Shown piece by piece: positions 1 through 64,000 of a DNA stretch of 64,000 nucleotides. The number at the start of each line of letters is the position of its first letter. Within the stretch, counting starts at the first letter, position 1. The stretch is taken from NCBI GenBank assembly GCA_029258835.1, contig JAPDJY010000053.1:1-64000 (forward strand), in the 5' to 3' direction. A model generated the notes under the pieces. That model was not told where the DNA came from, made no database searches, and saw only the letters and a program-made list of their open reading frames with translations. The stretch is from Thermoproteota archaeon. GTDB taxonomy: Archaea > Asgardarchaeota > Jordiarchaeia > Jordiarchaeales > Freyrarchaeaceae. The translations under genes were made by a program, and so were the position numbers.

Positions 1-404
1 ACTGTTCCTGTGTCCGCCACTTCAACCCACTCGTCGGTGTCTTTGAAGCACCATTCACAGAAGAGCCTCGGAGGGACGAGCACTCTCCCACAGCCATGGC
101 AGCGGCGACCCAAGATCTTACCGTTCTTCAACCCTTCAAGGAACGTCCCTAAAGCGTAGCCAGCGGTTCTGGAATACTCAAACATCGCTCTCCACGTTAC
201 GAGATAGACGTGCTCCAAGTTCCACTCGGGAATATGAGTCATTAACCCTCTTTTCTCTATGCTTTCACGCAGGAAGTCCTTCTTCGTCGGAGCACTTTTT
301 AATTCAAATTTCTCGTAAAGCTTTTTCAGGTCTGGTGGAAGATGCTTGAAGAATTTATCGACGTCGTCGATCATAGCGTGAACCTCAACCTTCTTACCAG
401 CCAT
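1..404 (-). CDS. Zn-ribbon/OB-fold (DUF35) protein, runs off the window edge
   Basis: Manual translation from ATG at 404 (GGAGGG upstream): MAGKKVEVH...KILGRRCHGCGRVLVPPRLFCEWCFKDTDEWVEVADTG. The CxxC...PPRxxCxxC pattern is typical of DUF35, and it follows two thiolase-domain genes. Not in the ORF track. Confidence 0.9.
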   Translation of the reverse strand, partial: MAGKKVEVHAMIDDVDKFFKHLPPDLKKLYEKFELKSAPTKKDFLRESIEKRGLMTHIPEWNLEHVYLVTWRAMFEYSRTAGYALGTFLEGLKNGKILGRRCHGCGRVLVPPRLFCEWCFKDTDEWVEVADTGT

Positions 405-416
405 TTTTAAACCCTC

Positions 417-1613
417 CTAACTTCTCATCACGACCACCGTGGCCACCTGCATCAGGTCCCCCCACGCCTGAGCAACGCCAACCTTAGCGTTGTCAACCTG
501 CCTCTTCCCAGCCTGATTGCTTAACTGCCAGTAAAGTTCGGCAACCTTCATAGTCCCCGCTGCAGCGATCGGGTTACCAACCCCCTGAAGGCCGCCTGAT
601 GGGCAGGAGGGATGCTTTCCGTCCCTCTCAAGCTCCCCCTCCTCTAAGAGCTTGGGAGCTAACCCCTGCTTTCCTAGCAGTCCGTCCAGGTGATGTAGCT
701 CCTTGTAGTCGAATGGGTCGTACGGTTCAAGGACGTCTAAGTCCTTTAACGGGTTTGAGATCCCTGCCATCTTGTAGGCTTGCTGTGCTGCAAGGTAAAC
801 GTAGTATGGGAAGGCTAAGTCCCTGTTCATCCAGTACTGACTGTCTATGCACATTCCAACCCCATCTATCCAAACCGGGGTGTCCGTGAACTTCTTCGCC
901 ACATCTTCTGATGCAAGTATGAGGGTGACGGCGCCGTCCGTTGAGGGGCTTATGTCCAGCCTCTGCACGGGCCAGGCTAGTACGGGGGAGTTAAGGACGT
1001 CTTCAACCGTTATTTTCATTCCTAGCTGGGAGTGGGGGTGGTCGAGCGCGTTACGTTTATTTTTAACGGCTGAGAGGGCGATGGTTTCCTTTTTAAGGTT
1101 GTGAGTATGCATGTACCGGTTCATTTCAAGGGCGAAGATCCAGACGAGGTTTGGGCCGAGAGGCCACTCTAGTATGGGCTCGAAGATCGTTTGGAAGAGC
1201 TTTTGAGCGTGAGGCACCGGAGGGGACATCTTCTCCCACGCTGAAACCTGAACCATGTCGTACAATCCAGATGCGACGTAGTACCATCCCGTTACCACGC
1301 ATCCGACACCCGTTCCTCCTCCTACAAACTCTCTTATGTAGGGTTTACCGCATGCCCCCATGGCGTCGACGGGGTTCCACCCCTTCATGTGGATTCCGTC
1401 GAACGCGTCGGGAGCGGACGCGCCGACTACAGCGTCCACGTCTGCAGGTGTTAACCCACATGAGTCGAACGCGCGCCTAGTTGCCTCGTAAACAAGTTCA
1501 CGTGTTGTATGGGGGTTTATGGATCTGAAATCGGTCATCCCAGCCCCTATCACAGCCACCCTCTTTTTCCTAGGCAAGACGCGGGGAAGTTTTGGCGTGT
1601 ACGTTCGAGCCAT
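417..1613 (-). CDS. Thiolase-superfamily protein (SCP-x/Ltp3-like, non-canonical active site)
   Basis: VAVIGAGMT, VKNKRNALDHP, SPSTDGA, CPSGGLQGVGNPIAAAG. VGGGTG stands where thiolases have CxSG. Confidence 0.88.
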   Translation of the reverse strand: MARTYTPKLPRVLPRKKRVAVIGAGMTDFRSINPHTTRELVYEATRRAFDSCGLTPADVDAVVGASAPDAFDGIHMKGWNPVDAMGACGKPYIREFVGGGTGVGCVVTGWYYVASGLYDMVQVSAWEKMSPPVPHAQKLFQTIFEPILEWPLGPNLVWIFALEMNRYMHTHNLKKETIALSAVKNKRNALDHPHSQLGMKITVEDVLNSPVLAWPVQRLDISPSTDGAVTLILASEDVAKKFTDTPVWIDGVGMCIDSQYWMNRDLAFPYYVYLAAQQAYKMAGISNPLKDLDVLEPYDPFDYKELHHLDGLLGKQGLAPKLLEEGELERDGKHPSCPSGGLQGVGNPIAAAGTMKVAELYWQLSNQAGKRQVDNAKVGVAQAWGDLMQVATVVVMRS

Positions 1614-1619
1614 CTTATT

Positions 1620-2774
1620 TCACCTCGCGAGCACAACCACTCCTCCACACTTCACTATTTCAGAGTCGCTTCCAACCGCGACCCCCACTTCAGCATTGTC
1701 AACTTGCCTTCTACCTGCCTGCTGCCTCAGCTGCTGGACAACCTCGACAATCCTCTGCAGCCCTGCCGCCTGCGGGGCGTACCCCATGCCTAGACATCCT
1801 CCAGAAGCGTTTACTGGAAGTCTCCCGCCTATGTAGAATTCCTCCACCATTGATGGCGCCTCCCCTTTTTTGCATATGCCCATCGCCTCTAGGTACTGTG
1901 GTTCTTGATAGGAGAAAGCCTCTGTTACCTCTACAATGTTCACTTGCTTTTTGGGATCCCTTATGCCAGCCATAGTGAACGCTTCCTTGCTGGCATTTTT
2001 AACCCAGATGGCTTCACCCCAAGACCAGCTTTCAGGGTAGCTTGAGTCCGTCGCATGCCCCACTCCAATTACCCATACTGGGGTGTCTGTTACAGCCCTC
2101 GCCACGTCTTCGGACGCCAAGATAACTACTGCCGAGTAGTCAGCTAGGGGGGCTATGTCTAACTCGTTAATGGGCCAGAACGCTGGACGGGAACATATCA
2201 CGTCGTCCACTGTCAGTCTGGCTCCGAAGCCTGCTGATGGGTTGAGGAGCGCGTTACCCTTGTTTTTAACGACCACCTCGGCTATCTGCTCCCTTGTCGC
2301 TCCGGCGTCGCATATGTAACGTGTCATGTCCATCCCTGCCAAGTAGTAAGGATGTCCTCCGAGAGGCCTGTTGTAGATGGGGTCTAGGGCGAAGAGGAGG
2401 ACTTCAGGGTAGTTCTTAACGTCCGTGGCTACCTTAGAGTGAGATTCAACTACAACCACGTCTGCAATGCCGCTCAGAATGAGCATGTAGGCGTTTATGA
2501 AGGCTATGGTGCCGTCGTTGCACACCAAGTTGTCAAACTTTAACCGGCACCCCACCTGGTCAGGAGTGTACTCGTCGGCAATGCTGATACCAGCGTAGAA
2601 GTCGTACTCGTTGGTTAATAGGGCGTCTACGTCGTCCGGTGCCACCCCTGCGTCCTCGTAGGCCTTCTTCGCAGAGGTGTAAATGAGTTCTCTGAAGTCT
2701 CTGTCGGGAGTCAGCGGTTTGCTTTCCACCTGTCCTATCCCGATTACGGCTACAGCCTTGGTCAAGTCCACCAC
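1620..2774 (-). CDS. Thiolase-superfamily protein (Ltp4-like partner)
   Basis: VAVIGIGQ, VKNKGNALLNP, LPVNASGGCLGMGYAPQAAG; tandem paralog of 417..1613. Confidence 0.88.
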   Translation of the reverse strand: MVDLTKAVAVIGIGQVESKPLTPDRDFRELIYTSAKKAYEDAGVAPDDVDALLTNEYDFYAGISIADEYTPDQVGCRLKFDNLVCNDGTIAFINAYMLILSGIADVVVVESHSKVATDVKNYPEVLLFALDPIYNRPLGGHPYYLAGMDMTRYICDAGATREQIAEVVVKNKGNALLNPSAGFGARLTVDDVICSRPAFWPINELDIAPLADYSAVVILASEDVARAVTDTPVWVIGVGHATDSSYPESWSWGEAIWVKNASKEAFTMAGIRDPKKQVNIVEVTEAFSYQEPQYLEAMGICKKGEAPSMVEEFYIGGRLPVNASGGCLGMGYAPQAAGLQRIVEVVQQLRQQAGRRQVDNAEVGVAVGSDSEIVKCGGVVVLAR

Positions 2775-2999
2775 CCAGAAAAATTAGAGTGAAAAACAAT
2801 ATTTTAATTCACAAATAAGAATGTTATGGAACGGGGAACGGGGAGTCCCAGAGGGGTGGAGTCTACCCTTTTAATGAGGGCTGCCATCCATCATCTTATT
2901 TATGCTAAGTTGGAAGGTGGGTGTGGGGTTCAGCGGATATAGTCTTTTATAGACGTGTGTCCGCTTTGGGACGCATTACCCTTGAAGGTTTGGTTTTAT

Positions 3000-3097
3000 C
3001 CTTCAGGGGCTCGTCCCCTTTCGGGTGACCCCGGGAGCCCCACATCCGAAGGTGCTTGCCCCGATGGGCAGCCAGGCTGCCTGAGCAGACGGGGCTT
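3000..3097 (-). ncRNA. Structured repeated element, copy 1 (tnpB 3'-end/omegaRNA-like or unknown ncRNA)
   Basis: GC-rich stems; shares the core ACCTTCGGATGnnGGGCTCCnGGGGTyACCC(n)GAAA with 52370..52482. TATA-like TTTATAT on the minus strand at 3123-3129. Confidence 0.5.
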
Positions 3098-3287
3098 CAG
3101 TTAAATATGTCTGGGAAGAGGGATATAAACGTGTTGCGGCCGCAGAACGTCCATTAATGCCTATGAAAAATGTTACTGCTTCGCAAGGCGTCATGGCTTT
3201 CAGCGTGTGCTCATAGAAAGTCATTAATCGAGAAGGGTGGAAACTTAATATTCAAGGTTTCTGGTTAAAGTGCTTGCAGTTCTCTAA

Positions 3288-4145
3288 GTGGACGTAGGAG
3301 GGTGCGGCTTGCTTCTGATATCAACGGCTAAGCATCGTCTTAGTGAGCTACTCGAGTTAAGAGGGTGCGTAGATGGGTACGAGCTTGGAATAGGGTACAT
3401 CAAGGATAACAGGAGGATATGTAGTGTCCTTGGTGAATGGGTAGTTACAATCCACAACCTTCCAGCATTAACTCGTGGGGAGGAGTACTTCATGATGGAG
3501 CCGGCTGTTAACCCTGAAGCAGCCATTAAAGTAGCTATTAAAATGGTTGAAAGGGTGAGGGAGTTTCTGGATGACTGGAAGGTTTACGGTGTTCACGCTG
3601 GGCTAAGGGGGCATATTAAAGGGCCAAGCGATTTCACGGTTAGGGGAGAACTCTTCACGCTGGATGAGTGCATACGTAATATCAAAAGGTTCTATGAGGA
3701 GTTAAAGGGCAGGGGGGTGAGTAACATCGCCATCGAAAACATTTATGGGGCAAATGAGGCGTCTCCGGCTGTCGGGGCGGACGAACACGAGCTACGGTTG
3801 ATTTCAAAGGTCGCCCCACTCCTTCTGGACGTAGGACACCTTGCAGTTAACTGCGCCTACAGGAACGTTCCCTTGGAAAGCCTAAATCTTAAGGGGCTAC
3901 GCATCGCCGAAGTCCACGTAAGCTTCCTACACCCGAAAATAGAAAAGTTCAATAAGGAAATGCTTGCGAGCACGCCGATGTTCTGGGACCACTACCCTTA
4001 CGTGCAAACCGAAGTCAACAAGCAGATCTTAAACGTAACCTCCGAAATCGTATCGGAGACGAGGATAGCTACGGCGGAAATAAGCGGAAGCCTAAAGGAA
4101 ATAAGGGAAACACTAGATAAAATTTCATTCATCAGGGAGCAATAA
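3288..4145 (+). CDS. Hypothetical xylose-isomerase-like TIM-barrel protein
   Basis: Motifs IAIENI, LLDVGH, EVHVS and WDH resemble the metal ligands of the AP-endonuclease-2/sugar-phosphate isomerase fold. Confidence 0.6.
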   Translation: MDVGGCGLLLISTAKHRLSELLELRGCVDGYELGIGYIKDNRRICSVLGEWVVTIHNLPALTRGEEYFMMEPAVNPEAAIKVAIKMVERVREFLDDWKVYGVHAGLRGHIKGPSDFTVRGELFTLDECIRNIKRFYEELKGRGVSNIAIENIYGANEASPAVGADEHELRLISKVAPLLLDVGHLAVNCAYRNVPLESLNLKGLRIAEVHVSFLHPKIEKFNKEMLASTPMFWDHYPYVQTEVNKQILNVTSEIVSETRIATAEISGSLKEIRETLDKISFIREQ

Positions 4146-4206
4146 AGGGATGCGAAGTGATGAGTGAAGCTAAAAGTTTTTGAAAGAGAAAAACAAGGTT
4201 TTTATT

Positions 4207-4279
4207 GGCCCGCCACAGAGTGCACGGGAAGCTAGTGGCCAAGCGATGACCCCGGTGTCCTCCCTGGCGGGCCACACTA
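4207..4279 (+). ncRNA. Box H/ACA pseudouridylation guide RNA
   Basis: 9-bp basal stem GGCCCGCCA/TGGCGGGCC, internal pocket, upper stem with k-turn-like GATGA, and ACA directly after the stem (4274-4276). Pocket strands CAGAGU and CUCCC are complementary to GGGAG-U-A-ACUCUG (23S helix 69). Confidence 0.8.
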
Positions 4280-4396
4280 CCAAGATAAGTCTAGTTTTAC
4301 CCTCAAGAAACACGGCGTTCAAATGATATAATAGTAAACAAAATAAGGGAAAACGGCTCTAAAGGATTGTTACAGAGAATTTGGGGGAGAGCGTGT

Positions 4397-4741
4397 ATGA
4401 GAGCAGGAATGGTACTTGCAGGCCTCCTTATGGTTCTAGCGGCCGCGACGTTATTCTTCATCAGCTACAGTCAGCAACACTTAATCTATGATGTCACAAC
4501 AATGATCGATTTAGGAATTCTTCCCTCGACAATAAGTATCCCAACTTTTTACGGGACAACGACGACGATGGACACCGTGATATGGGCTATTAAGGCACAA
4601 TACGGCGGGTTCTTCCTGAACAATATGACGCCGACTGGGAATACAGTCTATGTCTACTACTCTGACGTCATTCTCGCAACTTGCATCATAGTGGGACTCT
4701 TCGGGATATATGCGATGGCCAGGGGGGCCGCCCAGCCCTAA
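4397..4741 (+). CDS. Hypothetical membrane protein
   Basis: Hydrophobic N- and C-terminal helices; ATG 4397 follows GGGGGAG (ORF track start 4367). Confidence 0.65.
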   Translation: MRAGMVLAGLLMVLAAATLFFISYSQQHLIYDVTTMIDLGILPSTISIPTFYGTTTTMDTVIWAIKAQYGGFFLNNMTPTGNTVYVYYSDVILATCIIVGLFGIYAMARGAAQP

Positions 4742-4897
4742 AGCCTCCATTCTCTTTTTATTTATTTGCGTCTTCAAATCAATTAATTAAAGGGATGTTG
4801 CCTGGTGATTTTGGCGGGTTCTTGACGGGATGCTTGAAAGTTAGGGTGGATTCGTAAGCTTTTAAAGGGATATTTGTAGGGATGTGTTTGTGGCGAG

Positions 4898-5086
4898 GTG
4901 AATTCCTTGATGGTTAATGAGGAGCTCTGCGGTCTTTGCTCCGGGTGTGCAAGCGTATGTCCCAGAGGAGCAATAACCGTCAGTGAAAGGCGATTAATAG
5001 TTGATGAGGGGCTATGTAATGATTGTGGTCTATGCGTTAAGGCTTGCCCCGTCGGGGCGATAACCATGGAAAGGCGAAGTGAGTGA
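4898..5086 (+). CDS. 2x[4Fe-4S] ferredoxin
   Basis: Two CxxCxxCxxxCP motifs; directly upstream of geranylgeranyl reductase. Confidence 0.9.
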   Translation: MNSLMVNEELCGLCSGCASVCPRGAITVSERRLIVDEGLCNDCGLCVKACPVGAITMERRSE

Positions 5087-5107
5087 AAGGTTGGGAGGTT
5101 CGTAGCG

Positions 5108-6322
5108 GTGAAATATGATTTGGTTGTTGTTGGGGCCGGGCCCGGGGGTACGTCAACAGCGATTTCTGCCCTAAAGGCTGGAGGTAAAGTTTTAATTATG
5201 GATAGGAAGACGAACGTTGGAATTCCAGTTCAGTGCGGTGAGGCTGTAGGGAAAACCGGGCCTGGACTGGCGGAGATAGATATTCCCGAGAGATGCATCT
5301 TAAATCCAATTAGAGGATTTAAGATTTTTAGTCCGAACATGACCCCTGTGGTCTACGCTAGGAGGGAGGCTGACGGCTACATAATAGATAGACGCGTTTT
5401 CGATAAGGAGCTTCTTGCCCGTGCCTGCGAGCTCGGAGCTGACGTGATGGTTGGAGCGAACGTTACAGAGTTAATTTATAGGAATGGGAGAGTTTCAGGC
5501 GTCATTGCACGTCGATTTGGGGAGAAGGTGGAGGTTGAAGCCGAGGTTGTTGTGGGTGCTGACGGGGTTAACAGTACGGTTGCCCGGCTTTCGGGTCTGA
5601 GAAAGTTCCTTAAGATTAGGGACTTGGATGCCAGCGCCCAGTTCGAAATGGTTGGCGTTAAAATCGAAGAAGTGGACTTGATGGAGTTTTACCTCGGTAA
5701 CAGGATTGCTCCAAGAGGATACGTTTGGGTTTTCCCGAAGAGTGAGAACAGGGCTAACGTCGGCATAGGGATCGGCGCGGGGATGGGTGAAAAAACGGCT
5801 TTCGAATACCTTATGGACTTCGTGAAGAAGCATCCTAGAGGAAAGGAAATATGCAAGGATGCTAAGCCCATCGAGTTCAGGGTTGGAGCGATTCCTCTAG
5901 GAGGACCTAACCCTAAGAACGTAGCTGATGGATTAATGCTTGTAGGGGATGCTGCAGGCCAAGTTCACCCGATAACTGGTGGAGGAATAGGGTACGCCAT
6001 GGTTTGCGGCAGCATCGCTGGGAGGGTTGCCGTGGAGTGCATCGAGAAAGGGGACACCGGCGAGAAGGCGTTATCCAAGTATGAGGCGTTATGGAGGGAA
6101 AGGTATGGAAGGGAGTTTAGCCAGATGCTGGCACTCAGGGAAGTTCTAGAGAGGACCGAGGATGAAGTCCTCGACGAGTTAGCTAAGATCCTCACGGGGG
6201 AAAACGTGGTGGAGCTTACCGCCGGGAAGAAGATAGGTATTTTCCTTAAAACAGCTGCTAAGAGAAACGTTAAACTCCTAAAACTTCTAAACGAGCTTAG
6301 GAGGCTTCAGCTAATCCAGTAG
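5108..6322 (+). CDS. Geranylgeranyl reductase family (digeranylgeranylglycerophospholipid reductase)
   Basis: GAGPGG, PVQCGE, DRRVFDKEL, GADGVNS, APRGYVWVFPK, VGDAAGQVHPITGGGI. Confidence 0.92.
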   Translation: MKYDLVVVGAGPGGTSTAISALKAGGKVLIMDRKTNVGIPVQCGEAVGKTGPGLAEIDIPERCILNPIRGFKIFSPNMTPVVYARREADGYIIDRRVFDKELLARACELGADVMVGANVTELIYRNGRVSGVIARRFGEKVEVEAEVVVGADGVNSTVARLSGLRKFLKIRDLDASAQFEMVGVKIEEVDLMEFYLGNRIAPRGYVWVFPKSENRANVGIGIGAGMGEKTAFEYLMDFVKKHPRGKEICKDAKPIEFRVGAIPLGGPNPKNVADGLMLVGDAAGQVHPITGGGIGYAMVCGSIAGRVAVECIEKGDTGEKALSKYEALWRERYGREFSQMLALREVLERTEDEVLDELAKILTGENVVELTAGKKIGIFLKTAAKRNVKLLKLLNELRRLQLIQ

Positions 6323-6334
6323 GGGGATGGTGAC

Positions 6335-6661
6335 GTGGCGGTCAGCTTCAAAGAGTTTGAGAAAATGGACATCAGAGTTGGGAGAGTTGTGGATGCTGAA
6401 AAGGTTTCGGGGTCTAAGAGGCTTGCGAGGATCATGGTGGACATCGGAGAAAAGGAGCCTAGGCAGGTTATAGCTGGGATAGCGGATTACATCGACCCTA
6501 AGAGCCTTCCAGGCAAAAACGTAATCGTGCTAGCGAACCTTGAACCAAAAAAGTTTATGGGTTTGGAGTCAAGAGGGATGCTATTGGCAGCAGACGTTAA
6601 TGGCAAACCGGTACTGTTAACCGTCGAGGAGGACGTACCCCCAGGGACGAAGGTCAGATAA
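6335..6661 (+). CDS. tRNA-binding OB-fold protein (MetRS C-terminal/Trbp111/CsaA-like)
   Basis: FEKMDIRVGRV, RQVIAGI, NLEPKKFMGLESRGMLLAA. Confidence 0.9.
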   Translation: MAVSFKEFEKMDIRVGRVVDAEKVSGSKRLARIMVDIGEKEPRQVIAGIADYIDPKSLPGKNVIVLANLEPKKFMGLESRGMLLAADVNGKPVLLTVEEDVPPGTKVR

Positions 6662-6663
6662 CG

Positions 6664-7380
6664 ATGGAACGTTTGCATACTCTTAAAAATTTTTTTTATA
6701 CATTATTCGGCGAGTTCGCCCCGTTAACAATATGCTTCCTCGTTTTTTTAACCGTAAACCATGTTTTCAGCTTTAAAATAGGATTTCTGATTCAGCCAGC
6801 TTATGGCTACACGTTTTCAGGGCGCCTTATGAGCGTTATTCAGGCATCCTTCTCGATGCTATTTGGGGAAAGGGGGACCCCCTCACCGGTCTTCTTGCAG
6901 TACGGCTTCCTTCTCTCCCTGCTGGCCATGGCTAATTCCTTAATTGACAGGATAACTCTCTTCATCATATGGTTTTCCTTCGGCTTTGCCTCCATGGCAG
7001 CTTCAGGCAAGCCATCATCCACATTTTATTCGACAAGCCTTTTCCTCTTTTCAATGCTTACAATTTTCCTTTGGGGAATTAGCAAGAAGTACTGGTATGT
7101 TTGGATGTACCTTGACATTTTTTACTTAAACCCGGTTTTAGCCTTTTTCTCCGAGTACATTGCTATATTGTTAACGTTGGGGCTAAGCTGTCTAGCAGCA
7201 AAAAAGGTGATGCCTAGAAAGAAAGGGGAGGAAAGCAAGCCTGTACAAATAGAGCTAGTATGCCCTAGGTGTGGGGCATCATTTAAATCGCAGCCGGAGT
7301 ACTGTTCTATTTGCGGATATCACATTAGAAAGAGGAAAAGTATGGAGGAAGAGGATGGGGGGTTCCCCCATCGTATTTAG
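6664..7380 (+). CDS. Membrane protein with C-terminal zinc ribbon
   Basis: Several hydrophobic segments, then CPRCG...YCSICG. Confidence 0.7.
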   Translation: MERLHTLKNFFYTLFGEFAPLTICFLVFLTVNHVFSFKIGFLIQPAYGYTFSGRLMSVIQASFSMLFGERGTPSPVFLQYGFLLSLLAMANSLIDRITLFIIWFSFGFASMAASGKPSSTFYSTSLFLFSMLTIFLWGISKKYWYVWMYLDIFYLNPVLAFFSEYIAILLTLGLSCLAAKKVMPRKKGEESKPVQIELVCPRCGASFKSQPEYCSICGYHIRKRKSMEEEDGGFPHRI

Positions 7381-7461
7381 AGATTTTCACGAATTAACTT
7401 TGTGTTATTTTAATATTACACGAATATAATTGATTGATCTTCAATAAATGGATTAAATTTT

Positions 7462-7476
7462 GGAAAAATTTATATA
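7462..7476 (+). promoter_or_regulatory. BRE-TATA promoter of the candidate sRNA at 7501
   Basis: GGAAAAA-TTTATATA about 25 nt before the hairpin; AAAATTTATATAT is identical to 14069-14081. Confidence 0.6.
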
Positions 7477-7500
7477 TGAGTTCCATGATTAGTGTAGGAT

Positions 7501-7584
7501 GGCTGAGCCGTTCCATTCTCTCCCCTCCTCCCAACACGCCCTCCTCCCCCCTCCTTGTTAATTCCTCAAAACGGCGATGAAGCC
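7501..7584 (+). ncRNA. Candidate sRNA: k-turn-closed hairpin with two CCUCCUCCC motifs
   Basis: GGCT-GA-GCCGTT...AACGGC-GAT-GA-AGCC is a canonical k-turn; CCTCCTCCC at 7524-7532 and 7540-7548. Confidence 0.65.
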
Positions 7585-7663
7585 GCACGGGTTTTCCAGA
7601 AAAAATAAAATATATGAAGGGGAGGGAATTTAAAGGTTTTAAGATGCTCACCGGGTGAGATAA

Positions 7664-9934
7664 TTGTCTTCTAAGCAGATTTCAAGGGAGTTGCTGGAGC
7701 AGTTCGGTTTGAGTGGAGACGAAATAAATGTTTATTTGGCTGCTTTGGGTCTTGGAGAGTTTTCTCTTAGTGATTTGGTGAATTGCTTGGCATTGCCATT
7801 TGATGTTGTTAGTAAGATTGTTAATAGGTTGGTGGAAATTGGCTTTCTACGTAGGGTTCCTGGTTCCGTTGAGCATTATGTTGTCCTTGAGCCGTTTCTG
7901 GAGTTTTTCGTCAGCTTTTACGAGAAGATCGGAAGGGAACTTCAGTCTTTAAGAGAGGAAATCCTTTCTTCCTTCGACGAGGCTTCCCGTAGCATTCAAG
8001 CGTTCTCCGGCATGGTTGTGAGGGAGGCTTCAAGGTTCTTTGCTGACGAGGCGGCTGGCTTAGAGGAGTTCACGGGTAGGATGTGTGATGAATATGGGAG
8101 GATTGTGGAGGAAGGAAAGGATCTTTTAAGGGGGATTGTGGTTTCCGTTGAGGAGCTTCTGGAGGAGCTTTTGTCCACTTTCATGGTTAAAATGAGGGAT
8201 GTTGAGCGCTTCGAGGGGAAGGCGGTTAGCCTTTCAGAAGCTATGTCTGACTTCTTGAAGCGTATAGATGAGGGGACGAGAGCCACGATTGACGCTCAAG
8301 TTAAGCTTATAGGGGCACTTCAAAGCGACGTACGCAGGAGGCTTGATGGTTTAGCTGTTCAAATGAGGGAGGCTCTTGAGAACCATTACAGGAGCCACGT
8401 TAAAACCGTGGATGAGCTAGTGGCTGCGCTTGGAGAACTGTTCAGTAAGGAAATTGAGGGGTTACGGAGCTTCGTGGAGAAGCAGGAGATGGAGGCAAAC
8501 TGGCTTGTTGAGACCTTAGCTGTTAAGATTGGAGGGTTTATCCGTTCTATAGGGAACAAATACGTTCAGATTATAACGGAGAGCTTTCAGAGAAGAAGCG
8601 AATTAACACAAGGGCTTCTGTTTAAGATAAAGGAGTTGGTGAATAAGGTTACTACGATAGCTGAGGAGTTGAAGGAGCTCAGCCGTGGAAGGCGGTCTTT
8701 CATCGGCAGGTTCGGAGCTTCAAGGCTTCGGGCTGCTTTAAGGATATGGGCTTCCGAAGCTGAAAAGGTGTCTGACGAAGTTAAGGAGATTCTTAGACAG
8801 ATAGTTGAGGGGGAAGAGGCTGAGAAGAGAAGCAATGAGGAGCTCATCGAGGAGATTTTAGGGAGAGTGGAGGAGGATTACGAGAACATTAAGAGTGCTT
8901 TTAGTGGCATGAAGAGAGAGGTTGAGGAGAGGATAGGGATCGCCCCCGAAATATTCGAGACAAGGGTTACTAGCGAGATAAACTCTGCACTACTTAGGAG
9001 TACTAGGAGCTGTGAAGACACGACTAACATTCTTTTAACCATCCTTTCCGAGGAGTCTAAGAGTCTAATTGAGGAGTTAATCTCGTCTTTAGCCTCTTAT
9101 GCGAAAGAGGTGGCCGGTCTTCTCACATCATATGTGAAGGAAGCGGTTGAGCTTGTTAAGCTGGTAGAGTACAGCGCTCTGCTCATACGCAGGAAGGCTG
9201 CGAAAATAATGCAGGAGAAAGCCTACGAGTACGATAAAAGGGGGGAAGAGTTAGTTGAGAACGTGGTGGAGAAGAGGGAAGCTTTACTGGAGGAGTTTAA
9301 GAGTAAGCTAGATGGAAGGAAGGAAGACTTTAACAGAGAGGTTCTCAGGGAAGCTGAAAGTGCATCAGGAGTTCTTAAAAGGGCTGTAGATAACTTTAAG
9401 CAAGTTATAGACGAGTTACACCTTAAAATAAGCGAGAACGTGGAGATCTTAGAGGACGTTTGGCAGACCTCCCTTGACGTTTCACCAGTATACACCGGCA
9501 CTTGGATTGTTAAAGGTAAAGAAGCTGTAGTGAACCATATGGTTTCTATGCTAAGGAGAGCAAGGGGGAAGGCGGTTTTAGTTCTCCCTCAGCCTGTCCA
9601 CGAGGTATTGGAGGCAGCAAGTAAGGTGGGGAGTAACGTAGCAGTTAAGTTAGCCGTGAAGACCGCGGTGGAAACACCCATCATTCGCGAACTCTCATTT
9701 ATGGAGAACGTAGAAGTGTACTTGTGTCCAGACGCCGACTTCTGGGGGGCAATAATTGATGAAAAAGAGGTTTTAATAGCCCCGGTTGATCCTGACGGAA
9801 CATTAGTTGCAACTGTTTCTGAGCGGGAGGGACCTGTAAAAGTTTATGGCAGACTAATAATGAAGTTCTTCGCCGACAAGTTAATGAGGAAAGTCAAAGA
9901 AAAGGAAGTTGAGGAAAGAAAAGAGGTAATATAA
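7664..9934 (+). CDS. TrmB-type HTH protein with long coiled-coil and C-terminal TrmB/PLD-like domain
   Basis: N-term LEQFGLSGDEINVYLAAL...LVEIGFL (TrmB wHTH), long acidic helical middle region, C-term TWIVKGKEAV...DEKEVLIAP. Confidence 0.75.
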   Translation: MSSKQISRELLEQFGLSGDEINVYLAALGLGEFSLSDLVNCLALPFDVVSKIVNRLVEIGFLRRVPGSVEHYVVLEPFLEFFVSFYEKIGRELQSLREEILSSFDEASRSIQAFSGMVVREASRFFADEAAGLEEFTGRMCDEYGRIVEEGKDLLRGIVVSVEELLEELLSTFMVKMRDVERFEGKAVSLSEAMSDFLKRIDEGTRATIDAQVKLIGALQSDVRRRLDGLAVQMREALENHYRSHVKTVDELVAALGELFSKEIEGLRSFVEKQEMEANWLVETLAVKIGGFIRSIGNKYVQIITESFQRRSELTQGLLFKIKELVNKVTTIAEELKELSRGRRSFIGRFGASRLRAALRIWASEAEKVSDEVKEILRQIVEGEEAEKRSNEELIEEILGRVEEDYENIKSAFSGMKREVEERIGIAPEIFETRVTSEINSALLRSTRSCEDTTNILLTILSEESKSLIEELISSLASYAKEVAGLLTSYVKEAVELVKLVEYSALLIRRKAAKIMQEKAYEYDKRGEELVENVVEKREALLEEFKSKLDGRKEDFNREVLREAESASGVLKRAVDNFKQVIDELHLKISENVEILEDVWQTSLDVSPVYTGTWIVKGKEAVVNHMVSMLRRARGKAVLVLPQPVHEVLEAASKVGSNVAVKLAVKTAVETPIIRELSFMENVEVYLCPDADFWGAIIDEKEVLIAPVDPDGTLVATVSEREGPVKVYGRLIMKFFADKLMRKVKEKEVEERKEVI

Positions 9935-10091
9935 TAAGTTTTTCACTGGAGAGAAAGAGCGGTTCACCTCTAAACCGCTTCGTAGACGTTTAAACGAGTC
10001 AGCCCTTTACGGTAAAGATTATACTTAGTTGGCACCTACGAATGTATGAAGGTGGCTTTTTAATGACCTCCTACCTAGGTTTCAGTTTTCT

Positions 10092-10147
10092 AAGGCAGGT
10101 GGAAGGGGATCATCCTCTTTTGGATGGAATGACCCTTTCTTTGTCTT
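10092..10147 (+). ncRNA. k-turn hairpin (5' UTR element or small RNA)
   Basis: GGAAGGG-GA-TCATCC loop GGATGG-AAT-GA-CCCTTTC, extended by AAGGCAG/TTGTCTT. Confidence 0.45.
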
Positions 10148-10201
10148 GTTAAGTTAAGGTTGCCTATTTAAGGGAGGTTGAGGTGGTAGGGGAGGTTAAA
10201 A

Positions 10202-10978
10202 TTGGATGGAATAAAAGCAAAGCGTTTTTCCCTTACGAGTGGAGGTGTCATGCTGGGAGGCATGATGTACCTTCCATGCGGCCGGTTGAAGGCGCCGGCT
10301 GTATGCTTCTGCCACGGATTGCCGAGGATTGCTAAGCCTGTTGAGGAGAAAGGGTACTCGGCGCTTGCCGAAGAGTTTGCCCGGGAGGGGTTCGTAAGCT
10401 TAATCTTCAACTTTCAAGGAACCTGTGGCAGTGAGGGGACGTTCTCTTTTTCCTCTTGGTCACGAAATTTAGATGACATGATCTCCTACCTTTCCTCGGT
10501 GGACATGGTTGATGGTGAGAGGATCGCGGTAGTTGCCTTCAGCGCCGGCGCCATAGTGGCAACCTACAATGTCGTCAACGACCATCGTGTGAGTGCTTTT
10601 GTATGCTGCTCTTGCCCTTCAGACACCGAGAGAAGCGCTTTTCTTATCCTTGAAGGAGTTAGGTTGGCTGGAGATGCAGGCGTCGTCAGGCTTCCTCTAG
10701 GAGACATGGAAGAGCTTACTAGAAAATTGAGAGAGGAACTCTACGCTTTTAACCCTAAAAGGTGGATTTCCAAGGTTTCCCCAAAGCCCTTACTTCTCGT
10801 CCATGGAGGAAGCGATGAGATTTTTCCTGTTGAAAACGTGTACGAACTCTTTGAGGCTGCAAGGGAACCGAAGGAAATCTTGGTTGTCGAAGGAGTCGGC
10901 CACCACGTCAGGAGCAGTAGGGAGGCTGTGAGTGGTATGCTTAACTGGCTCAAAAAGGTGTTGCTCGAAGAAGGATAA
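10202..10978 (+). CDS. Alpha/beta-fold hydrolase
   Basis: CHG oxyanion motif, AFSAG nucleophile elbow, HGGSDE, GVGHH. Confidence 0.88.
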   Translation: MDGIKAKRFSLTSGGVMLGGMMYLPCGRLKAPAVCFCHGLPRIAKPVEEKGYSALAEEFAREGFVSLIFNFQGTCGSEGTFSFSSWSRNLDDMISYLSSVDMVDGERIAVVAFSAGAIVATYNVVNDHRVSAFVCCSCPSDTERSAFLILEGVRLAGDAGVVRLPLGDMEELTRKLREELYAFNPKRWISKVSPKPLLLVHGGSDEIFPVENVYELFEAAREPKEILVVEGVGHHVRSSREAVSGMLNWLKKVLLEEG

Positions 10979-10986
10979 GCACCGTT

Positions 10987-12114
10987 TTAGTCTGTCCCCC
11001 GCTGCTTCTCCTCTATCACCCGGTCGTATTCTGTGGGGATGGCGCAGCACGCGTTTAGCCGCTTCACCTTTAATCCTAGCTCCTCTGCCTCCCTCAGAGC
11101 CTTCCGTGTTGGGAGAACAATTCTATCCACTATGTTTAGGGATAACAGGTCGATTTCCTCCCTTACCTTGCCGGGGGGCCTCATGCATCCTAGGGCTATA
11201 GAGGTGCTTCTAAGCATGAGCCTTGCAACAGCCATTACTTTCGCTGCTTCAAGCGGACTCGGAGGCGGAGCGTTTTCCATCCTTGTCCCCTTAGTAGGGG
11301 TGAAAACTATGAAAACAAGCACTTCAGGGTTTAACTCCTTCACTATCTTCAGGGCTTCGACTTCCCCTTCAGTTCTCCCATAGTTGAGCCCTATGCATAT
11401 GTGGGGGACCACGTGCCGTATGCCTGCCTTCACATGGTTGAATGCCGCCTTCCTGTAATCTTCAACGTCCTTATCAAGTCCGTAAATGTTTCTTATCACC
11501 TTGCGGCTCCCCACGATGTCAAGTGATGCTACATCTATCCTTGCCCATGCTAGACGGCGGGCTAGCTCCTCCCCTATAAGACCCGTGTGAACGTTGACGA
11601 GGAGGGTCGTCTCCTCCTTCACCCTTCTTATGGCGTCTATGAATGGGGCGAGCGGAACGTACCCTTCTCTGCTGCTCCCCCCACTAATCAGGCACCCTAC
11701 GGCGCCCTCCATGTCGAGCCTAGTACATGTCTCGTAGAGGCTTCTAGGGGTTACAGCGGGGATCATGTGGGACAAGTAATGTCTGTTGCAGTGTGCACAG
11801 TTAAGCCCGCATTTAGTCCCGGTGATGGATATGGGTGGGAAGAGTGGGGAGGGAGTGTAAACTTTCAGGCAGCGGCCGGCAATGCTGTCGGTGACGGCCC
11901 TAGCTGTTTCTAGCAGAGGTTCAGGGTTTTTTATGTTGAGTAGCAGCTTGGCTTCAGTGTAAGTTATAGGTTTCTCTAATGCTTTTTCAAGTATTTCCGT
12001 AAAGTTTTTCTTCAAGCCATCCCCCGGTTCTCTTGCTTTCAAGAAAATCAGGAAGTAAAGGTTTAAAGTTTTTAGGGTGTCCATGTTGGATATACCCAAG
12101 GCAACCTTAGTCAA
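10987..12114 (-). CDS. lipS1: Radical SAM protein, archaeal lipoyl synthase subunit LipS1-like (likely start TTG 12015)
   Basis: ISITGTKCGLNCAHC (CX3CX2C) plus the GCMR and CC motifs of LipS1; lipoate-protein ligase nearby. Confidence 0.75.
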   Translation of the reverse strand: MTKVALGISNMDTLKTLNLYFLIFLKAREPGDGLKKNFTEILEKALEKPITYTEAKLLLNIKNPEPLLETARAVTDSIAGRCLKVYTPSPLFPPISITGTKCGLNCAHCNRHYLSHMIPAVTPRSLYETCTRLDMEGAVGCLISGGSSREGYVPLAPFIDAIRRVKEETTLLVNVHTGLIGEELARRLAWARIDVASLDIVGSRKVIRNIYGLDKDVEDYRKAAFNHVKAGIRHVVPHICIGLNYGRTEGEVEALKIVKELNPEVLVFIVFTPTKGTRMENAPPPSPLEAAKVMAVARLMLRSTSIALGCMRPPGKVREEIDLLSLNIVDRIVLPTRKALREAEELGLKVKRLNACCAIPTEYDRVIEEKQRGTD

Positions 12115-13102
12115 AGCTAAACTTTTAGAGTATGGGAGAGTTTACGTGGATCGAAAGAGACTTAAGTACTTCCCCGACCACTCTACTGCAGGTCCAAGCG
12201 CTGGTGTTGACTGCATTTTCCTCGGCTTTGAGGGGCGCCTAGTTCGTCTTTCTCTTGCAGAGCGGGATGAAAGATGTACTTACATCCCAAACGTTGGGGT
12301 AAAACTTGACGAGTCCGTTTACCCTGCACATGAGGTTGAAAGTGCTTTGCATTGTCCAGGACAGGCGTTTCTTAACTTAGACTCTAACTGCAGGTTTAAC
12401 TGCAAGTTTTGCGCTACACCCGTCCTGTCTTCCCACGTCACTCACAGGGTTTTAAGGGAGGAAGTTGTTGTCAGAATCGTTGAACGTGTGAAGAGCAAGA
12501 TTGAGGGGATTGCCCTCACAACAGGCGTCTTCGGCACCGTTGACGAAACCGTGGAGCACATGGTGAGGGTGGTCGCCGCGTTAAGAGAATACTTTGGTGA
12601 TGGATTACCTATAGGCGTAGAACCCTTGGTGACGAAAAGAAGGCACGTTGACATGCTTTACAGTGCTGGAGCAGACGAGGTTAAGGTAAACGTTGAAAGC
12701 TACGATCCGGAAACATTTAGAAGAGTATGTCCAAAGATCGACTATAATACTAACCTTGAAATGTTGAGGTATGCGGTACGTGTCTTCGGCGAAAACCATG
12801 TCTGCTCAAATATAATAGTAGGCCTTGGAGAGGACGAGGAATCCGTCGATGAGGGGGTACGGGCTCTAGCAGAGTGGGGGGTGGTGGCGTCACTCAGACC
12901 ATTAAGCGTCAACCCTTTTGTGAGAGAGCAGCTGGCTGAAGCTACCGGTGGAAGAGCTAAGAGGCCTAGTGCTGAGAGGCTTTTAAGACATGCGTTAAAG
13001 CAGAAGTTCGTCCTTGAAGAGAAAGGATTAGACACGCGTAAGTTTAAAACCATGTGTTTAAAGTGCACTGCATGCGACATCGTCCCGCAGAAGGACCTGT
13101 GA
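12077..13102 (+). CDS. Radical SAM protein (biotin-synthase-related)
   Basis: HCPGQAFLNLDSNCRFNCKFC; C-terminal CLKCTACD. Confidence 0.85.
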   Translation: MSMLDIPKATLVKAKLLEYGRVYVDRKRLKYFPDHSTAGPSAGVDCIFLGFEGRLVRLSLAERDERCTYIPNVGVKLDESVYPAHEVESALHCPGQAFLNLDSNCRFNCKFCATPVLSSHVTHRVLREEVVVRIVERVKSKIEGIALTTGVFGTVDETVEHMVRVVAALREYFGDGLPIGVEPLVTKRRHVDMLYSAGADEVKVNVESYDPETFRRVCPKIDYNTNLEMLRYAVRVFGENHVCSNIIVGLGEDEESVDEGVRALAEWGVVASLRPLSVNPFVREQLAEATGGRAKRPSAERLLRHALKQKFVLEEKGLDTRKFKTMCLKCTACDIVPQKDL

Positions 13103-13111
13103 GGGAACGGT

Positions 13112-13963
13112 ATGCCCAGAGTGGTACACCCGCAGAAAGTGAACCTAATTAAGGGGGTGGTGGATGAGGGAGACCTTATTGGAAGGAGGGTGTTCCACGT
13201 AACAGAGTACGTTGTGGCGGGAGGAAGTGACGGGTGGAGGGTTTTCCAAGTTGAAACAGGGAAGGGAGCACTTTTAAGAGAGGTTACCGGGGCTCGGATG
13301 CTGAGCAATGAGGATGAAACAGTTTTTGTGGAAGTGAACGTTGACCCCACGTCTAAGAGGGACGTCTTAGCTTCCATCTCCGGAAAAGTCGATGGCGCTA
13401 TTAGAAGTGTTGTTTACAAGGCGAAATACGGGCACGTCGGCTTAGCATTGTTCGAGCCGCCAGACACACACGTACACATAGTTGAGGTTGAGCCGCCATC
13501 CCCCAAACTCATAGATTACGTTGAAGTAAGCCGTCGTGAGGGGCTGCTGAGAAGAGACACAAGATTCTCCTGCAGTGTGGTCAACGTTCTAGAGTTAATC
13601 GATAGGGAAAACAGGTTGATCCTCCCTTGCAGGATCATGGAGGTTAAAGGGGGAGTGACGCTTGACGAGGACGTAGCCAACATAGAAAGGGCTAAGGGAA
13701 GCTTCACCCTCCTAGGCTGCCCTGTAACCTTAGCCACCGTTAAAGAGCTTAACCCAAGGTTAAAGGTTAAACTCGTAGACATGTGCCCTGTCCACCTCGC
13801 TCGAAGAATAAAGAGCGACGCCGACTTCTACATGGTTCGCTGCTGCAGGGCAAGCATTCACGGAACACTAAGCTACCATGCTGGAAGGAGGAAGGTGATT
13901 GCACTTCAATGGAGCCCGAGCCTTGAAGAATTCCTAGACGCGATCTATCACGGATCTACTTAG
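13112..13963 (+). CDS. Cys-containing hypothetical protein co-transcribed with the radical SAM gene
   Basis: 9-nt gap after the radical SAM gene; LPC, LGC, MCP and RCCR motifs suggest metal/Fe-S binding. Confidence 0.7.
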   Translation: MPRVVHPQKVNLIKGVVDEGDLIGRRVFHVTEYVVAGGSDGWRVFQVETGKGALLREVTGARMLSNEDETVFVEVNVDPTSKRDVLASISGKVDGAIRSVVYKAKYGHVGLALFEPPDTHVHIVEVEPPSPKLIDYVEVSRREGLLRRDTRFSCSVVNVLELIDRENRLILPCRIMEVKGGVTLDEDVANIERAKGSFTLLGCPVTLATVKELNPRLKVKLVDMCPVHLARRIKSDADFYMVRCCRASIHGTLSYHAGRRKVIALQWSPSLEEFLDAIYHGST

Positions 13964-14068
13964 CCAAGTTTTGTGGTTACGTTCTTCAACTTTACGCTTT
14001 AACTATGTAAAAATTACATTTAGTAATAAAAAAACGGGATGTATATATTCTTATAATGCATAATACGT

Positions 14069-14081
14069 AAAATTTATATAT
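14069..14081 (+). promoter_or_regulatory. TATA promoter of the candidate sRNA at about 14105
   Basis: AAAATTTATATAT, identical to the element at 7465-7477; no + strand ORF follows. Confidence 0.55.
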
Positions 14082-14104
14082 AGGTGTTTTATCTTTGTCT
14101 AAAC

Positions 14105-14240
14105 AGCGAAAAATAAGTAGTTTGCTCTTACCTCCCTCCTCCCCTCCCTCCAACCCGCGGGGGCGGCCCAACTAGTTCTTCATTCCCCTCCTCTCCCTCC
14201 TCCCCCCACCCACGGAATGAAATGGATGGGCTGCCCCCGC
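14105..14240 (+). ncRNA. Candidate sRNA with CCUCCUCCC motifs
   Basis: Long hairpin 14157-14240 (GCGGGGGCGGCCCA/TGGGCTGCCCCCGC; TTCATTCC/GGAATGAA). CCTCCTCCC lies in the loop (14196-14204) and in the single-stranded leader (14135-14143); the locus sits between convergent genes. Confidence 0.65.
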
Positions 14241-14253
14241 CTAACTTCTAAAG

Positions 14254-15096
14254 TCACCTGCGGAGGTTCCATTCGTCACGGGAATACTTATCATCCACAA
14301 GCTCCTTTACAAGGCGTTCCTCGTAATCGGTAAGTTTCCCTTCTTTCAACTTTATACCTAGAGCTTTTTCAAAGCCCATTTTTATGGCGTCCTTTACCAG
14401 TTCAATGCTGGGCGGCTCGCCTAGTATTTTTTCGAGACTTGTTACTCTTTCACTTATATTCCTCGCTTGCTTATCACTCATTTTTTCTTTTGGGATCAGC
14501 AGTACCTGCTTCATGGTTTCTATGTCCGCCTTAATTAGCAGGGTTCCATGGTGGAGGACTACTCCCTTCCTTCTGGTCTGAGAGCTACCGCTAATCTTCT
14601 TCCCGCCTACAAGTATGTCGTTAACTGGCTGGAAAACGGCGTCTATGCCGAGTATTCGGAGGGCTTCAATCACCCCGCCACATAGCACCTCGTATGATTC
14701 GGCTATGTTCTTGGGAATTCGAGGGTGATCCTCACCGACCACAACAGAGTATATTATGCCATTATGATCGGAATATATTGCTCCGCCGCCGGTTATCCTC
14801 CTGCTAATCTCCACTCCCAACCTACGGCACGCGGCAAGGTCAACCGTCTTCTCTACGGATTGAAAGTAACCTATGGAAACCGCAGGGGGCTTTCTCCTGT
14901 AGAGGAACACCGTGTTTGGGCACTTCCCCTCTGCACGGGCAAGAAGAATGGCTTCAGCCACCGCTCCGCTGGTAGGTGGATCAATCAGGTCAAAATCGAT
15001 GTAGCGCCAAACCTCCAACTGTGACCCCTCCAACATCCAAAAAAGAAAACCTTCTTTAAATTGTTTCCAGTCCTTTAGAAGCGGCTTCCCTTTCAA
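14254..15096 (-). CDS. lplA: Lipoate-protein ligase A family (catalytic domain)
   Basis: VSIGYFQ, RRITGGGAIY, NDILVGGKKISGSSQ, HHGTLL. Confidence 0.9.
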   Translation of the reverse strand: MKGKPLLKDWKQFKEGFLFWMLEGSQLEVWRYIDFDLIDPPTSGAVAEAILLARAEGKCPNTVFLYRRKPPAVSIGYFQSVEKTVDLAACRRLGVEISRRITGGGAIYSDHNGIIYSVVVGEDHPRIPKNIAESYEVLCGGVIEALRILGIDAVFQPVNDILVGGKKISGSSQTRRKGVVLHHGTLLIKADIETMKQVLLIPKEKMSDKQARNISERVTSLEKILGEPPSIELVKDAIKMGFEKALGIKLKEGKLTDYEERLVKELVDDKYSRDEWNLRR

Positions 15097-15473
15097 AAAC
15101 TAATAGAAAAATGGAGGAAGGGAGGAAGATGCAAATTTAAAAGTTAATATGGGAATTTCCCTTTGACTGTTTGAGACCACCTTCTCTTAAGGTGTAACGT
15201 AGAAGAGTACTGAGTACTGATCCCCCTGCTTTCCCTCATGGAACATCACGTAACCCTATGGGAATGTGAATACTCAAGGGCAAACCGAAAAAGGACCGAA
15301 CAGAAAGGGAAGATAACGGATCCCAAAAAGTAGATAGGAAGATAAGACTTCTTTAAAGCAGCATGGGCATGGGGAGCCCTTTCGCTAAAATTTTGCTAAA
15401 AGCTAGTAATAAATAATAAAAAAGTAAGTAATAAAAAATAAAAAATGAAAAATAAATAAATTAAAAAATGAAG

Positions 15474-15656
15474 TTATATGGGGTAGGGGAGGGGGACCGG
15501 TAGGATCCAGCCGCCGATGATGGGAGCCCACATTGAGTACCATGGTGAGGGGGCGAAGACGTAGGGCCATGCTGCTGTTAGCCCTGTGCTGACTGATGCT
15601 GCTAGTAGTGCTAGGAGGGTTATTAGTGCTACTAATATTTTCTTCATTTTTGTCAC
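15474..15656 (-). CDS. Small secreted Trp/Pro-rich peptide (likely ATG 15647)
   Basis: MKKILVALITLLALLAASVSTGLTA signal peptide; strong purine-rich RBS; long T-rich tract after the stop. Confidence 0.65.
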   Translation of the reverse strand: MTKMKKILVALITLLALLAASVSTGLTAAWPYVFAPSPWYSMWAPIIGGWILPVPLPYPI

Positions 15657-15874
15657 CGCCTCCCCTCCTTCTGGAAGAGATAAAAGGGGAACAGAAAAAG
15701 TGGTTAAAATTATGTTGGGGGAGGCGGGTGGAGTGCGATAAAAATGAGTGTTTTAGCGTGTGTTGAAGGGGGAGGGTTGATTGGAGTTGAGTTTCCTTGG
15801 GGGTGATTGCGTGGAGGGAAAAGGATTTTAGTTGTTTTCCCATCGTGTTCGAGTAGGATTATGAAGGGTGGTAT

Positions 15875-16378
15875 GTGAAGTTGTATCTTATGGCGGAGGA
15901 GCTGGATAGGGCGGATTCAATCTCGGAGATATTTAGGGTGGTTGAGACTGTTATACTGAGAAAGCTTGGGAAGCATAGGCCTGTCATGCTTGGAGTGGCG
16001 GAGATGGGGATGCGGGGGGAACTCGTGATAGGGGCGTTTCACCCTGTTGGATCAACCCTTATAGTTCTTAACAAGACTCCGCTAGAGAGGATCAAGGCAT
16101 CTTCGAGAAGGCTTTTAAATGCGTACTGTTTCCACATGTTGCTTCACGAATACCTTCACAGCTTGGGGATGCTTGACGAGCGGGATGTTAGAAGAATGGT
16201 TTATGAGATAAGTAGGGAGTTCCTAGGACCCGAGCATCCAGCCACCGTGATGAGTTCTAGGGGGGTCACACATTACTTTCCCTTCATAACATATCCGGCT
16301 CCAGGGGAAAATGCACCAAACTTGAAAATAGAGATAGTTAAGGATTTCACGCAGCAAAGTGTAACGTATTTCTCATAG
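15875..16378 (+). CDS. Hypothetical zincin-like protein (HExxH)
   Basis: LLHEYLHSLG motif. Confidence 0.75.
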   Translation: MKLYLMAEELDRADSISEIFRVVETVILRKLGKHRPVMLGVAEMGMRGELVIGAFHPVGSTLIVLNKTPLERIKASSRRLLNAYCFHMLLHEYLHSLGMLDERDVRRMVYEISREFLGPEHPATVMSSRGVTHYFPFITYPAPGENAPNLKIEIVKDFTQQSVTYFS

Positions 16379-16783
16379 GGTGCTTGGCTCCCAGCGCCCA
16401 TTTTTGATGAGGTTTTTCGGGGTGCAGTATTTTTTGACTATGGGGTTTTTAGGGTTGCCAACGTAGACCCATGCCTTTACCCGGCTGCCATCGTTAAGGA
16501 TGACTGCCTTTTCCTTCCTGAAGTAAAGTGAGTTGGGATCCATGTTATCGCATCCCTCGTACCTGTCGATTGAGGCTATGACCTCTTCTAGGTTAAATAT
16601 TTCGATGACCTTGCCATAGACAAGGCTGCCTTCTGACTCGTCTTCTATCAGGATGGGAAACCAGCTAGCCCTGTAAAGGCGTCCTCTGACGGCGCCTTCC
16701 ATCACCTTAACAGGTTTAATCCCCCATCGTCTTTCAAGGAATTCCATGTTCATTAGCGTTCCGTAGGCAAAAATCCGGTTCAA
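16373..16783 (-). CDS. Gamma-glutamylcyclotransferase (AIG2-like) family protein
   Basis: FAYGTLM, DRYEG, AWVY. Confidence 0.88.
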   Translation of the reverse strand: MNRIFAYGTLMNMEFLERRWGIKPVKVMEGAVRGRLYRASWFPILIEDESEGSLVYGKVIEIFNLEEVIASIDRYEGCDNMDPNSLYFRKEKAVILNDGSRVKAWVYVGNPKNPIVKKYCTPKNLIKNGRWEPSTL

Positions 16784-16988
16784 CCTTTACCCCCAGCTAT
16801 TTTAAGTCAGAAATGTGTGAGTTTTCCTTTAAAAAAGAATGATTATCCTTAGATTAATTAAGTTCACGTTTTGGTTGTGAGTCTGAGTTTAAGGAGAACC
16901 AAATGGCGTGGAAGTTGAAGGAGGGTTACGCGGGATCGAAAATGACTTATGGGGGGTAGGAGGATTATTTCGGTTACAGGTGGGGTTT

Positions 16989-17579
16989 ATGATTGAGGGG
17001 ATAATCTTTGATATGGACGGCGTTTTAGTATCGTTAAACTTGGATATGAAGGAAATGACGAGGAAGGTTGAGGAGTGTCTTGGCTTCAAGGTTGACCGAA
17101 CGGTCTTTGGAACCCTTGTTAGGCTGATCGAGAAGGATAAAGAGCTTTACGAGAGGTGTCTGTCAGCGATTGACGAAGTGGAGATGGCGGCTATCGAGCG
17201 GACAATGACCGTTTTTCCCGACACGAGGATGGTGATTGAGCAGCTTAGCAAAAGTTACCCTTTAGCCTTAGTAACTCTGCAAGGCAGGAGGGCGGCTTTG
17301 AAAGTATTGGACAAACTAAACATAAGACAGCTGTTTAGGTTCATATTTACGAGGGAAGACTCTCTTTTCAGAAGCGAACAAATTAGAAAAGCAATTCAAG
17401 CGTTGGGTATAAACAAGGAAAACGTTTTGATGGTTGGGGATCGTAAAAGCGACAAGTTGGCAGCGGAAGAGGTTGGATGCAAAGTGATAATAGTTCGGAG
17501 GGAGAACTATAAGCCCTTAGAGGGGGCTATTACGATCCATTCATTACACGAACTCCTAACGGTAATAAAAGGCTTTTAA
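16989..17579 (+). CDS. HAD-family hydrolase
   Basis: IIFDMDGVL, LVT, VGDRKSD; ATG 16989 preferred over the ORF-track start 16908. Confidence 0.88.
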   Translation: MIEGIIFDMDGVLVSLNLDMKEMTRKVEECLGFKVDRTVFGTLVRLIEKDKELYERCLSAIDEVEMAAIERTMTVFPDTRMVIEQLSKSYPLALVTLQGRRAALKVLDKLNIRQLFRFIFTREDSLFRSEQIRKAIQALGINKENVLMVGDRKSDKLAAEEVGCKVIIVRRENYKPLEGAITIHSLHELLTVIKGF

Positions 17580-17599
17580 CCAAACTGGAAAACCGCTAA

Positions 17600-18229
17600 A
17601 TGAGGGTACGGGCTTTTGAAAGACAGGAGGAGGTAAAAATGCCATTAAGAAGGATTAGTGAATGGTTAAGCAATGTTAAGCTGGAAACCGCTGTGGAGAT
17701 AATCGACGTGTCATTTGCAACCCTACTAGTACTGACAATAATTTTATTCTTTTTAAACGTGATAATGCTCCCAAAGAACGTGTTTTTCCTCCGTATTCCA
17801 GAGTTAAACGTCTTCAGCGCTTACTACTCGGCTCAACGGCTATCATTCAACGATGAAGCCATGATATTACTATCAATGCTCGTGGCAGCTCCAACACCAC
17901 TTTCCTTATTTGTAACATTACGTATAAGAAGTGAATGTGGAGAGAGTTTCAGTGAAGCATGGGAGAAAATGGTAAACTCGCTAAGGGAAAAATGGCTAAA
18001 CAAGGAAAGGGAAGGGATTGCAACCATAGTTCTCCTAGTATCCTCAGTGGTACTAATTGTTCTCCCTTTCACGACGATTCTGCTTCTTCAACCAGTAATA
18101 ATAGACTACGTGGCATCAAATCTCACAGCCCAGTGGTATCAGGGTAACATGATCTGTTTTGCATCATCGTTAGCCATCGCGTATATTACCTCAAAGATCA
18201 ACGATTTGAAAAGAAAAGCAGAACAGTAG
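17600..18229 (+). CDS. Hypothetical membrane protein
   Basis: About four hydrophobic segments. Confidence 0.6.
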   Translation: MRVRAFERQEEVKMPLRRISEWLSNVKLETAVEIIDVSFATLLVLTIILFFLNVIMLPKNVFFLRIPELNVFSAYYSAQRLSFNDEAMILLSMLVAAPTPLSLFVTLRIRSECGESFSEAWEKMVNSLREKWLNKEREGIATIVLLVSSVVLIVLPFTTILLLQPVIIDYVASNLTAQWYQGNMICFASSLAIAYITSKINDLKRKAEQ

Positions 18230-18270
18230 TCACATTGAAAAAGGAGAAGAAGCTCTGAAGAGGTTAAAGT

Positions 18271-19152
18271 ATGGATTTCATTGAAAGCATGGACATAGTT
18301 ATGTGGGCTAAGAATGGTGCAAGATTTCTCCCCTTAACCCTTAAAAGAATAGAGAAAGTGTTGCCGGAAAACGTAGTGCACAGAAAAATCTTCATTGATG
18401 ACCACTCAGTGGACGGGTCAGCGTCCATCGCGAGGGAGTTTGGATGGGAGGTTTATGAAAATCCCGTGGGAGGGGTCGGCGGCGGCTTTGAAGAGGCGCT
18501 AAGGAAAGTGGACTGCCCGTTTTTCGCCTCGTTTGAACAGGATCTCCTCCTCAGCTGGAAATGGTGGCCTGCTATTCCACGCTACATGAAGGAAAGCCTT
18601 GTCGCTGTAGCTCAGGGATGGCGCATTTCCAGCCATCCAGTCCTAGGAGCAATAGAGGAAGCTGCAGTTAGAGTAAAGGGATTAATCAACATACCTCTCT
18701 ACAGCATAGATAATAACATTTACCGCACAGAGGCTATCAGGAAACTGGCTAGGAGGATAAGTGGGATACGTTACGCCGCCGACGCGGCACTTAGAGCAAA
18801 AATCCTGAAAAGTAAGCTGTTATGGGTTACCGATGTTAACGTCACCTCCCTTCATTTAAAGCCTACAGGTATTAGGGAGTATGTTAAACGGAGATATGGA
18901 GAACCTCGGAAAGAAGTCTACGAGTTAGCGTTAAGGGGAGAAATCGCGGAGGAGGAAGCGGAAAAGTTCAGGCTATTTAGCCTTTACCTGCGTTTTCTCC
19001 TATCTCCCGTAGTCGGCGTCAGCGCCTCACTTTTACAAAGGCAACCATGGCTCCTCGTATACTACCCTATGGTTAGGGGGCAAAGCCTTAAGGCGTTCAC
19101 CGAGTGGTTAAGAGAGAGAAGAGAGACGCTAAAGGAGGATAGAAGAGACTAG
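18271..19152 (+). CDS. Glycosyltransferase family 2
   Basis: IDDHSVDGS, FEQD (DxD-like). Confidence 0.8.
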   Translation: MDFIESMDIVMWAKNGARFLPLTLKRIEKVLPENVVHRKIFIDDHSVDGSASIAREFGWEVYENPVGGVGGGFEEALRKVDCPFFASFEQDLLLSWKWWPAIPRYMKESLVAVAQGWRISSHPVLGAIEEAAVRVKGLINIPLYSIDNNIYRTEAIRKLARRISGIRYAADAALRAKILKSKLLWVTDVNVTSLHLKPTGIREYVKRRYGEPRKEVYELALRGEIAEEEAEKFRLFSLYLRFLLSPVVGVSASLLQRQPWLLVYYPMVRGQSLKAFTEWLRERRETLKEDRRD

Positions 19153-19839
19153 CTGATTGTAAGTTTTACATCGATGAGCATTTTCCGCTAGGAACGCCTC
19201 GTAGTACTTAGGTACCATATTCTTTCTGAGAAGAGTGTAGAGGATTTTAACCGGCCATTCAATCAGCATTCTCCTAGTTGGCAGCTTACAGCCAACCGAG
19301 AATAAAAAGTATTCCGGGTGTGTGAGAACCGATGCAACCCCCTTCTTTCTAAGGCTTTCCTGAATCAGCTTCTTAAAGACCTGATATCCGTCCTTTCCTC
19401 GAGTTTCAATTAGCGTGTCAAGAGTCACGTGATCAACAGGGAAAACACGGGTTTGAGTTTTGAAGGCAGGTTTCCCGTAACCGCAAATATATTCCAGATT
19501 TAGACAATCCATAACACTCCAGGTTTTATCTCCTCTCCATCCTGGCCCGCCACGTTTACCACACGGGCTAACACCTCGAATGTTAAACCCGTGAGAGCGA
19601 AGTTCCTTTAGCTCTTCAAGCGCCCTCTTCGCATTGATCGTATTTGCGAGGTGTAAGCCTATTTCCCAGCCACCTTCCTCCGCTGCCTTCAAGAGTGCAA
19701 TGTCCCTTTCACTCTTTAACAACTCAACTCTGACAAATATCGTCGACCTAACACCGTAACGTTTCTCAAGTTCCATTAAGCGTGGCAGTCCAAGGCGTAG
19801 GCCTAAGTAGTAGTCTACATCGTGTCTTAAACCGATCAA
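19129..19839 (-). CDS. Polysaccharide deacetylase-like protein
   Basis: LRHDVD, EIGLH, LTHPE. Confidence 0.75.
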   Translation of the reverse strand: MIGLRHDVDYYLGLRLGLPRLMELEKRYGVRSTIFVRVELLKSERDIALLKAAEEGGWEIGLHLANTINAKRALEELKELRSHGFNIRGVSPCGKRGGPGWRGDKTWSVMDCLNLEYICGYGKPAFKTQTRVFPVDHVTLDTLIETRGKDGYQVFKKLIQESLRKKGVASVLTHPEYFLFSVGCKLPTRRMLIEWPVKILYTLLRKNMVPKYYEAFLAENAHRCKTYNQLVSSILL

Positions 19840-20767
19840 GCGCGTTCACCACCGGGATGAGAGGATACTTCAAACCTTGCGGAATAGCATCAACCAAATC
19901 CCTGTAAATGCCGATTTTTAGAGCCAGACTACCTCTCCAAGTTATGGGAATATAGTAGCGAGGAAGAACAAATCTTCTAAAACCATTCCGGTACTTGAAA
20001 AGGTCAAGGGAGGGGTGATTACCCATTCTCGCGTATATGAGGTACCGTATTCCCTTTTCCTCGCACACCTTAACGGCTTCGGATATTAAAGCGTTATTTG
20101 GAGCTTTATCCCTGTGGGCAATGTATGAGAGAAACTGGGTTATTACTCCAACGTTACCCCTAGCGTCTATTATCATGAAGCCTATTAGCCTGCCTTTATA
20201 GTATGCTCCCAGTAGCGTTCTATCCGTTTTAACGCTTAAGCACCCATTTCTTAGGATCCCTTTAAGGACGCTTTCGTAGCTTTCACCATAATGGGGGAAG
20301 CCGCGACCCTGCCTTATAGGCGTCTCATTGTATATTTTCCATATTTCCAAGGCTAATTGCTCTGTGGGCTTCTCAATTCTAATGGTAACTCCTTTCCTAA
20401 CCGCTTTCCTAACAGCCCACCTACTTGACTTAGCTATCTTCTTCCACCAGTAATCATGACTGTAAATTTTCATTAGGGCTACGTTATCGTGTACGTACTT
20501 GAAGTTCCAGTGCCTTTCTTTTCCTAGGAAGGTTCGCTCGATGAACGTGTAAACGTCTACTCCGGCTTGCTTGATAAGGTTTAGAAAGCTTTGGCTAGGA
20601 TTAAAATCGATGAGGTATTCTTGGGGGTGCTTGGCGATCCAGAAGAAGAGCTTCGGGCTGACAAGCAGCCCCCCTCTTCGCCGCCACCCCATATTTAATC
20701 CCTCATTCAAACTATAAGAGGCCGGCAAATAAACATTGCCGGAGGGGAAGGAGGAAATATCTGGCAA
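19766..20767 (-). CDS. GNAT/FemAB-like protein of surface-glycan clusters
   Basis: RWAVRKAVRKGV, IYNETPIRQGRGFPHYG, APNNALI, SLDLFKYRNGF; true start probably downstream of 20767. Confidence 0.7.
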   Translation of the reverse strand: MPDISSFPSGNVYLPASYSLNEGLNMGWRRRGGLLVSPKLFFWIAKHPQEYLIDFNPSQSFLNLIKQAGVDVYTFIERTFLGKERHWNFKYVHDNVALMKIYSHDYWWKKIAKSSRWAVRKAVRKGVTIRIEKPTEQLALEIWKIYNETPIRQGRGFPHYGESYESVLKGILRNGCLSVKTDRTLLGAYYKGRLIGFMIIDARGNVGVITQFLSYIAHRDKAPNNALISEAVKVCEEKGIRYLIYARMGNHPSLDLFKYRNGFRRFVLPRYYIPITWRGSLALKIGIYRDLVDAIPQGLKYPLIPVVNALDRFKTRCRLLLRPTPWTATLNGT

Positions 20768-21080
20768 GCCTCCACTAAGAGTTTAAACGTGAAGGAATGG
20801 AAGAGTGAAAGAATAAGGGGCCACTATCAGTAAAAGGGTTAAGCAGTTTAGATGTAGGAGGCGATTCCTAGCTGTTAAGAAGGCGTTACTGTGGGAGCGT
20901 GGGATTCCGGGGGAACATGCTGTGGGGGTATCGTCCTCTTAAAGGTAGCTTGCATGGAGGCGAGAATGCGGAAGACTTGATGCCATAACCCCTAGTGAAC
21001 GGGATAAATAATAGAAGTTAACTACCTTGCTTATCTAGCAATGACGGGTTGACGCGTACCCCCAAGAATACGTTGAGTGT

Positions 21081-21623
21081 TCAGTCTTCTGTGGGCGTCC
21101 ACCTGGTAATCCCCTTCTCCTTGGTTAGCCTTTCTGCTTCGCCTAGATTGAACGGTTTCACAACCAAGGTTAAGCCTTCATATCCGATAACCTCTACGTC
21201 TTCCCCCTTCATAACATATGGTTTTCCCTTAACCCTCGCTGACCATAGTTCGCCTTCAACGTTCACGAGTCCCTTAGGGGCTACATCCGTTTTAGCAACA
21301 CCCTTCTTGCCGATTATTGACTCCATGTCAAGCTTTCTCTTTAGCTTCTTGGTTTCATAAGCCTTGTACGTCATAAACAAGAAGAAGGCGGAAAGCACCA
21401 CTCCTGTAACGATCACAATGTTCCTAATCGTAGCTACAAGCCTCCATTTCTCCGGAGGGGACTCCATAGGGAGCAAGATGATGACTGCTATGAGTGTGCA
21501 TCCTGTGCCGAGAAGGGACACTACCCCGCTTCCCAGTTTAACGTCAGCCAGCATTAAAACCACGCCTAAGGCGAGGAGTAGAAGGGAGCCCACCATGCTT
21601 ATGATCCATCCTTCAACAGGCAA
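21081..21623 (-). CDS. NfeD family membrane protein
   Basis: TM helices, then IGKKGVAKTDVAPKGLVNVEGELWSA...VIGYEGLTLVV. Confidence 0.88.
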   Translation of the reverse strand: MPVEGWIISMVGSLLLLALGVVLMLADVKLGSGVVSLLGTGCTLIAVIILLPMESPPEKWRLVATIRNIVIVTGVVLSAFFLFMTYKAYETKKLKRKLDMESIIGKKGVAKTDVAPKGLVNVEGELWSARVKGKPYVMKGEDVEVIGYEGLTLVVKPFNLGEAERLTKEKGITRWTPTED

Positions 21624-21735
21624 GCCACATCCCTCTCGGCTTACACCAATAAATAAATGATGAAGTTAAAAACTTATAATTTTATAATTCTTTTAACAAG
21701 TTTTAGTAAGACCTTCAGCGGGATCCTGCTGGAGT

Positions 21736-24507
21736 GTGGCTGGGATGATAGACTTAACAGCTCTCTTTGAAGCTTACTCTCTGAGCATTCCGTTAACAGT
21801 CACTTTCAATATTGCCCCAGCGTTGCTCATAGCGTTCCTATTAGCGTTAGCTAGGAGGAAAGCGGGGAAGTTCAAGCCGCTAATCACCGCAGGAATAATA
21901 GTAGTGGTAACCTTGGCAGCTTTAAACTGTGGAAACATACTCATATCCCACTTTGAAAACGTGGATCCCGGAAACCTTCTGCTGGAGTATTTAGGAGTGC
22001 CGGTGATGTTTTTTGAGGCATCGCTGATTTACCCATTCGAGAGCTGGACTGGAGCGGTAGCATCACAGTTCATAGTGGTATTAACCCACTACCTTGCTGG
22101 AACCCTTCAAACGTTCATCCTATGGGCCTTCGTCGGCTTGTTCTCGGTTTTCATAGGTATACCAACACTCCTCATCAGACTTCTAGTACTCGAAAGGAAG
22201 CTTGGGGGAACGTTCCTTGAAAGGGTTAAAAACGTGGTTTTCGGCAGGGTGCCAAGAAACCCGTTAGATGAGATGCCCAACGTCAGCCTCGTAAAGGACT
22301 ACCTTGTGATAGGGTTGGTTACGCTACCAGCCATGGTGTCGTTTGGCGCGACCGTTGAAAACTACTACAATATGGGTGTAATAGGAGGGTTCGGCCTTAA
22401 CGTGGCAATATACATAATGCTCCTTTACAGGTTCTCGTATCTGACGTCTTCAAGACTTGCTAAGAAGGGTGAAATGAAGTGTATGGGTGTCAACCTGGGA
22501 GATAAGCTGATGAGGAGCGTGACAGGCCCCTTCACGTACTTCAACATTCTTCTTTCAATGGCAGGGGTCGGAAACATCATATACGGGTTCTACACCCAGA
22601 GAACATTTTACATGATGCTCCAAGTGTTAAGAGAGAATTTTATAGCATCGCTGACCGCTCAGAACCCCATGCTGGGGTTGGCCGCATCAGCGTTAATCCC
22701 CCAGATGCAAGGAATAAACATTTACATGCTTGCCAGAATAACATTGGCAAATACGGCGTCAATAGTCTTTGCAGTAGCCCTCCTACCCCTCTTTGAAAAC
22801 TTCGGGGTTCACCTCTACGATAAAGCGTACAACGCTATGGTGAGGTTCTCGGAGGAGGTCAGGAAGCTGGGAAGCGGGGCAACCGTGGAGGGCATCATAA
22901 CGGGTGTGACGCTCGGGGCGGGAACGTTCATAGTTATTTACGTTTTGATGATGGCCATTACAGGGTTAGCTCTCGGCGGGCTATACGACCCAGCGGTTAC
23001 ATCAACCCTGATATACTTCGCTCTCTCCCATGAAACATACATCATGCTCTCGGCCACCCTAGCAGTCCATAACGGCTTCACCCTAACGTTCCCTCCAGCC
23101 ATGTCTGCAACGGCCCCCCTAGCAATGTGGGTTCTCTTAACAGTTTTCATCACAATGGCGGCACACTTCATTCTAGGAGGCGCCTCGGGAAGCCTAGCTA
23201 CGAGAGACGTGAAGCCAGAGGTGATAGCGTTCGTCTCGGCAACGATAACAGCCGTCGTCATGTGGATGTTCTCAACCCTAAGCACCCCCCTAGTGGGATA
23301 CGTGACAACGTACCTTGAAACCCCACCAGTGGGGGTCATAGCGTTAAACAGGCCACTAACAACCCAGCCAACCTACCTCATAGATCCGAAAGTGTACATA
23401 AACGGGATGTACATTTTCAGGCATGCGACATACCTAGCTTACCTAGTCCTCTTCGACCTTCCGATATGGATCCTCTCAACAACGTTGATAGCTTACCTTA
23501 CATACTACGCTAAGCCACCTGAAGAGGCTGCCGTAGCAGTACAGGTCCCCGCAGTCGAGGAGATAAAAGCTAAAGAGAAGGAGGCTGCGTTCAAGCTCAC
23601 TCTAAGCGACGTGGCGCTCAGCGCCGGAATATTTGCTTTAGGTATAGTAACTACAACGGTCGCCGCATTCCTGTTATACGGCGCCCTACAGCTTAACGCT
23701 GTCTGGCTTTTCAGGGCAGTAATATATGAGATTGCGGCGCCGGAGGGAATAGAGTACTGGCTTTACCTTAACCTTACACTCATACCCCACGCTATAGCGT
23801 CAATGCTACGTCTCCCCCCATGGACCCTTGAAAATAACCTGCCCATCATACTAATCCATAATTTTAACAGGTGCATTCTCTCATCGATTGGAGCCCTAAT
23901 CTTCTGGATGGTAACAGTAGGATTCTACATGGCTATTAGAGGTGAAACAAGCGGGGTTGAATGGTACATTCTAGGCGCGGTGGCATTCATAGCAGAGTAC
24001 TTTCTATTCGACGACCAGTTCACCCCTACAGCGATGATAATAATACCCTTACTGGTAGCAACAGCGTACAAGCTTGCCCACAGAAAAGCAAGCTTCACCT
24101 CAACCCTCATAAGAACATCCCTCTACTCGCTCTGCACGCTAGAGATACTTTCCACGGCGTTCGTGATAGGAGGACTCTACATGACAGAATCCGTCACATT
24201 CCTATGGCTTGGAGGAAAAGGAGGATACCCATACCTCATATCCATACTCCCTCACGGAGTGATCGAAATACCAGCAGCAATCCTAGCAACAGCGATAGGA
24301 ATATCAATAGCCAAAAGACTAACACAAACAATAGGCAAACCAGAAGAATTCCTAGAAAAATCAAAGGAAATACTGGCATCCACTAGCATGGCGGCAACAC
24401 TGCTAGTAACCATAACCCTATTCACAATAGCAGCAATAATAGAAGCGTACATATCACCCCAAATCTACTGGAGTACGTTTCCACTACTAGCCATTCTAAC
24501 GGGATAA
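21736..24507 (+). CDS. Large polytopic membrane protein with C-terminal SpoIIM (DUF95) domain
   Basis: Very many TM segments; C-term ILPHGVIEIPA...AAIIEAYISP. Confidence 0.8.
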   Translation: MAGMIDLTALFEAYSLSIPLTVTFNIAPALLIAFLLALARRKAGKFKPLITAGIIVVVTLAALNCGNILISHFENVDPGNLLLEYLGVPVMFFEASLIYPFESWTGAVASQFIVVLTHYLAGTLQTFILWAFVGLFSVFIGIPTLLIRLLVLERKLGGTFLERVKNVVFGRVPRNPLDEMPNVSLVKDYLVIGLVTLPAMVSFGATVENYYNMGVIGGFGLNVAIYIMLLYRFSYLTSSRLAKKGEMKCMGVNLGDKLMRSVTGPFTYFNILLSMAGVGNIIYGFYTQRTFYMMLQVLRENFIASLTAQNPMLGLAASALIPQMQGINIYMLARITLANTASIVFAVALLPLFENFGVHLYDKAYNAMVRFSEEVRKLGSGATVEGIITGVTLGAGTFIVIYVLMMAITGLALGGLYDPAVTSTLIYFALSHETYIMLSATLAVHNGFTLTFPPAMSATAPLAMWVLLTVFITMAAHFILGGASGSLATRDVKPEVIAFVSATITAVVMWMFSTLSTPLVGYVTTYLETPPVGVIALNRPLTTQPTYLIDPKVYINGMYIFRHATYLAYLVLFDLPIWILSTTLIAYLTYYAKPPEEAAVAVQVPAVEEIKAKEKEAAFKLTLSDVALSAGIFALGIVTTTVAAFLLYGALQLNAVWLFRAVIYEIAAPEGIEYWLYLNLTLIPHAIASMLRLPPWTLENNLPIILIHNFNRCILSSIGALIFWMVTVGFYMAIRGETSGVEWYILGAVAFIAEYFLFDDQFTPTAMIIIPLLVATAYKLAHRKASFTSTLIRTSLYSLCTLEILSTAFVIGGLYMTESVTFLWLGGKGGYPYLISILPHGVIEIPAAILATAIGISIAKRLTQTIGKPEEFLEKSKEILASTSMAATLLVTITLFTIAAIIEAYISPQIYWSTFPLLAILTG

Positions 24508-24575
24508 GGGCAAGACACCATCAAACACACTTTCAGCAAGCCACCGCCCTCCCCAACCCGAAGCACCACCTTCTC

Positions 24576-24592
24576 TTTCCCACAGTGGGAAA
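24576..24592. promoter_or_regulatory. Palindromic operator upstream of vapBC
   Basis: TTTCCCAC-A-GTGGGAAA perfect 8-bp inverted repeat next to an AT-rich TATA-like stretch. Confidence 0.55.
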
Positions 24593-24634
24593 AATTAATT
24601 AAAAAGAAATGTCCCACAAAAAGCAGGTGGAAGC

Positions 24635-24850
24635 ATGCTGGTTACACCTATAGATGGAAAAGGGAGAATAAGCCTTCCAAAAAAGTTCAGAGAAAAATGT
24701 GGTAGAAAAGTCATAATAAAGGAAGCAAACGGATACCTAGAAGTTCACCCCCTCCCAAACTACCGTGAATCCAAGGGAAAGTACCCCCTAAAGAAGAGCA
24801 TCGAGGAAGTAGAAGAGGACGAGGAGAAGCTCCTACTGGAAAGAGGCTGA
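24635..24850 (+). CDS. vapB: AbrB/MazE/SpoVT-type antitoxin
   Basis: IDGKGRISLPKKFRE; acidic C-terminus; precedes a PIN gene. Confidence 0.85.
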   Translation: MLVTPIDGKGRISLPKKFREKCGRKVIIKEANGYLEVHPLPNYRESKGKYPLKKSIEEVEEDEEKLLLERG

Positions 24851-24855
24851 AAAAC

Positions 24856-25299
24856 GTGAAGATCACCGCAGACACCGACCTCTTCATATCCCACTTCGCA
24901 GGGGACGAGCACGCCGACTACGCAGATAAAATACTAGAAGAAGCGGAGAGAGGAAAACTGAAAATTTACACTTCATCCATGATGATCGACGACCTTATAA
25001 CAGCCTACAGATCTCAAGGATACACGGTCAAGCAGGTTGTAAGCATACTCCAAGACCTCCAAACCCTAACCTTTGAAATCCTCCCATTACCAGTACATGT
25101 AGCAATAGAAGCCATGAAAATCTACAGCGAACATAAAGGATCAAGAAAGCTCCACTACTTCGACGCCTTCATCGTAGCGACAGCAAAACTCCAAGTCAAA
25201 GCACCACTAGTAACAACAGACAGGTACATACTGGAAAATCAAGAGAAACTCCAGGTCAAAGCGGTGAAAATAGAAGACTACGCAAAAACACTCAGGTAA
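24856..25299 (+). CDS. vapC: PIN-domain toxin
   Basis: ADTD, YFDAFIVATA, LVTTD. Confidence 0.88.
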   Translation: MKITADTDLFISHFAGDEHADYADKILEEAERGKLKIYTSSMMIDDLITAYRSQGYTVKQVVSILQDLQTLTFEILPLPVHVAIEAMKIYSEHKGSRKLHYFDAFIVATAKLQVKAPLVTTDRYILENQEKLQVKAVKIEDYAKTLR

Positions 25300-25421
25300 A
25301 AGTGAGGCACGGAGCCTTCCACGAAGAAAGCAAACACACCCCAACCAAAAGAAGAAAAAGAAATCCTCAAAAATATAAAAAACTGAAAGATAATGAGAGG
25401 AAGGCAATAAAAAGGAAGGTT

Positions 25422-26936
25422 TTATGGCATTGACAGCCTACCTGGGTGCATGATGAAGTTCGGGTCAATAACCTCTCTAAACCGCCTTAAGAGGTCATAG
25501 TATGCCTTAGCCCTAGCAAACGTTAGCGGGGCATGCACGTACGGGTCAGGCCTATAGTTCAGCCACCCTTTATCGAGGAATATCTCCGTAGTGACGCGGT
25601 TCACCTCCTGCACACGACGCACATCCTCAGGATCAGTATAATCGAAGCATACGATAGGCATACAAATTGCCTGGCGGCAGTGGTCAATGCTGGCTATCCA
25701 CATAACCGGAGGGAAACCATACTCCTCCAGCTTCTGATTGTAAATCTCCGCGAATTCCGCACAGTTCTTCCATGGGGTATACCAGGTAATGAACAGGAAT
25801 CCGGCGTTCCATAGCGAGTATGGGATGGCGATCTTGTTTGGTTTGCGGAGCCTGCTTTGGATTTGCTTGGGGTGTAGCTTCCACTCCTTTATTTCGTGGC
25901 CTGTTTTCGCGTTGTATTCTTTGGCTAGTTCATGTATCTTGTTAACTGTGAAGTCGAGTTCTTCTTTGCTGTGGCACCAGATCTCGAAGTTCATCCACCA
26001 TCGGGGGATGCCGAGTTTCTTGTAGAACTCGTAGTCTGTTGGGACTTTCTCCTTAGGCCATCGGGTCATGACAAGGGGCCAGTTTCCTCCCTGCACCATT
26101 ACGAGGTGGTCTGCTATGCCTAGCTCGTACTTTGACACTTCTAGGGTGAAGTCTTGCATGTCGTATGGGTTGTCCATTCCATATGCAATTATTGTCTTGT
26201 GGTGTGGGTGGGGGACTATTTTTATTGCGAGCTTGGTGATGACGCCCATTGTGCCTTGGGCTCCTAGGAAGAGGCCGTCGAAGTTTGGTCCTAACCCCCA
26301 CCTGTAGAATGGCTTTGCTCCGGGTAGAGACCAGCTTCCGGTTCTGACTATTTCGCCTGTTGGGAGTACGATTTCCATGCCTAGTACCATGTCTGCCTGT
26401 GGGCCATACCTTGCTGTGACCATGCTGAATCCTCTTTCGAGGGCGTCGCCGACCACGGTTGCGGCTGGCGGTGCACCGTCGGGAACCGGGGGAGCCCAGT
26501 CTGGGTAGTATTCTTCAGGGCAACTGAGGGATATCCTCTATGTTGCCTTTCTGAAGTATGCCCAGACTTTGCCGCTTCTTACCCCCGGCTCCAGTACGGC
26601 GTATCTTGCGTCGGTGTTGACTTCTATTATGCGGTCCATTCGTGATAGGTCTAGTAGGATTCCTCCTGGCTGTACTAGGGGGGTTGCGTATCCGCCGCTT
26701 AGTCCTCCTGCGCATGGGGTTACGGGTATGTGGTTTTCATTTGCTAGGATCAGAATTTTTCTCACTTCTTCGACGTATCTGGGTCTCACGACTACTTCTG
26801 GTACTGTTGCTTCAAGCCCCATTATCCCTCTTGAGAGGTAACTGTACCGCATCGCGATGTCTGACGAGACGAACTCTTTCCCTACTATGCTTTCCAGCAT
26901 CTTTACGATGTCAGGTGTAACTTCATTATAACTCAC
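25422..26936 (-). CDS. FAD-binding oxidoreductase (GlcD/D-lactate dehydrogenase-like); two exons 26936-26549 and 26512-25422, 492 aa spliced
   Basis: PEVVVRP, GGILLDLSRMDRI, LEPGV / VLGMEIVLPTG, GAQGTMGVIT, DPNFIMHPG. The two same-frame ORFs join when a 36-nt BHB insert is removed. Confidence 0.85.
26513..26548 (-). other. Predicted BHB-type mRNA intron (36 nt)
   Basis: TCAG-AA^A-GGCAAC...GTTGCC-CTGA-AG^A; contains the in-frame TAG; spliced junction reads YFRKYYPDW. Confidence 0.8.
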
Positions 26937-27261
26937 AGGCTACTCCTCCAGGGGTTTTTCCATGCTGGTGAAATTTCAATTGAACATTTTACCTTCTATA
27001 TTTAAAGTTGTTGTTTTGATTTCCCGCTTCCCGAATCTTCATGTGGATGCTTAATTAACTCGGAGATGGAGCCATTAAAGTTTCGACTTTAAAAATCGTC
27101 TAAGGATGTATGAGGGTGTATTTTAAAAAAGATAAAAAATTTGGGGGTCTGAGTCCGGTTATCGCTAGCTTTCCATTTAACTATTTATTTTAGCCTTTTA
27201 AAAGTTGTGAAGGGTTCTGCTTGTTTTAGGGGGGGTTGCGGTTTGTTTTGCGTGTTGGGGG

Positions 27262-28689
27262 TTAGTCGCTTATGCCTGCGAGGCGTTTTACTATCTGCTT
27301 TTTCTCTTCAACATCGTAGGTTGCCATTATTGCTATTTCCTCCATTACAGGGGATCCTCCTCCGTGGACGTCTGCGACCGCCATTACTCCCCCAAGGGCT
27401 GAGCAGAGCATATCCGAGAGCAGTCTGAAGCACCTGTGGATGTTTTCCGGCGGGACTTCGGCTCTTCTAGATATGTACTTTTCCAGCAGGGGGCCTGTTT
27501 CAGGGTTTAGGAAGTCTTCCTCGTATGGTAGGGTTGCTGGAAGGCCTCCTGATAGGTCTGTTAGGATTTCTATGGCTGCGTGTGCATTTAGACCAGCGTG
27601 CCTTCTGCCAACGTTAGCGTATACGACGTTTGGCACGCAGGTTCCCGACCCGTACGTTTGCGACTTTACCGCCGAGGCGATTCCCGCCGCGTAGACTAGT
27701 TCGCTTAAGCTGACTAATTGGGCAAGCTTCGACCTCACGTGAGGCTTGTTCTCCACACCGTTGTAGTCCGACACTAAGGCGGCTGCCCCCATTATTATGT
27801 CGAACAGTGCAGGCTTACAGCCTGTGTAGCTGTGCCTGTGGAAAAGGGCGAAAAGGTGTGCTAGCAACCCTGCAAACTGCCATTCTCCGCACAGGAAGAC
27901 ACGTTCCCAGGGGACGAAGACGTCGTCGAATACCACAAACGAGTCGGCTGCTCCAACTTCAGCCAGGGGGGCCTTAAACTTTTTCCTCGGTCTAAACGAC
28001 GTTGCACGGGTGACTAGTTTTACGCCTTCAGTATCCGCGGGTATCGCGAATGAGACTGACCAGTCTCCATCATCCTTAGTCATCATCCTCGTGGGTAATA
28101 CTATGAGCTCGTCGGCGTAGGCGGCCATGGTTATGTGGTTCTTCGCCCCCCGAACTATTATTCCGTCATCTGTCTTCTTTACGATCCGCACGTAAAGGTC
28201 CGGGTCTTTCTGCTGGTGGGGGCGTAGGCTTCGGTCACCCTTAACGTCCGTTTGGGCTCCTGCAGCCACAAGGTCGTTTTTCTGGAAGTATTCAAGGTAC
28301 TTAAGGAACCTTTTATGGTACTCTGTTCCTAAGGCTTGGTCGACTTCATATGTTATTACCGAGAGGGCGTTTATTGCGTCACATCCCATGCACCTCTGTA
28401 TGCACCCACCGGTCAAGTGGCAAAGCTTCCTTATCATTTCCTGCTTTTTAAGGAGGTCCTCCGGGCTACGATTTATGTGTGTAAACCTGTTTATTTTCTC
28501 CCCCGTGAGATGTGAGGTTGCTACGAGCAGGTCTTTGAATTCGGGGTCGTCAACCAGCTCGAACGTTTTCGATATAACTCTTATCCCGCCTTGGAGGCGG
28601 GGGTCATCACGCTTAACTTTTTCTCCTCCAATGTAAACGTTCGGCTTCATTTTGTACAAGCTTTCTTGATATTCTTCAGGGGTACGCAT
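27262..28689 (-). CDS. 4-hydroxybutyryl-CoA dehydratase / HpaB-fold family protein
   Basis: CIQRCMGCD, QTDVKGDRS, RGAKNH, HRHSYTGCK (3 Cys + His Fe-S ligands), HGGGSP; ATG 28689 follows GGAGG. Confidence 0.88.
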   Translation of the reverse strand: MRTPEEYQESLYKMKPNVYIGGEKVKRDDPRLQGGIRVISKTFELVDDPEFKDLLVATSHLTGEKINRFTHINRSPEDLLKKQEMIRKLCHLTGGCIQRCMGCDAINALSVITYEVDQALGTEYHKRFLKYLEYFQKNDLVAAGAQTDVKGDRSLRPHQQKDPDLYVRIVKKTDDGIIVRGAKNHITMAAYADELIVLPTRMMTKDDGDWSVSFAIPADTEGVKLVTRATSFRPRKKFKAPLAEVGAADSFVVFDDVFVPWERVFLCGEWQFAGLLAHLFALFHRHSYTGCKPALFDIIMGAAALVSDYNGVENKPHVRSKLAQLVSLSELVYAAGIASAVKSQTYGSGTCVPNVVYANVGRRHAGLNAHAAIEILTDLSGGLPATLPYEEDFLNPETGPLLEKYISRRAEVPPENIHRCFRLLSDMLCSALGGVMAVADVHGGGSPVMEEIAIMATYDVEEKKQIVKRLAGISD

Positions 28690-28911
28690 TTCGAAGCCTC
28701 CTCTACCTCCCTGAGAATATGGCATATGACTATACTTAAAGGTTTTTCAGGCTTCAGCCAGAATGTAGCCTTTTGAGTTGAAGGGTGTAGAATAATGGTG
28801 TTTTAATGGAGAAGCTAGTGGGCAAAAGAAGGAGGAGTTATGCTTTTTTCCTGGAGAGAGGAGGAGGCAATGTAGAATTGCAGATTTTTAGTCTATTTGG
28901 ATGTAAGCGGA

Positions 28912-29241
28912 TTAAAGTATTCCGATCCAGTACTCTTCTCCGCCTTCTACGCTGAAAACGGTTGAAATCAGCCTGTTTTCCTCCTTTTTGCTTTCCAAGT
29001 ACATTGACTTTATCCTTATAATGTACGTTTCACCGCACTTATTGCACTTGACGGTGTAGTCCAAGGTTTCCAGTATGTTTTCGCCTGAAACCTCGTCGCT
29101 GCTTTTAAAATCTATTACATCTACTTCGTCCTTGCTTCCACATTTGAGGCATTCCTTTATCGTAATTGGCTCCATACCCCTTCTTCCTAAAGGGACGTAA
29201 ACCTTCGACGGCATGTTCTTTAGGGGTTTATCGTGCGACAT
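28912..29241 (-). CDS. Hypothetical zinc-binding protein
   Basis: CLKCG and CNKCG pairs; GGTG RBS. Confidence 0.65.
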   Translation of the reverse strand: MSHDKPLKNMPSKVYVPLGRRGMEPITIKECLKCGSKDEVDVIDFKSSDEVSGENILETLDYTVKCNKCGETYIIRIKSMYLESKKEENRLISTVFSVEGGEEYWIGIL

Positions 29242-29430
29242 CGCAACACCAACCTTTAAGGGGTCCCAATTGTTGATTGGGGAAGCACATAAATAAATCT
29301 TTACTTTACTTCACGTCAGCCCCTTTATTAGCGCGTGATGGGGGAATGAGGGAGATTAACTAATTGGATAATTTTTATTACCGTTAATGCTTTAGAATTA
29401 GGTTGTCTAGGAGTTCGAGAGGGGGCGGCT

Positions 29431-31941
29431 TTGCAGGCTGTCATAATGGCTGGAGGTAAGGGAACACGCCTTAGGCCTTTAACGGTTAACGTTCCCAAGC
29501 CGATAGTGCCTATAGTTGACGCTCCCATGCTGGAGCACACGATCAAGCTTCTTAAAAAGCATAATGTGAGGGACATCCTCGTCACCGTAAGCTACCTTGG
29601 AGACAAGATAAGAAGGTTTTTTGGGGATGGGTCAAGGTACGGTGTCAGGATCAAGTATTCTCATGAGGAGGAACCGCTGGGCACCGCAGGGGGGGTAAAA
29701 CTTCTAGAGGAACACATTGACGACACTTTCATCGTTCTGAGCGGGGACGTTTTAACCGACATGAACATAACTAGGCTGCTTGAAAGGCATAGGGAGAACG
29801 ATGCCATGGTTACCATAGCGTTGACGAGCGTGGATAACCCTGTTGCCTACGGCATAGTGGTAACGGACGAGAACGGGAGAATAAAAAGGTTTCTGGAAAA
29901 GCCCAGCTGGGGCGAGGTCTTCAGCGACATGGTCAACACGGGCACGTACATACTGGAGCCTGAAGTATTAGATTACATTCCAAGGAATAAGGAGTACGAT
30001 TTCAGCAAGGACCTTTTCCCTCGACTCCTTAAAGAGGGAAAGCGACTCTTCGGCCACCTAGTAAGGGAGTACTGGATCGACATAGGCACCCCCCAGAAGT
30101 ACATGCAAGCCCACTACGACATCCTCAGGGGTCAGGTTAACATAGAGATCCCCCACAGGCAAGTCAGGGAGGGAGTGTGGGTTGGGGAGGGAACGGAGCT
30201 TCCGGACGGATGCGAAATCCACCCGCCAGTCGTCATAGGAAGGTTCTGCAGGGTAGATGAGGGAGCGGTGATAGATAGGTTCAGCGTTATAGGTGGAGGA
30301 TGCTACGTGGCCGGAGAGGCGCGGGTGGCAAGATCCATTGTATGGGGGAACACATCCATACATAAAGGGTCACGTCTGCAGTCGTGCATCGTGGGGGCTA
30401 GGTGCGAGGTGGGAGAGGGAGCGCAGATTCTAGACGGTGCTGTTGTCGGGGACGACTGCATCTTTGGTCCGGGAGCGAGGGTGATGCCTAACGTTTACAT
30501 TTGGCCAAATAAGGTTGTGGAGAAGAACGCAGTAGTTAACATGAACCTGAAGTGGGGCGTGAGGTGGAAGAAGAGCCTTTTCACCGAGTATGGCATTTCA
30601 GGCCTCGTGAACATAGAGATTACACCCGAGTTCGCCACTAAGCTTGGAGCAGCATTCGCAACGTACCTAGGGGAAGGAGCAAACGTCATAGTAGGTAGGG
30701 ATACACATCTCGCATCACGCATGGTGAAGAGGGCGATAGTAGCAGGCTTGCAGTCCGCAGGGGTTAACGTTTACAACGTGAGAGTTCAGCCGGTTTCCAT
30801 AATAGAGGCGTCCATAACGTCTTACGGGGCTGACGGGGGAGTCTTCATTTCAATGTCTCAGAAGGAGGCTAACACGGTTTGCATTAGACTGTTCGATTCC
30901 GATGGGATCGACCTTGACAAGGCGCACCAGAAGAAGGTTGAGGACATATTCTTCAAGGAGGCGTTGAAGAGGATTGACCCGGGAAAGGTAGGAGACATAC
31001 TTTACCCGCAGGAAGCTATCGAGTCCTACTTTGAAAGGATAATACGGCATACTAATGAGGACATTTTAAAGGGAAGGAGGATGACGGTGGTGCTCGACTG
31101 CGGGGACGGATGTGCGTCTCTCACCGCTCCATTCTTTATGAGGGAGCTAGGATGCGACGTCGTAACGTTAAACGCTAACGTGGGAGCAGCCGTGCCGAAG
31201 AGGGAGCACAGGCCCATCACAGGCGCCGTCGAAAACCTAGCTAAAACCGTTAAGGCATTAGATGCAGACTTAGGCGTAGTTTTCGACGAGGACGCGGACC
31301 AGGTCTTATTTATCGACGATAAAGGTGAGCTGCTGGGTGGAGACATCGCCACAGCATTACTGGCTGTAAGCCAACTTGAACAGAAGGGCAGAGGTAAGGT
31401 CGTCGTCCCGGTAACCACGAGCCACGCAATAGACGAGGTGGTGAAGGAGTATGGGGGGGAAACTGTTAGAGTTAAACTCGGCTTCCGGCCAATCATAGAC
31501 ACCATCAGAAAGGTTAAGGGAGTTTTTGGCGGGGACGAAAGTGGCGGATACATTTTCCCCGAGGTATACCCCTTCAGGGATGGGCTGGTTGGGGCGGTTA
31601 AGCTTGCAGAGTTTATGGCGACGCGTGATGAGCCACTGTCAGAGCTGCGAAGGGAGGTTCCAGAATTTTACATGCTCAAACGCTCGGTGGAGTGTCCCCT
31701 AGAGCATAGAGGGGCATTAATGAGAAGCCTACTAGAGGGAACCCAGGGGCAAGTGTTTGACACTATAGATGGAATAAAGATTTACTTCGACTACGGATGG
31801 GTCCTCATAAGGCCCTCGTCCCATGACGCAACCCTAGACATTTTTTCAGAGGCGAAGACGCGTGAGCAAGCGAAGGAGCTACTTAACAGGCACGTGAGGG
31901 AAATAGAAAGGATACTATATGAGATCAGAAGTAGCATTTAG
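29431..31941 (+). CDS. Mannose-1-phosphate guanylyltransferase / phosphomannomutase-like fusion
   Basis: MAGGKGTRLRPLT..PKP, EPLGTAG, FLEKP, hexapeptide repeats, phosphohexomutase-like C-terminal half. Confidence 0.92.
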   Translation: MQAVIMAGGKGTRLRPLTVNVPKPIVPIVDAPMLEHTIKLLKKHNVRDILVTVSYLGDKIRRFFGDGSRYGVRIKYSHEEEPLGTAGGVKLLEEHIDDTFIVLSGDVLTDMNITRLLERHRENDAMVTIALTSVDNPVAYGIVVTDENGRIKRFLEKPSWGEVFSDMVNTGTYILEPEVLDYIPRNKEYDFSKDLFPRLLKEGKRLFGHLVREYWIDIGTPQKYMQAHYDILRGQVNIEIPHRQVREGVWVGEGTELPDGCEIHPPVVIGRFCRVDEGAVIDRFSVIGGGCYVAGEARVARSIVWGNTSIHKGSRLQSCIVGARCEVGEGAQILDGAVVGDDCIFGPGARVMPNVYIWPNKVVEKNAVVNMNLKWGVRWKKSLFTEYGISGLVNIEITPEFATKLGAAFATYLGEGANVIVGRDTHLASRMVKRAIVAGLQSAGVNVYNVRVQPVSIIEASITSYGADGGVFISMSQKEANTVCIRLFDSDGIDLDKAHQKKVEDIFFKEALKRIDPGKVGDILYPQEAIESYFERIIRHTNEDILKGRRMTVVLDCGDGCASLTAPFFMRELGCDVVTLNANVGAAVPKREHRPITGAVENLAKTVKALDADLGVVFDEDADQVLFIDDKGELLGGDIATALLAVSQLEQKGRGKVVVPVTTSHAIDEVVKEYGGETVRVKLGFRPIIDTIRKVKGVFGGDESGGYIFPEVYPFRDGLVGAVKLAEFMATRDEPLSELRREVPEFYMLKRSVECPLEHRGALMRSLLEGTQGQVFDTIDGIKIYFDYGWVLIRPSSHDATLDIFSEAKTREQAKELLNRHVREIERILYEIRSSI

Positions 31942-31942
31942 A

Positions 31943-32587
31943 CTATTTTTTGAGCGGGAGCGTGTTTGCGAGAGATTCAAGCAGCATGATCGCTGAAAGC
32001 TCGAAGAGTGCTCCTGGAGGCTCCAGCTCCCCGTAAACCGTACGTTCGATGAAGCTTCTCCCAGTCCTCTCTTCTCTTCCCTCAACCTTTAAAGTGAAGT
32101 CTGCCAAACTGCCAATAGTTGAGTTTGGATAGGAAGTTACGGCGACTATCCTACAGCCTATTTCCTTAGCAGTTCTAACGGCGGAAACAACTTCGTAGGT
32201 TTCTCCTGACCCGGAGATCGCTATGAGAAGGTCATCTGGCTCGACACGGGGAACAAGGTCGACCACGTCGAGGCCTACAAAGTGAACCTTATAGCCTTTG
32301 TTTAAAAGCCTGATCGCAAGAATTTTCCCCACGAACTCGGATCTCCCCCTTCCAACGATAAAAATTCTGGACGCTTTAGCGATTTCATCACCCATTCTCA
32401 CTAAGGCTTCATAGTTCACCTTCTCCAAGTTCTCCCGGATTCGTTCCATCATTTCTTCTACGTTCCCTTTAAGTTGCTGCTCAGACAACAAAAACGACAC
32501 CCCACTAAATCTCCCTTTAAACCTGAGAAGAATATAACTCTTACCGTCACCATGATGAGGGAAGGGCTGTATTTGAAGTGTTAACAT
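31943..32587 (-). CDS. SIS-domain protein (6-phospho-3-hexuloisomerase-like)
   Basis: GRGRS, AISGSGET, GALFELS; true start likely about 30 codons downstream. Confidence 0.85.
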   Translation of the reverse strand: MLTLQIQPFPHHGDGKSYILLRFKGRFSGVSFLLSEQQLKGNVEEMMERIRENLEKVNYEALVRMGDEIAKASRIFIVGRGRSEFVGKILAIRLLNKGYKVHFVGLDVVDLVPRVEPDDLLIAISGSGETYEVVSAVRTAKEIGCRIVAVTSYPNSTIGSLADFTLKVEGREERTGRSFIERTVYGELEPPGALFELSAIMLLESLANTLPLKK

Positions 32588-32669
32588 GATTGTGAAACTA
32601 AGGCGGACGCTAAGTTTATTTTCCAGATAGGATAGAAGTTAGGGTTGAAAAGTTTGTTGAGGGTAAGGG

Positions 32670-32960
32670 ATGAAGCTGGACGTGAGAAGCCTCTGCTCAA
32701 GACTTCCAACTTACTTCTCAAGATCTTATACTGAACATGTTTTCTCGGAGGAAATGAGGCTTATCAGGCCATTAGTTGAAGTTGAAGGTGCAGAGGAGGA
32801 GGGTGCAAGGGACGTGGTGGAAAGTTTAAGGGAGGAGTTTTACAGGTACATTGAACAGGTTATAGAGGGAGAGGGAGACGCGGATAGGGTTAAAGAGACA
32901 TTAATGAGGTATACTAACTGGGCTGTCTCTCAGCTCGGTAAGGTAGGAGTAGAAAAGTAA
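32670..32960 (+). CDS. Hypothetical protein
   Basis: ATG with RBS; abuts the downstream glycosyltransferase. Confidence 0.6.
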   Translation: MKLDVRSLCSRLPTYFSRSYTEHVFSEEMRLIRPLVEVEGAEEEGARDVVESLREEFYRYIEQVIEGEGDADRVKETLMRYTNWAVSQLGKVGVEK

Positions 32961-32961
32961 G

Positions 32962-34152
32962 ATGGAAGTCAACGTTTGTATGCTGCTTTGGGAGTATCCC
33001 CCTCTGGTCCAAGGGGGGCTTGGAGTTCACGGGTATGAGAATTCTAAGGCGCTGGCAAAGCTTGGATGCAAAGTTAGTGTTATAACGAGGTTTGCGTTCT
33101 CCCAGCCAGTGTTCCATAAGGATGGAAACGTCAGGGTCTATAGGGTTCCGGAAAGAAAGCTTGTAATGACCCTTCCATTTAACGATTTCCGGGTTTTCCT
33201 TTCTGCAAACCTAGCATTTAACATAGCCGCAACAGCTAAGTTCTTTAAGCTCGACGGGGAGGAGAACTTTAGCATATGCCATGTTCACGATTGGCTCTCG
33301 GCTATAGCTGGACTTACCATTAAAGAATCGCTGGGAAAGCCTATGGTCTTTACCGTTCACAGTACCGAGAGCGTCCGGTCGGGCGATAGGGGGATAGAGC
33401 CGATAAGAGAGCTGGAGAAGAAATGTGCCGAAAGAGCAGACGTAGTAATAGCCGTCAGCAACTACATAAAACAGGAAGTTTTAAGGATGGGTATTAGGGA
33501 GCGAAAGGTGAGAGTTGTCCACAACGGAGTAGATGTTAAAATGTTTAGGCCGGCTTCGAAAAAGTCGCGTAGAAGGGTGAGAGAAAAATACGGGTTAGGG
33601 GATGGCCCTGTAGTGCTCTTCCTAGGCAGGCTTGACCCATCCAAAGGATTAGATTACCTCCTTAGGGCTCTTCCAGTAGTTCTAGAAGAAGAACCTGAGG
33701 TTAAAGTGGTTATAGGTGGTCAGGGATGGCTTGAACCCGTCTTGGTTTCCTTAGCCAAACTTTTAGGGGTGGAAGACCATGTTGTCTTCACAGGCTACGT
33801 GCCGTCTGAAGAGCTTCCAAGCCTTTACTCTGCTGCAGACGTATTCGTCTCCCCCTCACTCTGCGAGCCGTTCGGATTAACCCTCTTAGAGGCGATGGCG
33901 TGTGGAACGCCTGTCGTTTCAACGTATGCTGGCGGTATACCTGAATTTGTTAAACCAATGGAGAACGGGATACTCGTAGATTCGCACAGCCCAGACCAGC
34001 TGGCCTACGCCATAACCCTGCTTCTTCAAGACGAAGAATTAAGAAGGAAAATAGCTGAAAATGGAAGAAGACATGTTGAAAAGGAGTTCACGTGGGAGAG
34101 GACGGCGGAAAAAACGCTTAAAATCTACATGGAAGCTTTAGGGAAAGCGTAG
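32962..34152 (+). CDS. Glycosyltransferase family 4
   Basis: WEYPP..GGLG, HVHDW, GRLDPSKG, EPFGLTLLEAMACG. Confidence 0.93.
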   Translation: MEVNVCMLLWEYPPLVQGGLGVHGYENSKALAKLGCKVSVITRFAFSQPVFHKDGNVRVYRVPERKLVMTLPFNDFRVFLSANLAFNIAATAKFFKLDGEENFSICHVHDWLSAIAGLTIKESLGKPMVFTVHSTESVRSGDRGIEPIRELEKKCAERADVVIAVSNYIKQEVLRMGIRERKVRVVHNGVDVKMFRPASKKSRRRVREKYGLGDGPVVLFLGRLDPSKGLDYLLRALPVVLEEEPEVKVVIGGQGWLEPVLVSLAKLLGVEDHVVFTGYVPSEELPSLYSAADVFVSPSLCEPFGLTLLEAMACGTPVVSTYAGGIPEFVKPMENGILVDSHSPDQLAYAITLLLQDEELRRKIAENGRRHVEKEFTWERTAEKTLKIYMEALGKA

Positions 34153-34157
34153 CGCGT

Positions 34158-34538
34158 TCACAGCCCACCATCCCTTCTCTCGTCACTCTCCAACATGTTT
34201 ATCTTGCTGGTGAACTCTGACAGTAGTTTCCTGTAGACTTCCGGGTTAACCCTTCCTTCAAGATACATTTTATTAAGGTAGTTAACGAGTTCCTTGTAGA
34301 CGCGGACTTCGTCCAGGACGCCTCCCGGCCGGGGGTGACGGCTAAAACCATGTGAAGGCTGGTAGGGTTGCCATGGTGCAATCCACCTGAAGGGTTCTTC
34401 AGTTTTAGCTTTCCTCCAATGGGAGGGAGTATGCCGGACGCTGGTGGAATCCTCCGAGAAGATGCCTATGAGTAGAAGGATGAAGATCACCGGAACTATT
34501 AACACTAATAGGGAGAGGATGAGCAGGGAGAAGAGCAA
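34158..34538 (-). CDS. Small membrane-anchored hypothetical protein
   Basis: N-terminal TM helix; SHOCT-like C-term LNKMYLEGRVNPEVYRKL. Confidence 0.6.
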   Translation of the reverse strand: MLFSLLILSLLVLIVPVIFILLLIGIFSEDSTSVRHTPSHWRKAKTEEPFRWIAPWQPYQPSHGFSRHPRPGGVLDEVRVYKELVNYLNKMYLEGRVNPEVYRKLLSEFTSKINMLESDERRDGGL

Positions 34539-34718
34539 AGTCTATCACCCTTTAGGAGGTTCTTCCAATAAACAATGCCACAGGGAAGGTATAAAAGCGT
34601 TTCATTTAAGTATGAGAAACGCTGCTAAGAAATTATGGACTCCACCGGATAGTTAATGTTAATATGGTAGTAGCATTTTTATTTCTGTAGGACAAGTACC
34701 GGGTGGAGAGAGGAAGTC

Positions 34719-35516
34719 TTGGAGCTTGTGATTCTGGGAAGTGGAGACACGGTAGGTGTGCCGAAGATTGGGTGCACCTGTCCAACATGCAACATGGCTA
34801 GGGAGAGAGGTATACCTGATGCTAGGACGAGATTTTCTCTTTTATTTAGAGACACTGAAAGAGGGTATAACATCCTTGTTGATACGAGTCCGGACATGCG
34901 CCTTCAGCTTCTAAGAGAGAACGTGAAGAGGGTTTCAGCAGTCATCTTCACCCACCACCACTTTGACCACATTCTAGGCTTTAACGACTTTTACAGGGTT
35001 CAACAGGTGGTAACCGTCTTCGGGCTTAGGGAGACTGTTGATTACGTGCTTGACAAGATGGGATTCGGCAGCCTAGTTAAAGCTAGGAGAAAGTACATTC
35101 GCCCGTTTGAAATGGTAAGATATAAGTCCATTGAGTTTATGGCTTTCCCTGTCTTTCACCCTCATCTGAACGATGGGGTAAACGTGCAGCCCGTAGGTTA
35201 CGTTTTCAAGGTGAATGGAAGGAAGATCGTTGTGACAGGGGATACGGGAATAAACATTCCCGAGAGGTCGATTGAGGTGATGTATGAGCCGGACATACTG
35301 GTGGCTGACGCGTTCGTCTCCTCCCCCAAACACTTCCTAGACCACCATATGACGGTTGAGGAGGCGGTGCTCCTCGCAGAGAGGTTGAGAGCAGAAAGAA
35401 CCATACTGGTCCACCTTGCCCACGTGAACCCTCCACACATGGAGCTTCAAAGAAAGGTAGATCCAACGTCTAAGAAGGTCATAGTGGGCTATGACACGTT
35501 AAAAGTGGAAGTGTAA
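34719..35516 (+). CDS. MBL-fold metallo-hydrolase (PhnP-like)
   Basis: LGSG..GVP.IGCTCPTC, DTSPDMRLQ, THHHFDH, TGDT. Confidence 0.9.
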   Translation: MELVILGSGDTVGVPKIGCTCPTCNMARERGIPDARTRFSLLFRDTERGYNILVDTSPDMRLQLLRENVKRVSAVIFTHHHFDHILGFNDFYRVQQVVTVFGLRETVDYVLDKMGFGSLVKARRKYIRPFEMVRYKSIEFMAFPVFHPHLNDGVNVQPVGYVFKVNGRKIVVTGDTGINIPERSIEVMYEPDILVADAFVSSPKHFLDHHMTVEEAVLLAERLRAERTILVHLAHVNPPHMELQRKVDPTSKKVIVGYDTLKVEV

Positions 35517-35676
35517 TAGGCAGCGGTGCCGAAGGGATGAGAACGTTTTACCATATTACGAATTACGAATTTCTCCTGTTAAAATCGATTATTGACGAAT
35601 TAATTTTGGGTTGCAGGAAAAGGTTTAAACAGTTCCCAGCTTGGTTAAGCTCCAAAGGGATTGAGGAGGAACAGCT

Positions 35677-36846
35677 TTGCCCTCGGTGGTTTCCATCGTT
35701 AAGACCGATGGCAATGTTGAAGACGCTGTTAGAAGAGCGGTTGAACTGGCTGGAGGAATAAAGTTAAACGGTGAAACCGTGCTTTTAAAGCCCAACCTGT
35801 GTGCCGCTAAGCCTTCAGGTAGCGGTATAGTCACGAGCACAGAGGTCGTTTCGGCGATGGTAAAGTTGGTTAAGGATCTGGGAGGGGAGGTATTAGTCGG
35901 TGATTTGCCCATAGCAGGGTGGGATCCAGAGGAAACGTATCGTGTGACGGGGATGAGGGAGGCTGTGGAGGCTGCAGGAGGAACATTTGTCGATTTCAGT
36001 AGGGATGAAGCTGTGACGATACAGATTCCAAGTGCAAAAAAGCTGAAGAAGGTTAAAGTGGTTAAGACTGCATTAACCGTCGACGCTATAATCTCTCTGC
36101 CAGTGCTCAAAGCACACTTCTTCACCGGTTTAACCTTATCGATAAAAAACCTGAAGGGGCTGACCTGGCAGGATCAGAGGACTAAGATCCATGTTTTAGG
36201 ATTGCATGAGCCTGTAGTAGACCTGTTATCGGCTTTCCGCCAGAAGCTGATTTTTAGCCTTGTCGACGGGACGGTAGGATGCGAAGCAATAAAGCCTTCA
36301 GGGCCTTTGTATGGTCCAACAGAGGGGAAGCCTGTAAGGTTGAACCTCATTGTTGCTGGTGCAGATCCTGTAGCCGTTGACAGCGTAACAGCAAGGATTG
36401 CTGGGTTAGACCCGCATAGCATGAAGATACTTAAGATCGCAAGCGAGAGAGGGCTGGGGGAAATAGAAGACATAGAGATTAGAGGGGAAGACGTTAAACC
36501 GTTCAAGCTTAAGAGGAGGTTTATAGATAAAATACTTCAAGCGTTAAATGTTCTCTGGACGTCAAGAACTGTAAATCCGATAGTTCATCCATTAGCCAAG
36601 AAGATCTATGGCCCACAAATTGAAAGCTTGAGGGCAGTTGAGAAGGAGCTTGAGAAGGTTGAACCAAGCAGAATAATAGTCGACAGGGAGAAATGCAACC
36701 TGTGCGGGGTCTGCGTCAAAGCGTGCAAAATTGGAAACATAACCGTGAAAGGCGATAACCTGCTGATAGGAGATAACTGCCTTGGATGCCTCATCTGCGT
36801 AGAGTCATGTCCGGAGTCAGCATTATCAATTAAAGTCGGTGGGTGA
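35677..36846 (+). CDS. DUF362 domain protein with C-terminal 2x[4Fe-4S]
   Basis: LLKPNL, LKAH, SIKNLKG, DPVAVD; CNLCGVC and CLGCLICVESCP. Confidence 0.88.
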   Translation: MPSVVSIVKTDGNVEDAVRRAVELAGGIKLNGETVLLKPNLCAAKPSGSGIVTSTEVVSAMVKLVKDLGGEVLVGDLPIAGWDPEETYRVTGMREAVEAAGGTFVDFSRDEAVTIQIPSAKKLKKVKVVKTALTVDAIISLPVLKAHFFTGLTLSIKNLKGLTWQDQRTKIHVLGLHEPVVDLLSAFRQKLIFSLVDGTVGCEAIKPSGPLYGPTEGKPVRLNLIVAGADPVAVDSVTARIAGLDPHSMKILKIASERGLGEIEDIEIRGEDVKPFKLKRRFIDKILQALNVLWTSRTVNPIVHPLAKKIYGPQIESLRAVEKELEKVEPSRIIVDREKCNLCGVCVKACKIGNITVKGDNLLIGDNCLGCLICVESCPESALSIKVGG

Positions 36847-36856
36847 AACCGCTATT

Positions 36857-36886
36857 TAACCAGAAGACGGGTGTAACCAGAAGACG
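36857..36886. repeat. 13-bp direct repeat TAACCAGAAGACG x2
   Basis: Copies at 36857-36869 and 36874-36886 between convergent genes. Confidence 0.6.
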
Positions 36887-36934
36887 AGTGGAAACAACCG
36901 TTAAAGCTTCGAATGCCTAACTCATCAACTCAAC

Positions 36935-38356
36935 TTATTTTTGGATGGAGTAGGAGGGTAGCAGCCATTTAGGGCGCCCCAGAAGGGTTAAAGTGAAATG
37001 TTCTTGAAATGAGGGGTTTTTAGAGTAGAATCTTAATATTTCATCGTCAGAGTATATGGTAAGTTTTTCAGCCGTTTTCTCTGCGATGTGTTTTCCCAGG
37101 CCTATATCTGGCTTACGGAGAACGTCCTTTAGGAGGGCTTCTGCGTCATCATATTTCCTCCCAACCTCCACGACCCACCTGTCCTTTTCCACCCTTGGAC
37201 CGGAGATCGTTGAATGAGACGTTAAGTGCTTTTTTAGGAATCGTGACTGGTGTGGCGTGGCAGGGGGAGGCCCAAGCTGCTTTTTCAGTCTTGGAAGACG
37301 CTTAGACTCAAGTTCAATGATGAAGGCTGTCTCGTCCTCCCCGCTCCACACATCCCTGTTTAACACCTTAAAGTCGTGTTGCTCCAAGACCTTCTCCACC
37401 GCCTGTATGGACCTGCTTAGTTGCCCCCACAGGATGTCCGGAGGAAGCCTTGGAGTCGGGAAAACTATAAGAAGCATCGACGTCCCCCTTTCCCTAAGCG
37501 CCGAGGAGAGCTTTTCCGGAGGGTAGGAGGGTACTTTAGGAGGGAAGAAGAAGGCTTCTTTGGGTTCCTCGAGGAAGGCTTTAGCTGCAGCTCTGAACTC
37601 GTTGAATTTCTGCAGTGTTAGAGCCGCCGCTACGTTCCTCTTAGGGTCTATGGGGTCTACTACTATTAGAGGTGACTGGAAAATTTTGCGTGGTTTTTCA
37701 TGGTCTTCATAGTGCTTAGCGGGGTCTATGACGTGTCCGGGCTTCCACTTGAGAGACTCGTTGAGAAGGCTTCCGAACGAACCATAGTGTATTATGAGGA
37801 GCTCACACAGATATCCCGAGAAGCCTCCAACCCTTATTTCTGCGCCGTATGCGCCTATTCCTTTCATAAATGCTTTGAGAAGGCGGATTTCTCCCTTCAA
37901 CGTTTCATTTAACCTTTCCTTCACGTAGCGTGTGTGGAGGGGTGTCCGGTCAACGGAGGAGCGCATTTGGCTTGGATCCTCTATTTCGAAGCAAGGGACA
38001 AATTCAACGGTGAAACCTTCTATGTTAGCTCTGAGGTAGGGGTGCTCGGCATACTGTTCCTCTCCCAACCCTCCAGTAGCTCTCCTCGCCAGTTTAAGGC
38101 CTAGTTCGCCTATCTCGTTGAAGCTGTAGCTTTGAGGGAAGACCATGAATATGTCTATGTCCTGGTTTCCTCTTATCCAAGTGTCTTTAGCGAGTGAGCC
38201 AACCAGCATCGGGGTTATCTTCGCGTTTAGCTTCTCAGCCTCCTCTTGGAGGCGTCTAATCATCCTCTCCGCTATGGCTAAGGCCTTCGCTTTCTCCTCC
38301 GGTGACGGAGTTACCTTTTTTAGGACGTTCATGCATACTTCGTGAAAGCTAGCCAA
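36935..38356 (-). CDS. cca: CCA-adding enzyme (archaeal class I)
   Basis: VGSLAKDTW..DIDIF, YAEHPY, VDRTPLH, YGAE..GFSGYLCELL, DPIDPKRNVAAA. Confidence 0.96.
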   Translation of the reverse strand: MASFHEVCMNVLKKVTPSPEEKAKALAIAERMIRRLQEEAEKLNAKITPMLVGSLAKDTWIRGNQDIDIFMVFPQSYSFNEIGELGLKLARRATGGLGEEQYAEHPYLRANIEGFTVEFVPCFEIEDPSQMRSSVDRTPLHTRYVKERLNETLKGEIRLLKAFMKGIGAYGAEIRVGGFSGYLCELLIIHYGSFGSLLNESLKWKPGHVIDPAKHYEDHEKPRKIFQSPLIVVDPIDPKRNVAAALTLQKFNEFRAAAKAFLEEPKEAFFFPPKVPSYPPEKLSSALRERGTSMLLIVFPTPRLPPDILWGQLSRSIQAVEKVLEQHDFKVLNRDVWSGEDETAFIIELESKRLPRLKKQLGPPPATPHQSRFLKKHLTSHSTISGPRVEKDRWVVEVGRKYDDAEALLKDVLRKPDIGLGKHIAEKTAEKLTIYSDDEILRFYSKNPSFQEHFTLTLLGRPKWLLPSYSIQK

Positions 38357-38371
38357 CGTGATGCCTCCATG

Positions 38372-38935
38372 CTAGGGTATGCTCCTAAGGGTCGTGTATA
38401 TGGGGCCTTTAGGAGTTAGCTGGCTTCTCTTAAGCTTGACGGAGTCGATTGTTATTTCCCCAAGTTCCAGTCCTTTCATCCTTGAAAGCAGGGATGCAAG
38501 CTTTTCACGGTTATGGACGAACTTTACCCTAGCGATCGTCGCATGGGGGGTGAAGGGCCTACTTTCAGGCTTAAAGCCGAGGGGTTTCAGCTTCCGCTCT
38601 AACTCGTAAGCTATTGATTTAAGGTTCTCGCTTCCTTTACAGGCGCCAATCCATATCACGTTTACACGGCGAATACTTGGAAAACAGCCGACGCTGCAAA
38701 GCTCTAATCTAAACGGCTCGAAGGGTATGGTCTTCATAACTTCGTAAACTTTATCCACCATTTCACTTGAGATCTCCCCTAGGAACTTTAGGGTGAAATG
38801 CACATTTTCAAGCTCGACGAACTTGGCTTTAACTAGAGGGGAAAGGTCTTCCTGAACCTTTTTAATGGCATCCAGCACTTGAGGTGAGTCGACATCGACG
38901 GCTATGAAAGACCTAACCTTCTCCAACTTGGACAT
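38372..38935 (-). CDS. thpR: RNA 2',3'-cyclic phosphodiesterase (2'-5' RNA ligase, 2H family)
   Basis: RSFIAVD, HFTLKFLG, FTPHATIAR, LTPKGPIY. Confidence 0.93.
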   Translation of the reverse strand: MSKLEKVRSFIAVDVDSPQVLDAIKKVQEDLSPLVKAKFVELENVHFTLKFLGEISSEMVDKVYEVMKTIPFEPFRLELCSVGCFPSIRRVNVIWIGACKGSENLKSIAYELERKLKPLGFKPESRPFTPHATIARVKFVHNREKLASLLSRMKGLELGEITIDSVKLKRSQLTPKGPIYTTLRSIP

Positions 38936-39437
38936 CTCCCACCTGTTTACTTAAAACATCTAGGAGGACCTTTTCAAGGATGGTTACGAGTGCTTCAAGA
39001 GACTCTTCAACTTCAGGGGATAACTTCTCACCGAGGGCGCTCTTAGGCTGAACACCTACAAATATTACGTAGGCGTTAACCGTCTCCTGTAGGTACCTTG
39101 CAACCATAGAGAGAGGGGTGTGATGAGTTGAAAATGTTACTCCTCCTAAACTTGAGATGTCTGATGTTACCACCACGTCCCCGGGGCTACCGTTGAACTG
39201 GGCTGCATCCACGAAGACTACGTGGCTGGGTTCAAAACGCCTTAAAACACCTGTAAAGTTTTCAGGCATGGTTCCTGCTTCCACCACCAGAACGTTGGCA
39301 AGTTTTAAGCGTTTAAGCCTTCTGGCAACTTCAAGCCCCACCCGGTCGTCACCCTTGAGCTCGCTTCCCACGCCTACAATAGCCACCTTGACCGCGCCGT
39401 CCAACAGCTTCTTGAGAGCCTTTATCAAGCCTAACAC
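38913..39437 (-). CDS. hycI: Hydrogenase maturation peptidase (HycI-like)
   Basis: GVGSELKGDDRVG, GTMPEN, VDAA, STHHTPL, GVQP. Confidence 0.85.
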   Translation of the reverse strand: MLGLIKALKKLLDGAVKVAIVGVGSELKGDDRVGLEVARRLKRLKLANVLVVEAGTMPENFTGVLRRFEPSHVVFVDAAQFNGSPGDVVVTSDISSLGGVTFSTHHTPLSMVARYLQETVNAYVIFVGVQPKSALGEKLSPEVEESLEALVTILEKVLLDVLSKQVGDVQVGEG

Positions 39438-39501
39438 CCATAACTCCTTAACAAAGGAAACTTTAAAACCGTTTTTAACAAAGCTGATGACGGTGGCAGA
39501 A

Positions 39502-40083
39502 ATGGAGGAGAAAACAGAGGGAGAAAGTAGGGTTCAAGAGGAACTTAGAGAAGGAGAGGAAGAGGAGAAGGTTACCGGACTCTTAGTTGACGGCGATGTT
39601 GTGATCAACGAGAAAGACGCCGAGAAAATACATGGGAAAGGCTACGGAGAGTACGAGGAAGACGGGAAACTTCACCTAGCACCCGTAGAAGCACTCCTCC
39701 TAGCAGAAAGGGGGAGACTCGTGGTGCTGGATAGTGAAGGCAGGGAGCTCACATTTAAAGAATTAGCGAAGACCTTCACCCGGAAAGACCCTAAACTATG
39801 GACGCGGTACTTGGTTTACAGGGACCTGAGAAGCAGAGGGTATGTTGTTAAGCAAGGGTTCGGAGGGGGAATAGACTTCAGAGTTTACCCTAGAGGAAGT
39901 AAGGTCGGAGAGGAAGCTGCGAAAACGCTGATATACATAGTCACCGAGGGAAAACCGATAAACCTTAAGGAGCTAGACAGAGTAACCAAGCTCGCAGTAA
40001 GCATGAGGAAGAAGCTCACAATGGCGCTGATAAACAGGCAGGGTGACGTTGTATACTACAACGTGCTACAGATGACGTTTTAA
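39502..40083 (+). CDS. endA: tRNA-splicing endonuclease subunit (probably the structural/beta type)
   Basis: LAPVEALLL, YLVYRDLRSRGYVVK, DFRVY, RKKL; the expected catalytic His is not seen. ORF-track start 39157 overlaps hycI. Confidence 0.88.
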   Translation: MEEKTEGESRVQEELREGEEEEKVTGLLVDGDVVINEKDAEKIHGKGYGEYEEDGKLHLAPVEALLLAERGRLVVLDSEGRELTFKELAKTFTRKDPKLWTRYLVYRDLRSRGYVVKQGFGGGIDFRVYPRGSKVGEEAAKTLIYIVTEGKPINLKELDRVTKLAVSMRKKLTMALINRQGDVVYYNVLQMTF

Positions 40084-40191
40084 GCCGGGTTGAGTAACAG
40101 GAAATAAATGTTCTCATGATATTTTTATGTTACCTTCCGATTACACGCCTTTATTTCTACCAGTTTTCTTTGTGTAGAAGGGTGAAAGTGG

Positions 40192-40383
40192 ATGAAGGTG
40201 GAAGCTGAAGGGTTAGCTAATGACGATGTTAAGGCATTCCTGAGGGAGCTGCAGAGGGTTTACAGGGAGTACTTCAAGAGGAGAGAGCATAAGACAACCA
40301 ATGACTTGATCATACTTAATAACTTAGCTGGCTCGATCAGGAAGCTTAGGTGGATGCTTCAGGAAGGCGGTGTGAAGCGTTAA
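40192..40383 (+). CDS. Small hypothetical protein
   Basis: 63 aa, GGTGA RBS, helical amphipathic sequence. Confidence 0.55.
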   Translation: MKVEAEGLANDDVKAFLRELQRVYREYFKRREHKTTNDLIILNNLAGSIRKLRWMLQEGGVKR

Positions 40384-40409
40384 GGACGTTAAGAAAGACG
40401 GGGAACGGG

Positions 40410-41282
40410 TTAGAAAAGTTTTTCCTCGAGGAATGGGCGTACGCTCGTCCGGTGGAAGGCTAAACCAAGCTCCTTATAGGTGAAGCCCAAGGCCAACCCT
40501 AACATTTCAGTATAGTAGAATATGGGAAGGGCGAAATCGTATCCTTTCCTTTTCAGCTCCAGTTGGCCGAAGTCATACTGCATGAAGCAGAATGGGCAGG
40601 CAACCACCATGCAGTCAGCTCCGGCTTTCGTAGCCGACTCAAGCTTCAACTTTATGTACGGGTAGGACTTAGCTCTGTCAATGTTGTTCATGGCTGCACC
40701 ACAGCACAAGTCCTTGTAATTATAGTTTAAACTTTTAGGGCCTAGGGCTTCGACGAGTACATCTAGTTTTCGGGGGTTTTCAGGATCGTCGAAGCCGAGG
40801 ACCTCACTCGGCCTCAAAAGATGGCACCCGTAGTGGACTGCCACGTTGGCCTCTAAAGGATTCACTATGAGGCTTTCTATCCTGCGTGGGCCAACCCTGT
40901 ACAGGGCCTCAACTATGTGGAGAACGTCGATGTCGCCCCTGAACTCCCTGTCGATGCGCTTTAACGCCTCGTTCACTTCCTCCATGAGGGCTGGGTCTCG
41001 CAACAGAATTTCTCTAGCTGTTTTTAAAGTTTCAAAGCAACCACTGCAGAGAGTTAGAATGTCCTTTCCTTCCTCTTCGGCCAGCGCTAAGTTTCTAGCA
41101 GCTAGGTAGAGCCAAGCCTTAAAACTGACCCCCTGAACACCAATCGGATCCGGACAGCAGCTTGCCCCCTCAAGAGGCTCGTATTGGATACCTAGGGCTT
41201 CGAGAACCATTCTTGAGGAGGCCTCGATGAAAGGAAGGCGGAAAGGGATGAGACATCCTAGAAATAGGGAGTAGTCATTCAC
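40410..41282 (-). CDS. hdrB: Heterodisulfide reductase subunit B
   Basis: FLGC, SCCP, CSGC, HYGCH, CCG, CPFC..QYD. Confidence 0.92.
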   Translation of the reverse strand: MNDYSLFLGCLIPFRLPFIEASSRMVLEALGIQYEPLEGASCCPDPIGVQGVSFKAWLYLAARNLALAEEEGKDILTLCSGCFETLKTAREILLRDPALMEEVNEALKRIDREFRGDIDVLHIVEALYRVGPRRIESLIVNPLEANVAVHYGCHLLRPSEVLGFDDPENPRKLDVLVEALGPKSLNYNYKDLCCGAAMNNIDRAKSYPYIKLKLESATKAGADCMVVACPFCFMQYDFGQLELKRKGYDFALPIFYYTEMLGLALGFTYKELGLAFHRTSVRPFLEEKLF

Positions 41283-41791
41283 CCTTCACGTTCCCCCCCG
41301 AGCACGTTTACGAACTCTTTAAGCAAGGCTCTAACTTCATCTACATTGACGGAGGGGGGAGGAGGGAGAGATAGTGAAGCCCTTCTCTTCTCCACCGCTG
41401 AGGAAAGGCTTAACGTCCTGCCCGTCTTAAATATCTGCTTCACCTCTTCGACCACTCCCTCAGGGACGTCCCCCCGCTCCACAGCCAAGTTCTTAAAGAA
41501 CGTGATAAGGTAGGATACCTTAACGTTCATCGGGCATGCTTCCAAGCATGAGTGGCAGCTAAGACAGGACCAGACTCCGTCCTTAAACACGACCTCGTCT
41601 TCCAAGCCGAGGAGAGCGTCGCAGACTATACGTCTAGGACTAAAGCTTTCAACTACACGTGCCACCGGACACTTACTAGAGCAAAGCGAACACTGCATAC
41701 AGTACTTAAGGGAGACACCTCCCTCAGGGAAACAGGAGACGCGATGGCGAAAGGAGCTAATAGACTGCAGCTTCAAAGATGCCACCTCCAA
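41279..41791 (-). CDS. hdrC: Heterodisulfide reductase subunit C
   Basis: CMQCSLCSSKCP and WSCLSCHSCLEACP; overlaps the hdrB start. Confidence 0.9.
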   Translation of the reverse strand: MEVASLKLQSISSFRHRVSCFPEGGVSLKYCMQCSLCSSKCPVARVVESFSPRRIVCDALLGLEDEVVFKDGVWSCLSCHSCLEACPMNVKVSYLITFFKNLAVERGDVPEGVVEEVKQIFKTGRTLSLSSAVEKRRASLSLPPPPSVNVDEVRALLKEFVNVLGGEREG

Positions 41792-41948
41792 AAGAAAAGA
41801 AAAGAGAATGCTTTAAAGTTTTTCGAAGCATAATCTAAAATCTAACGAAAGTATGGGTTAAAGTCTGTGGGAATGCCTTTACTAGAAACTTTATATTCAC
41901 GGAGAGAGTAGGGGAATTAAACTGGTTTTCTGGAGGAATAGGGAGAAA

Positions 41949-42362
41949 ATGGTGATAGAAAGAACAGCCGAAGTAAGCCAAAAAGCCGTGGAAAGGATAA
42001 ACAAACTTCTCAAAGAAGAAAACTACCCGGGAAACATAGACATACTGCTAATAGACCGGTTTGGAAACCTAGTAGCTCAAAGGATTAGGTACTCAGACAT
42101 AGAGGAAGCCATGGAAAGCACATTTACGCTAATAGCAAGCTGCAACACAATATCGAAAACCTTTGCTCAAGGCGATGCTACTGAATGCATCATACGCGGG
42201 GAGAAAGGGTACATAATAGCAGTTGAGGTAGAGCCAACTATCTTGGTAGCTGCGGGAATACCGGATAGGCAACTAGGCATAATGCTTCAAAGACTAAGAA
42301 GCACTGCTAAGAAGATAAAGAAAATAATAGAGGAAGACGCAATGGAAAAAGTTACCGTGTAA
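41949..42362 (+). CDS. Roadblock/LC7 domain protein
   Basis: LLIDRFGNLVA, IIRGEKGYII and QLGIML match the roadblock fold pattern. Confidence 0.75.
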   Translation: MVIERTAEVSQKAVERINKLLKEENYPGNIDILLIDRFGNLVAQRIRYSDIEEAMESTFTLIASCNTISKTFAQGDATECIIRGEKGYIIAVEVEPTILVAAGIPDRQLGIMLQRLRSTAKKIKKIIEEDAMEKVTV

Positions 42363-42610
42363 TCTAATTTAGACATTAAAAACTTGGAAGTGCAAGCTTC
42401 ACCACACACATTTTAATTCTTCCATAGCTAGATGGCAGGGCTTTCCCCCTTTATCCTTCTGCGCAGCTTCCGCCTTTCTCCTCCTCTAAATGAAACGGCT
42501 TCCTTTTCATCGCTTATCTTCTTAGTATTTCTTATTTCTAAAAAGGGAAACACTACGCAGTGATCTCCCTAGTAAATTTTAAAAGTGTGTAACGTTTTAT
42601 TTTTCTTCGA

Positions 42611-42743
42611 GGTGCCGGTAGCTCAGCCTGGGAGAGCGCAGGACTGTGGACTGGCAGGGGCAGGCAGTAAGTGGTAAAGCTGAATCCTGAGGTCGCGGGT
42701 TCGACATGGAGGTTTAGCTTCCACGAAAGTCCCGCCCGGCACC
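42611..42743 (+). tRNA. tRNA-His(GUG) with three BHB introns (42650-42669, 42671-42684, 42706-42729) and encoded G-1
   Basis: Acceptor GTGCCGG/CCGGCAC with G-1:C73, D stem GCTC/GAGC, anticodon stem CAGGA/TCCTG with GTG at 42646-42648, T stem GCGGG/CCCGC. CCA is not encoded; lies next to hisS. Confidence 0.93.
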
Positions 42744-42804
42744 CTCATTTTGCTTTTTCACCCCTTTAACATCCAGGGAAACCGTTAAGATTTTATTCTT
42801 TCTC

Positions 42805-44157
42805 TTGGTAGGGTTGTCCCGGCTTACGGGGGTGTTTGGGTCGGTTAAGTATAGGGTTCCACGAGGCTTCAGAGATTTCCCCCCAGAGGTAGCCATACTT
42901 AGGAAAAAAGTCATAGAGATCGTCGAGGATGTCTTTGAAAGGTTTGGTTTTGACCCGATCGAGACGCCGGTCATCGAGTATTGGGAGACACTTAAGGGAA
43001 AGTATGGTGATGAGGTTGAGTCCAAGCTACTTTACAGGTTTCAGGATCCCTGGAGCGAGGAGTGGTTGGCTTTAAGATATGATTTAACCGTTCCGCTAGC
43101 GAGGTTTGTGGCGAGCCACGCTCCCCCCCTACCCTTTAAAAGGTATCATATTGGGCGTGTTTGGAGGCATGAGAGGCCACAGAGGGGAAGGTACAGAGAG
43201 TTTTGGCAGTGTGACGCTGACATAGTAGGTTCACCTTACCCTGAAGCAGACGCGGAAGTCATCGATGTGATGTGTGAGGTAATGAAGGCCCTAAGCTATA
43301 AGCGTTTCAGGGTGAGACTTAACGACAGGAGGATGCTTAGAGGGGTCTTCGAGGAGGAACTTAGAATATCAAAGTACGGGGACGAGAAAACCCTAGAAGT
43401 TTTCAGGGCAATAGACAAGCTTGACAAGATAGGAAGAGAAGGCGTCAGGGAGGAACTCCTGAGGACAGGGTTGAAAGGAGGTGAAGTCCAAAAAATAATG
43501 GAAACGGTGGAGGTTTCAGGAGAGCCGGAGGAAACCTTACAGTTCGTTGAGGAACGGTTCGGAGGAAACGAGAACATTAAGGCAGCGCTAAGCCACCTTT
43601 CAGGCATACTTGATAACTTAACTCATAAGGGGAAGGTGACCGTGGATCTGAGCATGGTTAGGGGGCTGGACTACTATACGGGCCCCATCTTCGAAACCTA
43701 CATTGAGGAGCCAAAGATAGGGGCTCTGGCTGGGGGAGGACGCTACGATGACCTAATAGAAAGGTATGGTGGACCGAGAACGCCGTCAACAGGTGTAAGT
43801 ATTGGAATAGAGAGGGTAATAGATGCAGGGCTTGAGCTCGGAATGTTCAGCCTTAACCAAAAAACGAAAACTAAAGTTTTTGTCGTTAATATGGGATTAG
43901 AGCAGCGAGGCTACGCCCGGAAAGTAGCTGAGGAAATTAGGAAAAGCGGATTAACAGTGCAGGTAGACCTTATGAGGAGAAGCTACAGGAAGCAGCTCGA
44001 GTACTGTGACAAGAAGGGAATACCATACTTAGTGTTTATAGGAGATAGGGAAACGCGAACGGAAACAGTAACTCTCTACATAAAGAGCACGGGGGAAAGA
44101 TATGAGGAAATACCCCTCCAACAGGCGGTAGAAGTCATGCTAAGGAAGAGCCGCTAG
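42805..44157 (+). CDS. hisS: Histidine--tRNA ligase
   Basis: PRGFRDF, LRYDLTVPLAR, WRHERPQRGRYREFWQCDAD, RGLDYYTG, GGGRYD. Confidence 0.97.
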   Translation: MVGLSRLTGVFGSVKYRVPRGFRDFPPEVAILRKKVIEIVEDVFERFGFDPIETPVIEYWETLKGKYGDEVESKLLYRFQDPWSEEWLALRYDLTVPLARFVASHAPPLPFKRYHIGRVWRHERPQRGRYREFWQCDADIVGSPYPEADAEVIDVMCEVMKALSYKRFRVRLNDRRMLRGVFEEELRISKYGDEKTLEVFRAIDKLDKIGREGVREELLRTGLKGGEVQKIMETVEVSGEPEETLQFVEERFGGNENIKAALSHLSGILDNLTHKGKVTVDLSMVRGLDYYTGPIFETYIEEPKIGALAGGGRYDDLIERYGGPRTPSTGVSIGIERVIDAGLELGMFSLNQKTKTKVFVVNMGLEQRGYARKVAEEIRKSGLTVQVDLMRRSYRKQLEYCDKKGIPYLVFIGDRETRTETVTLYIKSTGERYEEIPLQQAVEVMLRKSR

Positions 44158-44387
44158 CACGGAAACATCCTCCGACGGGAGAATCTGGAAAGCTGGCGAA
44201 TCCACCTTTAATCCACCTTTAAGTAGACATTTCAACCTTGAGTCCTTCTTTGAAGGGTGAAAGGTTTTGGACATTGCTGGAGGCAGAGGTGAAGCAATAA
44301 ATTTATTTATTTTTCGGTTGAAAGGGTGAAGCGGAGTCACCATTTGATATGCGCGGCGCAAAAGTTTAAAAAATAAACTAGAGATAA

Positions 44388-45692
44388 TTGATCATGAAGA
44401 GGATGAGAGAAATGGAGGATCTAAAAGCCCTTAAAAAAGAGCTCTTCAGGTGTATTCACTGTAAGGCGTGCATGTTTTCCTACTCAGGTGAGCCAGACAA
44501 GCAAGGTATAGGCGAGTACCAAGGGATGCTCTACGAAGGCATGATTGAGGGGTGCCCTTCAGGAGCCTACAACATGCTCTGGGAAGGTTACCTGAACAGC
44601 GGTAGAATGTGGATTCTAAGGGCCATAATGGAAGGAGAACTTGAACCTAATGAGAGCGTAAGAGACCTAATATTTCCGTGTCCGACGTGTGGGAACTGTC
44701 AAGCCCAGTGCGAGAACAAGATACCAACCGTTGAGCTGATCGAGGCTGCTAGGGCGGCATGCGTCGAGGCAGGTGTTCCATTGCTACCTAAGCATGCTGC
44801 GATGGGCAAGTTCACCGAGGAGCTGAACAACCCCTACGGGGAGAAGCACGAGGAAAGAACGAAGTGGCTTGAGGGCACCGGGATCAAGACGAAGAAAGAC
44901 GCTAAGATCGCGTATTTCGTGGGTTGCACGGCTTCATACAGGCAAAAGCACGTGGCTAAGGCCACCGCTGAGCTGCTTAATAAGCTCGGTGTTGAATTTG
45001 CAGTACTTGAGGAGGAAGTATGCTGTGGCTCACCGCTCTTCAGAACTGGTCAGAGGAAGATCGCTAAGAGGGTTATGGAGGAGAACTTGAAGACTTTTAA
45101 AGACTATGACGTGTTGCTGTTCAGCTGTGCAGGATGCTACAGGACCTTCAGGGTGGACTACCCGAAGTTTACCGGGGAGAAGTTGCCATTCACACCCAAG
45201 CACACTCTAGAATACGTAGCGGAGCTACTTGACCAAGGTAAACTGGAGTTTAAGAGGGAGTTTAAGAAGAAAGTTACATGGCACGACCCTTGCCACCTGA
45301 TGAGGCACGTCGCCCTTGACTTAGAGCGTAGAGAGCTGGCTAAAAGCAGCAACTGGTTCGTGGACGAAAGAGAAATTAAAAAGAAGAAGGAAGAATGGTA
45401 CGAGCTTCCAAGAAAGATCCTCAGGGCTATTCCAGGAGTAGAGCTTGTCGAAATGTACAGGATTAAGGAGGATGCGTGGTGCTGTGGCTCAGGCGGCGGC
45501 GTGAAAGCACAATATCCAGACTTAGCCCTTTGGACAGCGTTAGAAAGGATTAAAGAGGCAGAGGCTACAGGAGCAGAGGCCATAGTGACGAGCTGCCCAT
45601 TCTGCATCAGAAACCTAGGTGACGCCGTCGCTGCGGGCGGATCAAAACTTGAAGTCTTAGAGCTACTCGAAATACTCAACGAGATTATTTAA
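44388..45692 (+). CDS. HdrD/GlpC-like Fe-S protein with CCG domains
   Basis: CIHCKAC, CPTCGNC, FVGC, CCG, CAGC, HDPCHL, CCGSGGG, CPFC. Confidence 0.9.
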   Translation: MIMKRMREMEDLKALKKELFRCIHCKACMFSYSGEPDKQGIGEYQGMLYEGMIEGCPSGAYNMLWEGYLNSGRMWILRAIMEGELEPNESVRDLIFPCPTCGNCQAQCENKIPTVELIEAARAACVEAGVPLLPKHAAMGKFTEELNNPYGEKHEERTKWLEGTGIKTKKDAKIAYFVGCTASYRQKHVAKATAELLNKLGVEFAVLEEEVCCGSPLFRTGQRKIAKRVMEENLKTFKDYDVLLFSCAGCYRTFRVDYPKFTGEKLPFTPKHTLEYVAELLDQGKLEFKREFKKKVTWHDPCHLMRHVALDLERRELAKSSNWFVDEREIKKKKEEWYELPRKILRAIPGVELVEMYRIKEDAWCCGSGGGVKAQYPDLALWTALERIKEAEATGAEAIVTSCPFCIRNLGDAVAAGGSKLEVLELLEILNEII

Positions 45693-45879
45693 AAACCCTT
45701 AAGACTCCTTTCTTTTTTCTCTTTTTAGAGCCCACAGCCAACAGATAGGGAAGCCAGTTAGCTTTGTTTTGGGATTAACGTTCGTAAACATTTTTATTTT
45801 TTGCCATTAGCTGTTTTTGAAGGTTTTCTCAAAGCAAATGATGTGTTCACTTGCAATTATAGCCTTTGAGGTGGTTTGA

Positions 45880-47022
45880 TTGGTGAAAAAGTATAGGATT
45901 GCTGTTCTTCCTGGTGACGGAGTTGGACGCGAGGTCATCCCTGAAGCCCTAAAGGTTTTGGATTCGGCTGCGGAGGCTGTGGGAGGCTTAGATTTCGACT
46001 ACGTGGAGGTTCCATGCGGCGGCAAGTACTACTTGGAGACGGGGTTAGAGTGGCCTGACGACGGGTTTGAAACGTGCAGGGGAGCTGACGCGATACTCTT
46101 CGGGGCGGTTGGGTGGCCTAAGGCCGTCTTGCCCGGCGGACAGCTGGCAGGGATAGGCATACTCTTAGACCTCAGGTTTGGGCTGGATCTTTACGCTAAC
46201 GTTAGGCCGGCGAAACTTTACGATGGGGTCGAGTGCTTCGTTAAGGGTAAAAAGGCGGGGGACGTGGACTTCGTCATCGTCCGGGAGAACACGGAGGGGC
46301 TTTACGCCCCCATTAGAGGAAGCCTTGAAAGGGGAGGTAAACGTGAGGTGGCTGTAGACGTCAGGGTTTTAACTAGGAAAGGTTGTGAAAGGGTGATAGA
46401 CTACGCTTTTAGACTATGCCTTTCGAGGATGGGGGCGGCCGTCGACGGGAAGCGTAGGGTGACGTGTGTTGATAAGAGCAACGTGCTTGAAGGGTGTAGG
46501 TTTTTCAGGAAGGTTTTTGACGAAGTTGCTGAAAAGTATGGAAGCATTGAGAAAGATTATGTTTACGTTGACGCCATGACCCAGTGGATGATTAGGACGC
46601 CGGAAAGGTATGATGTGATCGTTACAACTAACATGTTCGGGGACATCCTCTCAGACCTATCATCCGTGTTGATAGGAGGGATGGGCATGGCTCCCAGCGG
46701 CAACGTGGGGGATGAGCACGCAATGTTCGAGCCGGTACATGGCAGCGCACCTGACATAGCTGGCAGGGAGGTGGCGAACCCCATAGGAGCCATCCTCTCG
46801 GCTAAGATGATGCTTGAGTGGCTTGCCCAAAAGCACAAGGATGAAGCTTGCAGAAAAGCTGCTGAAGCAATAGAGAGGGGGGTAGCAGACGTACTTGCCG
46901 ATGGAAAAATTAGGACGCAAGACCTCTGCTATGGAAGATACGCCGACGTTAAGCCCAGCAAGACAAGTGCGGTGGGAGACGCCATAGCCCAAAGGATACG
47001 TAATGGAAAACCAGCCTATTAA
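45880..47022 (+). CDS. Isocitrate/isopropylmalate dehydrogenase family (LeuB-like)
   Basis: PGDGVGREV, DLYANVRP, RENTEGLY, DKSNV, NMFGDILSD, FEPVHGSAPDIAG. Confidence 0.92.
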   Translation: MVKKYRIAVLPGDGVGREVIPEALKVLDSAAEAVGGLDFDYVEVPCGGKYYLETGLEWPDDGFETCRGADAILFGAVGWPKAVLPGGQLAGIGILLDLRFGLDLYANVRPAKLYDGVECFVKGKKAGDVDFVIVRENTEGLYAPIRGSLERGGKREVAVDVRVLTRKGCERVIDYAFRLCLSRMGAAVDGKRRVTCVDKSNVLEGCRFFRKVFDEVAEKYGSIEKDYVYVDAMTQWMIRTPERYDVIVTTNMFGDILSDLSSVLIGGMGMAPSGNVGDEHAMFEPVHGSAPDIAGREVANPIGAILSAKMMLEWLAQKHKDEACRKAAEAIERGVADVLADGKIRTQDLCYGRYADVKPSKTSAVGDAIAQRIRNGKPAY

Positions 47023-47226
47023 TTGTCAGCTCTACCGAGGAGGTTAAACCGAGAGGGACGCCTAACTGCTTGTTAGATTTGGAGGGGCCAATGGGTTCCC
47101 GCTTTTCGGCGCTTGGAAGGTTAACTTTAAATGCTTCCTGTACCTTGAAGTTGTGCTGCACAATTAAACTGTTTAATTTAAGGAAGAGGTTGCAGCACAT
47201 TTTTAGAGTTAAGGAGGGCTGCCTGA

Positions 47227-48515
47227 ATGGGGATGACTATTTCGGAGAAGATCTTAGCGTCCCACTCGGGAAAGGAGAGGGTTGAGCCGGGTGAGATAGT
47301 TAATGCTAAGGTTGACGTGGCGATGGTCCACGAGATGCTTGGAAACCCGGCGCCTTGACGGGCTGGGCTAAACTGCGCATAGCAGACATCTACGAGGAAC
47401 TCGGCGTTGATCGCGTCTGGGATCCGAAGAAGATAGTCGCGTTGATAGACCACTGGACGCCTGCTCCAAGCATAGATGCTGCTGTTATCCATGTAACCTG
47501 CAGAAGGTTCGTTGAAAAGTATGGTGTTGAGAACTGGCTTGACATGAGAGAGGGTATATGCCACGTTGTGCTTCCTGAGAAGGGGTTTGTTAAACCCGGA
47601 GACCTTGTTGTTGGAAGTGATTCCCACACGACGACCTACGGAGCCGTTGGAGCGTTCGCTACGGGAATAGGCGCCACCGACATGGCTATTGTGCTCGCTA
47701 CGGGTGAACTCTGGTTTAGGGTTCCGTCAACGGTGAAGTTTAACATTACAGGTAGGCTTCAGCCGCTGGTTATGGGCAAGGACATAATCCTTCACATTAT
47801 AGGTGAGATAGGAGTAGATGGGGCGACCTACAAGGCGATGGAGTTCTCGGGCGAGGTTGTGAAGGAGCTCAGCATGGATGGAAGGTTCACTCTCTGCAAC
47901 ATGGCTGTAGAGGCGGGAGGGAAAGCAGGCATAATAGAGCCGGATGAAAAGACGATAGAGTGGGTTAAGGCAAGGGTCAGCCAGCCGTTCAATCCGGTCA
48001 TGAACGACCCTGACGCAGAATACGAGGAGGTCATAGACGTTGATGTTTCAGGGCTGGAGCCACAGGTGGCTAAGCCGCCAAGCCCCCAGAACACGGTGCC
48101 CGTATCGGAAGTGGAAGGGACAAAGATAGACCAAGCCTTCGTCGGGTCATGCACTAACGGTCGGCTTGAAGACCTGAGAGCGGCTGCCAAGATACTTAAA
48201 GGCAGGAAGGTCGCAAGAAACGTAAGAGCTATAATAATACCGGCCTCGAAGGAAACCTACCTAGCGGCGATGAGGGAAGGCCTCATAGAAACGTTCTTGG
48301 AAGCAGGGTGCGTAGTCTGTAATCCGACGTGTGGCCCCTGCATAGGCGCCCACCTAGGACTTCTAGCACCAGGGGAAGTTTGCATATCATCATCCAACCG
48401 TAACTTCGTTGGAAGAATGGGAAGCAAGGACGCATGGATCTATCTTGCATCGCCAGCAACGGTAGCTGCATCAGCAGTAACAGGCGAAATAACAGACCCA
48501 CGTAACTTTGTCTAA
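47227..48515 (+). CDS. leuC: 3-isopropylmalate dehydratase/homoaconitase large subunit; two exons 47227-47344 and 47374-48515, 419 aa spliced
   Basis: [11 protein letters not shown]...VDVAMVHE is in one frame. [32 protein letters not shown] and [10 protein letters not shown] are in another. The frames join when a 29-nt BHB insert is removed. Confidence 0.9.
47345..47373 (+). other. Predicted BHB-type mRNA intron (29 nt)
   Basis: TGC-TTGG-AA^A-CCCGGC...GCTGGG-CTAA-AC^T-GCG; spliced junction reads [16 protein letters not shown]. Confidence 0.88.
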
Positions 48516-48644
48516 CCAGCAGGGGGCGGGAAGGCGGGGAACCCATCGCTTCACCAGCGTAGAGGCAGAGTTTCACCTACTATCTTCGAGCTGGCGGAGA
48601 TAGGGAAATAGGAAAAAGGAGGGGTTTAGAAGGCTGCTTTTTAC

Positions 48645-49442
48645 TTATTCCTCTATTATGGCTACCGCCCTGCACCAGCCTGCTGAGCCACCCTTCACCT
48701 TCACCGGGAAGCATGCAACCTTGAAGCCATATGGCTTCTTTAGGGTGTCGTAGAGGTAATCTAGGTTTGCCAGCTTCTCTATGTGAAGGTAGGTTTTCTC
48801 TCTGCCCACGTAGTGGGCTTCCCATATTATGCTTGGGTCTCCCGTCTTTTCATAGTCAGCTTTTATAGCCCAGAATGGCCTATCCCATCCCCAAGCGTCA
48901 ATCCCAACAACTCTGACCCCTTGCTCTATGAGCCATAAAGTGGCCTCCCTAGTCATTCCGCATCCAGCGTTTAAGTACTCCTGTTTACCCCATAACTTGT
49001 CTGCACCCGTCATTATCATCACTATGTCTCCTGGCTTAATCTTATAATTTATCTTTTCAAGTGCTTCCTTTAGGTCCTCAACTGTTATCCCGGAACCCTG
49101 CGGCTTATGCCTCATGTCTAGTATGACGCCGTCGCCGTAACACCATTCTAAGGGGATCTCGTCGATCGTCTTTGCAGGCTTCCCCTCGCTTGTCGGGGCG
49201 TAGTGCCAAGGAGCATCCAAGTGGGTGCCGTGGTGGGTTGAAAGTTTATTGATCGTGTCGTCAGCCCACCCCAACCCGTCTGGCAGATCCTCTTCCTTGC
49301 ACCCGAAGACGAAGCTCATCAATTTTGCGCCTTCCTTATGGTCTCGGTGGATAACTTCAGGCGGGAAAAACTCGCTTGGAACGGACTCTATGGGAACACT
49401 TAAGTCTACTATTCGAACTCTACCCAAGAAGAATCCCTCCAA
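48645..49442 (-). CDS. Cyclase family (kynurenine formamidase-like) metal hydrolase
   Basis: HHGTHLDAPWH, GIDAWGWD, IEKLANL, GGSAGWCRAVA. Confidence 0.9.
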   Translation of the reverse strand: MEGFFLGRVRIVDLSVPIESVPSEFFPPEVIHRDHKEGAKLMSFVFGCKEEDLPDGLGWADDTINKLSTHHGTHLDAPWHYAPTSEGKPAKTIDEIPLEWCYGDGVILDMRHKPQGSGITVEDLKEALEKINYKIKPGDIVMIMTGADKLWGKQEYLNAGCGMTREATLWLIEQGVRVVGIDAWGWDRPFWAIKADYEKTGDPSIIWEAHYVGREKTYLHIEKLANLDYLYDTLKKPYGFKVACFPVKVKGGSAGWCRAVAIIEE

Positions 49443-49593
49443 GCATCATTGTATAGTTTTTTAACTAGAAACATATGTAAATTCTTTTTCCTTAGGAGAA
49501 AGGAGGAGTCTCGCTTACCCGATGATGAAGGCGTTCTAGAGAGGACACGCTCCTTCGCCGCGAAAAGGCTTTAGAGTTAAATGTGGAATAAGA

Positions 49594-50862
49594 TTGTTGA
49601 AGGTGGTGAATTGTTTGAGTGAAAGTGAAGCCTTCAGTTTTGTTGAGAAGTTTAAGGATGAGGGTGTCCGCCTTCTCAAAGATCTGATTAAAATCAACAC
49701 CGTCGTTCCTCCAGGCAATAACTACGAGGAGATGGTTGACTTTCTTGAGCCGATCTTTTCAGAGTTAGGCTTTGAAACGGAGAGGGTCGTCGTCCCAGAG
49801 GAGAAGGTTAGGGAGATCCCTTTCCCCCTAGAGGGTCCACGGGTGAACCTTGTAGCGAGGAGAGGGAAGGGTAAGCCTCCATTAACGCTTTACGCCCACA
49901 TGGACGTTGTACCCGTGGAGGAGGAGTGGAGTGTCCCCCCGTTCGAAGGCGTGGTCAAGAATGGCAGGATCTACGGGCGTGGGGCAGCTGACATGAAGGG
50001 GTTCATAGCAACAGTCCTCCTTGCCCTCAAGGTGATCCATGAACTTGGATTGGAACCAAATTATGACTTGACGTGTGTGATGTGCACGGATGAGGAAATA
50101 GGTGTCTACCCGGGAGTATACTACTTAGCAGATAAAGGGTACATTAAAGGGGATGTCATATGTGGTGAGGCAGCTCACGGGATAATAGGTATAGGAACAG
50201 CGGGAGCTGTCCAGTTCAAGGTTACAGTTAAGGGGAAGTCCGCTCACACCATGATGTTCTTCGCGGCGGTCAACGCTGTGGAGAACACGGTTCCAATACT
50301 TGAAGAGCTGCTGAAGCTTAAGGAAAAGGTCATGGAGAGGAGGTCAGAGGTCCCAAGCATACCCACACCACTCGGCGACAAAATGATGCCCTTATTCTCC
50401 ATTAACATAATATCTGGTGGAGTTAAGGAAAACGTTATTCCAAGCGAGTGCAGGTTCGCCGTCGACCGCCGATATATACCGGAGGAGGACGAGGAGGAGG
50501 TCATATCCGAGTTTATGGACGCCATAGAGGCTGGAAAGGCGAGGAGTAAAGCCCTATCGGTGGAAGTAAACGTCATAAGGTCATACAAGCCGTTTAAGAC
50601 GACGACTGATAATCCGATCGTCAAGAAGCTGGCGGCGGCGGTGAAGCACGTAACAGGAAATGACCCGCTGTTCATTGGAGCGTCAGGATCAACAGACATG
50701 GGGTATGTCGCAGAGAAAGGACATAACATAGCGATAATGGGTGTAGGAGACCTCATGTCCAACTTCCACGGGGCAGACGAAAGCATAAAGATAGAAGACA
50801 TGCTCAACTATGCCAAAGAGCTGATTCACCTACTCTGCTTCCAAGAAGAGCAATCCACGTAA
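49594..50862 (+). CDS. M20 ArgE/DapE-family deacylase
   Basis: HMDVVP, GRGAADMKG, DEEIG, GKSAH, NVIP, FHGADE. Confidence 0.92.
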   Translation: MLKVVNCLSESEAFSFVEKFKDEGVRLLKDLIKINTVVPPGNNYEEMVDFLEPIFSELGFETERVVVPEEKVREIPFPLEGPRVNLVARRGKGKPPLTLYAHMDVVPVEEEWSVPPFEGVVKNGRIYGRGAADMKGFIATVLLALKVIHELGLEPNYDLTCVMCTDEEIGVYPGVYYLADKGYIKGDVICGEAAHGIIGIGTAGAVQFKVTVKGKSAHTMMFFAAVNAVENTVPILEELLKLKEKVMERRSEVPSIPTPLGDKMMPLFSINIISGGVKENVIPSECRFAVDRRYIPEEDEEEVISEFMDAIEAGKARSKALSVEVNVIRSYKPFKTTTDNPIVKKLAAAVKHVTGNDPLFIGASGSTDMGYVAEKGHNIAIMGVGDLMSNFHGADESIKIEDMLNYAKELIHLLCFQEEQST

Positions 50863-50884
50863 AAAATAGAGAAAGTTGGTGTTT

Positions 50885-51527
50885 CTAGAGAGTAATGTTT
50901 AGATACTGCATGATTTGAGGCGCCAGGAGTCCGAGAAGGCCTCCTGATTCAGCTTGCCATGAGAAGGTGAGGTAAGCTATCAGCGCTATGCATGCGCCAC
51001 AGAGCACAATGTTAACCGCATGGTTGTCGTAGCGCAGCTTAGCAAGGCGCAGGTCTCGCTCGTGATCCCATAGGAATGCTCTGAGACTTTCCTGCTTCCG
51101 GGGGAGGATGTAAGGCAGCGTCCTCACCCCGGTCGGATTTGCCCCCATCAAGGTTTAGGCTGTCCGCTAGCCAGTGTGAGAAGACTGCTGCGGCTGCGAT
51201 AGCGAAGTATTGAGGGACGAAGTAGCCTATCAGGAGTGGCAGCCAGATAAGTGTTAGAATACTGTGGAGCAACCCTGACCTGTGCATTACCCTTTCTCTT
51301 TTCAGAAGCTGATCTAAGTCGGGTATGATTCCGAAGAAGCCGCCCGCGGCAAGTGCTGGGACGGCGCCTGATAGGGCAAGCTGAACCTGCCACGTGGAGC
51401 TGTACCTTGAAAGATCCATCAGTGTTTGCAGCTGGGAGAGCAGTGAGCCTTTAAGCTCAGGCGATACGAAGGATATCACGAGAGCTGCTGCGGCTGCTCC
51501 CAATATAATGTGCGTGTACTTCTGCAT
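50885..51527 (-). CDS. Membrane-bound metal-dependent hydrolase (YdjM/DUF457-like); two exons 51527-51155 and 51138-50885, 208 aa spliced
   Basis: YTH, IPDLD, HRSGLLHS, SHWLADSLN|PTGV; the family motif is completed only after removing a 16-nt insert. Confidence 0.85.
51139..51154 (-). other. Predicted BHB/BHL-type mRNA intron (16 nt)
   Basis: CGGACA-GCCT-AA^A-CC-TTGAT-GG-GGGC-AA^A-TCCG; spliced junction reads ADSLNPTGV. Confidence 0.8.
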
Positions 51528-51528
51528 T

Positions 51529-51846
51529 TCAACCTCCTCCTTTCAGCGCTTTCCTAGCTTCCTCCTGCCACTTCTCAATTTGCTCAGGGGAGATGCCTTT
51601 TATCTCGTCGCCTAACTTCTTGGGATCCGCGGCGAGAAGGTCGGCAACCCTCTTCACACCGTACTTTCTGAGTTTCCTAGCGTATCCTGCCCCTATCCCC
51701 TTAATTATCTCTACGGGCGAGCTCTCCGTAACCTTTCCCTTCGCCACGGGTTCACCAAGCCCAAGCACGGTGCCTATCGCTGCGAGGAGAAGTGCCAGTC
51801 CGATGCACGCAAAATACACCAACAGATGAGAAAGCTCGAAGATCAT
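51529..51846 (-). CDS. Membrane-anchored helix-hairpin-helix protein (DUF4332-like)
   Basis: N-terminal TM; IKGIGAGYARKL...KGISPEQIEKW. Confidence 0.75.
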   Translation of the reverse strand: MIFELSHLLVYFACIGLALLLAAIGTVLGLGEPVAKGKVTESSPVEIIKGIGAGYARKLRKYGVKRVADLLAADPKKLGDEIKGISPEQIEKWQEEARKALKGGG

Positions 51847-52369
51847 TCTCCTTCAACCCCGCTCTTCTCTAACCATTTCTTTTCTCCTAAATTAAATTTT
51901 TTAGAGAAGAATTAATTTGAAGCTGCATCTTAGCACCTTACAACATATAGGAGAAAAGTTCCTCCATGGAAAAAAAAGCGAACACCACGGTAAGCGGTTT
52001 TTAGCATTAAACTTCTAGAGGAGGCGTTAACGTCAGTGTCCGACTCCTCTAAAGGCACATTATCCATTAAAATTTTCCTGTAATAGCTGGGGTTCTCTGG
52101 GTAGTTGAGCAGTAACCTCCCAGTAAGGCTTCTTGAAAGTTAGAGAGGTAGGCAGTCTACCACCTATGGTTAAGTCATGAAAGGAGGAAAACGGGAAAGG
52201 TCCCCTTCTACTTCAGAACAAAGTATAGTTGACGTTTACTCCCCCAAGACGGGGCTTTAACTCGTCTCTTTAAAAACGGGAAAATATGGGTGTAGGAAGC
52301 TAGTGGGAGGGGAAGGGGTTCACGCTTGATAGGCTTTTATGGGTAAATGTGGAGATTTTGGTCTGTCAA

Positions 52370-52482
52370 GCGTTTCCCCATCATCGAGGCGTACGCCTCT
52401 AATGGGGATTTCAGGGTAACCCCCGGAGCCCTGCATCCGAAGGTTCCGCCCCCATTAGGCCACCCTGTGGCCAGATCAGCGC
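52370..52482 (-). ncRNA. Structured repeated element, copy 2 (tnpB 3'-end/omegaRNA-like or unknown ncRNA)
   Basis: Stems GGCCAC/GTGGCC, CTAATGGGG/CCCCATTAG, CAGGG/CCCTG, GAGGCG/CGCCTC; core shared with 3000..3097; TTAAATA about 25 nt upstream on the minus strand. Confidence 0.5.
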
Positions 52483-52539
52483 TCACAAACACTCACCAAA
52501 TATTTAACTGTTTCGCAAGGCAGGGTGCCCCCAGCCTTA

Positions 52540-54894
52540 CTATTGTACTTCCTGGATCATTTGCTTTGCCGCTGTAACAAACTTGTCCGCTTCAGCGCAG
52601 TCCACGTTGACCATTTGCAGCCTCTGCGGGTTCACTCCAAGCTGGCTTAGCATCGCCCTGAGGAGCGCCACCCTGGCACCAGCGACTTTCGCCCCCCTGC
52701 TGAAGTGGCATCTCTCCTCGAAGCAGCCTACTATCATTATCCCGTCAACGCCGTTGGCCAGCGCCCTTAGTATTTCCTGCGGGTCTACTACTGCGGTGCA
52801 GGGGACACCGATCACCTTAACGTTAGCCGGGTACTCCATTCCCAGCATACCAGCATAATCTATCGCGGAGTAACCGCACTCGTAACATGCTATTACTACA
52901 ATGTTAGGCTTCACCCCATCCGCCGAAACACCCTCAATGGATGCCATTATCTGCTCGTCTGTGTGATTCCTCAACTGTATGGACTCCGTAGGGCAGGCTC
53001 CAGCGCAGAGTCCACACCCAAAGCATTTGGCTTCCGTTACGACCGCAGACTTATCCTCCTCAACCGTTATAGCGTTGAATGGGCACGCCCACTGGCACAC
53101 TTGGCATTTGCCGCAGGTGTCCTCGTTCACTACGGCTGTGAGAAGAGGCTTCTCTATACTTCCCTTCTTCATGAGGCGAGCAGCCATAATGGCTGCAGAC
53201 GAGGCGTGGGTTATGCTGTAAGGTATATCCATTGGGGTCATTGCTGCCCCCGCAACGAATATGCCCGCGACGTTTGTTTCCGCCGGTCTGACCTTCCTGT
53301 CGAGCGCCTCGACGTACCCGTCTGGCCCAAGCTTGACGCCGAGGATCCTTGCGAGTTCCTGTGTTCCTCTTGACGGAACCATTGCCATTGAGAGGGCCAC
53401 CATGTCCGCCTCTACTCTATTATACTCCCCTGCTAGTGTGTTTTCCACGTCTACGATGAGCTTTCCGTTCTCTCCAGGGACAACCGATGCGGGCTTTCCC
53501 CTTATGAAGGTGACGCCTAACTCCCTCGCCTCCCTGTAGTACTCCTCATACCTTGACCCTACAGGCCTAATGTCCATGTAGGCTATGACCACGTCTACCT
53601 CAGGGAACCTCTTCTTAATCATGACAGCGTGCTTCAAAGCTATCATACAGCAAATGTTAGAGCAATAGAAGTTGTGGTTTTCATCCCTCGAGCCGGCGCA
53701 CTGTATCATCACTATTCTCTCGACCGGGCGCCCGTCAGACACCCTTAATAACCTTCCTCCGGTTGGGCCGGTGATGTCGAGCAGCCTCGCAAGGTCGACT
53801 TGGGTGACGACGTCTGGCAGCTTACCGTATCCGTATTCCGTCAGCCTCCGCGGGTCATACTCTTCGAAGCCGGTCGCAACGATTATAGTCCCAGCGTTAA
53901 TTGTGAGGGTTTCCTCCTTCTCGTCAAGGTTTATGGCGTTGACAGGGCATGCTTCAACGCACTTGCCGCATTCCTTAAACTTGCAGTTCTCAGGGTCTAT
54001 CACATATATTGGCGGTATGGCCTGAGGGAAGGGGAGGTATATCGCCTTCCTCTCGCTTAAGCCAAGGTTGAACTCGTCCGGGACGCTCACGGGGCAGACC
54101 TCGGCGCACGCCCCACAATTAATGCAGGCATCACTCACGTACCTTGGCTTCTTCTTGACAACGACATTAAAGTTGCCGACCTCTCCCATAACGTCGACCA
54201 CTTCAGCGTTTGTCAACACTTGTATCCTTGGGTCGACCTCTATCGCAGACCTGTAAATGCACTTCCTCGTCGAGTCACCGCCTAAGGCGGGACAGGCGGT
54301 TGTTCGGACGCAGAGCGAGCAATCATTCGTTGGGAAAACGGTTCCCAGCTTAAGACATAAACCTCCAAGTGTAGGCTGCCTTTCCACTATGGTTACGTCA
54401 AATCCTAGCTCAGCTAGCTCCTGAGCAGCCGTTATTCCACTGATCCCTCCACCTATCACGAGCGCCCTCTGCGTGATGGGGACAGACTTAACCGGCACGT
54501 CGTCAAGCTTCTCAGCCCTGCTGGCTGCAGCGTTTATAAGCGCCTTCGCCTTCTCAGTCGCCTCCATCGGATGGCTTGGATGAGCCCACGCACATTGCTC
54601 CCTTATATTAGCAACCACGAGGTTGTACCTACTCAGCCCGGCCGCCTCAACGCTTCTCGCCAGCTCCTCCCCTTTAACCTTAGGGGAGCAGGCGGCGACT
54701 ACAACCCTGTCAACACCTTCCTCCTTAATCTTCGCCTCAAGCTCCCTAAGGCCCTGTTCACCGCAGAGGTCACTGTGCCTTGCAACAAAAGCAAATCTCC
54801 CACTCTTCTCAGCCCACGAGGCCACATCGTCGAAATTTACGGTCTTAGCCAGGGTTCCCCCGCAGTCGCAGATGAAAAGCCCAATCCTAGCCAA
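52540..54894 (-). CDS. hdrA: Heterodisulfide reductase subunit A fused to an MvhD domain
   Basis: FICDCG, AACSP, NIREQCAW, GGGISG, FPTNDC, QCAGSRD, CSNICC and ferredoxin motifs; C-term CYECGY..VPC..GCFEERCHF (MvhD). Confidence 0.93.
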   Translation of the reverse strand: MARIGLFICDCGGTLAKTVNFDDVASWAEKSGRFAFVARHSDLCGEQGLRELEAKIKEEGVDRVVVAACSPKVKGEELARSVEAAGLSRYNLVVANIREQCAWAHPSHPMEATEKAKALINAAASRAEKLDDVPVKSVPITQRALVIGGGISGITAAQELAELGFDVTIVERQPTLGGLCLKLGTVFPTNDCSLCVRTTACPALGGDSTRKCIYRSAIEVDPRIQVLTNAEVVDVMGEVGNFNVVVKKKPRYVSDACINCGACAEVCPVSVPDEFNLGLSERKAIYLPFPQAIPPIYVIDPENCKFKECGKCVEACPVNAINLDEKEETLTINAGTIIVATGFEEYDPRRLTEYGYGKLPDVVTQVDLARLLDITGPTGGRLLRVSDGRPVERIVMIQCAGSRDENHNFYCSNICCMIALKHAVMIKKRFPEVDVVIAYMDIRPVGSRYEEYYREARELGVTFIRGKPASVVPGENGKLIVDVENTLAGEYNRVEADMVALSMAMVPSRGTQELARILGVKLGPDGYVEALDRKVRPAETNVAGIFVAGAAMTPMDIPYSITHASSAAIMAARLMKKGSIEKPLLTAVVNEDTCGKCQVCQWACPFNAITVEEDKSAVVTEAKCFGCGLCAGACPTESIQLRNHTDEQIMASIEGVSADGVKPNIVVIACYECGYSAIDYAGMLGMEYPANVKVIGVPCTAVVDPQEILRALANGVDGIMIVGCFEERCHFSRGAKVAGARVALLRAMLSQLGVNPQRLQMVNVDCAEADKFVTAAKQMIQEVQ

Positions 54895-54909
54895 ACGTCT
54901 CCCCCCTTT

Positions 54910-55809
54910 TCATGTTCCTCCGTTAAGCTTCACCATTAACGGGTCAACTTTCGTCCGGTTAAACTTGAGCTCCAACTCCTCCGGGGTCAGCCCCATGGCT
55001 AGCCCTAACAGCTGGGTGTAGAAGAGTACCGGTACATTATAGTTTTTCCCGTACGTTTTGTTGATCATCATCTGCCTTACGTCGTACTGTCTGAAGCAAA
55101 CAGGACATACTACGGCCATGCAGTCAGCCTTAGCCTGCGTCACGTAGTGAAGCTTCTCCATCACCATCTTAACGTTCGCCTCTTCGTCTAAGTTGCCGAC
55201 ACCGCACCCGCAGCAAAGGAACTTCCTGAAGTAGTCCACGCTCTCGGCACCCGTCGCCTCAACCAAAGCGTCCAGTAGGACCGGGTTGAAGGGGTCATCC
55301 ACCTGAAGCAGGTAGCTCGGTCTTAGAAGATGGCATCCATAATGCGCCGCCACCTTCACGCCCTTAAGCGGCCTCTCAACATAGCCCCTAAGCTTTGCCG
55401 GTCCAACGTCTTCGTACAGGACTTGGATGAAATGTTTTACCTCGACTCTGCCCTTATACTCTCTTCCGACCTTCGACAGCGCCTCTTCAACTCTACCCCT
55501 CAGCTTGGCGTCGTGCTCCAGAAGTATCTTCGCCTCCTTAAGGGTTTCGAAGCAGCCGTTGCAGAAGGCAACGATGTCCAGCCCCGCCTCCTCAGCCACG
55601 CAAAGGTTTCTAGCTGCCAGCGTTACCCAAGTGGTGATGTCCAGCCCCGGAATACCTATGGGTTCAGGGCAACACGAGAAGCCTTCAATGTCTTTCACTT
55701 CAACATCGAGTTTACCGAACACCTTCCTTATCGAAACCTCAATGTGCGGTAAAAGGTTTGGGATCACACATCCCAGAAACATTGCATAAGCGTTACTCGC
55801 CACCGTCAC
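54910..55809 (-). CDS. hdrB: Heterodisulfide reductase subunit B
   Basis: FLGC, SCCP, CNGC, HYGCH, CCG, CPVC..QYD. Confidence 0.93.
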   Translation of the reverse strand: MTVASNAYAMFLGCVIPNLLPHIEVSIRKVFGKLDVEVKDIEGFSCCPEPIGIPGLDITTWVTLAARNLCVAEEAGLDIVAFCNGCFETLKEAKILLEHDAKLRGRVEEALSKVGREYKGRVEVKHFIQVLYEDVGPAKLRGYVERPLKGVKVAAHYGCHLLRPSYLLQVDDPFNPVLLDALVEATGAESVDYFRKFLCCGCGVGNLDEEANVKMVMEKLHYVTQAKADCMAVVCPVCFRQYDVRQMMINKTYGKNYNVPVLFYTQLLGLAMGLTPEELELKFNRTKVDPLMVKLNGGT

Positions 55810-56326
55810 TCTCCTCCTTACCAGCTTTACCTTCCTTAGCCATCACTTCGATGAACCCAAGATGCTCAAGTATAGCCTTAATCTCCGCGGGGTCAGCGGT
55901 TTTAATCTCAGGGAGGCCCATCTTAGCCCTTCTGGAAAGCGTCGCCTTGGACGGTGCGTTCACAAGCCCGGTCTCAACTAAAACCCGCGTCTCGGCTTTC
56001 AAATGCTCTGGAAAATTGCCTTCCCTAGTGGCAAGGTTCCTTAACACGGTCAAGAGCTCGCTTACCCTAACCCCTTGCGGGCAAACCTCCGTGCAGTTGT
56101 GGCACACGGTGCAAAGCCAGATGTTCGGATCATGGATTACCTCTTTCCGTCCTGTGAGGATGCTTTCTATGAGCTTCCTCGGGTTATACTTGGAGTTGTA
56201 ACGGAAAACCGGGCACGCCCCGCTGCAGGTTGCACACTGGTAACAGTAGTTCACCGTTTCTCCTTCCATGTGGAGCTCTGCCATCTCCTTTCTAAAGTAG
56301 GAGCTTATCTCATAGTAGGCTTCCAC
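55793..56326 (-). CDS. hdrC: Heterodisulfide reductase subunit C
   Basis: CYQCATCSGACP, WLCTVCHNCTEVCPQGV. Confidence 0.92.
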   Translation of the reverse strand: MEAYYEISSYFRKEMAELHMEGETVNYCYQCATCSGACPVFRYNSKYNPRKLIESILTGRKEVIHDPNIWLCTVCHNCTEVCPQGVRVSELLTVLRNLATREGNFPEHLKAETRVLVETGLVNAPSKATLSRRAKMGLPEIKTADPAEIKAILEHLGFIEVMAKEGKAGKEESDGGE

Positions 56327-57003
56327 CTTGGACGTCCTCCATTAAAAATTGTAAGCGGGGGAGAGGAAAGCCTCGCCCGGTGGTTACAAAGTGTGGATAT
56401 TTTAAAAACTTTTACTCTTACCGTTACCTGCAACCTTCCTGCTGCCTTTTAATAACCAGAGCTCCGTATCCTCCTTTCTTAGCCTTCTCTCTGTTTTTAA
56501 CCTTTCAGGCGTCCTTCCGGGCATCATTTTCTAGCTTTCAGCACGGTGCTTACTGGTGATAGCTCCTAGAGCACACGTTTCCCGGCTTCTATGGCTGATT
56601 CTTCCATCCGGTTTTTTAGTGTCCATAGGTAGGGTTCACGCGGTATCTTACTGTCAGTCATCTCGCTTGGGTGTCACCTTTCTTCCATCCGGCATGGCGC
56701 ACTTAAGGACGAGGAGAGTAGTGCTGAGAGTGGATGGAAAACCTTAAAGCTGTTTAAACACCATTTTTCATTATCTTACTGCCCCTAAAATGTTGAAGGT
56801 TGTTCCATTCCCTTGGGGGCATTGTCTGCCTTCACCTGCGGTCTTCGCCTTACACGCTAGGTTTTGGTTCGCTGACGGACATTTGGGTTGGAAAATGGCT
56901 TCCGCCGCCAATCCGTCACGGAACGGCGTTGCGGCTGAAACATGAACTACTTCCCGCCGTCACTCCTAGGAATTACGGCTGGCCTCCGCTGAGGGGTGGA
57001 ATT

Positions 57004-57660
57004 ATGAATGCTAGGTTTAAGGTGTTTGATTTAAGCCATGTGATAGAGGAGGGGATGCCTGTTTACCCGGGAGACGTTCCTCCCGAGATATCTGCCGTTA
57101 CGAGTGTTAAGGAGAAAGGGTATAGGATTTCAAGGCTGGTTTTGGGTTCCCATACGGGGACCCATGTGGATGCACCCGCACACTTCATTGAGAGTGGGGA
57201 GGGAATCGACCAAGTTAGCCTTAACAGGCTTGTAGGGTGGGCTTTCGTCGCCGACTTGTCCTACGTGGAGGTTGGGAAAGGGATAGAAAGGGAAGATCTA
57301 GAGCATTACGACCGTGACGTTAGAGAGGGAGACATTCTCCTCGTGTATACTGGAATGGAGAACCTGTGGGGTCAAGAAGAGTTTCTAACTAACTATACTC
57401 ATCTGACGCTTAGCGCTGCCGAATGGATATTAGAAAAGAAGGTTAAAGCTGTCGGGTTTGACTGGATGTCCGTGGAGCGCTACGGGGGGAGTGGAGAAGT
57501 CCACCGTAGGCTTCTATCAGAGGGGGTGATGATCATTGAGAGCCTCACGGGCTTGGGTGCTATTAGGGGTGAACGTGTCTTCTTTGTGCTAGCCCCTCTT
57601 AAGGTTAAGGGATGTGACGGGGGGCCTGCACGCGCAATCGCGGTGAAGTTTGAGGGTTGA
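57004..57660 (+). CDS. Cyclase family (kynurenine formamidase-like) protein
   Basis: DLSH..MPVYPGD, HTGTHVDAPAH, IIESL, DGGPARAIA; ATG 57004 follows GGGGTGG. Confidence 0.9.
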   Translation: MNARFKVFDLSHVIEEGMPVYPGDVPPEISAVTSVKEKGYRISRLVLGSHTGTHVDAPAHFIESGEGIDQVSLNRLVGWAFVADLSYVEVGKGIEREDLEHYDRDVREGDILLVYTGMENLWGQEEFLTNYTHLTLSAAEWILEKKVKAVGFDWMSVERYGGSGEVHRRLLSEGVMIIESLTGLGAIRGERVFFVLAPLKVKGCDGGPARAIAVKFEG

Positions 57661-57846
57661 CCTCGTGAGTGCGGCGGCCTTCTTTGAAGTATAAGCTGGC
57701 CTTGGGCACGCCGGCGGAGGGAGAGGGGCATGTTAAAAGTGTTCATTCACGTTTTCTTTAGATTCTGTGGTGGCTGCCTGCTTGAAAATAATTTAAATAA
57801 GTTGTTTGGTAGAGAGAATTTAAGGGGAGTTCCTGGTGGGGGTTGG

Positions 57847-58473
57847 GTGATTAAGAGGTTTTTTGAAAGTGTTTTAGCTTCTAAAACGGTGCCCCCCGGC
57901 TTTCGGGAGGAGGATGTTTTAGGAGTTATTCTTCTTTTAGGGAGGTCGGATGGGCCAGTAGGGCGTTACACGGTTAAGAGGAAGCTTGGCTTAGGGGAAG
58001 CTACAGCTAAAACTTTGCTTCGCAGGCTTCATGGGCTTGGTATTGTTAGGCCTGCCGGCAGGAGGGGACACGTTCTGACGGAGGAGGGAAAGACGATAGT
58101 TGATATAGTTGAGGGGTACATCGCAGAGTTTAAGAGGGTTCCTAGAAGCGACTTTTCGCTTGGAGAGTGCGACTACGGGATTAGATTTAGGGGTTTGTCC
58201 CATTTGGTTTCTACAGGGTTAGACCAGAGGGATCAGGCTGTAGCGATGGGCGCCGACGGGGCGACGACGATCATCGTTAGGGAGGGAAGGTTTCTGGTTC
58301 CCTCTGTTAAGGAGTTAGAGGGGGAAGAGGAGGAGTTTATACGGCGTCATTTCAACTTGGAGGAGGGAGACGTGGTGGTGATCGTTTCCGGGAGGGACTG
58401 CCTTTCAGCCTTTAAGGCCGGATTAGCTGTCGCGGCAAACCTCATTAAAAAGGTAGAGGACGGGAGAAATTAA
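57847..58473 (+). CDS. Winged-helix protein (DUF4443/DUF2111-like)
   Basis: GRYTVKRKLGLGEATAKTLLRRL..GHVLTEEG; GLDQRDQAVAMGADGATT. Confidence 0.75.
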   Translation: MIKRFFESVLASKTVPPGFREEDVLGVILLLGRSDGPVGRYTVKRKLGLGEATAKTLLRRLHGLGIVRPAGRRGHVLTEEGKTIVDIVEGYIAEFKRVPRSDFSLGECDYGIRFRGLSHLVSTGLDQRDQAVAMGADGATTIIVREGRFLVPSVKELEGEEEEFIRRHFNLEEGDVVVIVSGRDCLSAFKAGLAVAANLIKKVEDGRN

Positions 58474-58535
58474 AGGAGAATTAAGAAGAAATATCGGCGA
58501 GAAGGGAACAAAAGGAAGTTAAATAAACTTGGCGT

Positions 58536-58970
58536 TTATATGTAAAGGCCGTTGCAATCGTGGTCGCGTTTCTTACTCCACGCATTCTGCCATTTTCTGA
58601 TGAAGCTTGCTGTTTCCTCTATTAGCTCGTAAACTTCGTCTGTTTCTCCGTTAGCTATGGCTTCCTGAACGCTCCTCAGAATTTCCCTTTCCTCTTTCTC
58701 CCTGAGCTTTTCGGTTACGGCTTCCCTAAAAAGCCGAACGGCTTTGGGCTCTTTTATCAGGAGGGAGAGGTACTTGTTTATTAACTCATCAAACTTCCCA
58801 TCGGCACTTAACGTTTGAATCGCCTCGAGAAGGGAGAGGAAGGCTATGTCAAACTCGTCTATGTCAAGCTCCAAGTTAACGTTTTCAAGCTCTTCAACCA
58901 GTTCCTCATAGCTCGAGAAGAAGATCCAGAAGAGGTTGCGCAACTCGTTAAGTACGGTGCTTAAGCACAT
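58536..58970 (-). CDS. Hypothetical acidic helical protein
   Basis: 144-aa ORF with RBS, no recognised motif. Confidence 0.6.
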   Translation of the reverse strand: MCLSTVLNELRNLFWIFFSSYEELVEELENVNLELDIDEFDIAFLSLLEAIQTLSADGKFDELINKYLSLLIKEPKAVRLFREAVTEKLREKEEREILRSVQEAIANGETDEVYELIEETASFIRKWQNAWSKKRDHDCNGLYI

Positions 58971-59310
58971 ACATGAACCCTCGAACCGTTTCTATACCCT
59001 TTAGAGGAAAGCAAACTATAAAAAATTATCACCAAAAAACTTAAAAAACGTTTTATTTCAACCTTGAAAAGTCTATTATACGTTAAGAAGAGAAATGAAG
59101 AAGACGTCATGCTAAAGGGTATCCCCCTCTCTTTACAAGGGTCAACATTAAAGTAACCACTGTGAATCAGCGTAGCTATATTTCTTCATCAGCCACCTAA
59201 AAACCTCTCTTAGAGAGAAATTAGGACTAAGAGAAAGCAATGAGAAATTTGATGAGAGCATAGAGCATGGTCTTTTTTGAGGTTTCAGGTGGGGGATCTT
59301 AGGGAAGGTT

Positions 59311-60000
59311 TCAGGTTTTTCTTTGGAGTTTAGTCAAGTGTTTTAAGTAGTTTATGTATTCTGACGTTTTCAGCTTGCTTTCCCCTCTTTTCCTAGCTTG
59401 AAAGGTGTATGGTGTTTCTACCAGCTTTTGGAAACGTGCTTTGGCTATTATTTCCAGTAGAATTTTGAATCCTTCAGGGTTGAGTTCCAGCCCGTCTAGG
59501 ATGCTTCTCTTGAATGCGAAGAACCCTGAGAGGGGGTCCTTCACCCTTCCAGCCTTTGGAGCCAGCATTCTGGCTAGGAGTGTCGCCGTCTTTGAGACCA
59601 GCCTCCTCCACTTAGACCAGCCCTCAACGCGCCCCCCTTCAACGTACCTGCTCGCCACGACCAAGTCGGCTCCTCCCTCAATCTCCCTGAGCATGTGGGG
59701 GAGAACCTCTGGCGGGTGCTGGAGGTCAGCGTCCATCACAGCCACCACATCCCCCCTAGCTGCCCTGATCCCATCAACAACCGCCGACGCGAGGCCCAGC
59801 TTTCCAGACCTGTGAATAACTCTAATATTCCCGTACTTCTCAGCCAACTCCTCGGCAAACTCGCCCGTTCCGTCAGGGCTTCCATCGTCGACAACAATCA
59901 GCTCGTATGGAAAACCACTTAGAGCCCGTCTAAGGCGAGACACCAACTCTCCTAAATTATCCCTCTCATTATAAGTCGGAACCACAACCGAAATGAACAT
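59311..60000 (-). CDS. Polyprenol monophosphomannose synthase (GT2, Dpm1-like)
   Basis: VVVPTYNERDN, VDDGSPDGT, MDADLQHPPE, SRYVEGG, DPLSGFF, GFKILLE, RGESKL. Confidence 0.92.
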   Translation of the reverse strand: MFISVVVPTYNERDNLGELVSRLRRALSGFPYELIVVDDGSPDGTGEFAEELAEKYGNIRVIHRSGKLGLASAVVDGIRAARGDVVAVMDADLQHPPEVLPHMLREIEGGADLVVASRYVEGGRVEGWSKWRRLVSKTATLLARMLAPKAGRVKDPLSGFFAFKRSILDGLELNPEGFKILLEIIAKARFQKLVETPYTFQARKRGESKLKTSEYINYLKHLTKLQRKT

Positions 60001-60186
60001 TAAGGACACCCTTTGAGACCCTAACATAACTACAAAACACCAACCTCCTTTTAAACCTTGCAGACGGCTAAAAAAGGATTAGTGTTGAGAGCTACTTAAG
60101 GTTCCTGCGCCGTTGATTCGGTTTCTACTCACGTGTTTACCGTCAGGCTGAATGTAGGCTAGGTTAAGTTTGAACCTTAGAGTATG

Positions 60187-61622
60187 TTAGCGTCCTTTTA
60201 CCTTGCTTGGTTCCGCTTTGTCCATTTTCTGGATGACTTTGATAAATGCTGATGCTACCGGGTTTAGCTGGTCGGCTGCTACCTTGTCTATGGTGTCGCA
60301 AGGGTCAAAAAGGTATTCTGGGCCTGATATGTAGCTGTAGATGGGGTATCCTGACCTGTAAAAGGCGTTCGCATCGGTTGGAACGCCCAGCGGAGTATTA
60401 CCGGGGAGAATTATTAGTCGTCGTAGGTCGTGCCTTTTCACCTCATCGGCTAGTATACTGGCCATTTCACGTGCTATTTCATTGCTCCCCCCATGGACAA
60501 ATACGCTTCTTGGCTCGGGCATACCCGTATCAACCCATTCCCCATCTTTAACATCAAAGTCCTTTGCTATGTGTTCAATGCACACGTCTAGCATGAGCTT
60601 TGAAGTTATATCTAGATTGCCTTCTATGAATGTGGCATCCCCCCTTGCCGGTCCACCAAAGTGTGAACTAGTGAAGAGGAAAACGATTGTTTTATTCCTT
60701 TCAGATCTTGGAGTTTTAGCCATGTATTCGGCTACAGCTAAAACCTCGGCTACTCCTGATGCATCCTCGACGGCGCTGCTCCATGGCCCATCATGGTGGG
60801 AATGTACAACCATTACGTCGTCGCCTCCACCGGGTAAACGGGCGATAACGTTATGCGTAGTCGACGGCTCAACAGACCCGGTTAATGTTAAATGCGCCCT
60901 AGCTTTCCCTCCTCCTTCTTTAACGAGTTCTACTAGCCGGGTTCCGTGAGCCTTGTTAACCCAGAGGCCAGGGATCCATCCAGGTATCTTTCCGGGTAAA
61001 CCTATGTGAGAGAGGAACCAGTCTGGAAGATCATGGCATAATGGGCCAAAGTAAGGTATGTATATTCTATCCTCATTTGTCGGGTAGTCCGCGAGGACTC
61101 CTACTACCGCCGCCCGGTGTAGGCATGCCAGCCTGTACGCCCGCCACCAGTTAGGATATATCCACGTTGCTGGATGAGCGAAGTCACTTAGGGTTCCTGC
61201 GGGATCCCAAACAAAGTATCCCATGTTTCCTAAGGCTTCTATTCTTAGCAGGGGGAGGTGCACGTCGACTAAAATTATTTTTCCTTTAACATCTACTGCT
61301 TCGAAATCTTCATCTGATCCATCGCCCACGTAAACCATGTCGGTGTCTATTCCTTCTGGACCTGTAAAAGCAGTGTTCGGAGTGTAAAAGCAGGGCACTT
61401 CCTCCCCGCTAACAGTTAACCCCCACTTATCGGCCTCCCAGCGAGATATTTGGTAGGGTTGCTTCTCCACGTCGGTTATGCCGAACTCTTCAAGCTTTCT
61501 TACAATGTAATCTTCAGCCTTGCAGTCTGCCTGCGTGCCGGGTCTTCGATAGCCAAACGAGAAGATCTCCCTTATCCACCCTAATATCTCATCGTTGGGG
61601 CTACGTCTCCCTCCCTGCTCAT
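60187..61622 (-). CDS. M28-family peptidase with PA domain; frameshift near the N-terminus
   Basis: HNVIARLPG, SHHDG, EDASG, TSSH, TDANAF. The frame stays open and protein-like upstream of 61470 (FGYRRPGTQAD), but the ATG at 61622 is out of frame by one base. Confidence 0.75.
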
Positions 61623-61670
61623 CCCACCACCTCTAATAGTTAAATAACCGAAGAAAAATTTAAGCATTTT

Positions 61671-63038
61671 TTGAAGGGAAAGGGAGGCGCCGATTTCTTA
61701 CAGCTGCCATCTTCTTGGAAGACTTTTTCAAAAGGTTTTTATATTTTCTGGTTTTTGGGGGGTTTGTACTTTTACGGCACGGTGAGCGGGTTGGAGATAC
61801 TTGAGTTAATCAGGAAGGGGCTCAGGGTACGCGGTTTCATTTACGTCACACTCGGAAACGTCGCCAACGCGGGGCTAGGCTTCCTTTTCTTCTTCATCGT
61901 GGCACGAATTTTAGACGTAAGTAGTTACGGAGTCATAAGCTACAATGTTTCGACAGGGTTTCTCGGAGCCACGCTTGCGATTTTCGGGTTAAGGACCGCT
62001 GTCATCACGTTTTACCCTAAAGAGAGGAATATTGTGCTTGTTAGGCAAGCCGCAACGTTCACCTTCCTAACTGATGCTGTTGGGATCATTATCATACTGG
62101 CATGTGTGCTATTTTTCAATGCACCCCTTGAGTTTGCAATGCTAATACTTCTTGGAAGTACAGCTTTCATGATGGCCACAGCGATCGCCTTAGGTGAGCA
62201 GAGGTACGGGCAGTATGCCCGCCTCATGATAGGCATGAGGATTGGACAGTGCGCCCTCTTAGGCATAACCTACCTTTTCATCGCTTTTACAGGATGGTTT
62301 CTGCTATGGATTAGGGAAATTGTCCTCTTGGCTTATAGTATTCCCTACATTGCAGCTGGTTACAGGTATTTCAAGTTTATCAGGTTTAATTTTTCCTTTA
62401 GCGAGATCTATGCTAAGTGGCGTTTCTGCCTCCCCGCGGCTGCATCAAGCATTATGACTGCGTCTGTTGGAAGCTTGGACAAGGTGATCATAGGAGCGCT
62501 TTTCGGGATGTTCGCGCTAGGAAACTACCATCTAGCTTTTCAGTTTCTAACGGGCTTCACCATTCTGCCCGTAAGCCTGCTGAGTTTCCTTTTACCTGAG
62601 AAGTCTGGAGGGGCAAAGAGAAGGGAGGTGGAAATCCTCGGCATAGCGGCTGCAGCATTGATAAGCGCTGCAGGCTTCCTCTTAGCCCCATACCTCATCA
62701 AATGGTTCTTCAGAGGGTTTGAGGGAAGCGTAAGTGCCATTCAAGCTCTTAGTCTGGCTGTTGTCCCAGCCAGCGTGGCAAACATCAGGATAAGCACGCT
62801 TTTCAGCGAGGAGAGAGCGGATCTTGCGATGGCAAGCTACCTAGCCATGTTTGGAGTATACCTTTCAGGAATAATTCTTCTTGGGGGGAGCATGCAGGCT
62901 TTAGGCTTCGCGATATCGTACACCATCGGGCAAGCCGTCTTAGCTGTGGCAACCGTGTTATTCTCGTCTGAGTCGTGGAAAAGGTGGAGGGCAAGCAGGA
63001 GAAAGAACGCTTCCGGAGAAGGCACGACACCAAACTGA
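61671..63038 (+). CDS. Oligosaccharide flippase (Wzx/MATE-like), likely start about 61782
   Basis: About 12 TM segments; ARILDVSSYG, LDKVIIG..LGNYHLA. Confidence 0.85.
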   Translation: MKGKGGADFLQLPSSWKTFSKGFYIFWFLGGLYFYGTVSGLEILELIRKGLRVRGFIYVTLGNVANAGLGFLFFFIVARILDVSSYGVISYNVSTGFLGATLAIFGLRTAVITFYPKERNIVLVRQAATFTFLTDAVGIIIILACVLFFNAPLEFAMLILLGSTAFMMATAIALGEQRYGQYARLMIGMRIGQCALLGITYLFIAFTGWFLLWIREIVLLAYSIPYIAAGYRYFKFIRFNFSFSEIYAKWRFCLPAAASSIMTASVGSLDKVIIGALFGMFALGNYHLAFQFLTGFTILPVSLLSFLLPEKSGGAKRREVEILGIAAAALISAAGFLLAPYLIKWFFRGFEGSVSAIQALSLAVVPASVANIRISTLFSEERADLAMASYLAMFGVYLSGIILLGGSMQALGFAISYTIGQAVLAVATVLFSSESWKRWRASRRKNASGEGTTPN

Positions 63039-63047
63039 AGATTTATT

Positions 63048-63983
63048 TTACTTCGGTCCTTCCACCCTGTTCCGGAGGGTGCCTATTTTTTCTATGTATG
63101 CTTCCATCACGTCTCCCGGCTTTAGGAGCTTCGGCTTCGGCTTCGCGTAGAAGCCGACTCCGGCAGGGGTTCCAGTAGCTATCACGTCTCCCGGCTCAAG
63201 CGTCATCACGTCAGATACGAAGGAAACGAGGTATGGTACCTTAAAGATCATGTTTGCTGTGGAGCTGTTCTGCCTCACCTCCCCGTTAACCCTCATCTGC
63301 ATTTTTAGACGGTGAGGGTCTGGGATCTCGTCTTTAAGTGTGAGGTACGGCCCCATTGGCGCGAACGTGTCAAAGCTTTTCCCTCTGAACCATTGTCCAT
63401 CCCTAAACTGGATGTCCCTCGCTGAAACATCATTGAAGACCGTGTAGCCTGCGACGTAGTCGTAGGCTTCCTCCTCCGGTATCTCTCTACCCTTTCGGCC
63501 GATTATTACTGCCAGCTCGACCTCATAGTCAACCTTACGGGAAATTTTGGGGTAAATTACTGGTTCGTCGTGTCCAATTACCGCGGTAGGCGGCTTCGAG
63601 AACAAAATAGGGTTCTCTGGAGGAGTCAAGCCGGCTTCTTCGGCATGATCCGAGTAGTTTAATCCAAGACACACTATTTTGCTAGGTCTTGGGATAGGAG
63701 CCTTCAACTTAACGTCATTAAGGCTGTAGAGCAAGCCTTTGGCTCCGACCTTCCCCATCCGAAGATCTACTCTAACCGATTCAACAACCCTCCTCGCAGC
63801 CTCTAAACACTCCTCGCCAGACGACAGAAAGGAGATCATATCTGATGGGGGCTTAACTCCAGCTGCCTCATCCTCGTAAACCTGGAAGGCAGTAGGGATA
63901 TCTAGTATCAACTCGTTTTCAACTAGTACACCTAGTCTCAGATCGGCTCCCACCGAGAAGCTGACCAGCTTCACGTAAAGCAC
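63048..63983 (-). CDS. Fumarylacetoacetate hydrolase family protein
   Basis: KIVCLGLNY..H, DYEVEL, NDVSARD, GKSFDTF, TGTPAGVG. Confidence 0.94.
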   Translation of the reverse strand: MLYVKLVSFSVGADLRLGVLVENELILDIPTAFQVYEDEAAGVKPPSDMISFLSSGEECLEAARRVVESVRVDLRMGKVGAKGLLYSLNDVKLKAPIPRPSKIVCLGLNYSDHAEEAGLTPPENPILFSKPPTAVIGHDEPVIYPKISRKVDYEVELAVIIGRKGREIPEEEAYDYVAGYTVFNDVSARDIQFRDGQWFRGKSFDTFAPMGPYLTLKDEIPDPHRLKMQMRVNGEVRQNSSTANMIFKVPYLVSFVSDVMTLEPGDVIATGTPAGVGFYAKPKPKLLKPGDVMEAYIEKIGTLRNRVEGPK

Positions 63984-64000
63984 CCCTTCGTCTGGTAAGA

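Follow-up and report, generated by a model that had tools for sequence, protein, structure and literature searches.

Genes and inserts at the locus

The window, a stretch of 64,000 nucleotides from a Jordarchaeales MAG, carries three protein-coding genes that are each interrupted by a short insert, together with a gene for an EndA-family splicing endonuclease subunit and an interrupted tRNA-His gene (Table 1). The Asgard affiliation that had been proposed from the letters of the window was borne out, as the closest record was Candidatus Jordarchaeum and the protein records were named Jordarchaeales.

Table 1. Positions and strands of the genes and introns in the window.
Feature	Position	Strand	Description
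FAD-binding oxidase gene (GlcD-like)	25422..26936	-	exon 1 = 26549-26936, exon 2 = 25422-26512; 493 aa after predicted splicing
Intron 1 (FAD oxidase), predicted	26513..26548	-	36 nt, relaxed BHB (HBh'), in-frame TAG
EndA-family splicing endonuclease subunit	39157..40083	+	308 aa; N-terminal extension of about 135 aa, then N and catalytic domains; Pfam tRNA_int_endo_N, tRNA_int_endo
tRNA-His, interrupted, anticodon GUG	42611..42743 (about)	+	34-nt excess 42650-42683 in anticodon loop; 24-nt T-loop BHB intron 42706-42729
LeuC/HacA-like 3-isopropylmalate/homoaconitate dehydratase large subunit	47227..48515	+	exon 1 = 47227-47344, exon 2 = 47374-48515
Intron 2 (LeuC), predicted	47345..47373	+	29 nt, strict hBHBh'
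YdjM-family membrane metal-dependent hydrolase gene	50885..51527	-	exon 1 = 51155-51527, exon 2 = 50885-51138; 208 aa after predicted splicing
Intron 3 (YdjM), predicted	51139..51154	-	16 nt, minimal BHB; structure read from sequence

The Pfam FAD_binding_4 profile was divided between the two oxidase exons, with profile positions 1-80 matched by exon 1 and 93-139 by exon 2, and the sister-family orthologs have uninterrupted reading frames of 492-513 aa. Exon 2 of the LeuC gene matched Pfam Aconitase (E = 7.5e-107) while exon 1 matched the N-termini of homologs. The first exon of the third gene gave a Pfam YdjM match and its orthologs are 207-208 aa long. No second disabling mutation was found in the FAD-oxidase, LeuC or YdjM gene, which agreed with their earlier description as otherwise intact.

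The coordinates and BHB shape of the three inserts given by the sequence-only reading were confirmed. Each insert forms a 4-bp central helix between two 3-nt bulges on opposite strands, and the 5' bulge is AAA at all three sites, as had been noted. At site 1 (fold z = -4.6), the central helix UCAG/CUGA lies between bulges AAA and AGA with a 6-bp inner helix, GGCAAC/GUUGCC, and an outer helix that is nearly absent, so that the inner helix only is left in the relaxed HBh' form. Both flanking helices are present at site 2, with outer helix UGC/GCG, central helix UUGG/CUAA, bulges AAA and ACU and inner helix CCCGGC/GCUGGG. Site 3 has a central helix GCCU/GGGC with bulges AAA and AAA, an inner stem of 2 bp only and an outer helix CGGA/UCCG that is offset by 2 nt.

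Cuts placed after the second base of each bulge reproduced the join of the intron-free orthologs to the base at 3/3 sites, so that the gaps in the ortholog alignments fall on the predicted cuts. The earlier claim that this EndA-rule cut restores the frame therefore stood as far as the joins are concerned, but frame restoration is trivial at site 1 because 36 nt is a multiple of three; there, removal takes out 12 codons with an in-frame TAG among them. Removal of the insert at site 2 changes the reading frame and joins the exons, and removal at site 3 gives SHWLADSL-N-PTGVR within a 208-aa protein. The predicted junction peptides of the spliced window genes are HEMLGMR, YFRKYYPDW (YFRKYYPDWAPP) and ADSLNPTGVR.

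Inserts in related genomes

The FAD-oxidase insert was found in five genomes of one family (f1) with five lengths (36, 24, 22, 27 and 29 nt), some frame-shifting and some stop-bearing, all bounded by the same join. A common stem, GGCAA[C/U]...[G/A]UUGCC, is present in all five, and a C-G to U-A change in the site 1 stem was seen among the relatives. In the sister family (f2) the insert is precisely absent and the orthologs show the predicted exon-exon join, TTCAGAAAACACTAC.

The LeuC insert occupied an identical position in nine genomes of two families, with a length of 29, 30 or 33 nt. In the alignment of these inserts, 95.7% of the structure cells were paired compared to 24-38% in slid controls, compensatory (both-side) changes occurred in 6 of the 13 pairs, and the covariation score was reached by none of 500 shuffles. 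In intron-free LeuC homologs precisely one codon separates the two exon peptides, and the f2 LeuC inserts carry several stops. All public Jordarchaeales records of LeuC (42/42) consist of exon 2 only, with 334-390 aa and without the first 40 residues, while more distant homologs have 415-422 aa; the suspicion that such inserts are hidden by annotation was thus correct for this gene. A protein database search for the spliced form found no near-identical full-length LeuC, and so no spliced contig of this gene.

Eight YdjM orthologs read ...TTTAAC CCG... and are insert-free at exactly site 3, and the nearest ortholog, at 89% identity, is undamaged. The YdjM intron is the weakest of the three because it is confined to this genome, and site 3 could be a recent disabling insertion.

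Structure, exact ortholog gaps, covariation and presence or absence in relatives all fit EndA-type BHB introns, and this reading of the three window inserts, as first proposed, is supported. From these comparisons we infer that the three introns are probably spliced in vivo.

Introns elsewhere in the genome

Among approximately 770 genes that could be compared with an outgroup genome (G011), 13 exact-length BHB introns were found, including those of EF-1alpha, aIF2-gamma, cbf5 and dnaG, and a motif scan of the genome added several more, in line with the genome-wide spread suggested by the sequence-only reading. Removal of each insert would regain an invariant motif, for example GHVDHG/KST in EF-1alpha, GHVDHG/KTT in aIF2-gamma, GTL/DP in cbf5 and CNLRCP/ICF in a radical SAM protein (slash, join). 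EF-1alpha is single-copy in the genome, and the inserts of EF-1alpha, aIF2-gamma and cbf5 fall inside catalytic motifs. The cbf5 intron, a 27-nt BHB intron (C27:11929-11955), interrupts the catalytic Asp codon of GTLDP. The introns of EF-1alpha and aIF2-gamma coincide in their P-loop position, in the central helix CGGC/GCCG and in the AAU bulge, and the EF-1alpha intron was absent from all 29 relatives examined, those of other genera included. The 5' bulges of the other introns of the genome were AAU, AAG, ACA, AGA, AUA and CAU.

For the chance control, the motif had to have the exact length, three or more Watson-Crick pairs in the central helix and an inner helix of three or more base pairs; 13 registers were allowed for the controls. 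A BHB of exact length was present at 13 of 15 confirmed insert sites compared to 0.7% of random places or shuffled inserts, so that the possibility of shuffled inserts forming frame-fitting BHB motifs equally often, raised beforehand, did not materialise. A genome scan with a BHB descriptor was less informative: loose motifs fusing two coding ORFs showed no clear enrichment over shifted-cut controls, because approximately 2000 same-strand gene-gene junctions swamp the signal, and neighbouring motifs can rescue the shifted-cut controls. Filtering by folding energy or by paired fraction brought no improvement. An excess appeared only in the subset with an AAA bulge and a length of ≤60 nt, with 63 sites compared to 30-43 in the controls.

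Three outgroup candidates (C42:503, C13:59717 and C14:9563) had no BHB, may be gene ends and were rejected. A candidate in the window at about 38950 was a false positive at the junction of two different genes (HycI protease and LigT-like). Comparison of 400 kb of the sister genus genome G001, by a method that misses short exons, showed no short intron difference and only a 196-nt repeat insertion. The genome also has a repeat family of approximately 200 nt, with one copy that interrupts a coding gene but shows no recognisable BHB.

RNA evidence

An exon-exon junction, which had been proposed as a sign of splicing in metatranscriptome reads, was seen for one intron of the genome, that of EF-1alpha. 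In run X19, a contig joined L130:15759 to 15803, skipping exactly the predicted 43-nt intron. It was the only such contig, with a depth of 2.5 and 9 mismatches in 35 nt, and came from a slightly different strain, of which it could conceivably be an intron-free allele. The joint was not present in DNA run X1. The spliced contig has the 15642 A>T variant in common with an unspliced EF-1alpha RNA contig (X18) that comes from its own sample. RNA cover on L130 does not span the predicted cbf5, aIF2-gamma and rpl44e-like introns. DNA run X1 gave three other joints, which skipped 3975, 85 and 145 nt and had short sides; these apparently derive from other organisms or from repeats and were discarded.

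Presumed splicing machinery and tRNA-His

The endA subunit that had been recognised in the window was confirmed. A second EndA subunit of 190 aa is encoded on contig C1, and the genome inventory comprised two EndA-family genes, one RtcB and one archease. Asgard EndA was reported as the broad-specificity (alpha-beta)2 type (PMC5829648), and the genome appears to encode a splicing endonuclease of this broad-specificity type as well as RtcB. A gene for a LigT-like 2H phosphoesterase adjoins endA in the window.

The tRNA gene, previously read as having three introns, was confirmed in part: it is a tRNA-His with a clear T-loop BHB intron (central helix UUCG/CGAA, bulges ACA and AGU, read from sequence) and an anticodon-loop excess that may comprise two introns. 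ARAGORN and Rfam searches of the whole window found no tRNA; the Rfam tRNA model, run on 181 bases alone, placed a 37-nt insertion in tRNA-His at a sub-threshold score of 17.6 bits.

Interpretation of the inserts

The best explanation of the inserts, to which we give a probability of roughly 0.86, is EndA/RtcB-type BHB splicing of mRNA. Each gene would be transcribed with the insert included, and the 3' end of the intron would pair with the end of the 5' exon to form the 4-bp helix between two 3-nt bulges. The archaeal splicing endonuclease, a two-subunit EndA with one subunit from the window, would cut after the second base of each bulge, RtcB would join the exons with the help of archease, and the joined mRNA would yield a full-length enzyme. 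EndA and RtcB are the presumed acting enzymes. The pathway of tRNA and rRNA introns would in this way be applied to the mRNAs of dozens of genes in this Jordarchaeales genome, with introns gained and lost between close relatives.

Real gene damage, by which the genes would be dead or truncated pseudogenes or would hold small mobile DNA insertions that are never removed, is a very improbable alternative. The presence of site 3 in this genome only, next to an intact ortholog of 89% identity, would suit it, as would the repeat copy without a BHB inside a coding gene. Against this, five and nine genomes retain the inserts at sites 1 and 2, where the flanking exons are intact and the helices show compensatory changes, the single-copy EF-1alpha, aIF2-gamma and cbf5 genes have inserts of this kind within their catalytic motifs, and none of the three window genes has a second disabling mutation. 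Removal from RNA by another nuclease and ligase or by self-cleavage instead of by EndA and RtcB is very improbable. The LigT-like gene next to endA speaks in its favour, but the motif and the cut positions are exactly those that define EndA substrates, the tRNA intron of the same window shares the architecture, and EndA, RtcB and archease are all present.

It is hardly credible that the inserts are kept in the mRNA and passed by the ribosome through frameshifting, bypassing as in T4 gene 60, or recoding of a stop (TAG as pyrrolysine at site 1). Early cbf5 introns were once mistaken for frameshift sites (PMC2738675), and the site 1 insert preserves the frame apart from one TAG. However, the length class varies between relatives (all five lengths at that one site), the inserts carry TGA, TAA or TAG, with several stops in the f2 LeuC inserts, and site 2 shows no matching pair of take-off and landing codons. 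In addition, intron-free orthologs have no extra residues at the insert places, and the EF-1alpha insert is physically missing from one RNA contig.

Relation to known splicing systems

The mechanism of BHB splicing is known. A BHB intron in the cbf5 pre-mRNA of Crenarchaeota was reportedly also treated by Watanabe in 2002 and by Yoshinari in 2006. As with those introns, only some of the present ones preserve the frame, relatives differ through gain and loss, and mis-annotation is common. The crenarchaeal cbf5 intron disrupts the codon of a catalytic residue (PMC2738675), and the cbf5 BHB intron of this genome likewise lies in the catalytic Asp codon. The introns described here differ in that they interrupt ordinary genes for metabolism and membrane proteins, as well as many further genes of a single Asgard genome. 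With archaeal tRNA and rRNA BHB introns they share the motif, cut rule and size range, and the 24-nt intron of the window tRNA-His has the identical architecture, whereas the host RNA here would be a messenger. The lineages with repeated intron gain are also the same: heavily interrupted tRNA genes were described in Jordiarchaeia and Atabeyarchaeia (PMC11291895; bioRxiv 10.64898/2026.10.13.758758), and introns of protein-coding genes are mentioned in neither paper.

Splicing of eukaryotic HAC1/XBP1 mRNA is of the cytoplasmic type and independent of the spliceosome; an endonuclease and a tRNA ligase (RtcB in metazoa) remove a short intron with a change of frame, and IRE1 cuts in two hairpin loops of one regulated, stress-induced target. 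The predicted splicing would share these traits, and removal of the short intron at site 2, for example, would similarly change the reading frame. In contrast, the cut sites in the window lie in 3-nt BHB bulges and not in hairpin loops, the targets are many, and there was no sign of regulation, which leaves the regulatory layer suggested by the sequence-only reading unsupported.

Significance

No confirmed case of archaeal pre-mRNA splicing was known for genes other than cbf5 (Yokobori 2009, PMC2738675), and mRNA splicing at this scale in this lineage was not found in the literature searched. The finding matters because publications confirm such splicing for cbf5 only, so that archaeal mRNA splicing appears in them as an oddity confined to a single gene. 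In the public records of these lineages such genes are systematically shortened or divided, which biases metabolic reconstructions and completeness estimates.

The shared position, helix and bulge of the EF-1alpha and aIF2-gamma introns, and the lack of the EF-1alpha intron in 29 relatives, suggest that introns may copy themselves into sites whose exon can pair with the intron 3' end, through reverse splicing or paralog conversion. It is conceivable, although we consider it rather doubtful, that tRNA-type splicing is routine and obligatory in Jordarchaeales for dozens of mRNAs, including those of EF-1alpha, aIF2-gamma, cbf5 and dnaG, and that the introns are still spreading. If true, expression of the translation apparatus would depend on EndA and RtcB activity. 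Overall, a close relative of the eukaryotic ancestor would appear to need the tRNA-splicing machinery for many ordinary and essential genes, and the gain and loss of introns between genera would offer a natural system for the invasion of coding genes by introns without a spliceosome.

Probable BHB introns in three genes of the window

The three insertions proposed by the sequence-only reading were all located in the window as BHB motifs (table), and AAA was read as the 5' bulge in each, as it had described. Pfam agreed with the identities of the interrupted genes. Excision between the second and third bases of the bulges restored the reading frame at sites 2 and 3 as claimed, while the site 1 insert is a multiple of three which adds 12 codons including TAG and causes no frameshift, so that there the cuts remove stop-bearing codons. 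The predicted cut sites agreed to the base with the ortholog gaps in LeuC, FAD oxidase and YdjM.

The site 2 RNA (UGC-UUGG-AAA-CCCGGC...GCUGGG-CUAA-ACU-GCG) has an outer helix of 3 bp, a central helix of 4 bp, two 3-nt bulges and an inner helix of 6 bp, and its excision shifts the reading frame and joins the exons. Inserts at the same position were 29 nt long in four genomes of the window's family and 30 or 33 nt in five genomes of the sister family, where they are in frame yet hold many stop codons. In LeuC homologs from the other Asgard families, precisely one codon separates the two exon peptides, which matches the predicted join. Across the nine aligned introns, 95.7% of cells were paired compared to 24-38% with the partners slid, 6 of 13 pairs showed both-sided changes, and the covariation score was reached by none of 500 shuffles. 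All 42 public Jordarchaeales records of this LeuC contained exon 2 only (334-390 aa) and bore ordinary enzyme annotations; public homologs with less than 66% identity were 415-422 aa long.

Site 1 has the central helix UCAG/CUGA, bulges AAA and AGA, the inner helix GGCAAC/GUUGCC and practically no outer helix; the region folded much better than its shuffles (z = -4.6). The FAD_binding_4 domain (Pfam) was divided between the two pieces of the gene, and the sister-family orthologs read TTCAGAAAACACTAC, which is exon 1 and exon 2 precisely joined. All five genomes of the window's family carried an insert (36, 24, 22, 27 and 29 nt), in which the stem GGCAA[C/U]...[G/A]UUGCC was shared and the loop varied. 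Ribosomal frameshifting, bypassing or pyrrolysine decoding of a retained insert is hard to reconcile with these five inserts, among which all length classes occur, with a frame shift in some and a TGA or TAG in some. Sites 1 and 2 are read as BHB introns with high confidence. Site 3, with the central helix GCCU/GGGC, two AAA bulges and an inner stem of just 2 bp, may instead be a recent disabling insertion. Its excision gives SHWLADSL-N-PTGVR in a 208-aa protein, and its boundaries fit the ortholog gap (...TTTAAC CCG... in orthologs versus CTAA[16 nt]AT CCG in the window). Since none of the eight orthologs compared had the insert and database orthologs (one 89% identical) were 207-208 aa, an intron here would be young or unique, and the BHB-intron reading is held with moderate confidence.

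Coordinates of introns, EndA-family genes and repeat copies (C, contigs of the genome to which the window belongs)
Feature	Location	Strand	Length	Remark
Site 1 intron	window 26513-26548	-	36 nt	FAD-binding oxidase
Site 2 (LeuC) intron	window 47345-47373	+	29 nt	LeuC/HacA-type dehydratase large subunit; among the 13
Site 3 intron	window 51139-51154	-	16 nt	YdjM-family membrane hydrolase
dnaG-like intron	C1:127680-127710		31 nt	
Radical SAM intron	C19		55 nt	
Radical SAM intron	C1:136638-136664		27 nt	
rpl44e-like intron	C27:13051-13079		29 nt	
EF-1alpha intron	C27:28832-28874		43 nt	
aIF2-gamma intron	C27:26080-26109		30 nt	
cbf5 intron	C27:11929-11955		27 nt	
SAH hydrolase intron	C4:24354-24376		23 nt	
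PIMT intron	C8:8772-8796		25 nt	
LeuD-like intron	C2:1897-1923		27 nt	
Intron, gene without assigned identity	C12		27 nt	
Intron, gene without assigned identity	C8:63575-63604		30 nt	
EndA-family subunit	C1		190 aa	
EndA-family subunit	window 39157-40083		308 aa	N-terminal extension
~200-nt repeat copy	window 52315-52521			
~200-nt repeat copy	C40, about 1620-1826			196-nt insert

Introns across the genome

A whole-genome scan for loose BHB motifs fusing coding ORFs gave no clear enrichment over shifted-cut controls, because about 2000 gene-gene junctions behave alike and swamp the signal. ORFs of the outgroup genome G011 (complete, 1.42 Mb) were searched against the genome of the window for extra DNA separating contiguous outgroup residues. 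Among approximately 770 comparable genes 13 short inserts were found, all 13 with a BHB of precisely the required length, which upheld the proposal of a genome-wide system. Joining of the exons recovered the invariant motifs GHVDHG|KSTL, GHVDHG|KTTL, GTL|DP and CNLRCP|ICF. In a control for chance, a motif whose central helix has 3 or more Watson-Crick pairs and whose inner helix has 3 bp or more was present at 13 of 15 confirmed sites, compared to 0.7% of randomly chosen places or shuffled inserts (13 registers allowed); shuffled insertions did not form this motif equally often. The motif scan also yielded additional convincing examples, among them an AIR-synthase-like gene (C82) and a glutamine amidotransferase (C43); in the latter the join recovers GICGG|FQ. 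Scaling suggests, roughly, several dozen introns in the whole genome, which is probably too low as short or poorly conserved exons elude the homology approach.

The mRNA introns tended to lie within the best-conserved catalytic motifs (two P-loops, two radical SAM CxxxCxxC motifs, GTLDP and amidotransferase GICGGFQ), which may reflect detection bias of the homology search or a real site preference. The paralogous GTPases EF-1alpha and aIF2-gamma had introns at the identical P-loop position GHVDHG|K, with a common central helix (CGGC/GCCG) and AAU bulge and different interiors. None of the 29 relatives examined had the EF-1alpha intron. The pair may hint at how the introns spread.

RNA contigs at EF-1alpha

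RNA contigs were examined on the contig bearing EF-1alpha (L130), chosen as the gene likeliest to be expressed; EF-1alpha is single-copy in this genome. A contig of metatranscriptome run X19 joined L130:15759 to 15803, omitting precisely the 43 nt of the predicted intron, with a 2-base slide permitted by a repeated AA; the joint was not found in the DNA run X1. RNA run X18, from the same sample as X19, gave an unspliced contig spanning the intron, and the variant 15642 A>T was common to both contigs. The other introns on this stretch were spanned by no RNA contig. The X19 contig is taken as spliced RNA and may, less probably, reflect an intron-free allele: its depth was 2.5, its nine nearby differences from the reference indicate a related strain, and relatives of other genera lack the intron. 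The suggested regulatory layer was unsupported.

Host genome and probable splicing machinery

The genome, approximately 95% complete, consists of 91 contigs totalling 2.72 Mb. Its presumed Asgard affiliation was confirmed by the LeuC exon, with a top match in the database protein search to Candidatus Jordarchaeum sp. (85% identity), and by relatives' public protein records, named Jordarchaeales or Jordarchaeaceae. Two EndA-family genes were identified, including the expected subunit in the window, together with one RtcB and one archease. Asgard EndA is reported as the (alpha-beta)2 type, with a loop conferring broad substrate range (PMC5829648). A gene for a LigT-like 2H phosphoesterase (2',5' RNA ligase family; window 38372-38935, - strand) adjoins the gene of the endA subunit in the opposite orientation.

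Of the three-intron tRNA described earlier, an interrupted tRNA-His was recovered with a T-loop intron (42706-42729) of the same build as the mRNA introns. ARAGORN found 25 tRNA genes only, most with introns at unusual positions, and the majority of the genome's tRNA genes are evidently too interrupted for detection. This fits the approximately two intervening sequences per tRNA gene reported for this family (bioRxiv 10.64898/2026.10.13.758758).

A repeat family of ~200 nt

A structured repeat of ~200 nt was present in at least 23 full-length copies (82-90% identity), at least 21 of them in places besides the window and C40. Each copy has GCC before it and ends with ...CAAGCGTGAACCCC. The C40 copy lies inside a coding gene, precisely at a point that is empty in two other genomes; no recognisable BHB was seen at its ends. 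Insertion beside a short, constant target that is not duplicated is like that of IS200/IS605-derived miniature elements, to which the repeat is putatively compared.

Relation to known introns

The mechanism proposed here is the one by which cbf5 pre-mRNA is spliced in Crenarchaeota, where the intron is said to interrupt the catalytic residue's codon (PMC2738675). The cbf5 intron found here lies inside the same codon, that of the catalytic Asp (GTL|DP). Protein-coding genes are not mentioned in papers about tRNA introns of Asgard archaea (PMC11291895; bioRxiv 10.64898/2026.10.13.758758), and the full-text literature searched, outside subscription journals, gave no account of BHB introns in protein genes of this group. 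Overall, the mechanism is known and the scale is undescribed in that literature, and this lineage is one where mRNA splicing at such scale matters.

What the first reader, a model, noticed from the sequence alone, without database searches (positions are those of the whole stretch)
26513..26548. 36-nt BHB intron with an in-frame UAG in an FAD-linked oxidoreductase
Two same-frame ORFs are separated by one TAG (26538-26540). On the minus strand the region folds as helix UCAG/CUGA, bulges AAA and AGA, intron stems GGCAAC/GUUGCC and GAGG/CCUC, and flanking exon pairing UCUGGG/CCCAGA. The exon side is relaxed. Splicing gives TTC AGA A|AA TAC TAC CCA (FRKYYP) and a 492-aa protein. Such a TAG could be mistaken for a pyrrolysine codon.
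Basis: partly seen in the sequence, partly recalled or inferred. Interest (0 to 1): 0.88.

Follow-up and report, generated by a model that had tools for sequence, protein, structure and literature searches.

The report
Spliced tRNA-type intron in enzyme gene
A flavin-enzyme gene of an Asgard archaeon (Jordarchaeia/Freyarchaeia) looks broken by a stop codon, but the break is a 36-base intron of the kind normally cut out of tRNAs, kept at the same codon in four related genomes; published cases of such introns inside archaeal coding sequences are limited to one gene (cbf5).

Summary
Observation confirmed; interpretation supported. The minus-strand gene 26936..25422 (FAD_binding_4 oxidoreductase) carries a 36-nt insert (26548..26513) with an in-frame TAG. 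About 65 orthologs lack exactly these 12 codons. Four related Jordarchaeia genomes carry an insert at the same codon, of 29, 24, 22 and 29 nt. Only excision at the cuts predicted by the bulge-helix-bulge (BHB) rule gives a 492-aa frame in all four genomes with a complete gene. The central helix and inner helix are kept, the loop varies from 3 to 17 nt, and the last intron base is G/U/A/A/C. Exons are under purifying selection: 199 synonymous against 28 nonsynonymous codon differences. All 10 variable sites just after the 3' cut fall on third codon positions of the spliced frame. PylS is absent and TAG ends 28% of long ORFs. The genome encodes an (alpha-beta)2 EndA with the broad-specificity loop, plus RtcB. 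I confirmed similar introns in cbf5, EF-1alpha, aIF2gamma, kae1 and other genes of this genome. No RNA read spans the junction, so splicing is inferred, not observed. This scan has already reported the phenomenon on other Jordarchaeia DNA. I found no paper reporting it for Asgard archaea.

The parts
26549..26936 (-). Exon 1 of the FAD-binding oxidoreductase gene (GTG start at 26936; 129 codons plus the first base of a Lys codon)
   Evidence: (PF01565 FAD_binding_4). Versus L002 there are 54 synonymous and 9 nonsynonymous codon differences.
26513..26548 (-). 36-nt BHB (HBh'-type) intron, phase 1, containing the in-frame TAG (26540..26538)
   Evidence: Absent from about 65 orthologs. Homologous inserts of 29, 24, 22 and 29 nt sit at the same site in L002, L017, L023 and L026. 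All 85 pair cells pair.
26551..26554 (-). Central helix H, 5' strand UCAG (exonic), followed by the 5' bulge AAA at 26550-26548; the cut is after 26549
   Evidence: invariant in five genomes.
26515..26518 (-). Central helix H, 3' strand CUGA (intronic), followed by the 3' bulge AGA at 26514-26512; the cut is after 26513
   Evidence: CUGA is invariant although intronic. The second bulge base is G/U/A/A/C in the five genomes.
26519..26547 (-). Inner helix h' (GGCAAC 26547-26542 / GUUGCC 26524-26519) enclosing a 17-nt loop with the apical stem GAGG/CCUC
   Evidence: The closing pair is C-G, U.G or U-A across genomes. The loop is 3-17 nt in the relatives.
25422..26512 (-). Exon 2 (last two bases of the Lys codon, 362 codons and the stop codon)
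   Evidence: In the 21 codons after the 3' cut, all 10 variable sites are at codon position 3 and none changes an amino acid.
39490..40083 (+). EndA beta-like (non-catalytic) subunit gene of the splicing endonuclease; the true start is uncertain (open frame from 39157)
   Evidence: Ala at the catalytic His position; TIGR00324 93.9 bits; aligns to the N-terminal repeat of two-repeat EndAs.

Best explanation
The 36 nt at 26548..26513 (minus strand) are an archaeal bulge-helix-bulge intron inside the coding sequence of an FAD-linked oxidoreductase mRNA. In the transcript, exon bases UCAG pair with intron bases CUGA to form the 4-bp central helix. A 6-bp intron hairpin stacks on one side, and a 3-nt bulge sits 3' of the helix on each strand. 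The (alpha-beta)2 splicing endonuclease EndA cuts after the second base of each bulge. RtcB joins the exons, forming a Lys codon A|AA and a 492-aa reading frame. Shown here: the anatomy, the absence of the insert in orthologs, its conservation with variable length in relatives, selection on the spliced frame, and the presence of the enzymes. Inferred: the cleavage and ligation themselves. The intron was probably gained once in the ancestor of this Jordarchaeia subclade.
For: (1) All of the roughly 65 full-length orthologs lack exactly the 12 codons, and the spliced peptide WAYFRKYYPDWAPP matches them. (2) Four other genomes have an insert at the same codon, of 29, 24, 22 and 29 nt (2, 0, 1 and 2 mod 3), carrying TGA or a frameshift. 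Excision by the EndA rule gives a 492-aa ORF in every complete case. (3) The intronic strand of H and the inner helix are conserved while the loop ranges from 3 to 17 nt. One pair changes C-G / U.G / U-A, the last intron base is G/U/A/A/C, and 100% of cells pair against 25-53% when partners are slid. (4) Purifying selection acts on both exons: 199 synonymous and 28 nonsynonymous codon differences between the window and L002. All 10 variable sites in the 21 codons after the 3' cut are at position 3 of the spliced frame. (5) There is no intact paralog; the next best hit is 31% identical. (6) Machinery: the EndA alpha subunit is most similar to A. pernix 3P1Z_B and includes the region aligned to the Crenarchaea-specific L1 loop. 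A beta-like subunit lies in this window. RtcB is intact. Asgard (alpha-beta)2 EndA with L1 is reported to accept relaxed motifs (PMC5829648). (7) The same genome has BHB inserts whose excision restores catalytic motifs in cbf5 and in the only EF-1alpha copy above the family cut-off, and also in aIF2gamma and kae1. The same holds for three genes with Pfam profiles split at the insert. (8) The carriers form one clade with 100/99 support.
Against: There is no direct RNA evidence. The metatranscriptome X15 has contigs on both exons but none across 26513-26548. The outer exon helix next to the 3' bulge is missing, so the motif is relaxed. In this genome the minimum-energy fold extends H to 6 bp and masks the 3' bulge. 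Covariation statistics are weak with five close sequences, with 207 of 500 shuffles scoring as high. Structure-only genome scans show no clear excess of BHB motifs over controls, so the motif alone proves nothing. The case rests on comparative and coding evidence.
Confidence: 0.9

Rival explanations
1. The TAG is decoded as pyrrolysine or read through, and the 12 extra residues are part of the protein.
For: The TAG is in frame and 36 is a multiple of 3.
Against: PylS is absent: the best hit is 38 bits against a cut-off of 178. TAG ends 466 of 1,636 long ORFs. Relatives have TGA or frameshifting inserts at the same site. No ortholog has the 12 residues.
Confidence: 0.005
2. The gene is a pseudogene, or a gene disrupted by a small hairpin insertion that is not removed.
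For: Gene callers split it into 132-aa and 344-aa ORFs here and in relatives. One Promethearchaeota homolog (L010) does look degraded.
Against: Both exons are under strong purifying selection across five genomes. The insert has been kept at one codon through divergence, with a conserved BHB core. There is no second copy of the gene, and the insert is not a repeat family. Essential genes in the same genome carry the same kind of insert.
Confidence: 0.03
3. The gene is expressed as two separate polypeptides (132 aa, plus 344 aa from GTG 26456) that assemble without splicing.
For: A GTG start exists at 26456 and both ORFs are open.
Against: The 19 codons between the 3' cut and that GTG would be untranslated under this model. 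Yet they show 10 third-position changes and no amino-acid change, and they encode the ortholog-invariant PPVPDGAPPAAT. The break lies inside the FAD_binding_4 domain.
Confidence: 0.02
4. The ribosome bypasses the insert by translational hopping, as in phage T4 gene 60, so no RNA splicing is needed.
For: A stop codon soon after the take-off region and a hairpin in the gap resemble gene 60 (my own knowledge of that system).
Against: The would-be landing codon before TAC TAC is GAA, TAA, AAA, AAA and CAA in the five genomes, so it does not match a Lys take-off codon. That variable base is exactly the unpaired last intron base in the BHB model. The conserved 4-bp helix and 3-nt bulge geometry has no role in hopping. 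Other inserts in the genome (14-55 nt) share the BHB rule, not matched codons.
Confidence: 0.03

Closest known systems
BHB intron in the cbf5 pre-mRNA of Crenarchaeota (Watanabe 2002; Yoshinari 2006; Yokobori 2009, PMC2738675)
   Same: It is a short BHB intron inside a protein-coding sequence. It is removed by the tRNA splicing endonuclease of hetero-oligomeric (alpha-beta)2 type, gene callers see a broken gene, and it has been gained and lost among relatives.
   Different: The host is a different gene (a metabolic FAD-linked oxidoreductase) in a different lineage (Asgard, Jordarchaeia/Freyarchaeia). Here it is one of many such introns in the genome, including one in this genome's own cbf5 (C27:11929-11955). 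Splicing of cbf5 was shown experimentally; splicing here was not.
Non-canonical tRNA introns of Freyarchaeia/Atabeyarchaeia and Thermoproteales (PMC11291895; Marck and Grosjean 2003)
   Same: The motif grammar is the same (4-bp helix, 3-nt bulges, cut after the second bulge base, relaxed HBh' forms). The enzymes are the same, and so is the lineage, in which 92-95% of tRNA genes are reported to be interrupted.
   Different: The host RNA is an mRNA, so the exon half of the motif is constrained by coding and the excised length sets the reading frame.
BHB element in the 5' UTR of HVO_1309 mRNA, Haloferax volcanii (PMC7714728)
   Same: It is an EndA substrate within an mRNA.
   Different: It lies in the untranslated leader, not in the coding sequence, and it does not restore a reading frame.
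Unconventional cytoplasmic splicing of HAC1/XBP1 mRNA in eukaryotes (my own knowledge)
   Same: A short intron inside a coding sequence is removed without a spliceosome, by an endonuclease plus a tRNA-type ligase (RtcB in metazoa), and this changes the reading frame or the product.
   Different: The endonuclease is Ire1, not a Sen/EndA enzyme. The recognition element is a pair of stem-loops, not a BHB. That splicing is a regulated stress switch, and no regulation is shown here.

Membership tests
Archaeal BHB (EndA-dependent) intron | [quoted passage not shown] | tested here: met
   UCAG-AAA ... CUGA-AGA. The same geometry is present in all five genomes.
Archaeal BHB (EndA-dependent) intron | Flanking helices: inner h' and outer h (strict hBHBh') | tested here: inconclusive
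   The inner h' is a perfect 6 bp. The outer h next to the 3' bulge is absent: one possible U-A pair, then a 6x6 internal loop, then a distal 7-bp helix. It therefore fits the relaxed HBh' class, not the strict class. HBh' is an accepted substrate class for (alpha-beta)2 EndA with the L1 loop (PMC5829648).
Archaeal BHB (EndA-dependent) intron | Cutting after the second base of each bulge yields the functional mature RNA | tested here: met
   It gives a 492-aa ORF colinear with orthologs in the window, L002, L017 and L023.
Archaeal BHB (EndA-dependent) intron | The host encodes a splicing endonuclease of suitable specificity and an RNA ligase | tested here: met
   EndA alpha with an L1-like loop, EndA beta-like and RtcB.
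Archaeal BHB (EndA-dependent) intron | The intron is absent from the mature RNA (spliced junction, or a circular or linear excised intron, observed) | tested here: inconclusive
   The metatranscriptome X15 covers parts of both exons but not the junction. No further read-laying run was available.
Pyrrolysine-encoding in-frame UAG | pylS/pylT machinery present, UAG rare as a stop, and the position conserved as UAG or a sense codon in orthologs | tested here: not met
   No PylS above the cut-off. TAG is 28% of stops. Orthologs lack the codon altogether.

The most novel reading that the evidence does not exclude
The focal intron is one member of a genome-wide population of EndA/RtcB-spliced introns in mRNAs of Jordarchaeia. 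At least nine genes in this genome are supported, including the only EF-1alpha copy above the family cut-off, aIF2gamma, kae1 and cbf5. An independent intron sits at another site of the same oxidoreductase gene in a Promethearchaeota genome. mRNA splicing would then be an obligatory step of core gene expression in an Asgard lineage. Introns would be gained repeatedly at sites whose exon sequence can supply half of a BHB: EF-1alpha and aIF2gamma are hit at the same P-loop codon with the same helix CGGC/GCCG.
Probability: 0.8. Interest if true: 0.85.

Novelty: new member of a known kind. Interest (0 to 1): 0.75.

Why it matters
Published cases of BHB introns inside archaeal coding sequences are limited to cbf5 of some Crenarchaeota (PMC7714728 said so in 2020, and my searches found nothing newer for Asgard archaea). 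This intron has unusually clean comparative support and lies in an ordinary metabolic gene of an Asgard archaeon. It sits beside similar introns in essential translation genes. There are three practical consequences. First, gene callers split or truncate such genes, so metabolic and phylogenomic inventories of Jordarchaeia/Freyarchaeia are systematically wrong at these loci. Second, in-frame TAG or TGA codons in such inserts can be mistaken for Pyl or Sec recoding, which has been discussed for this lineage. Third, it makes protein-gene interruption and mRNA splicing by the tRNA-splicing machinery testable in the prokaryotic group closest to eukaryotes.

Tried and rejected
(1) RNA evidence: one metatranscriptome (X15) holds 45% of the gene's words, but its three contigs (25514-25701, 25957-26361, 26615-26821) miss the junction. 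DNA run X3 has contig ends at 26523 and 26598, which is uninformative. (2) Genome-wide scan for BHB elements whose excision joins open frames: no excess over controls with the 3' cut shifted by 1-2 nt, either with plain open frames or with dominant ORFs. Adjacent genes dominate the hits. (3) Real versus mirror-geometry control on the reversed genome: similar counts up to score 36 and a small excess only at the top (12 vs 4 at >=40). Structure alone therefore cannot count introns, and I give no genome-wide number. (4) Candidates rejected by Pfam: C62:2997-3024 (ABC permease followed by a complete UxaC) and C3:10921-10935 (complete PTH2 followed by complete TruD) are adjacent genes. (5) Window 51139-51154 (minus strand): exon 1 matches YdjM positions 1-108 of 176, but exon 2 is not recognisable, so it is not confirmed. 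(6) L008, which seemed truncated, is an intact intronless gene. L010 looks truly degraded in its N-terminal third. (7) The intron sequence has no other copy in the genome, so a repeat or MITE origin finds no support. (8) ARAGORN finds no tRNA in the window.

Full report
THE OBSERVATION. On the minus strand, an ORF from GTG 26936 runs to a TAG at 26540..26538. The same frame is open again to the stop at 25424..25422. The read-through product matches Pfam FAD_binding_4 (PF01565, E = 2.4e-24). An intact ortholog is only distantly GlcD-like and falls below every NCBIfam cut-off, so the protein is a PCMH-type FAD-linked oxidoreductase of unknown substrate. The gene next to it is an HpaB / 4-hydroxybutyryl-CoA-dehydratase-like gene (27262..28725), and the same arrangement occurs in a relative.

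The RNA around the TAG folds strongly: -33.3 kcal/mol, z = -5.8, with 0 of 200 shuffles folding as well.
- central helix UCAG (26554-26551) / CUGA (26518-26515);
- bulges AAA (26550-26548) and AGA (26514-26512), each 3' of the helix on its own strand, which is the geometry of the archaeal bulge-helix-bulge (BHB) motif;
- inner helix GGCAAC/GUUGCC and apical stem GAGG/CCUC;
- a distal exon helix around UCUGGG/CCCAGA.

The outer helix directly next to the 3' bulge is missing, so this is the relaxed HBh' form. In this genome's copy the minimum-energy fold extends the central helix by two pairs.

THE INSERT IS ABSENT FROM ORTHOLOGS. A search of 5.8 billion proteins returned Asgard orthologs (Njord-, Sigyn-, Thor-, Loki-/Promethearchaeota, Jordarchaeia/Freyarchaeia). 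In an alignment of the best 68 hits, every full-length protein lacks exactly the 12 codons. The predicted spliced peptide WAYFRKYYPDWAPP is colinear with them, and one ortholog reads WAYFRKYYPEWAPP.

RELATIVES KEEP AN INSERT AT THE SAME CODON, WITH OTHER LENGTHS. A 94%-identical gene on a Logan contig (L002) is also called as two ORFs, but in different frames. Its insert is 29 nt and contains TGA. A scan of species-representative genomes found three more carriers:
- L017, Jordarchaeales JZ-1 bin 29: 24 nt with an in-frame TGA;
- L023, Jordarchaeum sp. LHC_1308: 22 nt;
- L026, Jordarchaeia QC4: 29 nt.

The five lengths are 0, 2, 0, 1 and 2 mod 3. Cutting after the second base of each bulge gives a clean 492-aa ORF in all four genomes with a complete gene.

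Across the five genomes the intronic strand CUGA and the inner helix are conserved. The loop is 3, 5, 10, 10 or 17 nt and unrelated in sequence. The closing pair of the inner helix is C-G, U.G or U-A. The last intron base (second base of the 3' bulge) is G, U, A, A or C. All 85 pair cells form standard pairs, against 25-53% when partners are slid by 1-3 columns. With only five close sequences the shuffle test has no power, with 207 of 500 shuffles scoring as high, so I do not lean on covariation statistics.

SELECTION ACTS ON THE SPLICED FRAME. Between the window and L002 there are 199 synonymous and 28 nonsynonymous codon differences (exon 1: 54 and 9; exon 2: 145 and 19). The 21 codons immediately after the 3' cut would be untranslated if the second ORF started at its GTG (26456). 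There, all 10 variable sites among the five genomes are third positions of the splice-defined frame, and no amino acid changes. This excludes a pseudogene and a two-polypeptide arrangement.

The genome has no second copy of the gene; the next hit is 31% identical. The insert is unique in the genome. In a maximum-likelihood tree the five carriers form one clade with 100/99 support, and all other sequences lack the insert. These include other Jordarchaeia/Freyarchaeia at 72-77% identity. That points to one gain that was then retained.

RECODING IS EXCLUDED. The best PylS-like hit scores 38 bits against a cut-off of 178 and lies in another synthetase gene. TAG terminates 466 of 1,636 long ORFs. 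The relatives' TGA and frameshifting inserts cannot be explained by Pyl. Translational hopping is unlikely because the would-be landing codon is GAA, TAA, AAA, AAA or CAA in the five genomes. In the BHB model that variable base is simply the unpaired last base of the intron.

THE MACHINERY IS PRESENT. The genome has two EndA genes.
- The one on contig C1 is most similar to the Aeropyrum pernix catalytic alpha subunit (3P1Z_B, E = 4e-46). It includes the segment aligned to the Crenarchaea-specific L1 loop.
- The one in this window (about 39490-40083) has Ala at the catalytic His position and aligns to the non-catalytic repeat of two-repeat enzymes.

This is the (alpha-beta)2 architecture with L1 that has been reported for Asgard archaea and linked to cleavage of relaxed motifs such as HBh' (PMC5829648). 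RtcB is present and uninterrupted. In Freyarchaeia (= Jordarchaeia) and Atabeyarchaeia, 92-95% of tRNA genes are reported to carry introns, often several and at non-canonical positions (PMC11291895). In this roughly 95%-complete genome ARAGORN recognises only 23 tRNA genes, 18 of them with an intron.

THE FOCAL INTRON IS NOT ALONE. Earlier first-stage notes on this genome claimed many similar inserts, and I tested some of them independently. The supported cases are:
- cbf5 (C27:11929-11955, 27 nt): the gene has two in-frame stops, and excision restores HAGTL-D-PKVTGV, with the catalytic Asp codon G|AC formed at the junction.
- EF-1alpha (C27:28832-28874, 43 nt, frameshifting): this is the only copy above the family cut-off, and excision restores the P-loop GHVDHG-K-ST.
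- aIF2gamma (C27:26080-26109, 30 nt): the same P-loop codon and the same central helix CGGC/GCCG as EF-1alpha.
- kae1 (C27:22172-22185, 14 nt): excision restores SQGPG-LGPCLR.
- An AIRS-family gene (C82:1973-2002): Pfam profile positions 2-48 | 49-100.
- A radical-SAM gene (C19:4619-4673): CNLRCP^IC is restored and the Radical_SAM profile resumes at position 14.
- A GatE-like gene (C8:63575-63604): GatB_N positions 2-24 | 47-275.
- An aconitase-family large subunit in this window (47345-47373, 29 nt): exon 1 is a 39-codon ORF with an N-terminus that looks LeuC/HacA-like to me, and the exon 2 profile match starts at position 91.

Two candidates were rejected as adjacent genes and one stayed unconfirmed. 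Because an essential gene such as EF-1alpha is interrupted by a frameshifting insert, this organism must remove BHB introns from mRNA.

In addition, a Promethearchaeota ortholog of the focal gene (L009) carries an independent 30-nt BHB intron at another codon (GGCG AU|A ... CGCU AG|A). Its excision reproduces GPQGD^NFMCGEIV of intact orthologs.

LIMITS. No RNA read or contig spans the junction. The only metatranscriptome with the gene covers parts of both exons only. Scans based on structure, or on structure plus ORF joining, do not separate true introns from background. Shifted-cut and mirror-geometry controls give similar counts. I therefore give a list of individually supported cases, not a genome-wide number.

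COMPARISON AND NOVELTY. Mechanistically this is the same kind of element as the cbf5 pre-mRNA intron of Crenarchaeota (PMC2738675). A 2020 paper stated that cbf5 was the only BHB intron reported in an archaeal coding sequence, beside one 5'-UTR case in Haloferax (PMC7714728). Eight full-text searches found no report of mRNA BHB introns in Asgard archaea. The library is incomplete, so this is not proof of absence. The focal intron is a new member of a known kind. The multi-gene context is the more remarkable part. This scan has already reported the phenomenon on other Jordarchaeia/Freyarchaeia DNA. One of those notes mentions an RNA library with a spliced junction, which I could not check.

VERDICT. 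My confidence that this is an EndA/RtcB-spliced mRNA intron is 0.9, and my interest score is 0.75.

Noticed in passing
window 47345-47373 (+): A 29-nt BHB insert (UUGG AA|A ... CUAA AC|U, 6-bp inner helix) lies between a 39-codon ORF that looks like a LeuC/HacA-type N-terminus (47227-47343) and a 379-aa aconitase-family ORF whose Pfam match starts at profile position 91. It is probably a second mRNA intron in this window.
   Followed up: partly
Exon 1 matches YdjM positions 1-108 of 176, but the downstream ORF shows no YdjM signal. Not confirmed.
   Followed up: partly
window 39157-40083 (+): The non-catalytic (beta-like) EndA subunit gene lies in the same window as two mRNA introns. The catalytic alpha subunit is on contig C1 (12233-12481 region).
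   Followed up: yes
G000:C27:28832-28874 (-) and C27:26080-26109 (-): EF-1alpha (43 nt) and aIF2gamma (30 nt) are interrupted at the homologous P-loop codon (GHVDHG|K) with the same central helix CGGC/GCCG. This could be either an old intron shared by paralogs or repeated insertion at a sequence that supplies half a BHB.
   Followed up: partly
G000:C27:11929-11955 (+) and C27:22172-22185 (-): cbf5 carries a 27-nt BHB intron that splits the catalytic Asp codon. kae1 carries a 14-nt mini-intron with a 6-bp outer helix and almost no inner helix.
   Followed up: partly
G000:C82:1973-2002 (-), C19:4619-4673 (-), C8:63575-63604 (+), C1:136638-136664 (-): An AIRS-family gene, a radical-SAM gene (zinc ribbon plus Radical_SAM), a GatE-like gene and probably a PflX-like radical-SAM gene are split by 27-55-nt BHB inserts. 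For the first three, the Pfam profiles continue across the insert.
   Followed up: partly
L009:2465-2494 (Promethearchaeota contig, JGI 3300033148): An independent 30-nt BHB intron with two stops lies at a different codon of the orthologous oxidoreductase gene. Excision reproduces the sequence of intact orthologs exactly.
   Followed up: yes
L010:1991-2500 (ENA ERZ25039471 contig_14142): Another Promethearchaeota homolog has seven stops in its N-terminal third in the aligned frame. It looks degraded or multiply frameshifted. I did not test it for introns.
   Followed up: no
whole genome G000: ARAGORN recognises only 23 tRNA genes, 18 with introns, in a 94.7%-complete genome. Several calls have implausibly long 'introns' of 450-700 nt. 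Most tRNA genes are probably too interrupted to be detected.
   Followed up: no

Follow-up and report, generated by a model that had tools for sequence, protein, structure and literature searches.

Three introns in the single tRNA-His gene of a Jordarchaeia archaeon, with a predicted one-nucleotide exon and a predicted order of removal around it

The stretch of DNA analysed here, hereafter the window (64,000 nucleotides, contig C6), comes from an assembly of 2.72 Mb in 91 contigs that is 94.7% complete. Its positions 42611-42743 on the forward strand, read from the sequence and agreeing with the earlier description, hold a gene for tRNA-His(GUG), and the organism is an archaeon of the Asgard class Jordarchaeia. 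The gene ends 62 nt upstream of hisS (42805-44157, forward strand), which encodes a histidyl-tRNA synthetase (HisRS) of 450 aa with the Pfam tRNA-synt_His domain (1.3e-49) and an anticodon-binding domain, and which has an A/T-rich element of its own upstream. About 30 nt before the first nucleotide of the tRNA, G-1, lies a TATA-like A/T-rich box, ATTTTAAAAG (42576-42585, forward strand), a putative archaeal promoter; a similar element, AAANNTTTAAAA, is present at equal distance upstream in the four orthologues of a sister genus, which likewise adjoin hisS, and the tRNA-His/hisS neighbourhood is thus conserved there. Just upstream of the tRNA gene, a protein of 137 aa with a Roadblock/LC7 domain is encoded at 41949-42362 (forward strand), and the region is flanked by heterodisulfide-reductase-like CCG and 4Fe-4S genes at 40410-41791 and 44388-45692.

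The HisRS is 70-72% identical to that of MAGs named Candidatus Jordarchaeia, Jordarchaeales or Jordarchaeum, which are Asgard archaea. Within the Freyrarchaeaceae family, HisRS is 52-59% identical to that of MAGs labelled Thermoproteota, Korarchaeum or Altiarchaeota and merely 34-36% identical to that of the next family of the same order; this contrast suggests replacement or transfer of the hisS gene. Fragments of hisS of 202 and 224 nt, with 99-100% identity, occur in two marine-sediment metatranscriptome assemblies of one sample (window positions 43284-43604); the sample therefore seems to contain this organism or a very closely related strain, possibly in an active state. Parts of the stretch occur in 19 public runs, two of which are metatranscriptomes whose contigs cover parts of hisS alone; metatranscriptome matches of 31 nt to the D-arm region of the tRNA run on into tRNAs of other organisms. 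Neither assembly shows a spliced joint, a processing intermediate or the mature tRNA-His, a result that weighs neither for nor against splicing.

Neither ARAGORN nor the Rfam tRNA model at its gathering threshold reports any tRNA in the 64-kb window. When positions 42650-42669, 42671-42684 and 42706-42729 (hereafter introns A, B and C) are deleted in silico, ARAGORN calls a tRNA-His(gtg) of 75 nt including G-1. The four stems of the resulting cloverleaf are all completely paired (acceptor GUGCCGG:CCGGCAC, D stem GCUC:GAGC, anticodon stem CAGGA:UCCUG and T stem GCGGG:CCCGC), the anticodon loop reads CUGUGGA and the T loop UUCGACU, and U8, G18-G19, U33 and G37 are all present. The extra 5' guanosine G-1 (42611, forward strand), an identity element of tRNA-His, pairs with the discriminator C73 (42743); both are encoded in the genome and invariant in all six versions of the gene that we compared, namely that of this genome (G000), four from the sister genus in the same family (G001-G004) and one on a metagenome contig (L112). 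The terminal CCA is not encoded in the gene. These results bear out the sequence-only reading in its claims of three introns, their coordinates and motifs, an encoded G-1 and a downstream hisS, and we consider the tRNA-His assignment with three introns secure.

When the whole genome is searched by BLAST with the spliced sequence, a single match is returned, the locus at 42611-42743, in three pieces, and none of the 30 uninterrupted look-alikes of a GUG anticodon arm in the genome has a tRNA context. The locus is therefore the only one for tRNA-His in this 94.7%-complete genome.

The gene is laid out on the forward strand as follows. Exon 1 (42612-42649, tRNA positions 1-37) carries the 5' strand of the acceptor stem, the D arm and the 5' strand of the anticodon stem, and ends with C32 U33 G34 U35 G36 G37, as assigned by ARAGORN on the spliced sequence; among the genus and L112, the only variable position of this exon is 17. 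Intron A (42650-42669, 20 nt) occupies the canonical site 37/38 and is followed by A38 (42670), a predicted exon of one nucleotide that is placed by the bulge-helix-bulge (BHB) geometry of the motifs on both sides. Then come intron B (42671-42684, 14 nt, site 38/39), exon 3 (42685-42705, positions 39-59), with the 3' strand of the anticodon stem, the variable loop, the 5' strand of the T stem and the T loop as far as C59, and intron C (42706-42729, 24 nt, T-loop site 59/60). Exon 4 (42730-42743, positions 60-73) supplies U60, the 3' strands of the T and acceptor stems, and C73.

Intron C is the simplest of the three. Its strict hBHBh' motif, gcggg-UUCG-AC^A-uggaggu..gcuucca-CGAA-AG^U-cccgc, was scored by a BHB scan that takes account of a central helix of 4 bp, of 3-nt bulges whose second base precedes the cut, and of the helices on the outer and inner sides; it has a central helix of 4/4 pairs, an outer helix of 5 bp and an inner helix of 7 bp. 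A strict motif is found in 6/6 versions (central 4/4, outer 5, inner 3-7), with an inner helix that differs each time, and the central helix shows changes from U:A to U:G among the six T arms. In the alignment of these arms, 98.7% of the cells are paired, and sliding the partner by 1-3 columns lowers this figure to 38-58%; formal covariation in the six sequences is weak by the shuffle control (62/500), and the slid-partner control alone is clear. With its own independent strict motif, intron C would be removable at any time.

The insert in the anticodon loop is of a different kind. For the 35 nt between G37 and U39, the scan finds no one-step BHB excision in any of the orthologues, even when the requirements are lowered to a central helix of at least 3 pairs and an outer helix of at least 2, and the tRNA-Tyr gene of the same genome (C30:1115-1253), used as positive control, returns a clean one-step intron of 64 nt. 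Starting from no presupposed solution, we listed every succession of BHB-like excisions, three at most, after which a stem of 5 bp and a loop of 7 nt remain and GUG occupies positions 34-36. Removal of B followed by A is the best path in this genome and the sole path that is strict at both steps. When the 35-nt insert is shuffled 20,000 times, 6.3% of the products give a strict one-step solution and 0.15%, like the real sequence, a solution that is strict in two steps only. A weaker second two-step path uses the first GGCAGG repeat of intron A and takes 42666 as A38, with a central helix of 3/4 and an outer helix of 3.

The motif of intron B, cagg-CAGU-AA^G..GCUG-AA^U-ccug, has a central helix of 4/4 pairs, an outer helix of 4 bp, a 3' bulge of 3 nt and practically no inner helix, and its 5' cut falls in a hairpin loop of 10 nt in this genome and in L112, which makes it a relaxed motif. 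The 5' strand of the motif is supplied by the 3' half of intron A, positions 42661-42668 (CAGGCAGU): 42661-42664 (CAGG) pair with exon positions 42686-42689, and 42665-42668 (CAGU) pair with 42679-42682. Once B is deleted, the arm has as its minimum-free-energy fold precisely the canonical motif of intron A, cagga-CUGU-GG^A-cug..cag-GCAG-UA^A-uccug, a strict hBHBh' found in the B-less arm only (central 4/4, outer 5, inner 3). Here the same segment has other partners, for 42661-42663 pair with 42651-42653 in the inner helix, 42664-42667 (GCAG) pair with 42644-42647 (CUGU) in the central helix, and the outer helix is formed by 42685-42689 with the true stem at 42639-42643. Since each motif requires 42661-42668 and 42686-42689 with different partners, the two are mutually exclusive. 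Intron A also contains a tandem repeat, GGCAGG GGCAGG, at 42655-42666, and its 3' half (GCAGG-CAGU-AA^) resembles the exon sequence GCAGGA-CUGU-GG^; on the strength of the repeat and of this likeness, one may speculate that intron A arose by partial duplication of the 5' half of the anticodon arm.

When A is removed first in silico, B is left with UGUG facing GCUG, in which 2/4 central pairs form, and no BHB-like motif remains; removal of A before B thus looks like a dead end. The folds themselves, computed at 37 C for the arm in isolation, have energies of -9.2 kcal/mol for the state competent for excision of B, -9.3 kcal/mol for the anticodon stem combined with the central helix of A, and -10.7 kcal/mol for the minimum; as these values lie close together, both states should be populated in the precursor of this genome. 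In these models, the later motif (A) needs the earlier intron (B) to be gone, the property by which an ordered pre-tRNA with multiple introns is recognized. The sequence-only reading had called this order obligatory, and its structural premises hold, in that the motif of B is built from sequence of intron A, the motifs exclude each other and the canonical motif of A is obtained only after B is out; obligatory is nevertheless too strong a word for a structural prediction, and A may, with low probability, be cut first through a relaxed motif, which would leave a dead-end intermediate.

The same reading had presented A38 as a one-nucleotide exon, and here the outcome is divided. The BHB geometry fits, but intron B is flanked by AA at 42669-42670 and by AA at 42683-42684, such that sliding it by 1-2 nt in this genome changes neither the ligated products nor the 14-nt circle; judged by sequence only, nucleotide 38 could be A42684 (or A42683/84), with the cuts of B shifted. 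Motif geometry alone favours the placement of B at 42671-42684 in the model, and A42670 as exon 38 is the best-supported structural prediction.

Relatives lend support to this picture, in that the layout recurs in the sister genus. Across the six versions, which represent two genera, 69 of the 75 exon positions are invariant; the variable ones are position 17 of the D loop, position 59 of the T loop, the pair 28:42 (A:U to G:C in G001) and positions 26/44 (G/A to A/G in G002), and hence each exon change is either in a loop or compensatory. The introns range from 15 to 20 nt (A), 13 to 20 nt (B) and 17 to 24 nt (C), and between the genera they have little in common but a few motif bases. This contrast between conserved exons and diverging introns marks purifying selection on the exons of a functional gene whose inserts are spliced out, and is not the mark of a pseudogene. 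Pattern scans of genome and metagenome collections yielded one further variant, the nearly identical L112, whose three differences are all unpaired in both folds (a small sample) and whose intron B has one loop A fewer while keeping all paired bases.

Within the anticodon-loop insert, the element GCAG-YA^A is kept in the middle in 6/6 versions, and the inner helix of A changes in sequence while its pairing stays (CUG:CAG in G000, CC(C):GG(G) among the sister-genus orthologues). In G003 and G004, removal of B and then A is again the best path, with a central helix of 3/4 and an inner helix of 4 bp for B, and with A last and perfect, as in this genome. In G001 and G002 the central helix of B fits only when shifted by one base, which produces a 5' bulge of 4 nt, and it is poor in the required register. 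The AA...AA context that flanks B in this genome is found also in G004 and G002, and B cannot be slid in G003 (..AC^U) and G001 (..AG^U) without changing the conserved A38, there being a single A between the introns. In the sister genus, a three-way junction that combines the anticodon stem with the central and inner helices of A and a hairpin of B itself, and that displays both bulges of A, is more stable by 7-16 kcal/mol than the fold competent for excision of B, and A may be cut first there through a relaxed motif. The most coherent cases are this genome and L112, in which B has lost that hairpin and acquired a perfect motif with intron A.

The layout of introns A and B can be traced within the family only. 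In the next family of the same order (five genomes, G005-G009) no tRNA-His was found beside hisS, and the hits obtained there with the pattern at 3 mismatches are not tRNAs. In the sister genus (L082-L085), a fourth intron of 15-19 nt interrupts the D arm at position 22/23; all four species give it a 4/4 central helix, UGGG pairing with CCUG, CCCA, CUCA and CCCG, and almost no outer helix accompanies it. Since this intron is absent from G000 and L112, an intron has been gained or lost between the genera.

Four other readings of these data have to be weighed. The one with the most in its favour, unlikely as we judge it to be, accepts the same introns and the one-base exon and dispenses with a fixed order: A would be cut in the precursor by way of the three-way junction serving as a relaxed motif, and B thereafter by some non-BHB mode. 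The sister genus lends it substance, for there the junction is the minimum or near-minimum fold and the hairpin of B starts within one base of A38; in this genome too the three-way-junction fold is as stable as the one competent for B, and (alpha-beta)2-type endonucleases accept relaxed motifs (PMC6379350). Against it, once A is removed first, no orthologue retains a BHB-like motif for B with the required cuts (central 2/4 or worse), and in this genome B lacks its own hairpin yet has a perfect motif that uses sequence of intron A. Rather less credible is a nested arrangement without any one-base exon, in which B would be 42669-42682 or 42670-42683 and lie within A, and A38 would be 42684, or 42666 by the variant path. 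The three equivalent placements allowed by the AA/AA repeats, as well as the existence of the variant path, speak for such nesting; however, only with 42671-42684 do both cuts follow the second base of a bulge of 3 nt beside a 4/4 helix, and sliding B in G003 and G001 would alter nucleotide 38 from the conserved A.

That the whole insert should be a single intron of 34 nt (42650-42683 or 42651-42684) strikes us as very improbable, although ARAGORN with option -i, run after deletion of the T-loop intron only, returns tRNA-Gln(ctg) with i(35,34), and although BLAST with the mature sequence allows nucleotide 38 to be at 42650 or 42684. No one-step BHB supports such an intron in any register in any orthologue, the GCAG-YA^A element is conserved mid-insert throughout, and the tRNA-Gln version of the reading would give the orthologues differing anticodons and clashes with G-1 and C73; both versions were rejected on these grounds. 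A decaying pseudogene, with the true tRNA-His gene hidden in the unassembled 5% of the genome, is scarcely to be believed. What can be said for it is that the assembly is a draft of 91 contigs, and that a three-intron tRNA-His of Atabeyarchaeia was tagged 'possible pseudo' by tRNAscan-SE (PMC11291895, Supplementary Data 4). It is opposed by the exon conservation over two genera described above, by the conserved promoter-like element and hisS neighbourhood, and by the lack of any other candidate locus in the genome.

We consider it probable, with some reserve, that the account as a whole is correct, namely that this is a single functional tRNA-His gene with three introns, of which B and then A are removed around A38. 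The actual cut sites, their order and the ligation, as we infer them, would be the following. The three introns of the transcript would be removed by the EndA endonuclease, with subsequent joining by the RtcB ligase. Within the precursor, CAGG-CAGU from the 3' half of intron A would substitute for the anticodon stem and loop, its partners being GCUG at the 3' end of B and CCUG, bases 40-43 of the exon, and the resulting fold would expose the cut sites of B at 42670^42671 and 42684^42685. After excision of B and ligation of A38 to U39, the arm would refold and the true anticodon stem would form, with CUGU (positions 32-35) pairing with the GCAG of intron A to create the canonical 37/38 motif; A would then be excised and G37 joined to A38. 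Four cuts made at once would free A38 as a mononucleotide, which would be lost, and stepwise cutting and ligation would keep it attached to a long fragment. Because the two motifs are mutually exclusive, all four cuts cannot coincide. One may go a step further and regard the arm as a two-state folding switch in which the splicing of B creates the motif of A, and in which mutual exclusion has been selected to protect the one-nucleotide exon; this is a more tentative proposal, which we rate a little below an even chance. If it is true, no smaller exon than A38 would be processed by the archaeal protein-splicing pathway, and an essential single-copy tRNA in the closest prokaryotic relatives of eukaryotes would possess a built-in check on the order of its splicing.

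The genome encodes two EndA paralogues, both with the N and C domains of EndA. The shorter one, of 190 aa (contig C1), is closest to the chains 3p1z_B (E 4e-46) and 3ajv_B (E 1e-44) and keeps the GIDHAP motif, and one of its Lys residues aligns with residue 44 of the 3p1z_B chain. We take these chains to be the catalytic subunit of Aeropyrum pernix, and residue 44 to be the lysine of its specificity loop. The longer paralogue, of 308 aa, is encoded at 39157-40083 (forward strand), 2.5 kb upstream of tRNA-His, and matches Pfam tRNA_int_endo_N and tRNA_int_endo; it has Ala at the aligned His of GIDHAP, its N-terminal 139 residues are without a Pfam match, and PDB matches were found for the protein. 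It is probably a non-catalytic (beta-like) structural subunit of a two-subunit endonuclease. The genome thus appears to hold the two distinct paralogues, one catalytic and one structural, that distinguish the (alpha-beta)2 type, and RtcB is also present (C1:78966-80273). The specificity loop has been tied to a broad substrate range (PMC6379350), and the splicing machinery of this organism looks permissive from its sequences, in keeping with what the sequence-only reading had supposed on the evidence of the tRNA. Similarity of the 190-aa EndA, the aligned Lys and the second paralogue without the His all point to a resemblance with the crenarchaeal (alpha-beta)2 EndA (Hirata 2019, PMC6379350), from which the second paralogue departs by its N-terminal extension of 139 residues. 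Two EndA paralogues are found in 44/60 Asgard genomes (Goswami et al. 2026, 10.64898/2026.10.13.758758).

Genome-wide, ARAGORN reports 18 tRNAs, 14 of them with an intron, and the Rfam tRNA model 12. These calls are few and the majority of those by ARAGORN are intron-bearing, which indicates that most tRNA genes of this genome are hidden by multiple or non-canonical introns. The present gene fills a gap in this respect, for tRNA-His is missing from the published list of a complete genome of the class and was overlooked here by both ARAGORN and Rfam. It also offers a compact and conserved test substrate for asking how relaxed the Asgard splicing endonuclease is and whether refolding of the RNA alone sets the order, and its one-base exon, if confirmed, would mark the lower limit of exon size in enzyme-catalysed RNA splicing.

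Published work on the lineage leads one to expect crowded genes. In Atabeyarchaeia and Freyarchaeia (the latter equivalent to Jordarchaeia), 92-95% of the tRNA genes bear introns; over half contain more than one, with a maximum of four, and the sites are often non-canonical ones of the D arm or T arm (Valentin-Alvarado et al. 2024, PMC11291895). In the tRNA table for the complete Freyarchaeota genome, tRNA-His and several other specificities are missing, and the tRNA-His of Atabeyarchaeia-1 has three introns with an exon of 3 nt between the first two and is marked 'possible pseudo' (PMC11291895, Supplementary Data 4). That table lists all intron begins before all intron ends, and for the Atabeyarchaeia-1 tRNA-His the three listed introns leave 33 nt unaccounted for. 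In the intron-rich Asgard families studied by Goswami et al. (2026, 10.64898/2026.10.13.758758), tRNAscan-SE misses about 30% of the intervening sequences. Elsewhere, some archaea are described as having nested introns in which the last BHB forms only after processing of the others (summarized in PMC3728597, citing Sugahara 2008 and Tocchini-Valentini 2009). The novelty attached to the gene by the sequence-only reading was accordingly overstated, because tRNAs with multiple introns are the published norm for the lineage (PMC11291895) and a nested order is known in Crenarchaeota (PMC3728597). Knowledge is unchanged in kind, both intron-crowded tRNAs in this lineage and ordered nested introns in other archaea having been described before, and the gene, though extreme, adds no fundamentally new form of intron crowding in archaeal tRNA genes.

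The gene shares with those published for Freyarchaeia and Atabeyarchaeia its lineage, the abundance of introns, their non-canonical sites and the failure of annotation programs to see it, together with the two EndA paralogues found in most Asgard genomes. Abutting introns, one-base exons and splicing order are not discussed in PMC11291895 or 10.64898/2026.10.13.758758, nor is nesting in the latter, and the smallest exon that can be read from the table of the former is that of 3 nt in the Atabeyarchaeia tRNA-His, versus one base predicted here. The literature searched, in which the crenarchaeal work is represented by the summary in PMC3728597, contained no relevant report of a one-nucleotide exon in an archaeal tRNA. 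With the tRNAs of Crenarchaeota, Thermoproteales (Sugahara 2007/2008 and Tocchini-Valentini 2009, as represented in PMC3728597), the present gene has in common several BHB introns and an order set by structure. It differs from the nested introns of Crenarchaeota, insofar as the summary in PMC3728597 permits the comparison, in that the introns abut around one exon base, the central helices share one strand (GCAGU) and the host is an Asgard archaeon. A further parallel is provided by the alga Cyanidioschyzon merolae (Soma 2013, PMC3728597), in which BHB introns are likewise removed in order and the 37/38 intron comes last; the algal motifs, however, fold independently and their order follows from stability, whereas the motifs described here are mutually exclusive.

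Follow-up and report, generated by a model that had tools for sequence, protein, structure and literature searches.

A predicted BHB intron in the pre-mRNA of a leuC/hacA-family gene of a Jordarchaeales archaeon

Introduction

A gene for an aconitase-type large subunit of the leuC/hacA family in an Asgard archaeon is interrupted by 29 nt that are most likely a BHB (tRNA-type) intron of its pre-mRNA. From the motif at the break, the conservation of this motif in relatives and the protein that its removal would restore, we infer that the message is cleaved and ligated; the mRNA is very probably spliced. The gene belongs to a MAG of 2.72 Mb in 91 contigs. The window, by which we mean the whole stretch of 64,000 nucleotides that was analysed, comprises bases 1-64000 of contig C6, and the closest protein relatives of its genes lie in the order Candidatus Jordarchaeales (Asgard; alias Freyarchaeia).

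The intron had been proposed in a preliminary description made from the letters of the window alone. The analyses presented here cover the reading frames, the RNA motif, its fate in relatives, the splicing machinery and further candidate introns in the genome. They support the proposal in its geometry, its gap-free product and the compensatory changes in its helices, with the splicing event itself remaining a prediction. The coordinates of all features are collected in Table 1.

Table 1. Positions of the interrupted gene, the elements of the predicted intron, neighbouring and further genes (plain coordinates refer to the window; C1 is another contig of the same genome)
Feature	Position	Strand	Remarks
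Exon 1, leuC/hacA-family large-subunit gene	47227..47344	+	39 codons and first base of the junction codon
Outer helix h, 5' strand UGC	47336..47338	+	partner 47375-47377
Central helix H, 5' strand UUGG, 4 bp	47339..47342	+	partner 47368-47371
5' bulge AAA	47343..47345	+	predicted cut 47344/47345
BHB intron, 29 nt (predicted)	47345..47373	+	5' bulge base 3 through 3' bulge base 2
Inner helix h' CCCGGC (47346-51) / GCUGGG (47362-67) with loop	47346..47367	+	in MFE fold; holds TGA 47356-47358
Central helix H, 3' strand CUAA	47368..47371	+	motif search, covariation
3' bulge ACU	47372..47374	+	predicted cut 47373/47374
Outer helix h, 3' strand GCG	47375..47377	+	motif search, covariation
Exon 2	47374..48515	+	last two bases of the junction codon ATG through stop codon
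Isopropylmalate/homoisocitrate-dehydrogenase-like gene, upstream, same pathway type	45880..47022	+	Pfam Iso_dh 9.2e-99
EndA-type splicing-endonuclease subunit gene, 308 aa	39157..40083	+	N-terminal extension of ~140 aa
Second EndA-type subunit, 190 aa	C1:12233-12481		domain search; ORF C1:11942-12514
RtcB	C1:78966-80273		
36-nt insert in FAD_binding_4 domain	26513-26548	minus	profile positions 1-80 and 93-139

Results

Removal of 29 nt joins two frames into one aconitase-family protein

Exon 1 had been described as starting at an ATG at 47227, running to the residues HEMLG and meeting a TGA at 47356, with the rest of the gene in another frame, and all of these elements were found exactly where they had been placed. 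The start codon is preceded by an in-frame TGA. It opens an ORF of 43 aa that closes at 47356-47358 and ends in ...HEMLG before the residues encoded by the insert. A second ORF of 386 aa (47355-48515) lies in a different frame from exon 1 and matches Pfam Aconitase (7.8e-107). When 47345-47373 are removed, the proposed junction CTT GGA A|TG CGC ATA is reproduced and a single frame of 419 aa results; the predicted spliced junction sequence is GCTTGGAA|TGCGCATAG.

Exon 2 alone exceeds the cut-offs of three NCBIfam profiles, namely NF001614 (589.4 bits, cut-off 385), TIGR01343 hacA_fam (588.7 bits, cut-off 385.7) and TIGR02086 IPMI_arch (538.1 bits, cut-off 410). These scores place the gene firmly, at family level only, in the hacA and archaeal isopropylmalate-isomerase large-subunit subfamilies. 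The equivalog level is missed, with LEU2 at 526 bits against 610.65 and HacA_Meth at 497.5 against 550. The earlier name leuC/hacA therefore stands for the family but not for a single enzyme, and because both equivalog cut-offs are missed the substrate, 3-isopropylmalate or homoaconitate, is left unassigned. On the exon-2 ORF the profiles start at position 39-42 and run to the end, so that about 40 N-terminal positions are absent from this ORF; exon 1 supplies 39 codons.

The gene was also said to lie beside a leuB-like gene, and this is borne out by the Iso_dh gene directly upstream, whose best NCBIfam match is 3-isopropylmalate dehydrogenase (351 bits, under the equivalog cut-off). The order of the two genes is kept in relatives. 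Elsewhere the genome encodes two uninterrupted large-subunit paralogues (C33:11944-13050 and C2:694-1824). Three Aconitase_C genes for small subunits stand against the three large subunits, which argues that all three large subunits are in use. One of the small-subunit genes (C15:58308-58460) has no adjoining large subunit and may encode the partner of the interrupted one.

Exon 1 itself appears to be translated. Between two Jordarchaeales families its 39 codons show 15.0 synonymous and 6.8 non-synonymous codon differences, and the ratio resembles that of exon 2. This excess of synonymous differences indicates that exon 1 is both translated and constrained by purifying selection.

A strict BHB motif lies at the break

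The break was searched explicitly for the motif 5'-h-H(4 bp)-B(3 nt)-h'...h'-H-B-h-3', with BHB geometry and cut rule adopted from PMC2738675. A strict hBHBh' was found, with an outer helix (h) of 3 bp, a central helix (H) of 4 bp, two bulges of 3 nt and an inner helix (h') of 6 bp. It reads UGC / UUGG / aaa / CCCGGC ... GCUGGG / CUAA / acu / GCG. The helices, the bulges and the intron bounds of the preliminary description are thus each present in the sequence. The cut after the second bulge base, between residues 2 and 3, has been verified by cDNA for cbf5 introns (PMC2738675).

Thermodynamic folding gives a less distinct picture. An unconstrained fold yields the inner hairpin only and lacks the central helix, and at 37 C the full BHB comes to -14.0 kcal/mol where the MFE structure reaches -20.9, a difference that becomes smaller at 60-75 C. 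That the BHB is not the MFE structure is a mild caveat, since a protein reads the motif and the energy model penalises 3-nt bulges. The fold z-score of the BHB region, -1.1, is unremarkable. ARAGORN, applied to the intron-bearing tRNAs of the genome, returned similarly noisy results for canonical and mirror geometry; the program is permissive and models anticodon-loop introns only.

The insert is conserved at one codon in two families

A six-frame search covered 40 relatives, whose loci were inspected; 4 metagenome contigs and 6 further assemblies were added to these. In one family (f1) a frame-shifting insert of 29 nt occupies the same codon in the present genome and three others. In a second family (f2) five genomes carry an in-frame insert of 33 or 30 nt with one or two stop codons, and versions of 36 and 41 nt come from the metagenome contigs and further assemblies. 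A strict BHB at the identical codon, with the junction HEMLG|MRIA, is present in 18 of the 19 orthologous loci, which represent 13 distinct sequences from two families and from metagenome contigs. Across these 18 intact loci the inserts measure 29, 30, 33, 36 or 41 nt, each with an in-frame stop or a frame shift, and the helices measure 3-4 bp for h and 3-11 bp for h'. The sole exception (L106, a Logan contig) equals another locus, L105, minus 1 nt beside the 3' bulge, and both its motif and its frame are broken. A simple 1-nt indel, the explanation against which the proposal had been set, is contradicted by the in-frame inserts of 30, 33 and 36 nt and by the 41-nt version.

The insert is real DNA and not an artefact, for contigs of three independent studies, one of them at depth 45, bridge it without indel or joint. 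As expected for DNA, contigs carry the unspliced form only. No RNA run was listed among those containing the locus. A spliced-form product of the clade was found neither among short fragments in the protein collection nor among proteins with a match to exon 1 that exceed it in length. Database gene calls throughout the clade give 360-390 aa, against 415-422 aa for other homologues, which indicates that the break is universal in the clade.

Outside the clade the gene is continuous. Eleven loci of other Asgard families lack the insert and read through (one of them as HEVLGSRIIDIL, where HEMLGMRIADIY is predicted for the present gene), and the nearest uninterrupted homologue (L110, 65% identity) also lacks it. 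Orthologues with about ten extra residues at this point would have spoken for a simple indel; none occur in the uninterrupted homologues, which include other Asgard families and other phyla. The gap-free alignment expected after removal was obtained with an outgroup ORF: residues 3-40 correspond to exon 1 and residues 41-418 to exon 2, and between the two blocks the query has no gap and the subject one of 29 nt. In 16 uninterrupted homologues the junction site reads HEMLG-M, and this Met matches the one created by the junction ATG. The intron was probably gained once, before the split of the two Jordarchaeales families.

Compensatory changes preserve the pairing

At the insert, structure rather than sequence is conserved among relatives. 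For the pair counts the 13 distinct sequences were aligned and the BHB was represented by its three helices. Standard pairs fill 92.3% of cells, compared with 20.7-40.4% in controls with the 3' partners slid 1-3 columns out of register, and 7 of 16 pairs show changes on both sides. None of 500 shuffles reached the observed covariation score, although this statistic overstates significance because the sequences are related, and the slid-partner control is the safer one. The recurrence of the same motif at the same codon in 18 loci, taken with the pairing relative to the slid controls and the shuffles, places the motif beyond chance.

The three helices contribute unequally. In the central helix every cell is paired in all 13 distinct sequences; where the present genome has a U-A pair, 11 of the 12 remaining sequences have C-G, both sides having changed, and two further pairs vary on a single side only. 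The inner helix has changed on both sides in six of eight aligned pairs, and its sequence is wholly different between the families (CCCGGC or CGC... in one, UCAA/UCAG... in the other) with pairing kept. The three pairs of the outer helix are invariant in the 13 distinct sequences, and as both strands are coding and invariant, covariation in this helix lends no independent support.

The genome encodes the machinery for cleavage and ligation

Two EndA-type proteins and an RtcB are encoded in the genome (Table 1). The subunit encoded in the window matches Pfam tRNA_int_endo_N and tRNA_int_endo, and TIGR00324 endA at 92 bits, above the cut-off. Each of the two proteins has an N-terminal and a catalytic domain. 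The protein on contig C1 resembles the second half of two-unit endonuclease models and the protein of the window the first half. That the two form a heteromeric enzyme of broad specificity is a reasonable inference.

On this basis a pathway for the leuC/hacA-family message can be proposed. The transcript would fold locally into an outer helix of 3 bp, a central helix of 4 bp and an inner hairpin of at least 6 bp, with a 3-nt bulge on each strand. The splicing endonuclease, probably the heteromer of the window and C1 subunits, would cut after the second base of each bulge, and RtcB would then ligate the exons and leave the 29-nt intron free. The junction would create the codon A|TG for Met40 and open the single 419-aa frame. 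Were splicing not to occur, the ribosome would halt after 43 residues.

Alternative explanations

The gene might instead be split and expressed without splicing, as a peptide of about 43 aa and a protein of 380-386 aa from an internal start that associate non-covalently, the hairpin then serving translational coupling or stability. Such an arrangement would fit the purifying selection on exon 1, most lineages offer a possible exon-2 start (TTG or ATG) within or at the end of the insert, and gene callers annotate two separate ORFs. In one lineage (L002), however, the exon-2 frame lacks a canonical start codon between 57 nt before and 60 nt after the 3' site; its database call starts at CTG. The tails that follow HEMLG vary freely (NPAP, SAAH, NAAHL, NQP, N...) and so do not appear to be under selection, and the conserved TTG of family f2 belongs to the inner and central helices. 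A split gene also fails to account for the two 3-nt bulges that compensatory changes hold at a distance of exactly 4 bp, and for the gap-free protein that every lineage yields when the EndA rule is applied. We consider a split gene improbable.

Cleavage that is not followed by rejoining is about as doubtful. It would lead to mRNA decay or to the down-regulation of a dispensable paralogue; the two uninterrupted large-subunit paralogues lend it some plausibility, and the splicing endonuclease is known to cut non-tRNA substrates (PMC7714728). Yet purifying selection acts on both exons in frames that become continuous only through splicing, the junction restores the residue count and the Met of intact homologues, the match of three small to three large subunits implies that all are used, and RtcB is encoded.

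That the break reflects a pseudogene, or a simple frameshift or other error of sequencing or assembly, is very improbable. The window alone does show a premature stop and a change of frame, and the conserved genes of the MAG contain about 20 other zero-length frameshifts or in-frame stops. The identical insert in the bridging contigs of three studies excludes an assembly or sequencing error, and the conservation of the insert together with the purifying selection acting on exon 1 excludes a plain pseudogene; moreover, the insert is kept in two families at differing lengths, it adds 29-41 nt rather than 1 nt, and exon 2 is constrained as well.

Recoding, either by programmed frameshifting or by ribosomal bypassing as in phage T4 gene 60, would find a stable hairpin in the insert, an in-frame stop soon after a GGA codon and, in L003 and family f2, a second GGA at the 3' end, but we reject both forms as scarcely credible, since in f2 the insert keeps the frame but contains one or two stops, and the other frames are closed, so that a frameshift gives no rescue, a frameshift in f1 would add about ten residues found in no homologue, a matching landing codon is absent in three f1 lineages (L001, L002 and L004), and the 3' GGA is accounted for by its complementarity to the central helix.

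Further candidate introns in the genome

Introns of this kind are apparently numerous in the mRNAs of the genome, the one in the leuC/hacA-family gene being a single case among them. In a motif-free census, 2133 ORFs of a complete 1.42-Mb outgroup genome (G011) were aligned to the genome, which revealed 49 interruptions of conserved genes after removal of antisense shadow alignments. Insertions of 8-120 nt account for 23 of these. Fifteen of the 23 carry a perfect 4-bp helix and two 3-nt bulges, with h and h' together at least 4 bp and an excision length within 3 nt of the homology prediction; with wrong cut offsets only 2-4 qualify. When h and h' together need only reach 3 bp, 17 qualify, 12 of them with the exact predicted length. 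Many of the inserts lack an outer helix (the relaxed form), which makes the leuC/hacA case one of the cleanest.

Pfam confirms two of the 15 cases, cbf5 and rpl44e. In cbf5, DKCLD lies on exon 1, and exon 2 carries TruB_N (starting at profile position 17), TruB_C_2 and PUA; the predicted cut divides the codon of the catalytic Asp as G|AC, exactly where the intron of crenarchaeal cbf5 has been reported (PMC2738675). An insert at the codon position known from Crenarchaeota points either to an intron that predates the split between Asgard archaea and Crenarchaeota or to repeated insertion at a preferred site. The rpl44e gene is split between Pfam profile positions 1-36 and 38-74, and within the window a FAD_binding_4 domain is interrupted on the minus strand (Table 1).

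A motif-first scan tested 240,565 strict BHB candidates for joining two coding ORFs. Under its initial criteria about 18,000 candidates passed by chance, and the leuC/hacA intron was missed through a 30-nt slack limit. With a codon-usage score added, the correct offset showed an excess of about 120 +/- 35 over wrong-offset nulls, which is no more than suggestive. Taken as a whole, it is likely that Jordarchaeales carry dozens of coding-mRNA introns spliced by EndA and RtcB, in cbf5, rpl44e and metabolic genes among others.

Discussion

To our knowledge, archaeal protein genes are regarded as intron-free. A BHB intron in the cbf5 pre-mRNA of Crenarchaeota is nevertheless said to have been described by Watanabe in 2002. 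In the papers searched, cbf5 is the only archaeal gene with a BHB intron in the coding sequence of its mRNA (PMC2738675, PMC7714728), and open-access papers and bioRxiv yielded no report of mRNA BHB introns in Asgard archaea. That BHB introns occur in archaeal pre-mRNA is thus known already; the host gene, the phylum and the place in an apparently genome-wide set are new, and notable.

The crenarchaeal cbf5 introns (Yokobori 2009, PMC2738675) are the closest parallel. There, too, a short insert in the coding sequence adopts a BHB, is cut between bulge residues 2 and 3 by the tRNA-splicing endonuclease and is removed with rejoining of the exons, and gene callers misread it as a frameshift. The differences lie in the host, which here is a metabolic dehydratase of the aconitase family rather than an RNA-modification enzyme, and in the phylum, Asgard as opposed to Crenarchaeota. 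In addition, most cbf5 introns are described as unconventional or relaxed (PMC2738675), in contrast to the strict hBHBh' motif of the present insert. Splicing of cbf5 is supported by cDNA and in vitro work, whereas that of the leuC/hacA-family message is a prediction from sequence.

Introns are present in 92-95% of the tRNA genes of the clade (PMC11291895). The tRNA BHB introns of Freyarchaeia/Jordarchaeia and Atabeyarchaeia (PMC11291895; bioRxiv 10.64898/2026.10.13.758758) share with the present insert the motif, the predicted EndA and RtcB, and the range of lengths. Unlike a tRNA, however, the spliced message would serve for translation, and its frame is kept only if not a single nucleotide too many or too few is removed. 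A 5' UTR BHB intron of Haloferax volcanii, that of HVO_1309, is an endonuclease substrate in vivo and in vitro (PMC7714728), and so provides a precedent for an mRNA as substrate of the archaeal splicing endonuclease, as predicted here. It lies in an untranslated leader and leaves the ORF intact, whereas the leuC/hacA insert lies within the coding sequence and would block translation unless removed.

Eukaryotes offer a further comparison in HAC1/XBP1 mRNA, which is spliced independently of the spliceosome by two cuts in stem-loop/bulge structures and a tRNA ligase (RtcB in animals), with a change of frame. The nuclease in that system is Ire1 rather than the tRNA-splicing endonuclease, the motif is a different one, and the reaction serves as a regulated stress switch.

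If the intron is spliced as predicted, there are consequences for the annotation of these archaea. The database entries of the clade for the leuC/hacA-family gene would be N-terminally truncated, at 360-390 aa instead of about 419 aa, and such genes would be likely to be scored as pseudogenes or as missing in metabolic reconstructions of these MAGs. Asgard genomes would accordingly need intron-aware gene callers.

The biological implications would be broader. Should the genome-wide set prove true, an Asgard lineage would routinely depend on the tRNA-splicing machinery for its proteome. This machinery would then constitute a general mRNA-splicing system in a lineage near the origin of eukaryotes, and the spread of introns and their tolerance under coupled transcription and translation would become directly testable.

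Distribution of interruptions across the genome

The interruption of the leuC/hacA-family gene is not an isolated case. A motif-free census, in which ORFs of an outgroup genome were aligned to the genome under study, located 13 further sites where inserts of 11-55 nt lie within conserved genes. Each of these inserts features a 4-bp helix flanked by two A-rich 3-nt bulges, usually accompanied by a strong inner stem, while the outer helix is short or absent in many of them (relaxed BHB). Separately, conserved genes are broken at about 21 sites by zero-length frameshifts or by un-gapped in-frame stops, the latter comprising four TAA, two TGA and one TAG. Misassembly, pseudogene formation, recoding and introns of very small size are all candidate explanations.

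Within the window, a 36-nt insert joins ORFs of 130 and 363 codons. The Pfam profile FAD_binding_4 is matched at positions 1-80 by the first piece and 93-139 by the second, so the insert splits a single domain. A 16-nt insert joins ORFs of 129 and 84 codons; in a profile search the 176-position YdjM profile was matched over positions 1-108 by the first piece, and no significant match was obtained for the other.

Two inserts lie on contig C27. The catalytic Asp codon is the position of the crenarchaeal cbf5 intron (PMC2738675), and the insert in cbf5 of this genome, which encodes DKCLD, TruB_N and PUA domains, falls at the identical codon position. In the ribosomal protein L44e gene, the Pfam profile is divided between exon 1 (positions 1-36) and exon 2 (38-74).

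Location of BHB-type inserts and related genes (C, contigs of this genome; L, extracted loci; H, h and h', central, outer and inner helices)
Feature	Location	Strand	Details
Short insert	C1:87579-87597		one of 13 further sites
Short insert	C8:63575-63604		one of 13 further sites
Short insert	C4:24354-24376		one of 13 further sites
Short insert	C19:4619-4673		one of 13 further sites
Short insert	C8:8772-8796		one of 13 further sites
Short insert	C12:61713-61739		one of 13 further sites
Short insert	C1:136638-136664		one of 13 further sites
Short insert	C51:12697-12716		one of 13 further sites
36-nt insert, BHB core	window 26513-26548	minus	UCAG aaa GGCAAC...GUUGCC CUGA aga; H 4 bp, h' 6, h 1
16-nt insert, BHB core	window 51139-51154	minus	GCCU aaa CC...GG GGGC aaa; h' only 2 bp
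27-nt BHB insert, cbf5	C27:11929-11955 (L182:329-355)		predicted cut inside the catalytic Asp codon, G|AC (GTLD|P)
29-nt insert, BHB core, L44e	C27:13051-13079 (L182:1451-1479)		Pfam profile split
27-nt strict BHB insert, small-subunit paralogue	C2:1897-1923		CCGG cau ... CCGG aaa; h 4, h' 3
Region with cyclase gene	window 48516-49442	minus	
Orphan Aconitase_C gene	C15:58308-58460		
Family-f2 leuC ortholog (Logan contig)	L106:370-444		1-nt deletion beside 3' bulge
EndA-type subunit gene	window 39157-40083	+	separate from the C1 gene
EndA-type subunit gene	C1:12233-12481		

Paralogues and orthologues of the interrupted gene

A paralogous small-subunit gene (Aconitase_C, leuD/hacB-like) carries an insert with two in-frame stops, and it adjoins an uninterrupted large-subunit paralogue. 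Gene order in the second Jordarchaeales family, f2, is Iso_dh, large subunit, small subunit. In this genome no small-subunit gene lies downstream of the large subunit, a cyclase gene occupying that place instead, and an orphan Aconitase_C gene resides on contig C15.

Apart from its single deletion, the f2 ortholog L106 matches another, L105, exactly. The deletion destroys both the outer helix and the reading frame; this copy of the gene may be truly defunct, or the contig may be misassembled.

The splicing endonuclease

Two separate EndA-type subunit genes are present. At its N-terminus, the window-encoded subunit is extended by about 140 aa for which no family match was found. Because this subunit matches the first half of two-unit endonuclease models and the C1-encoded subunit the second, the sequences suggest that the splicing endonuclease of this archaeon is a heteromeric enzyme.
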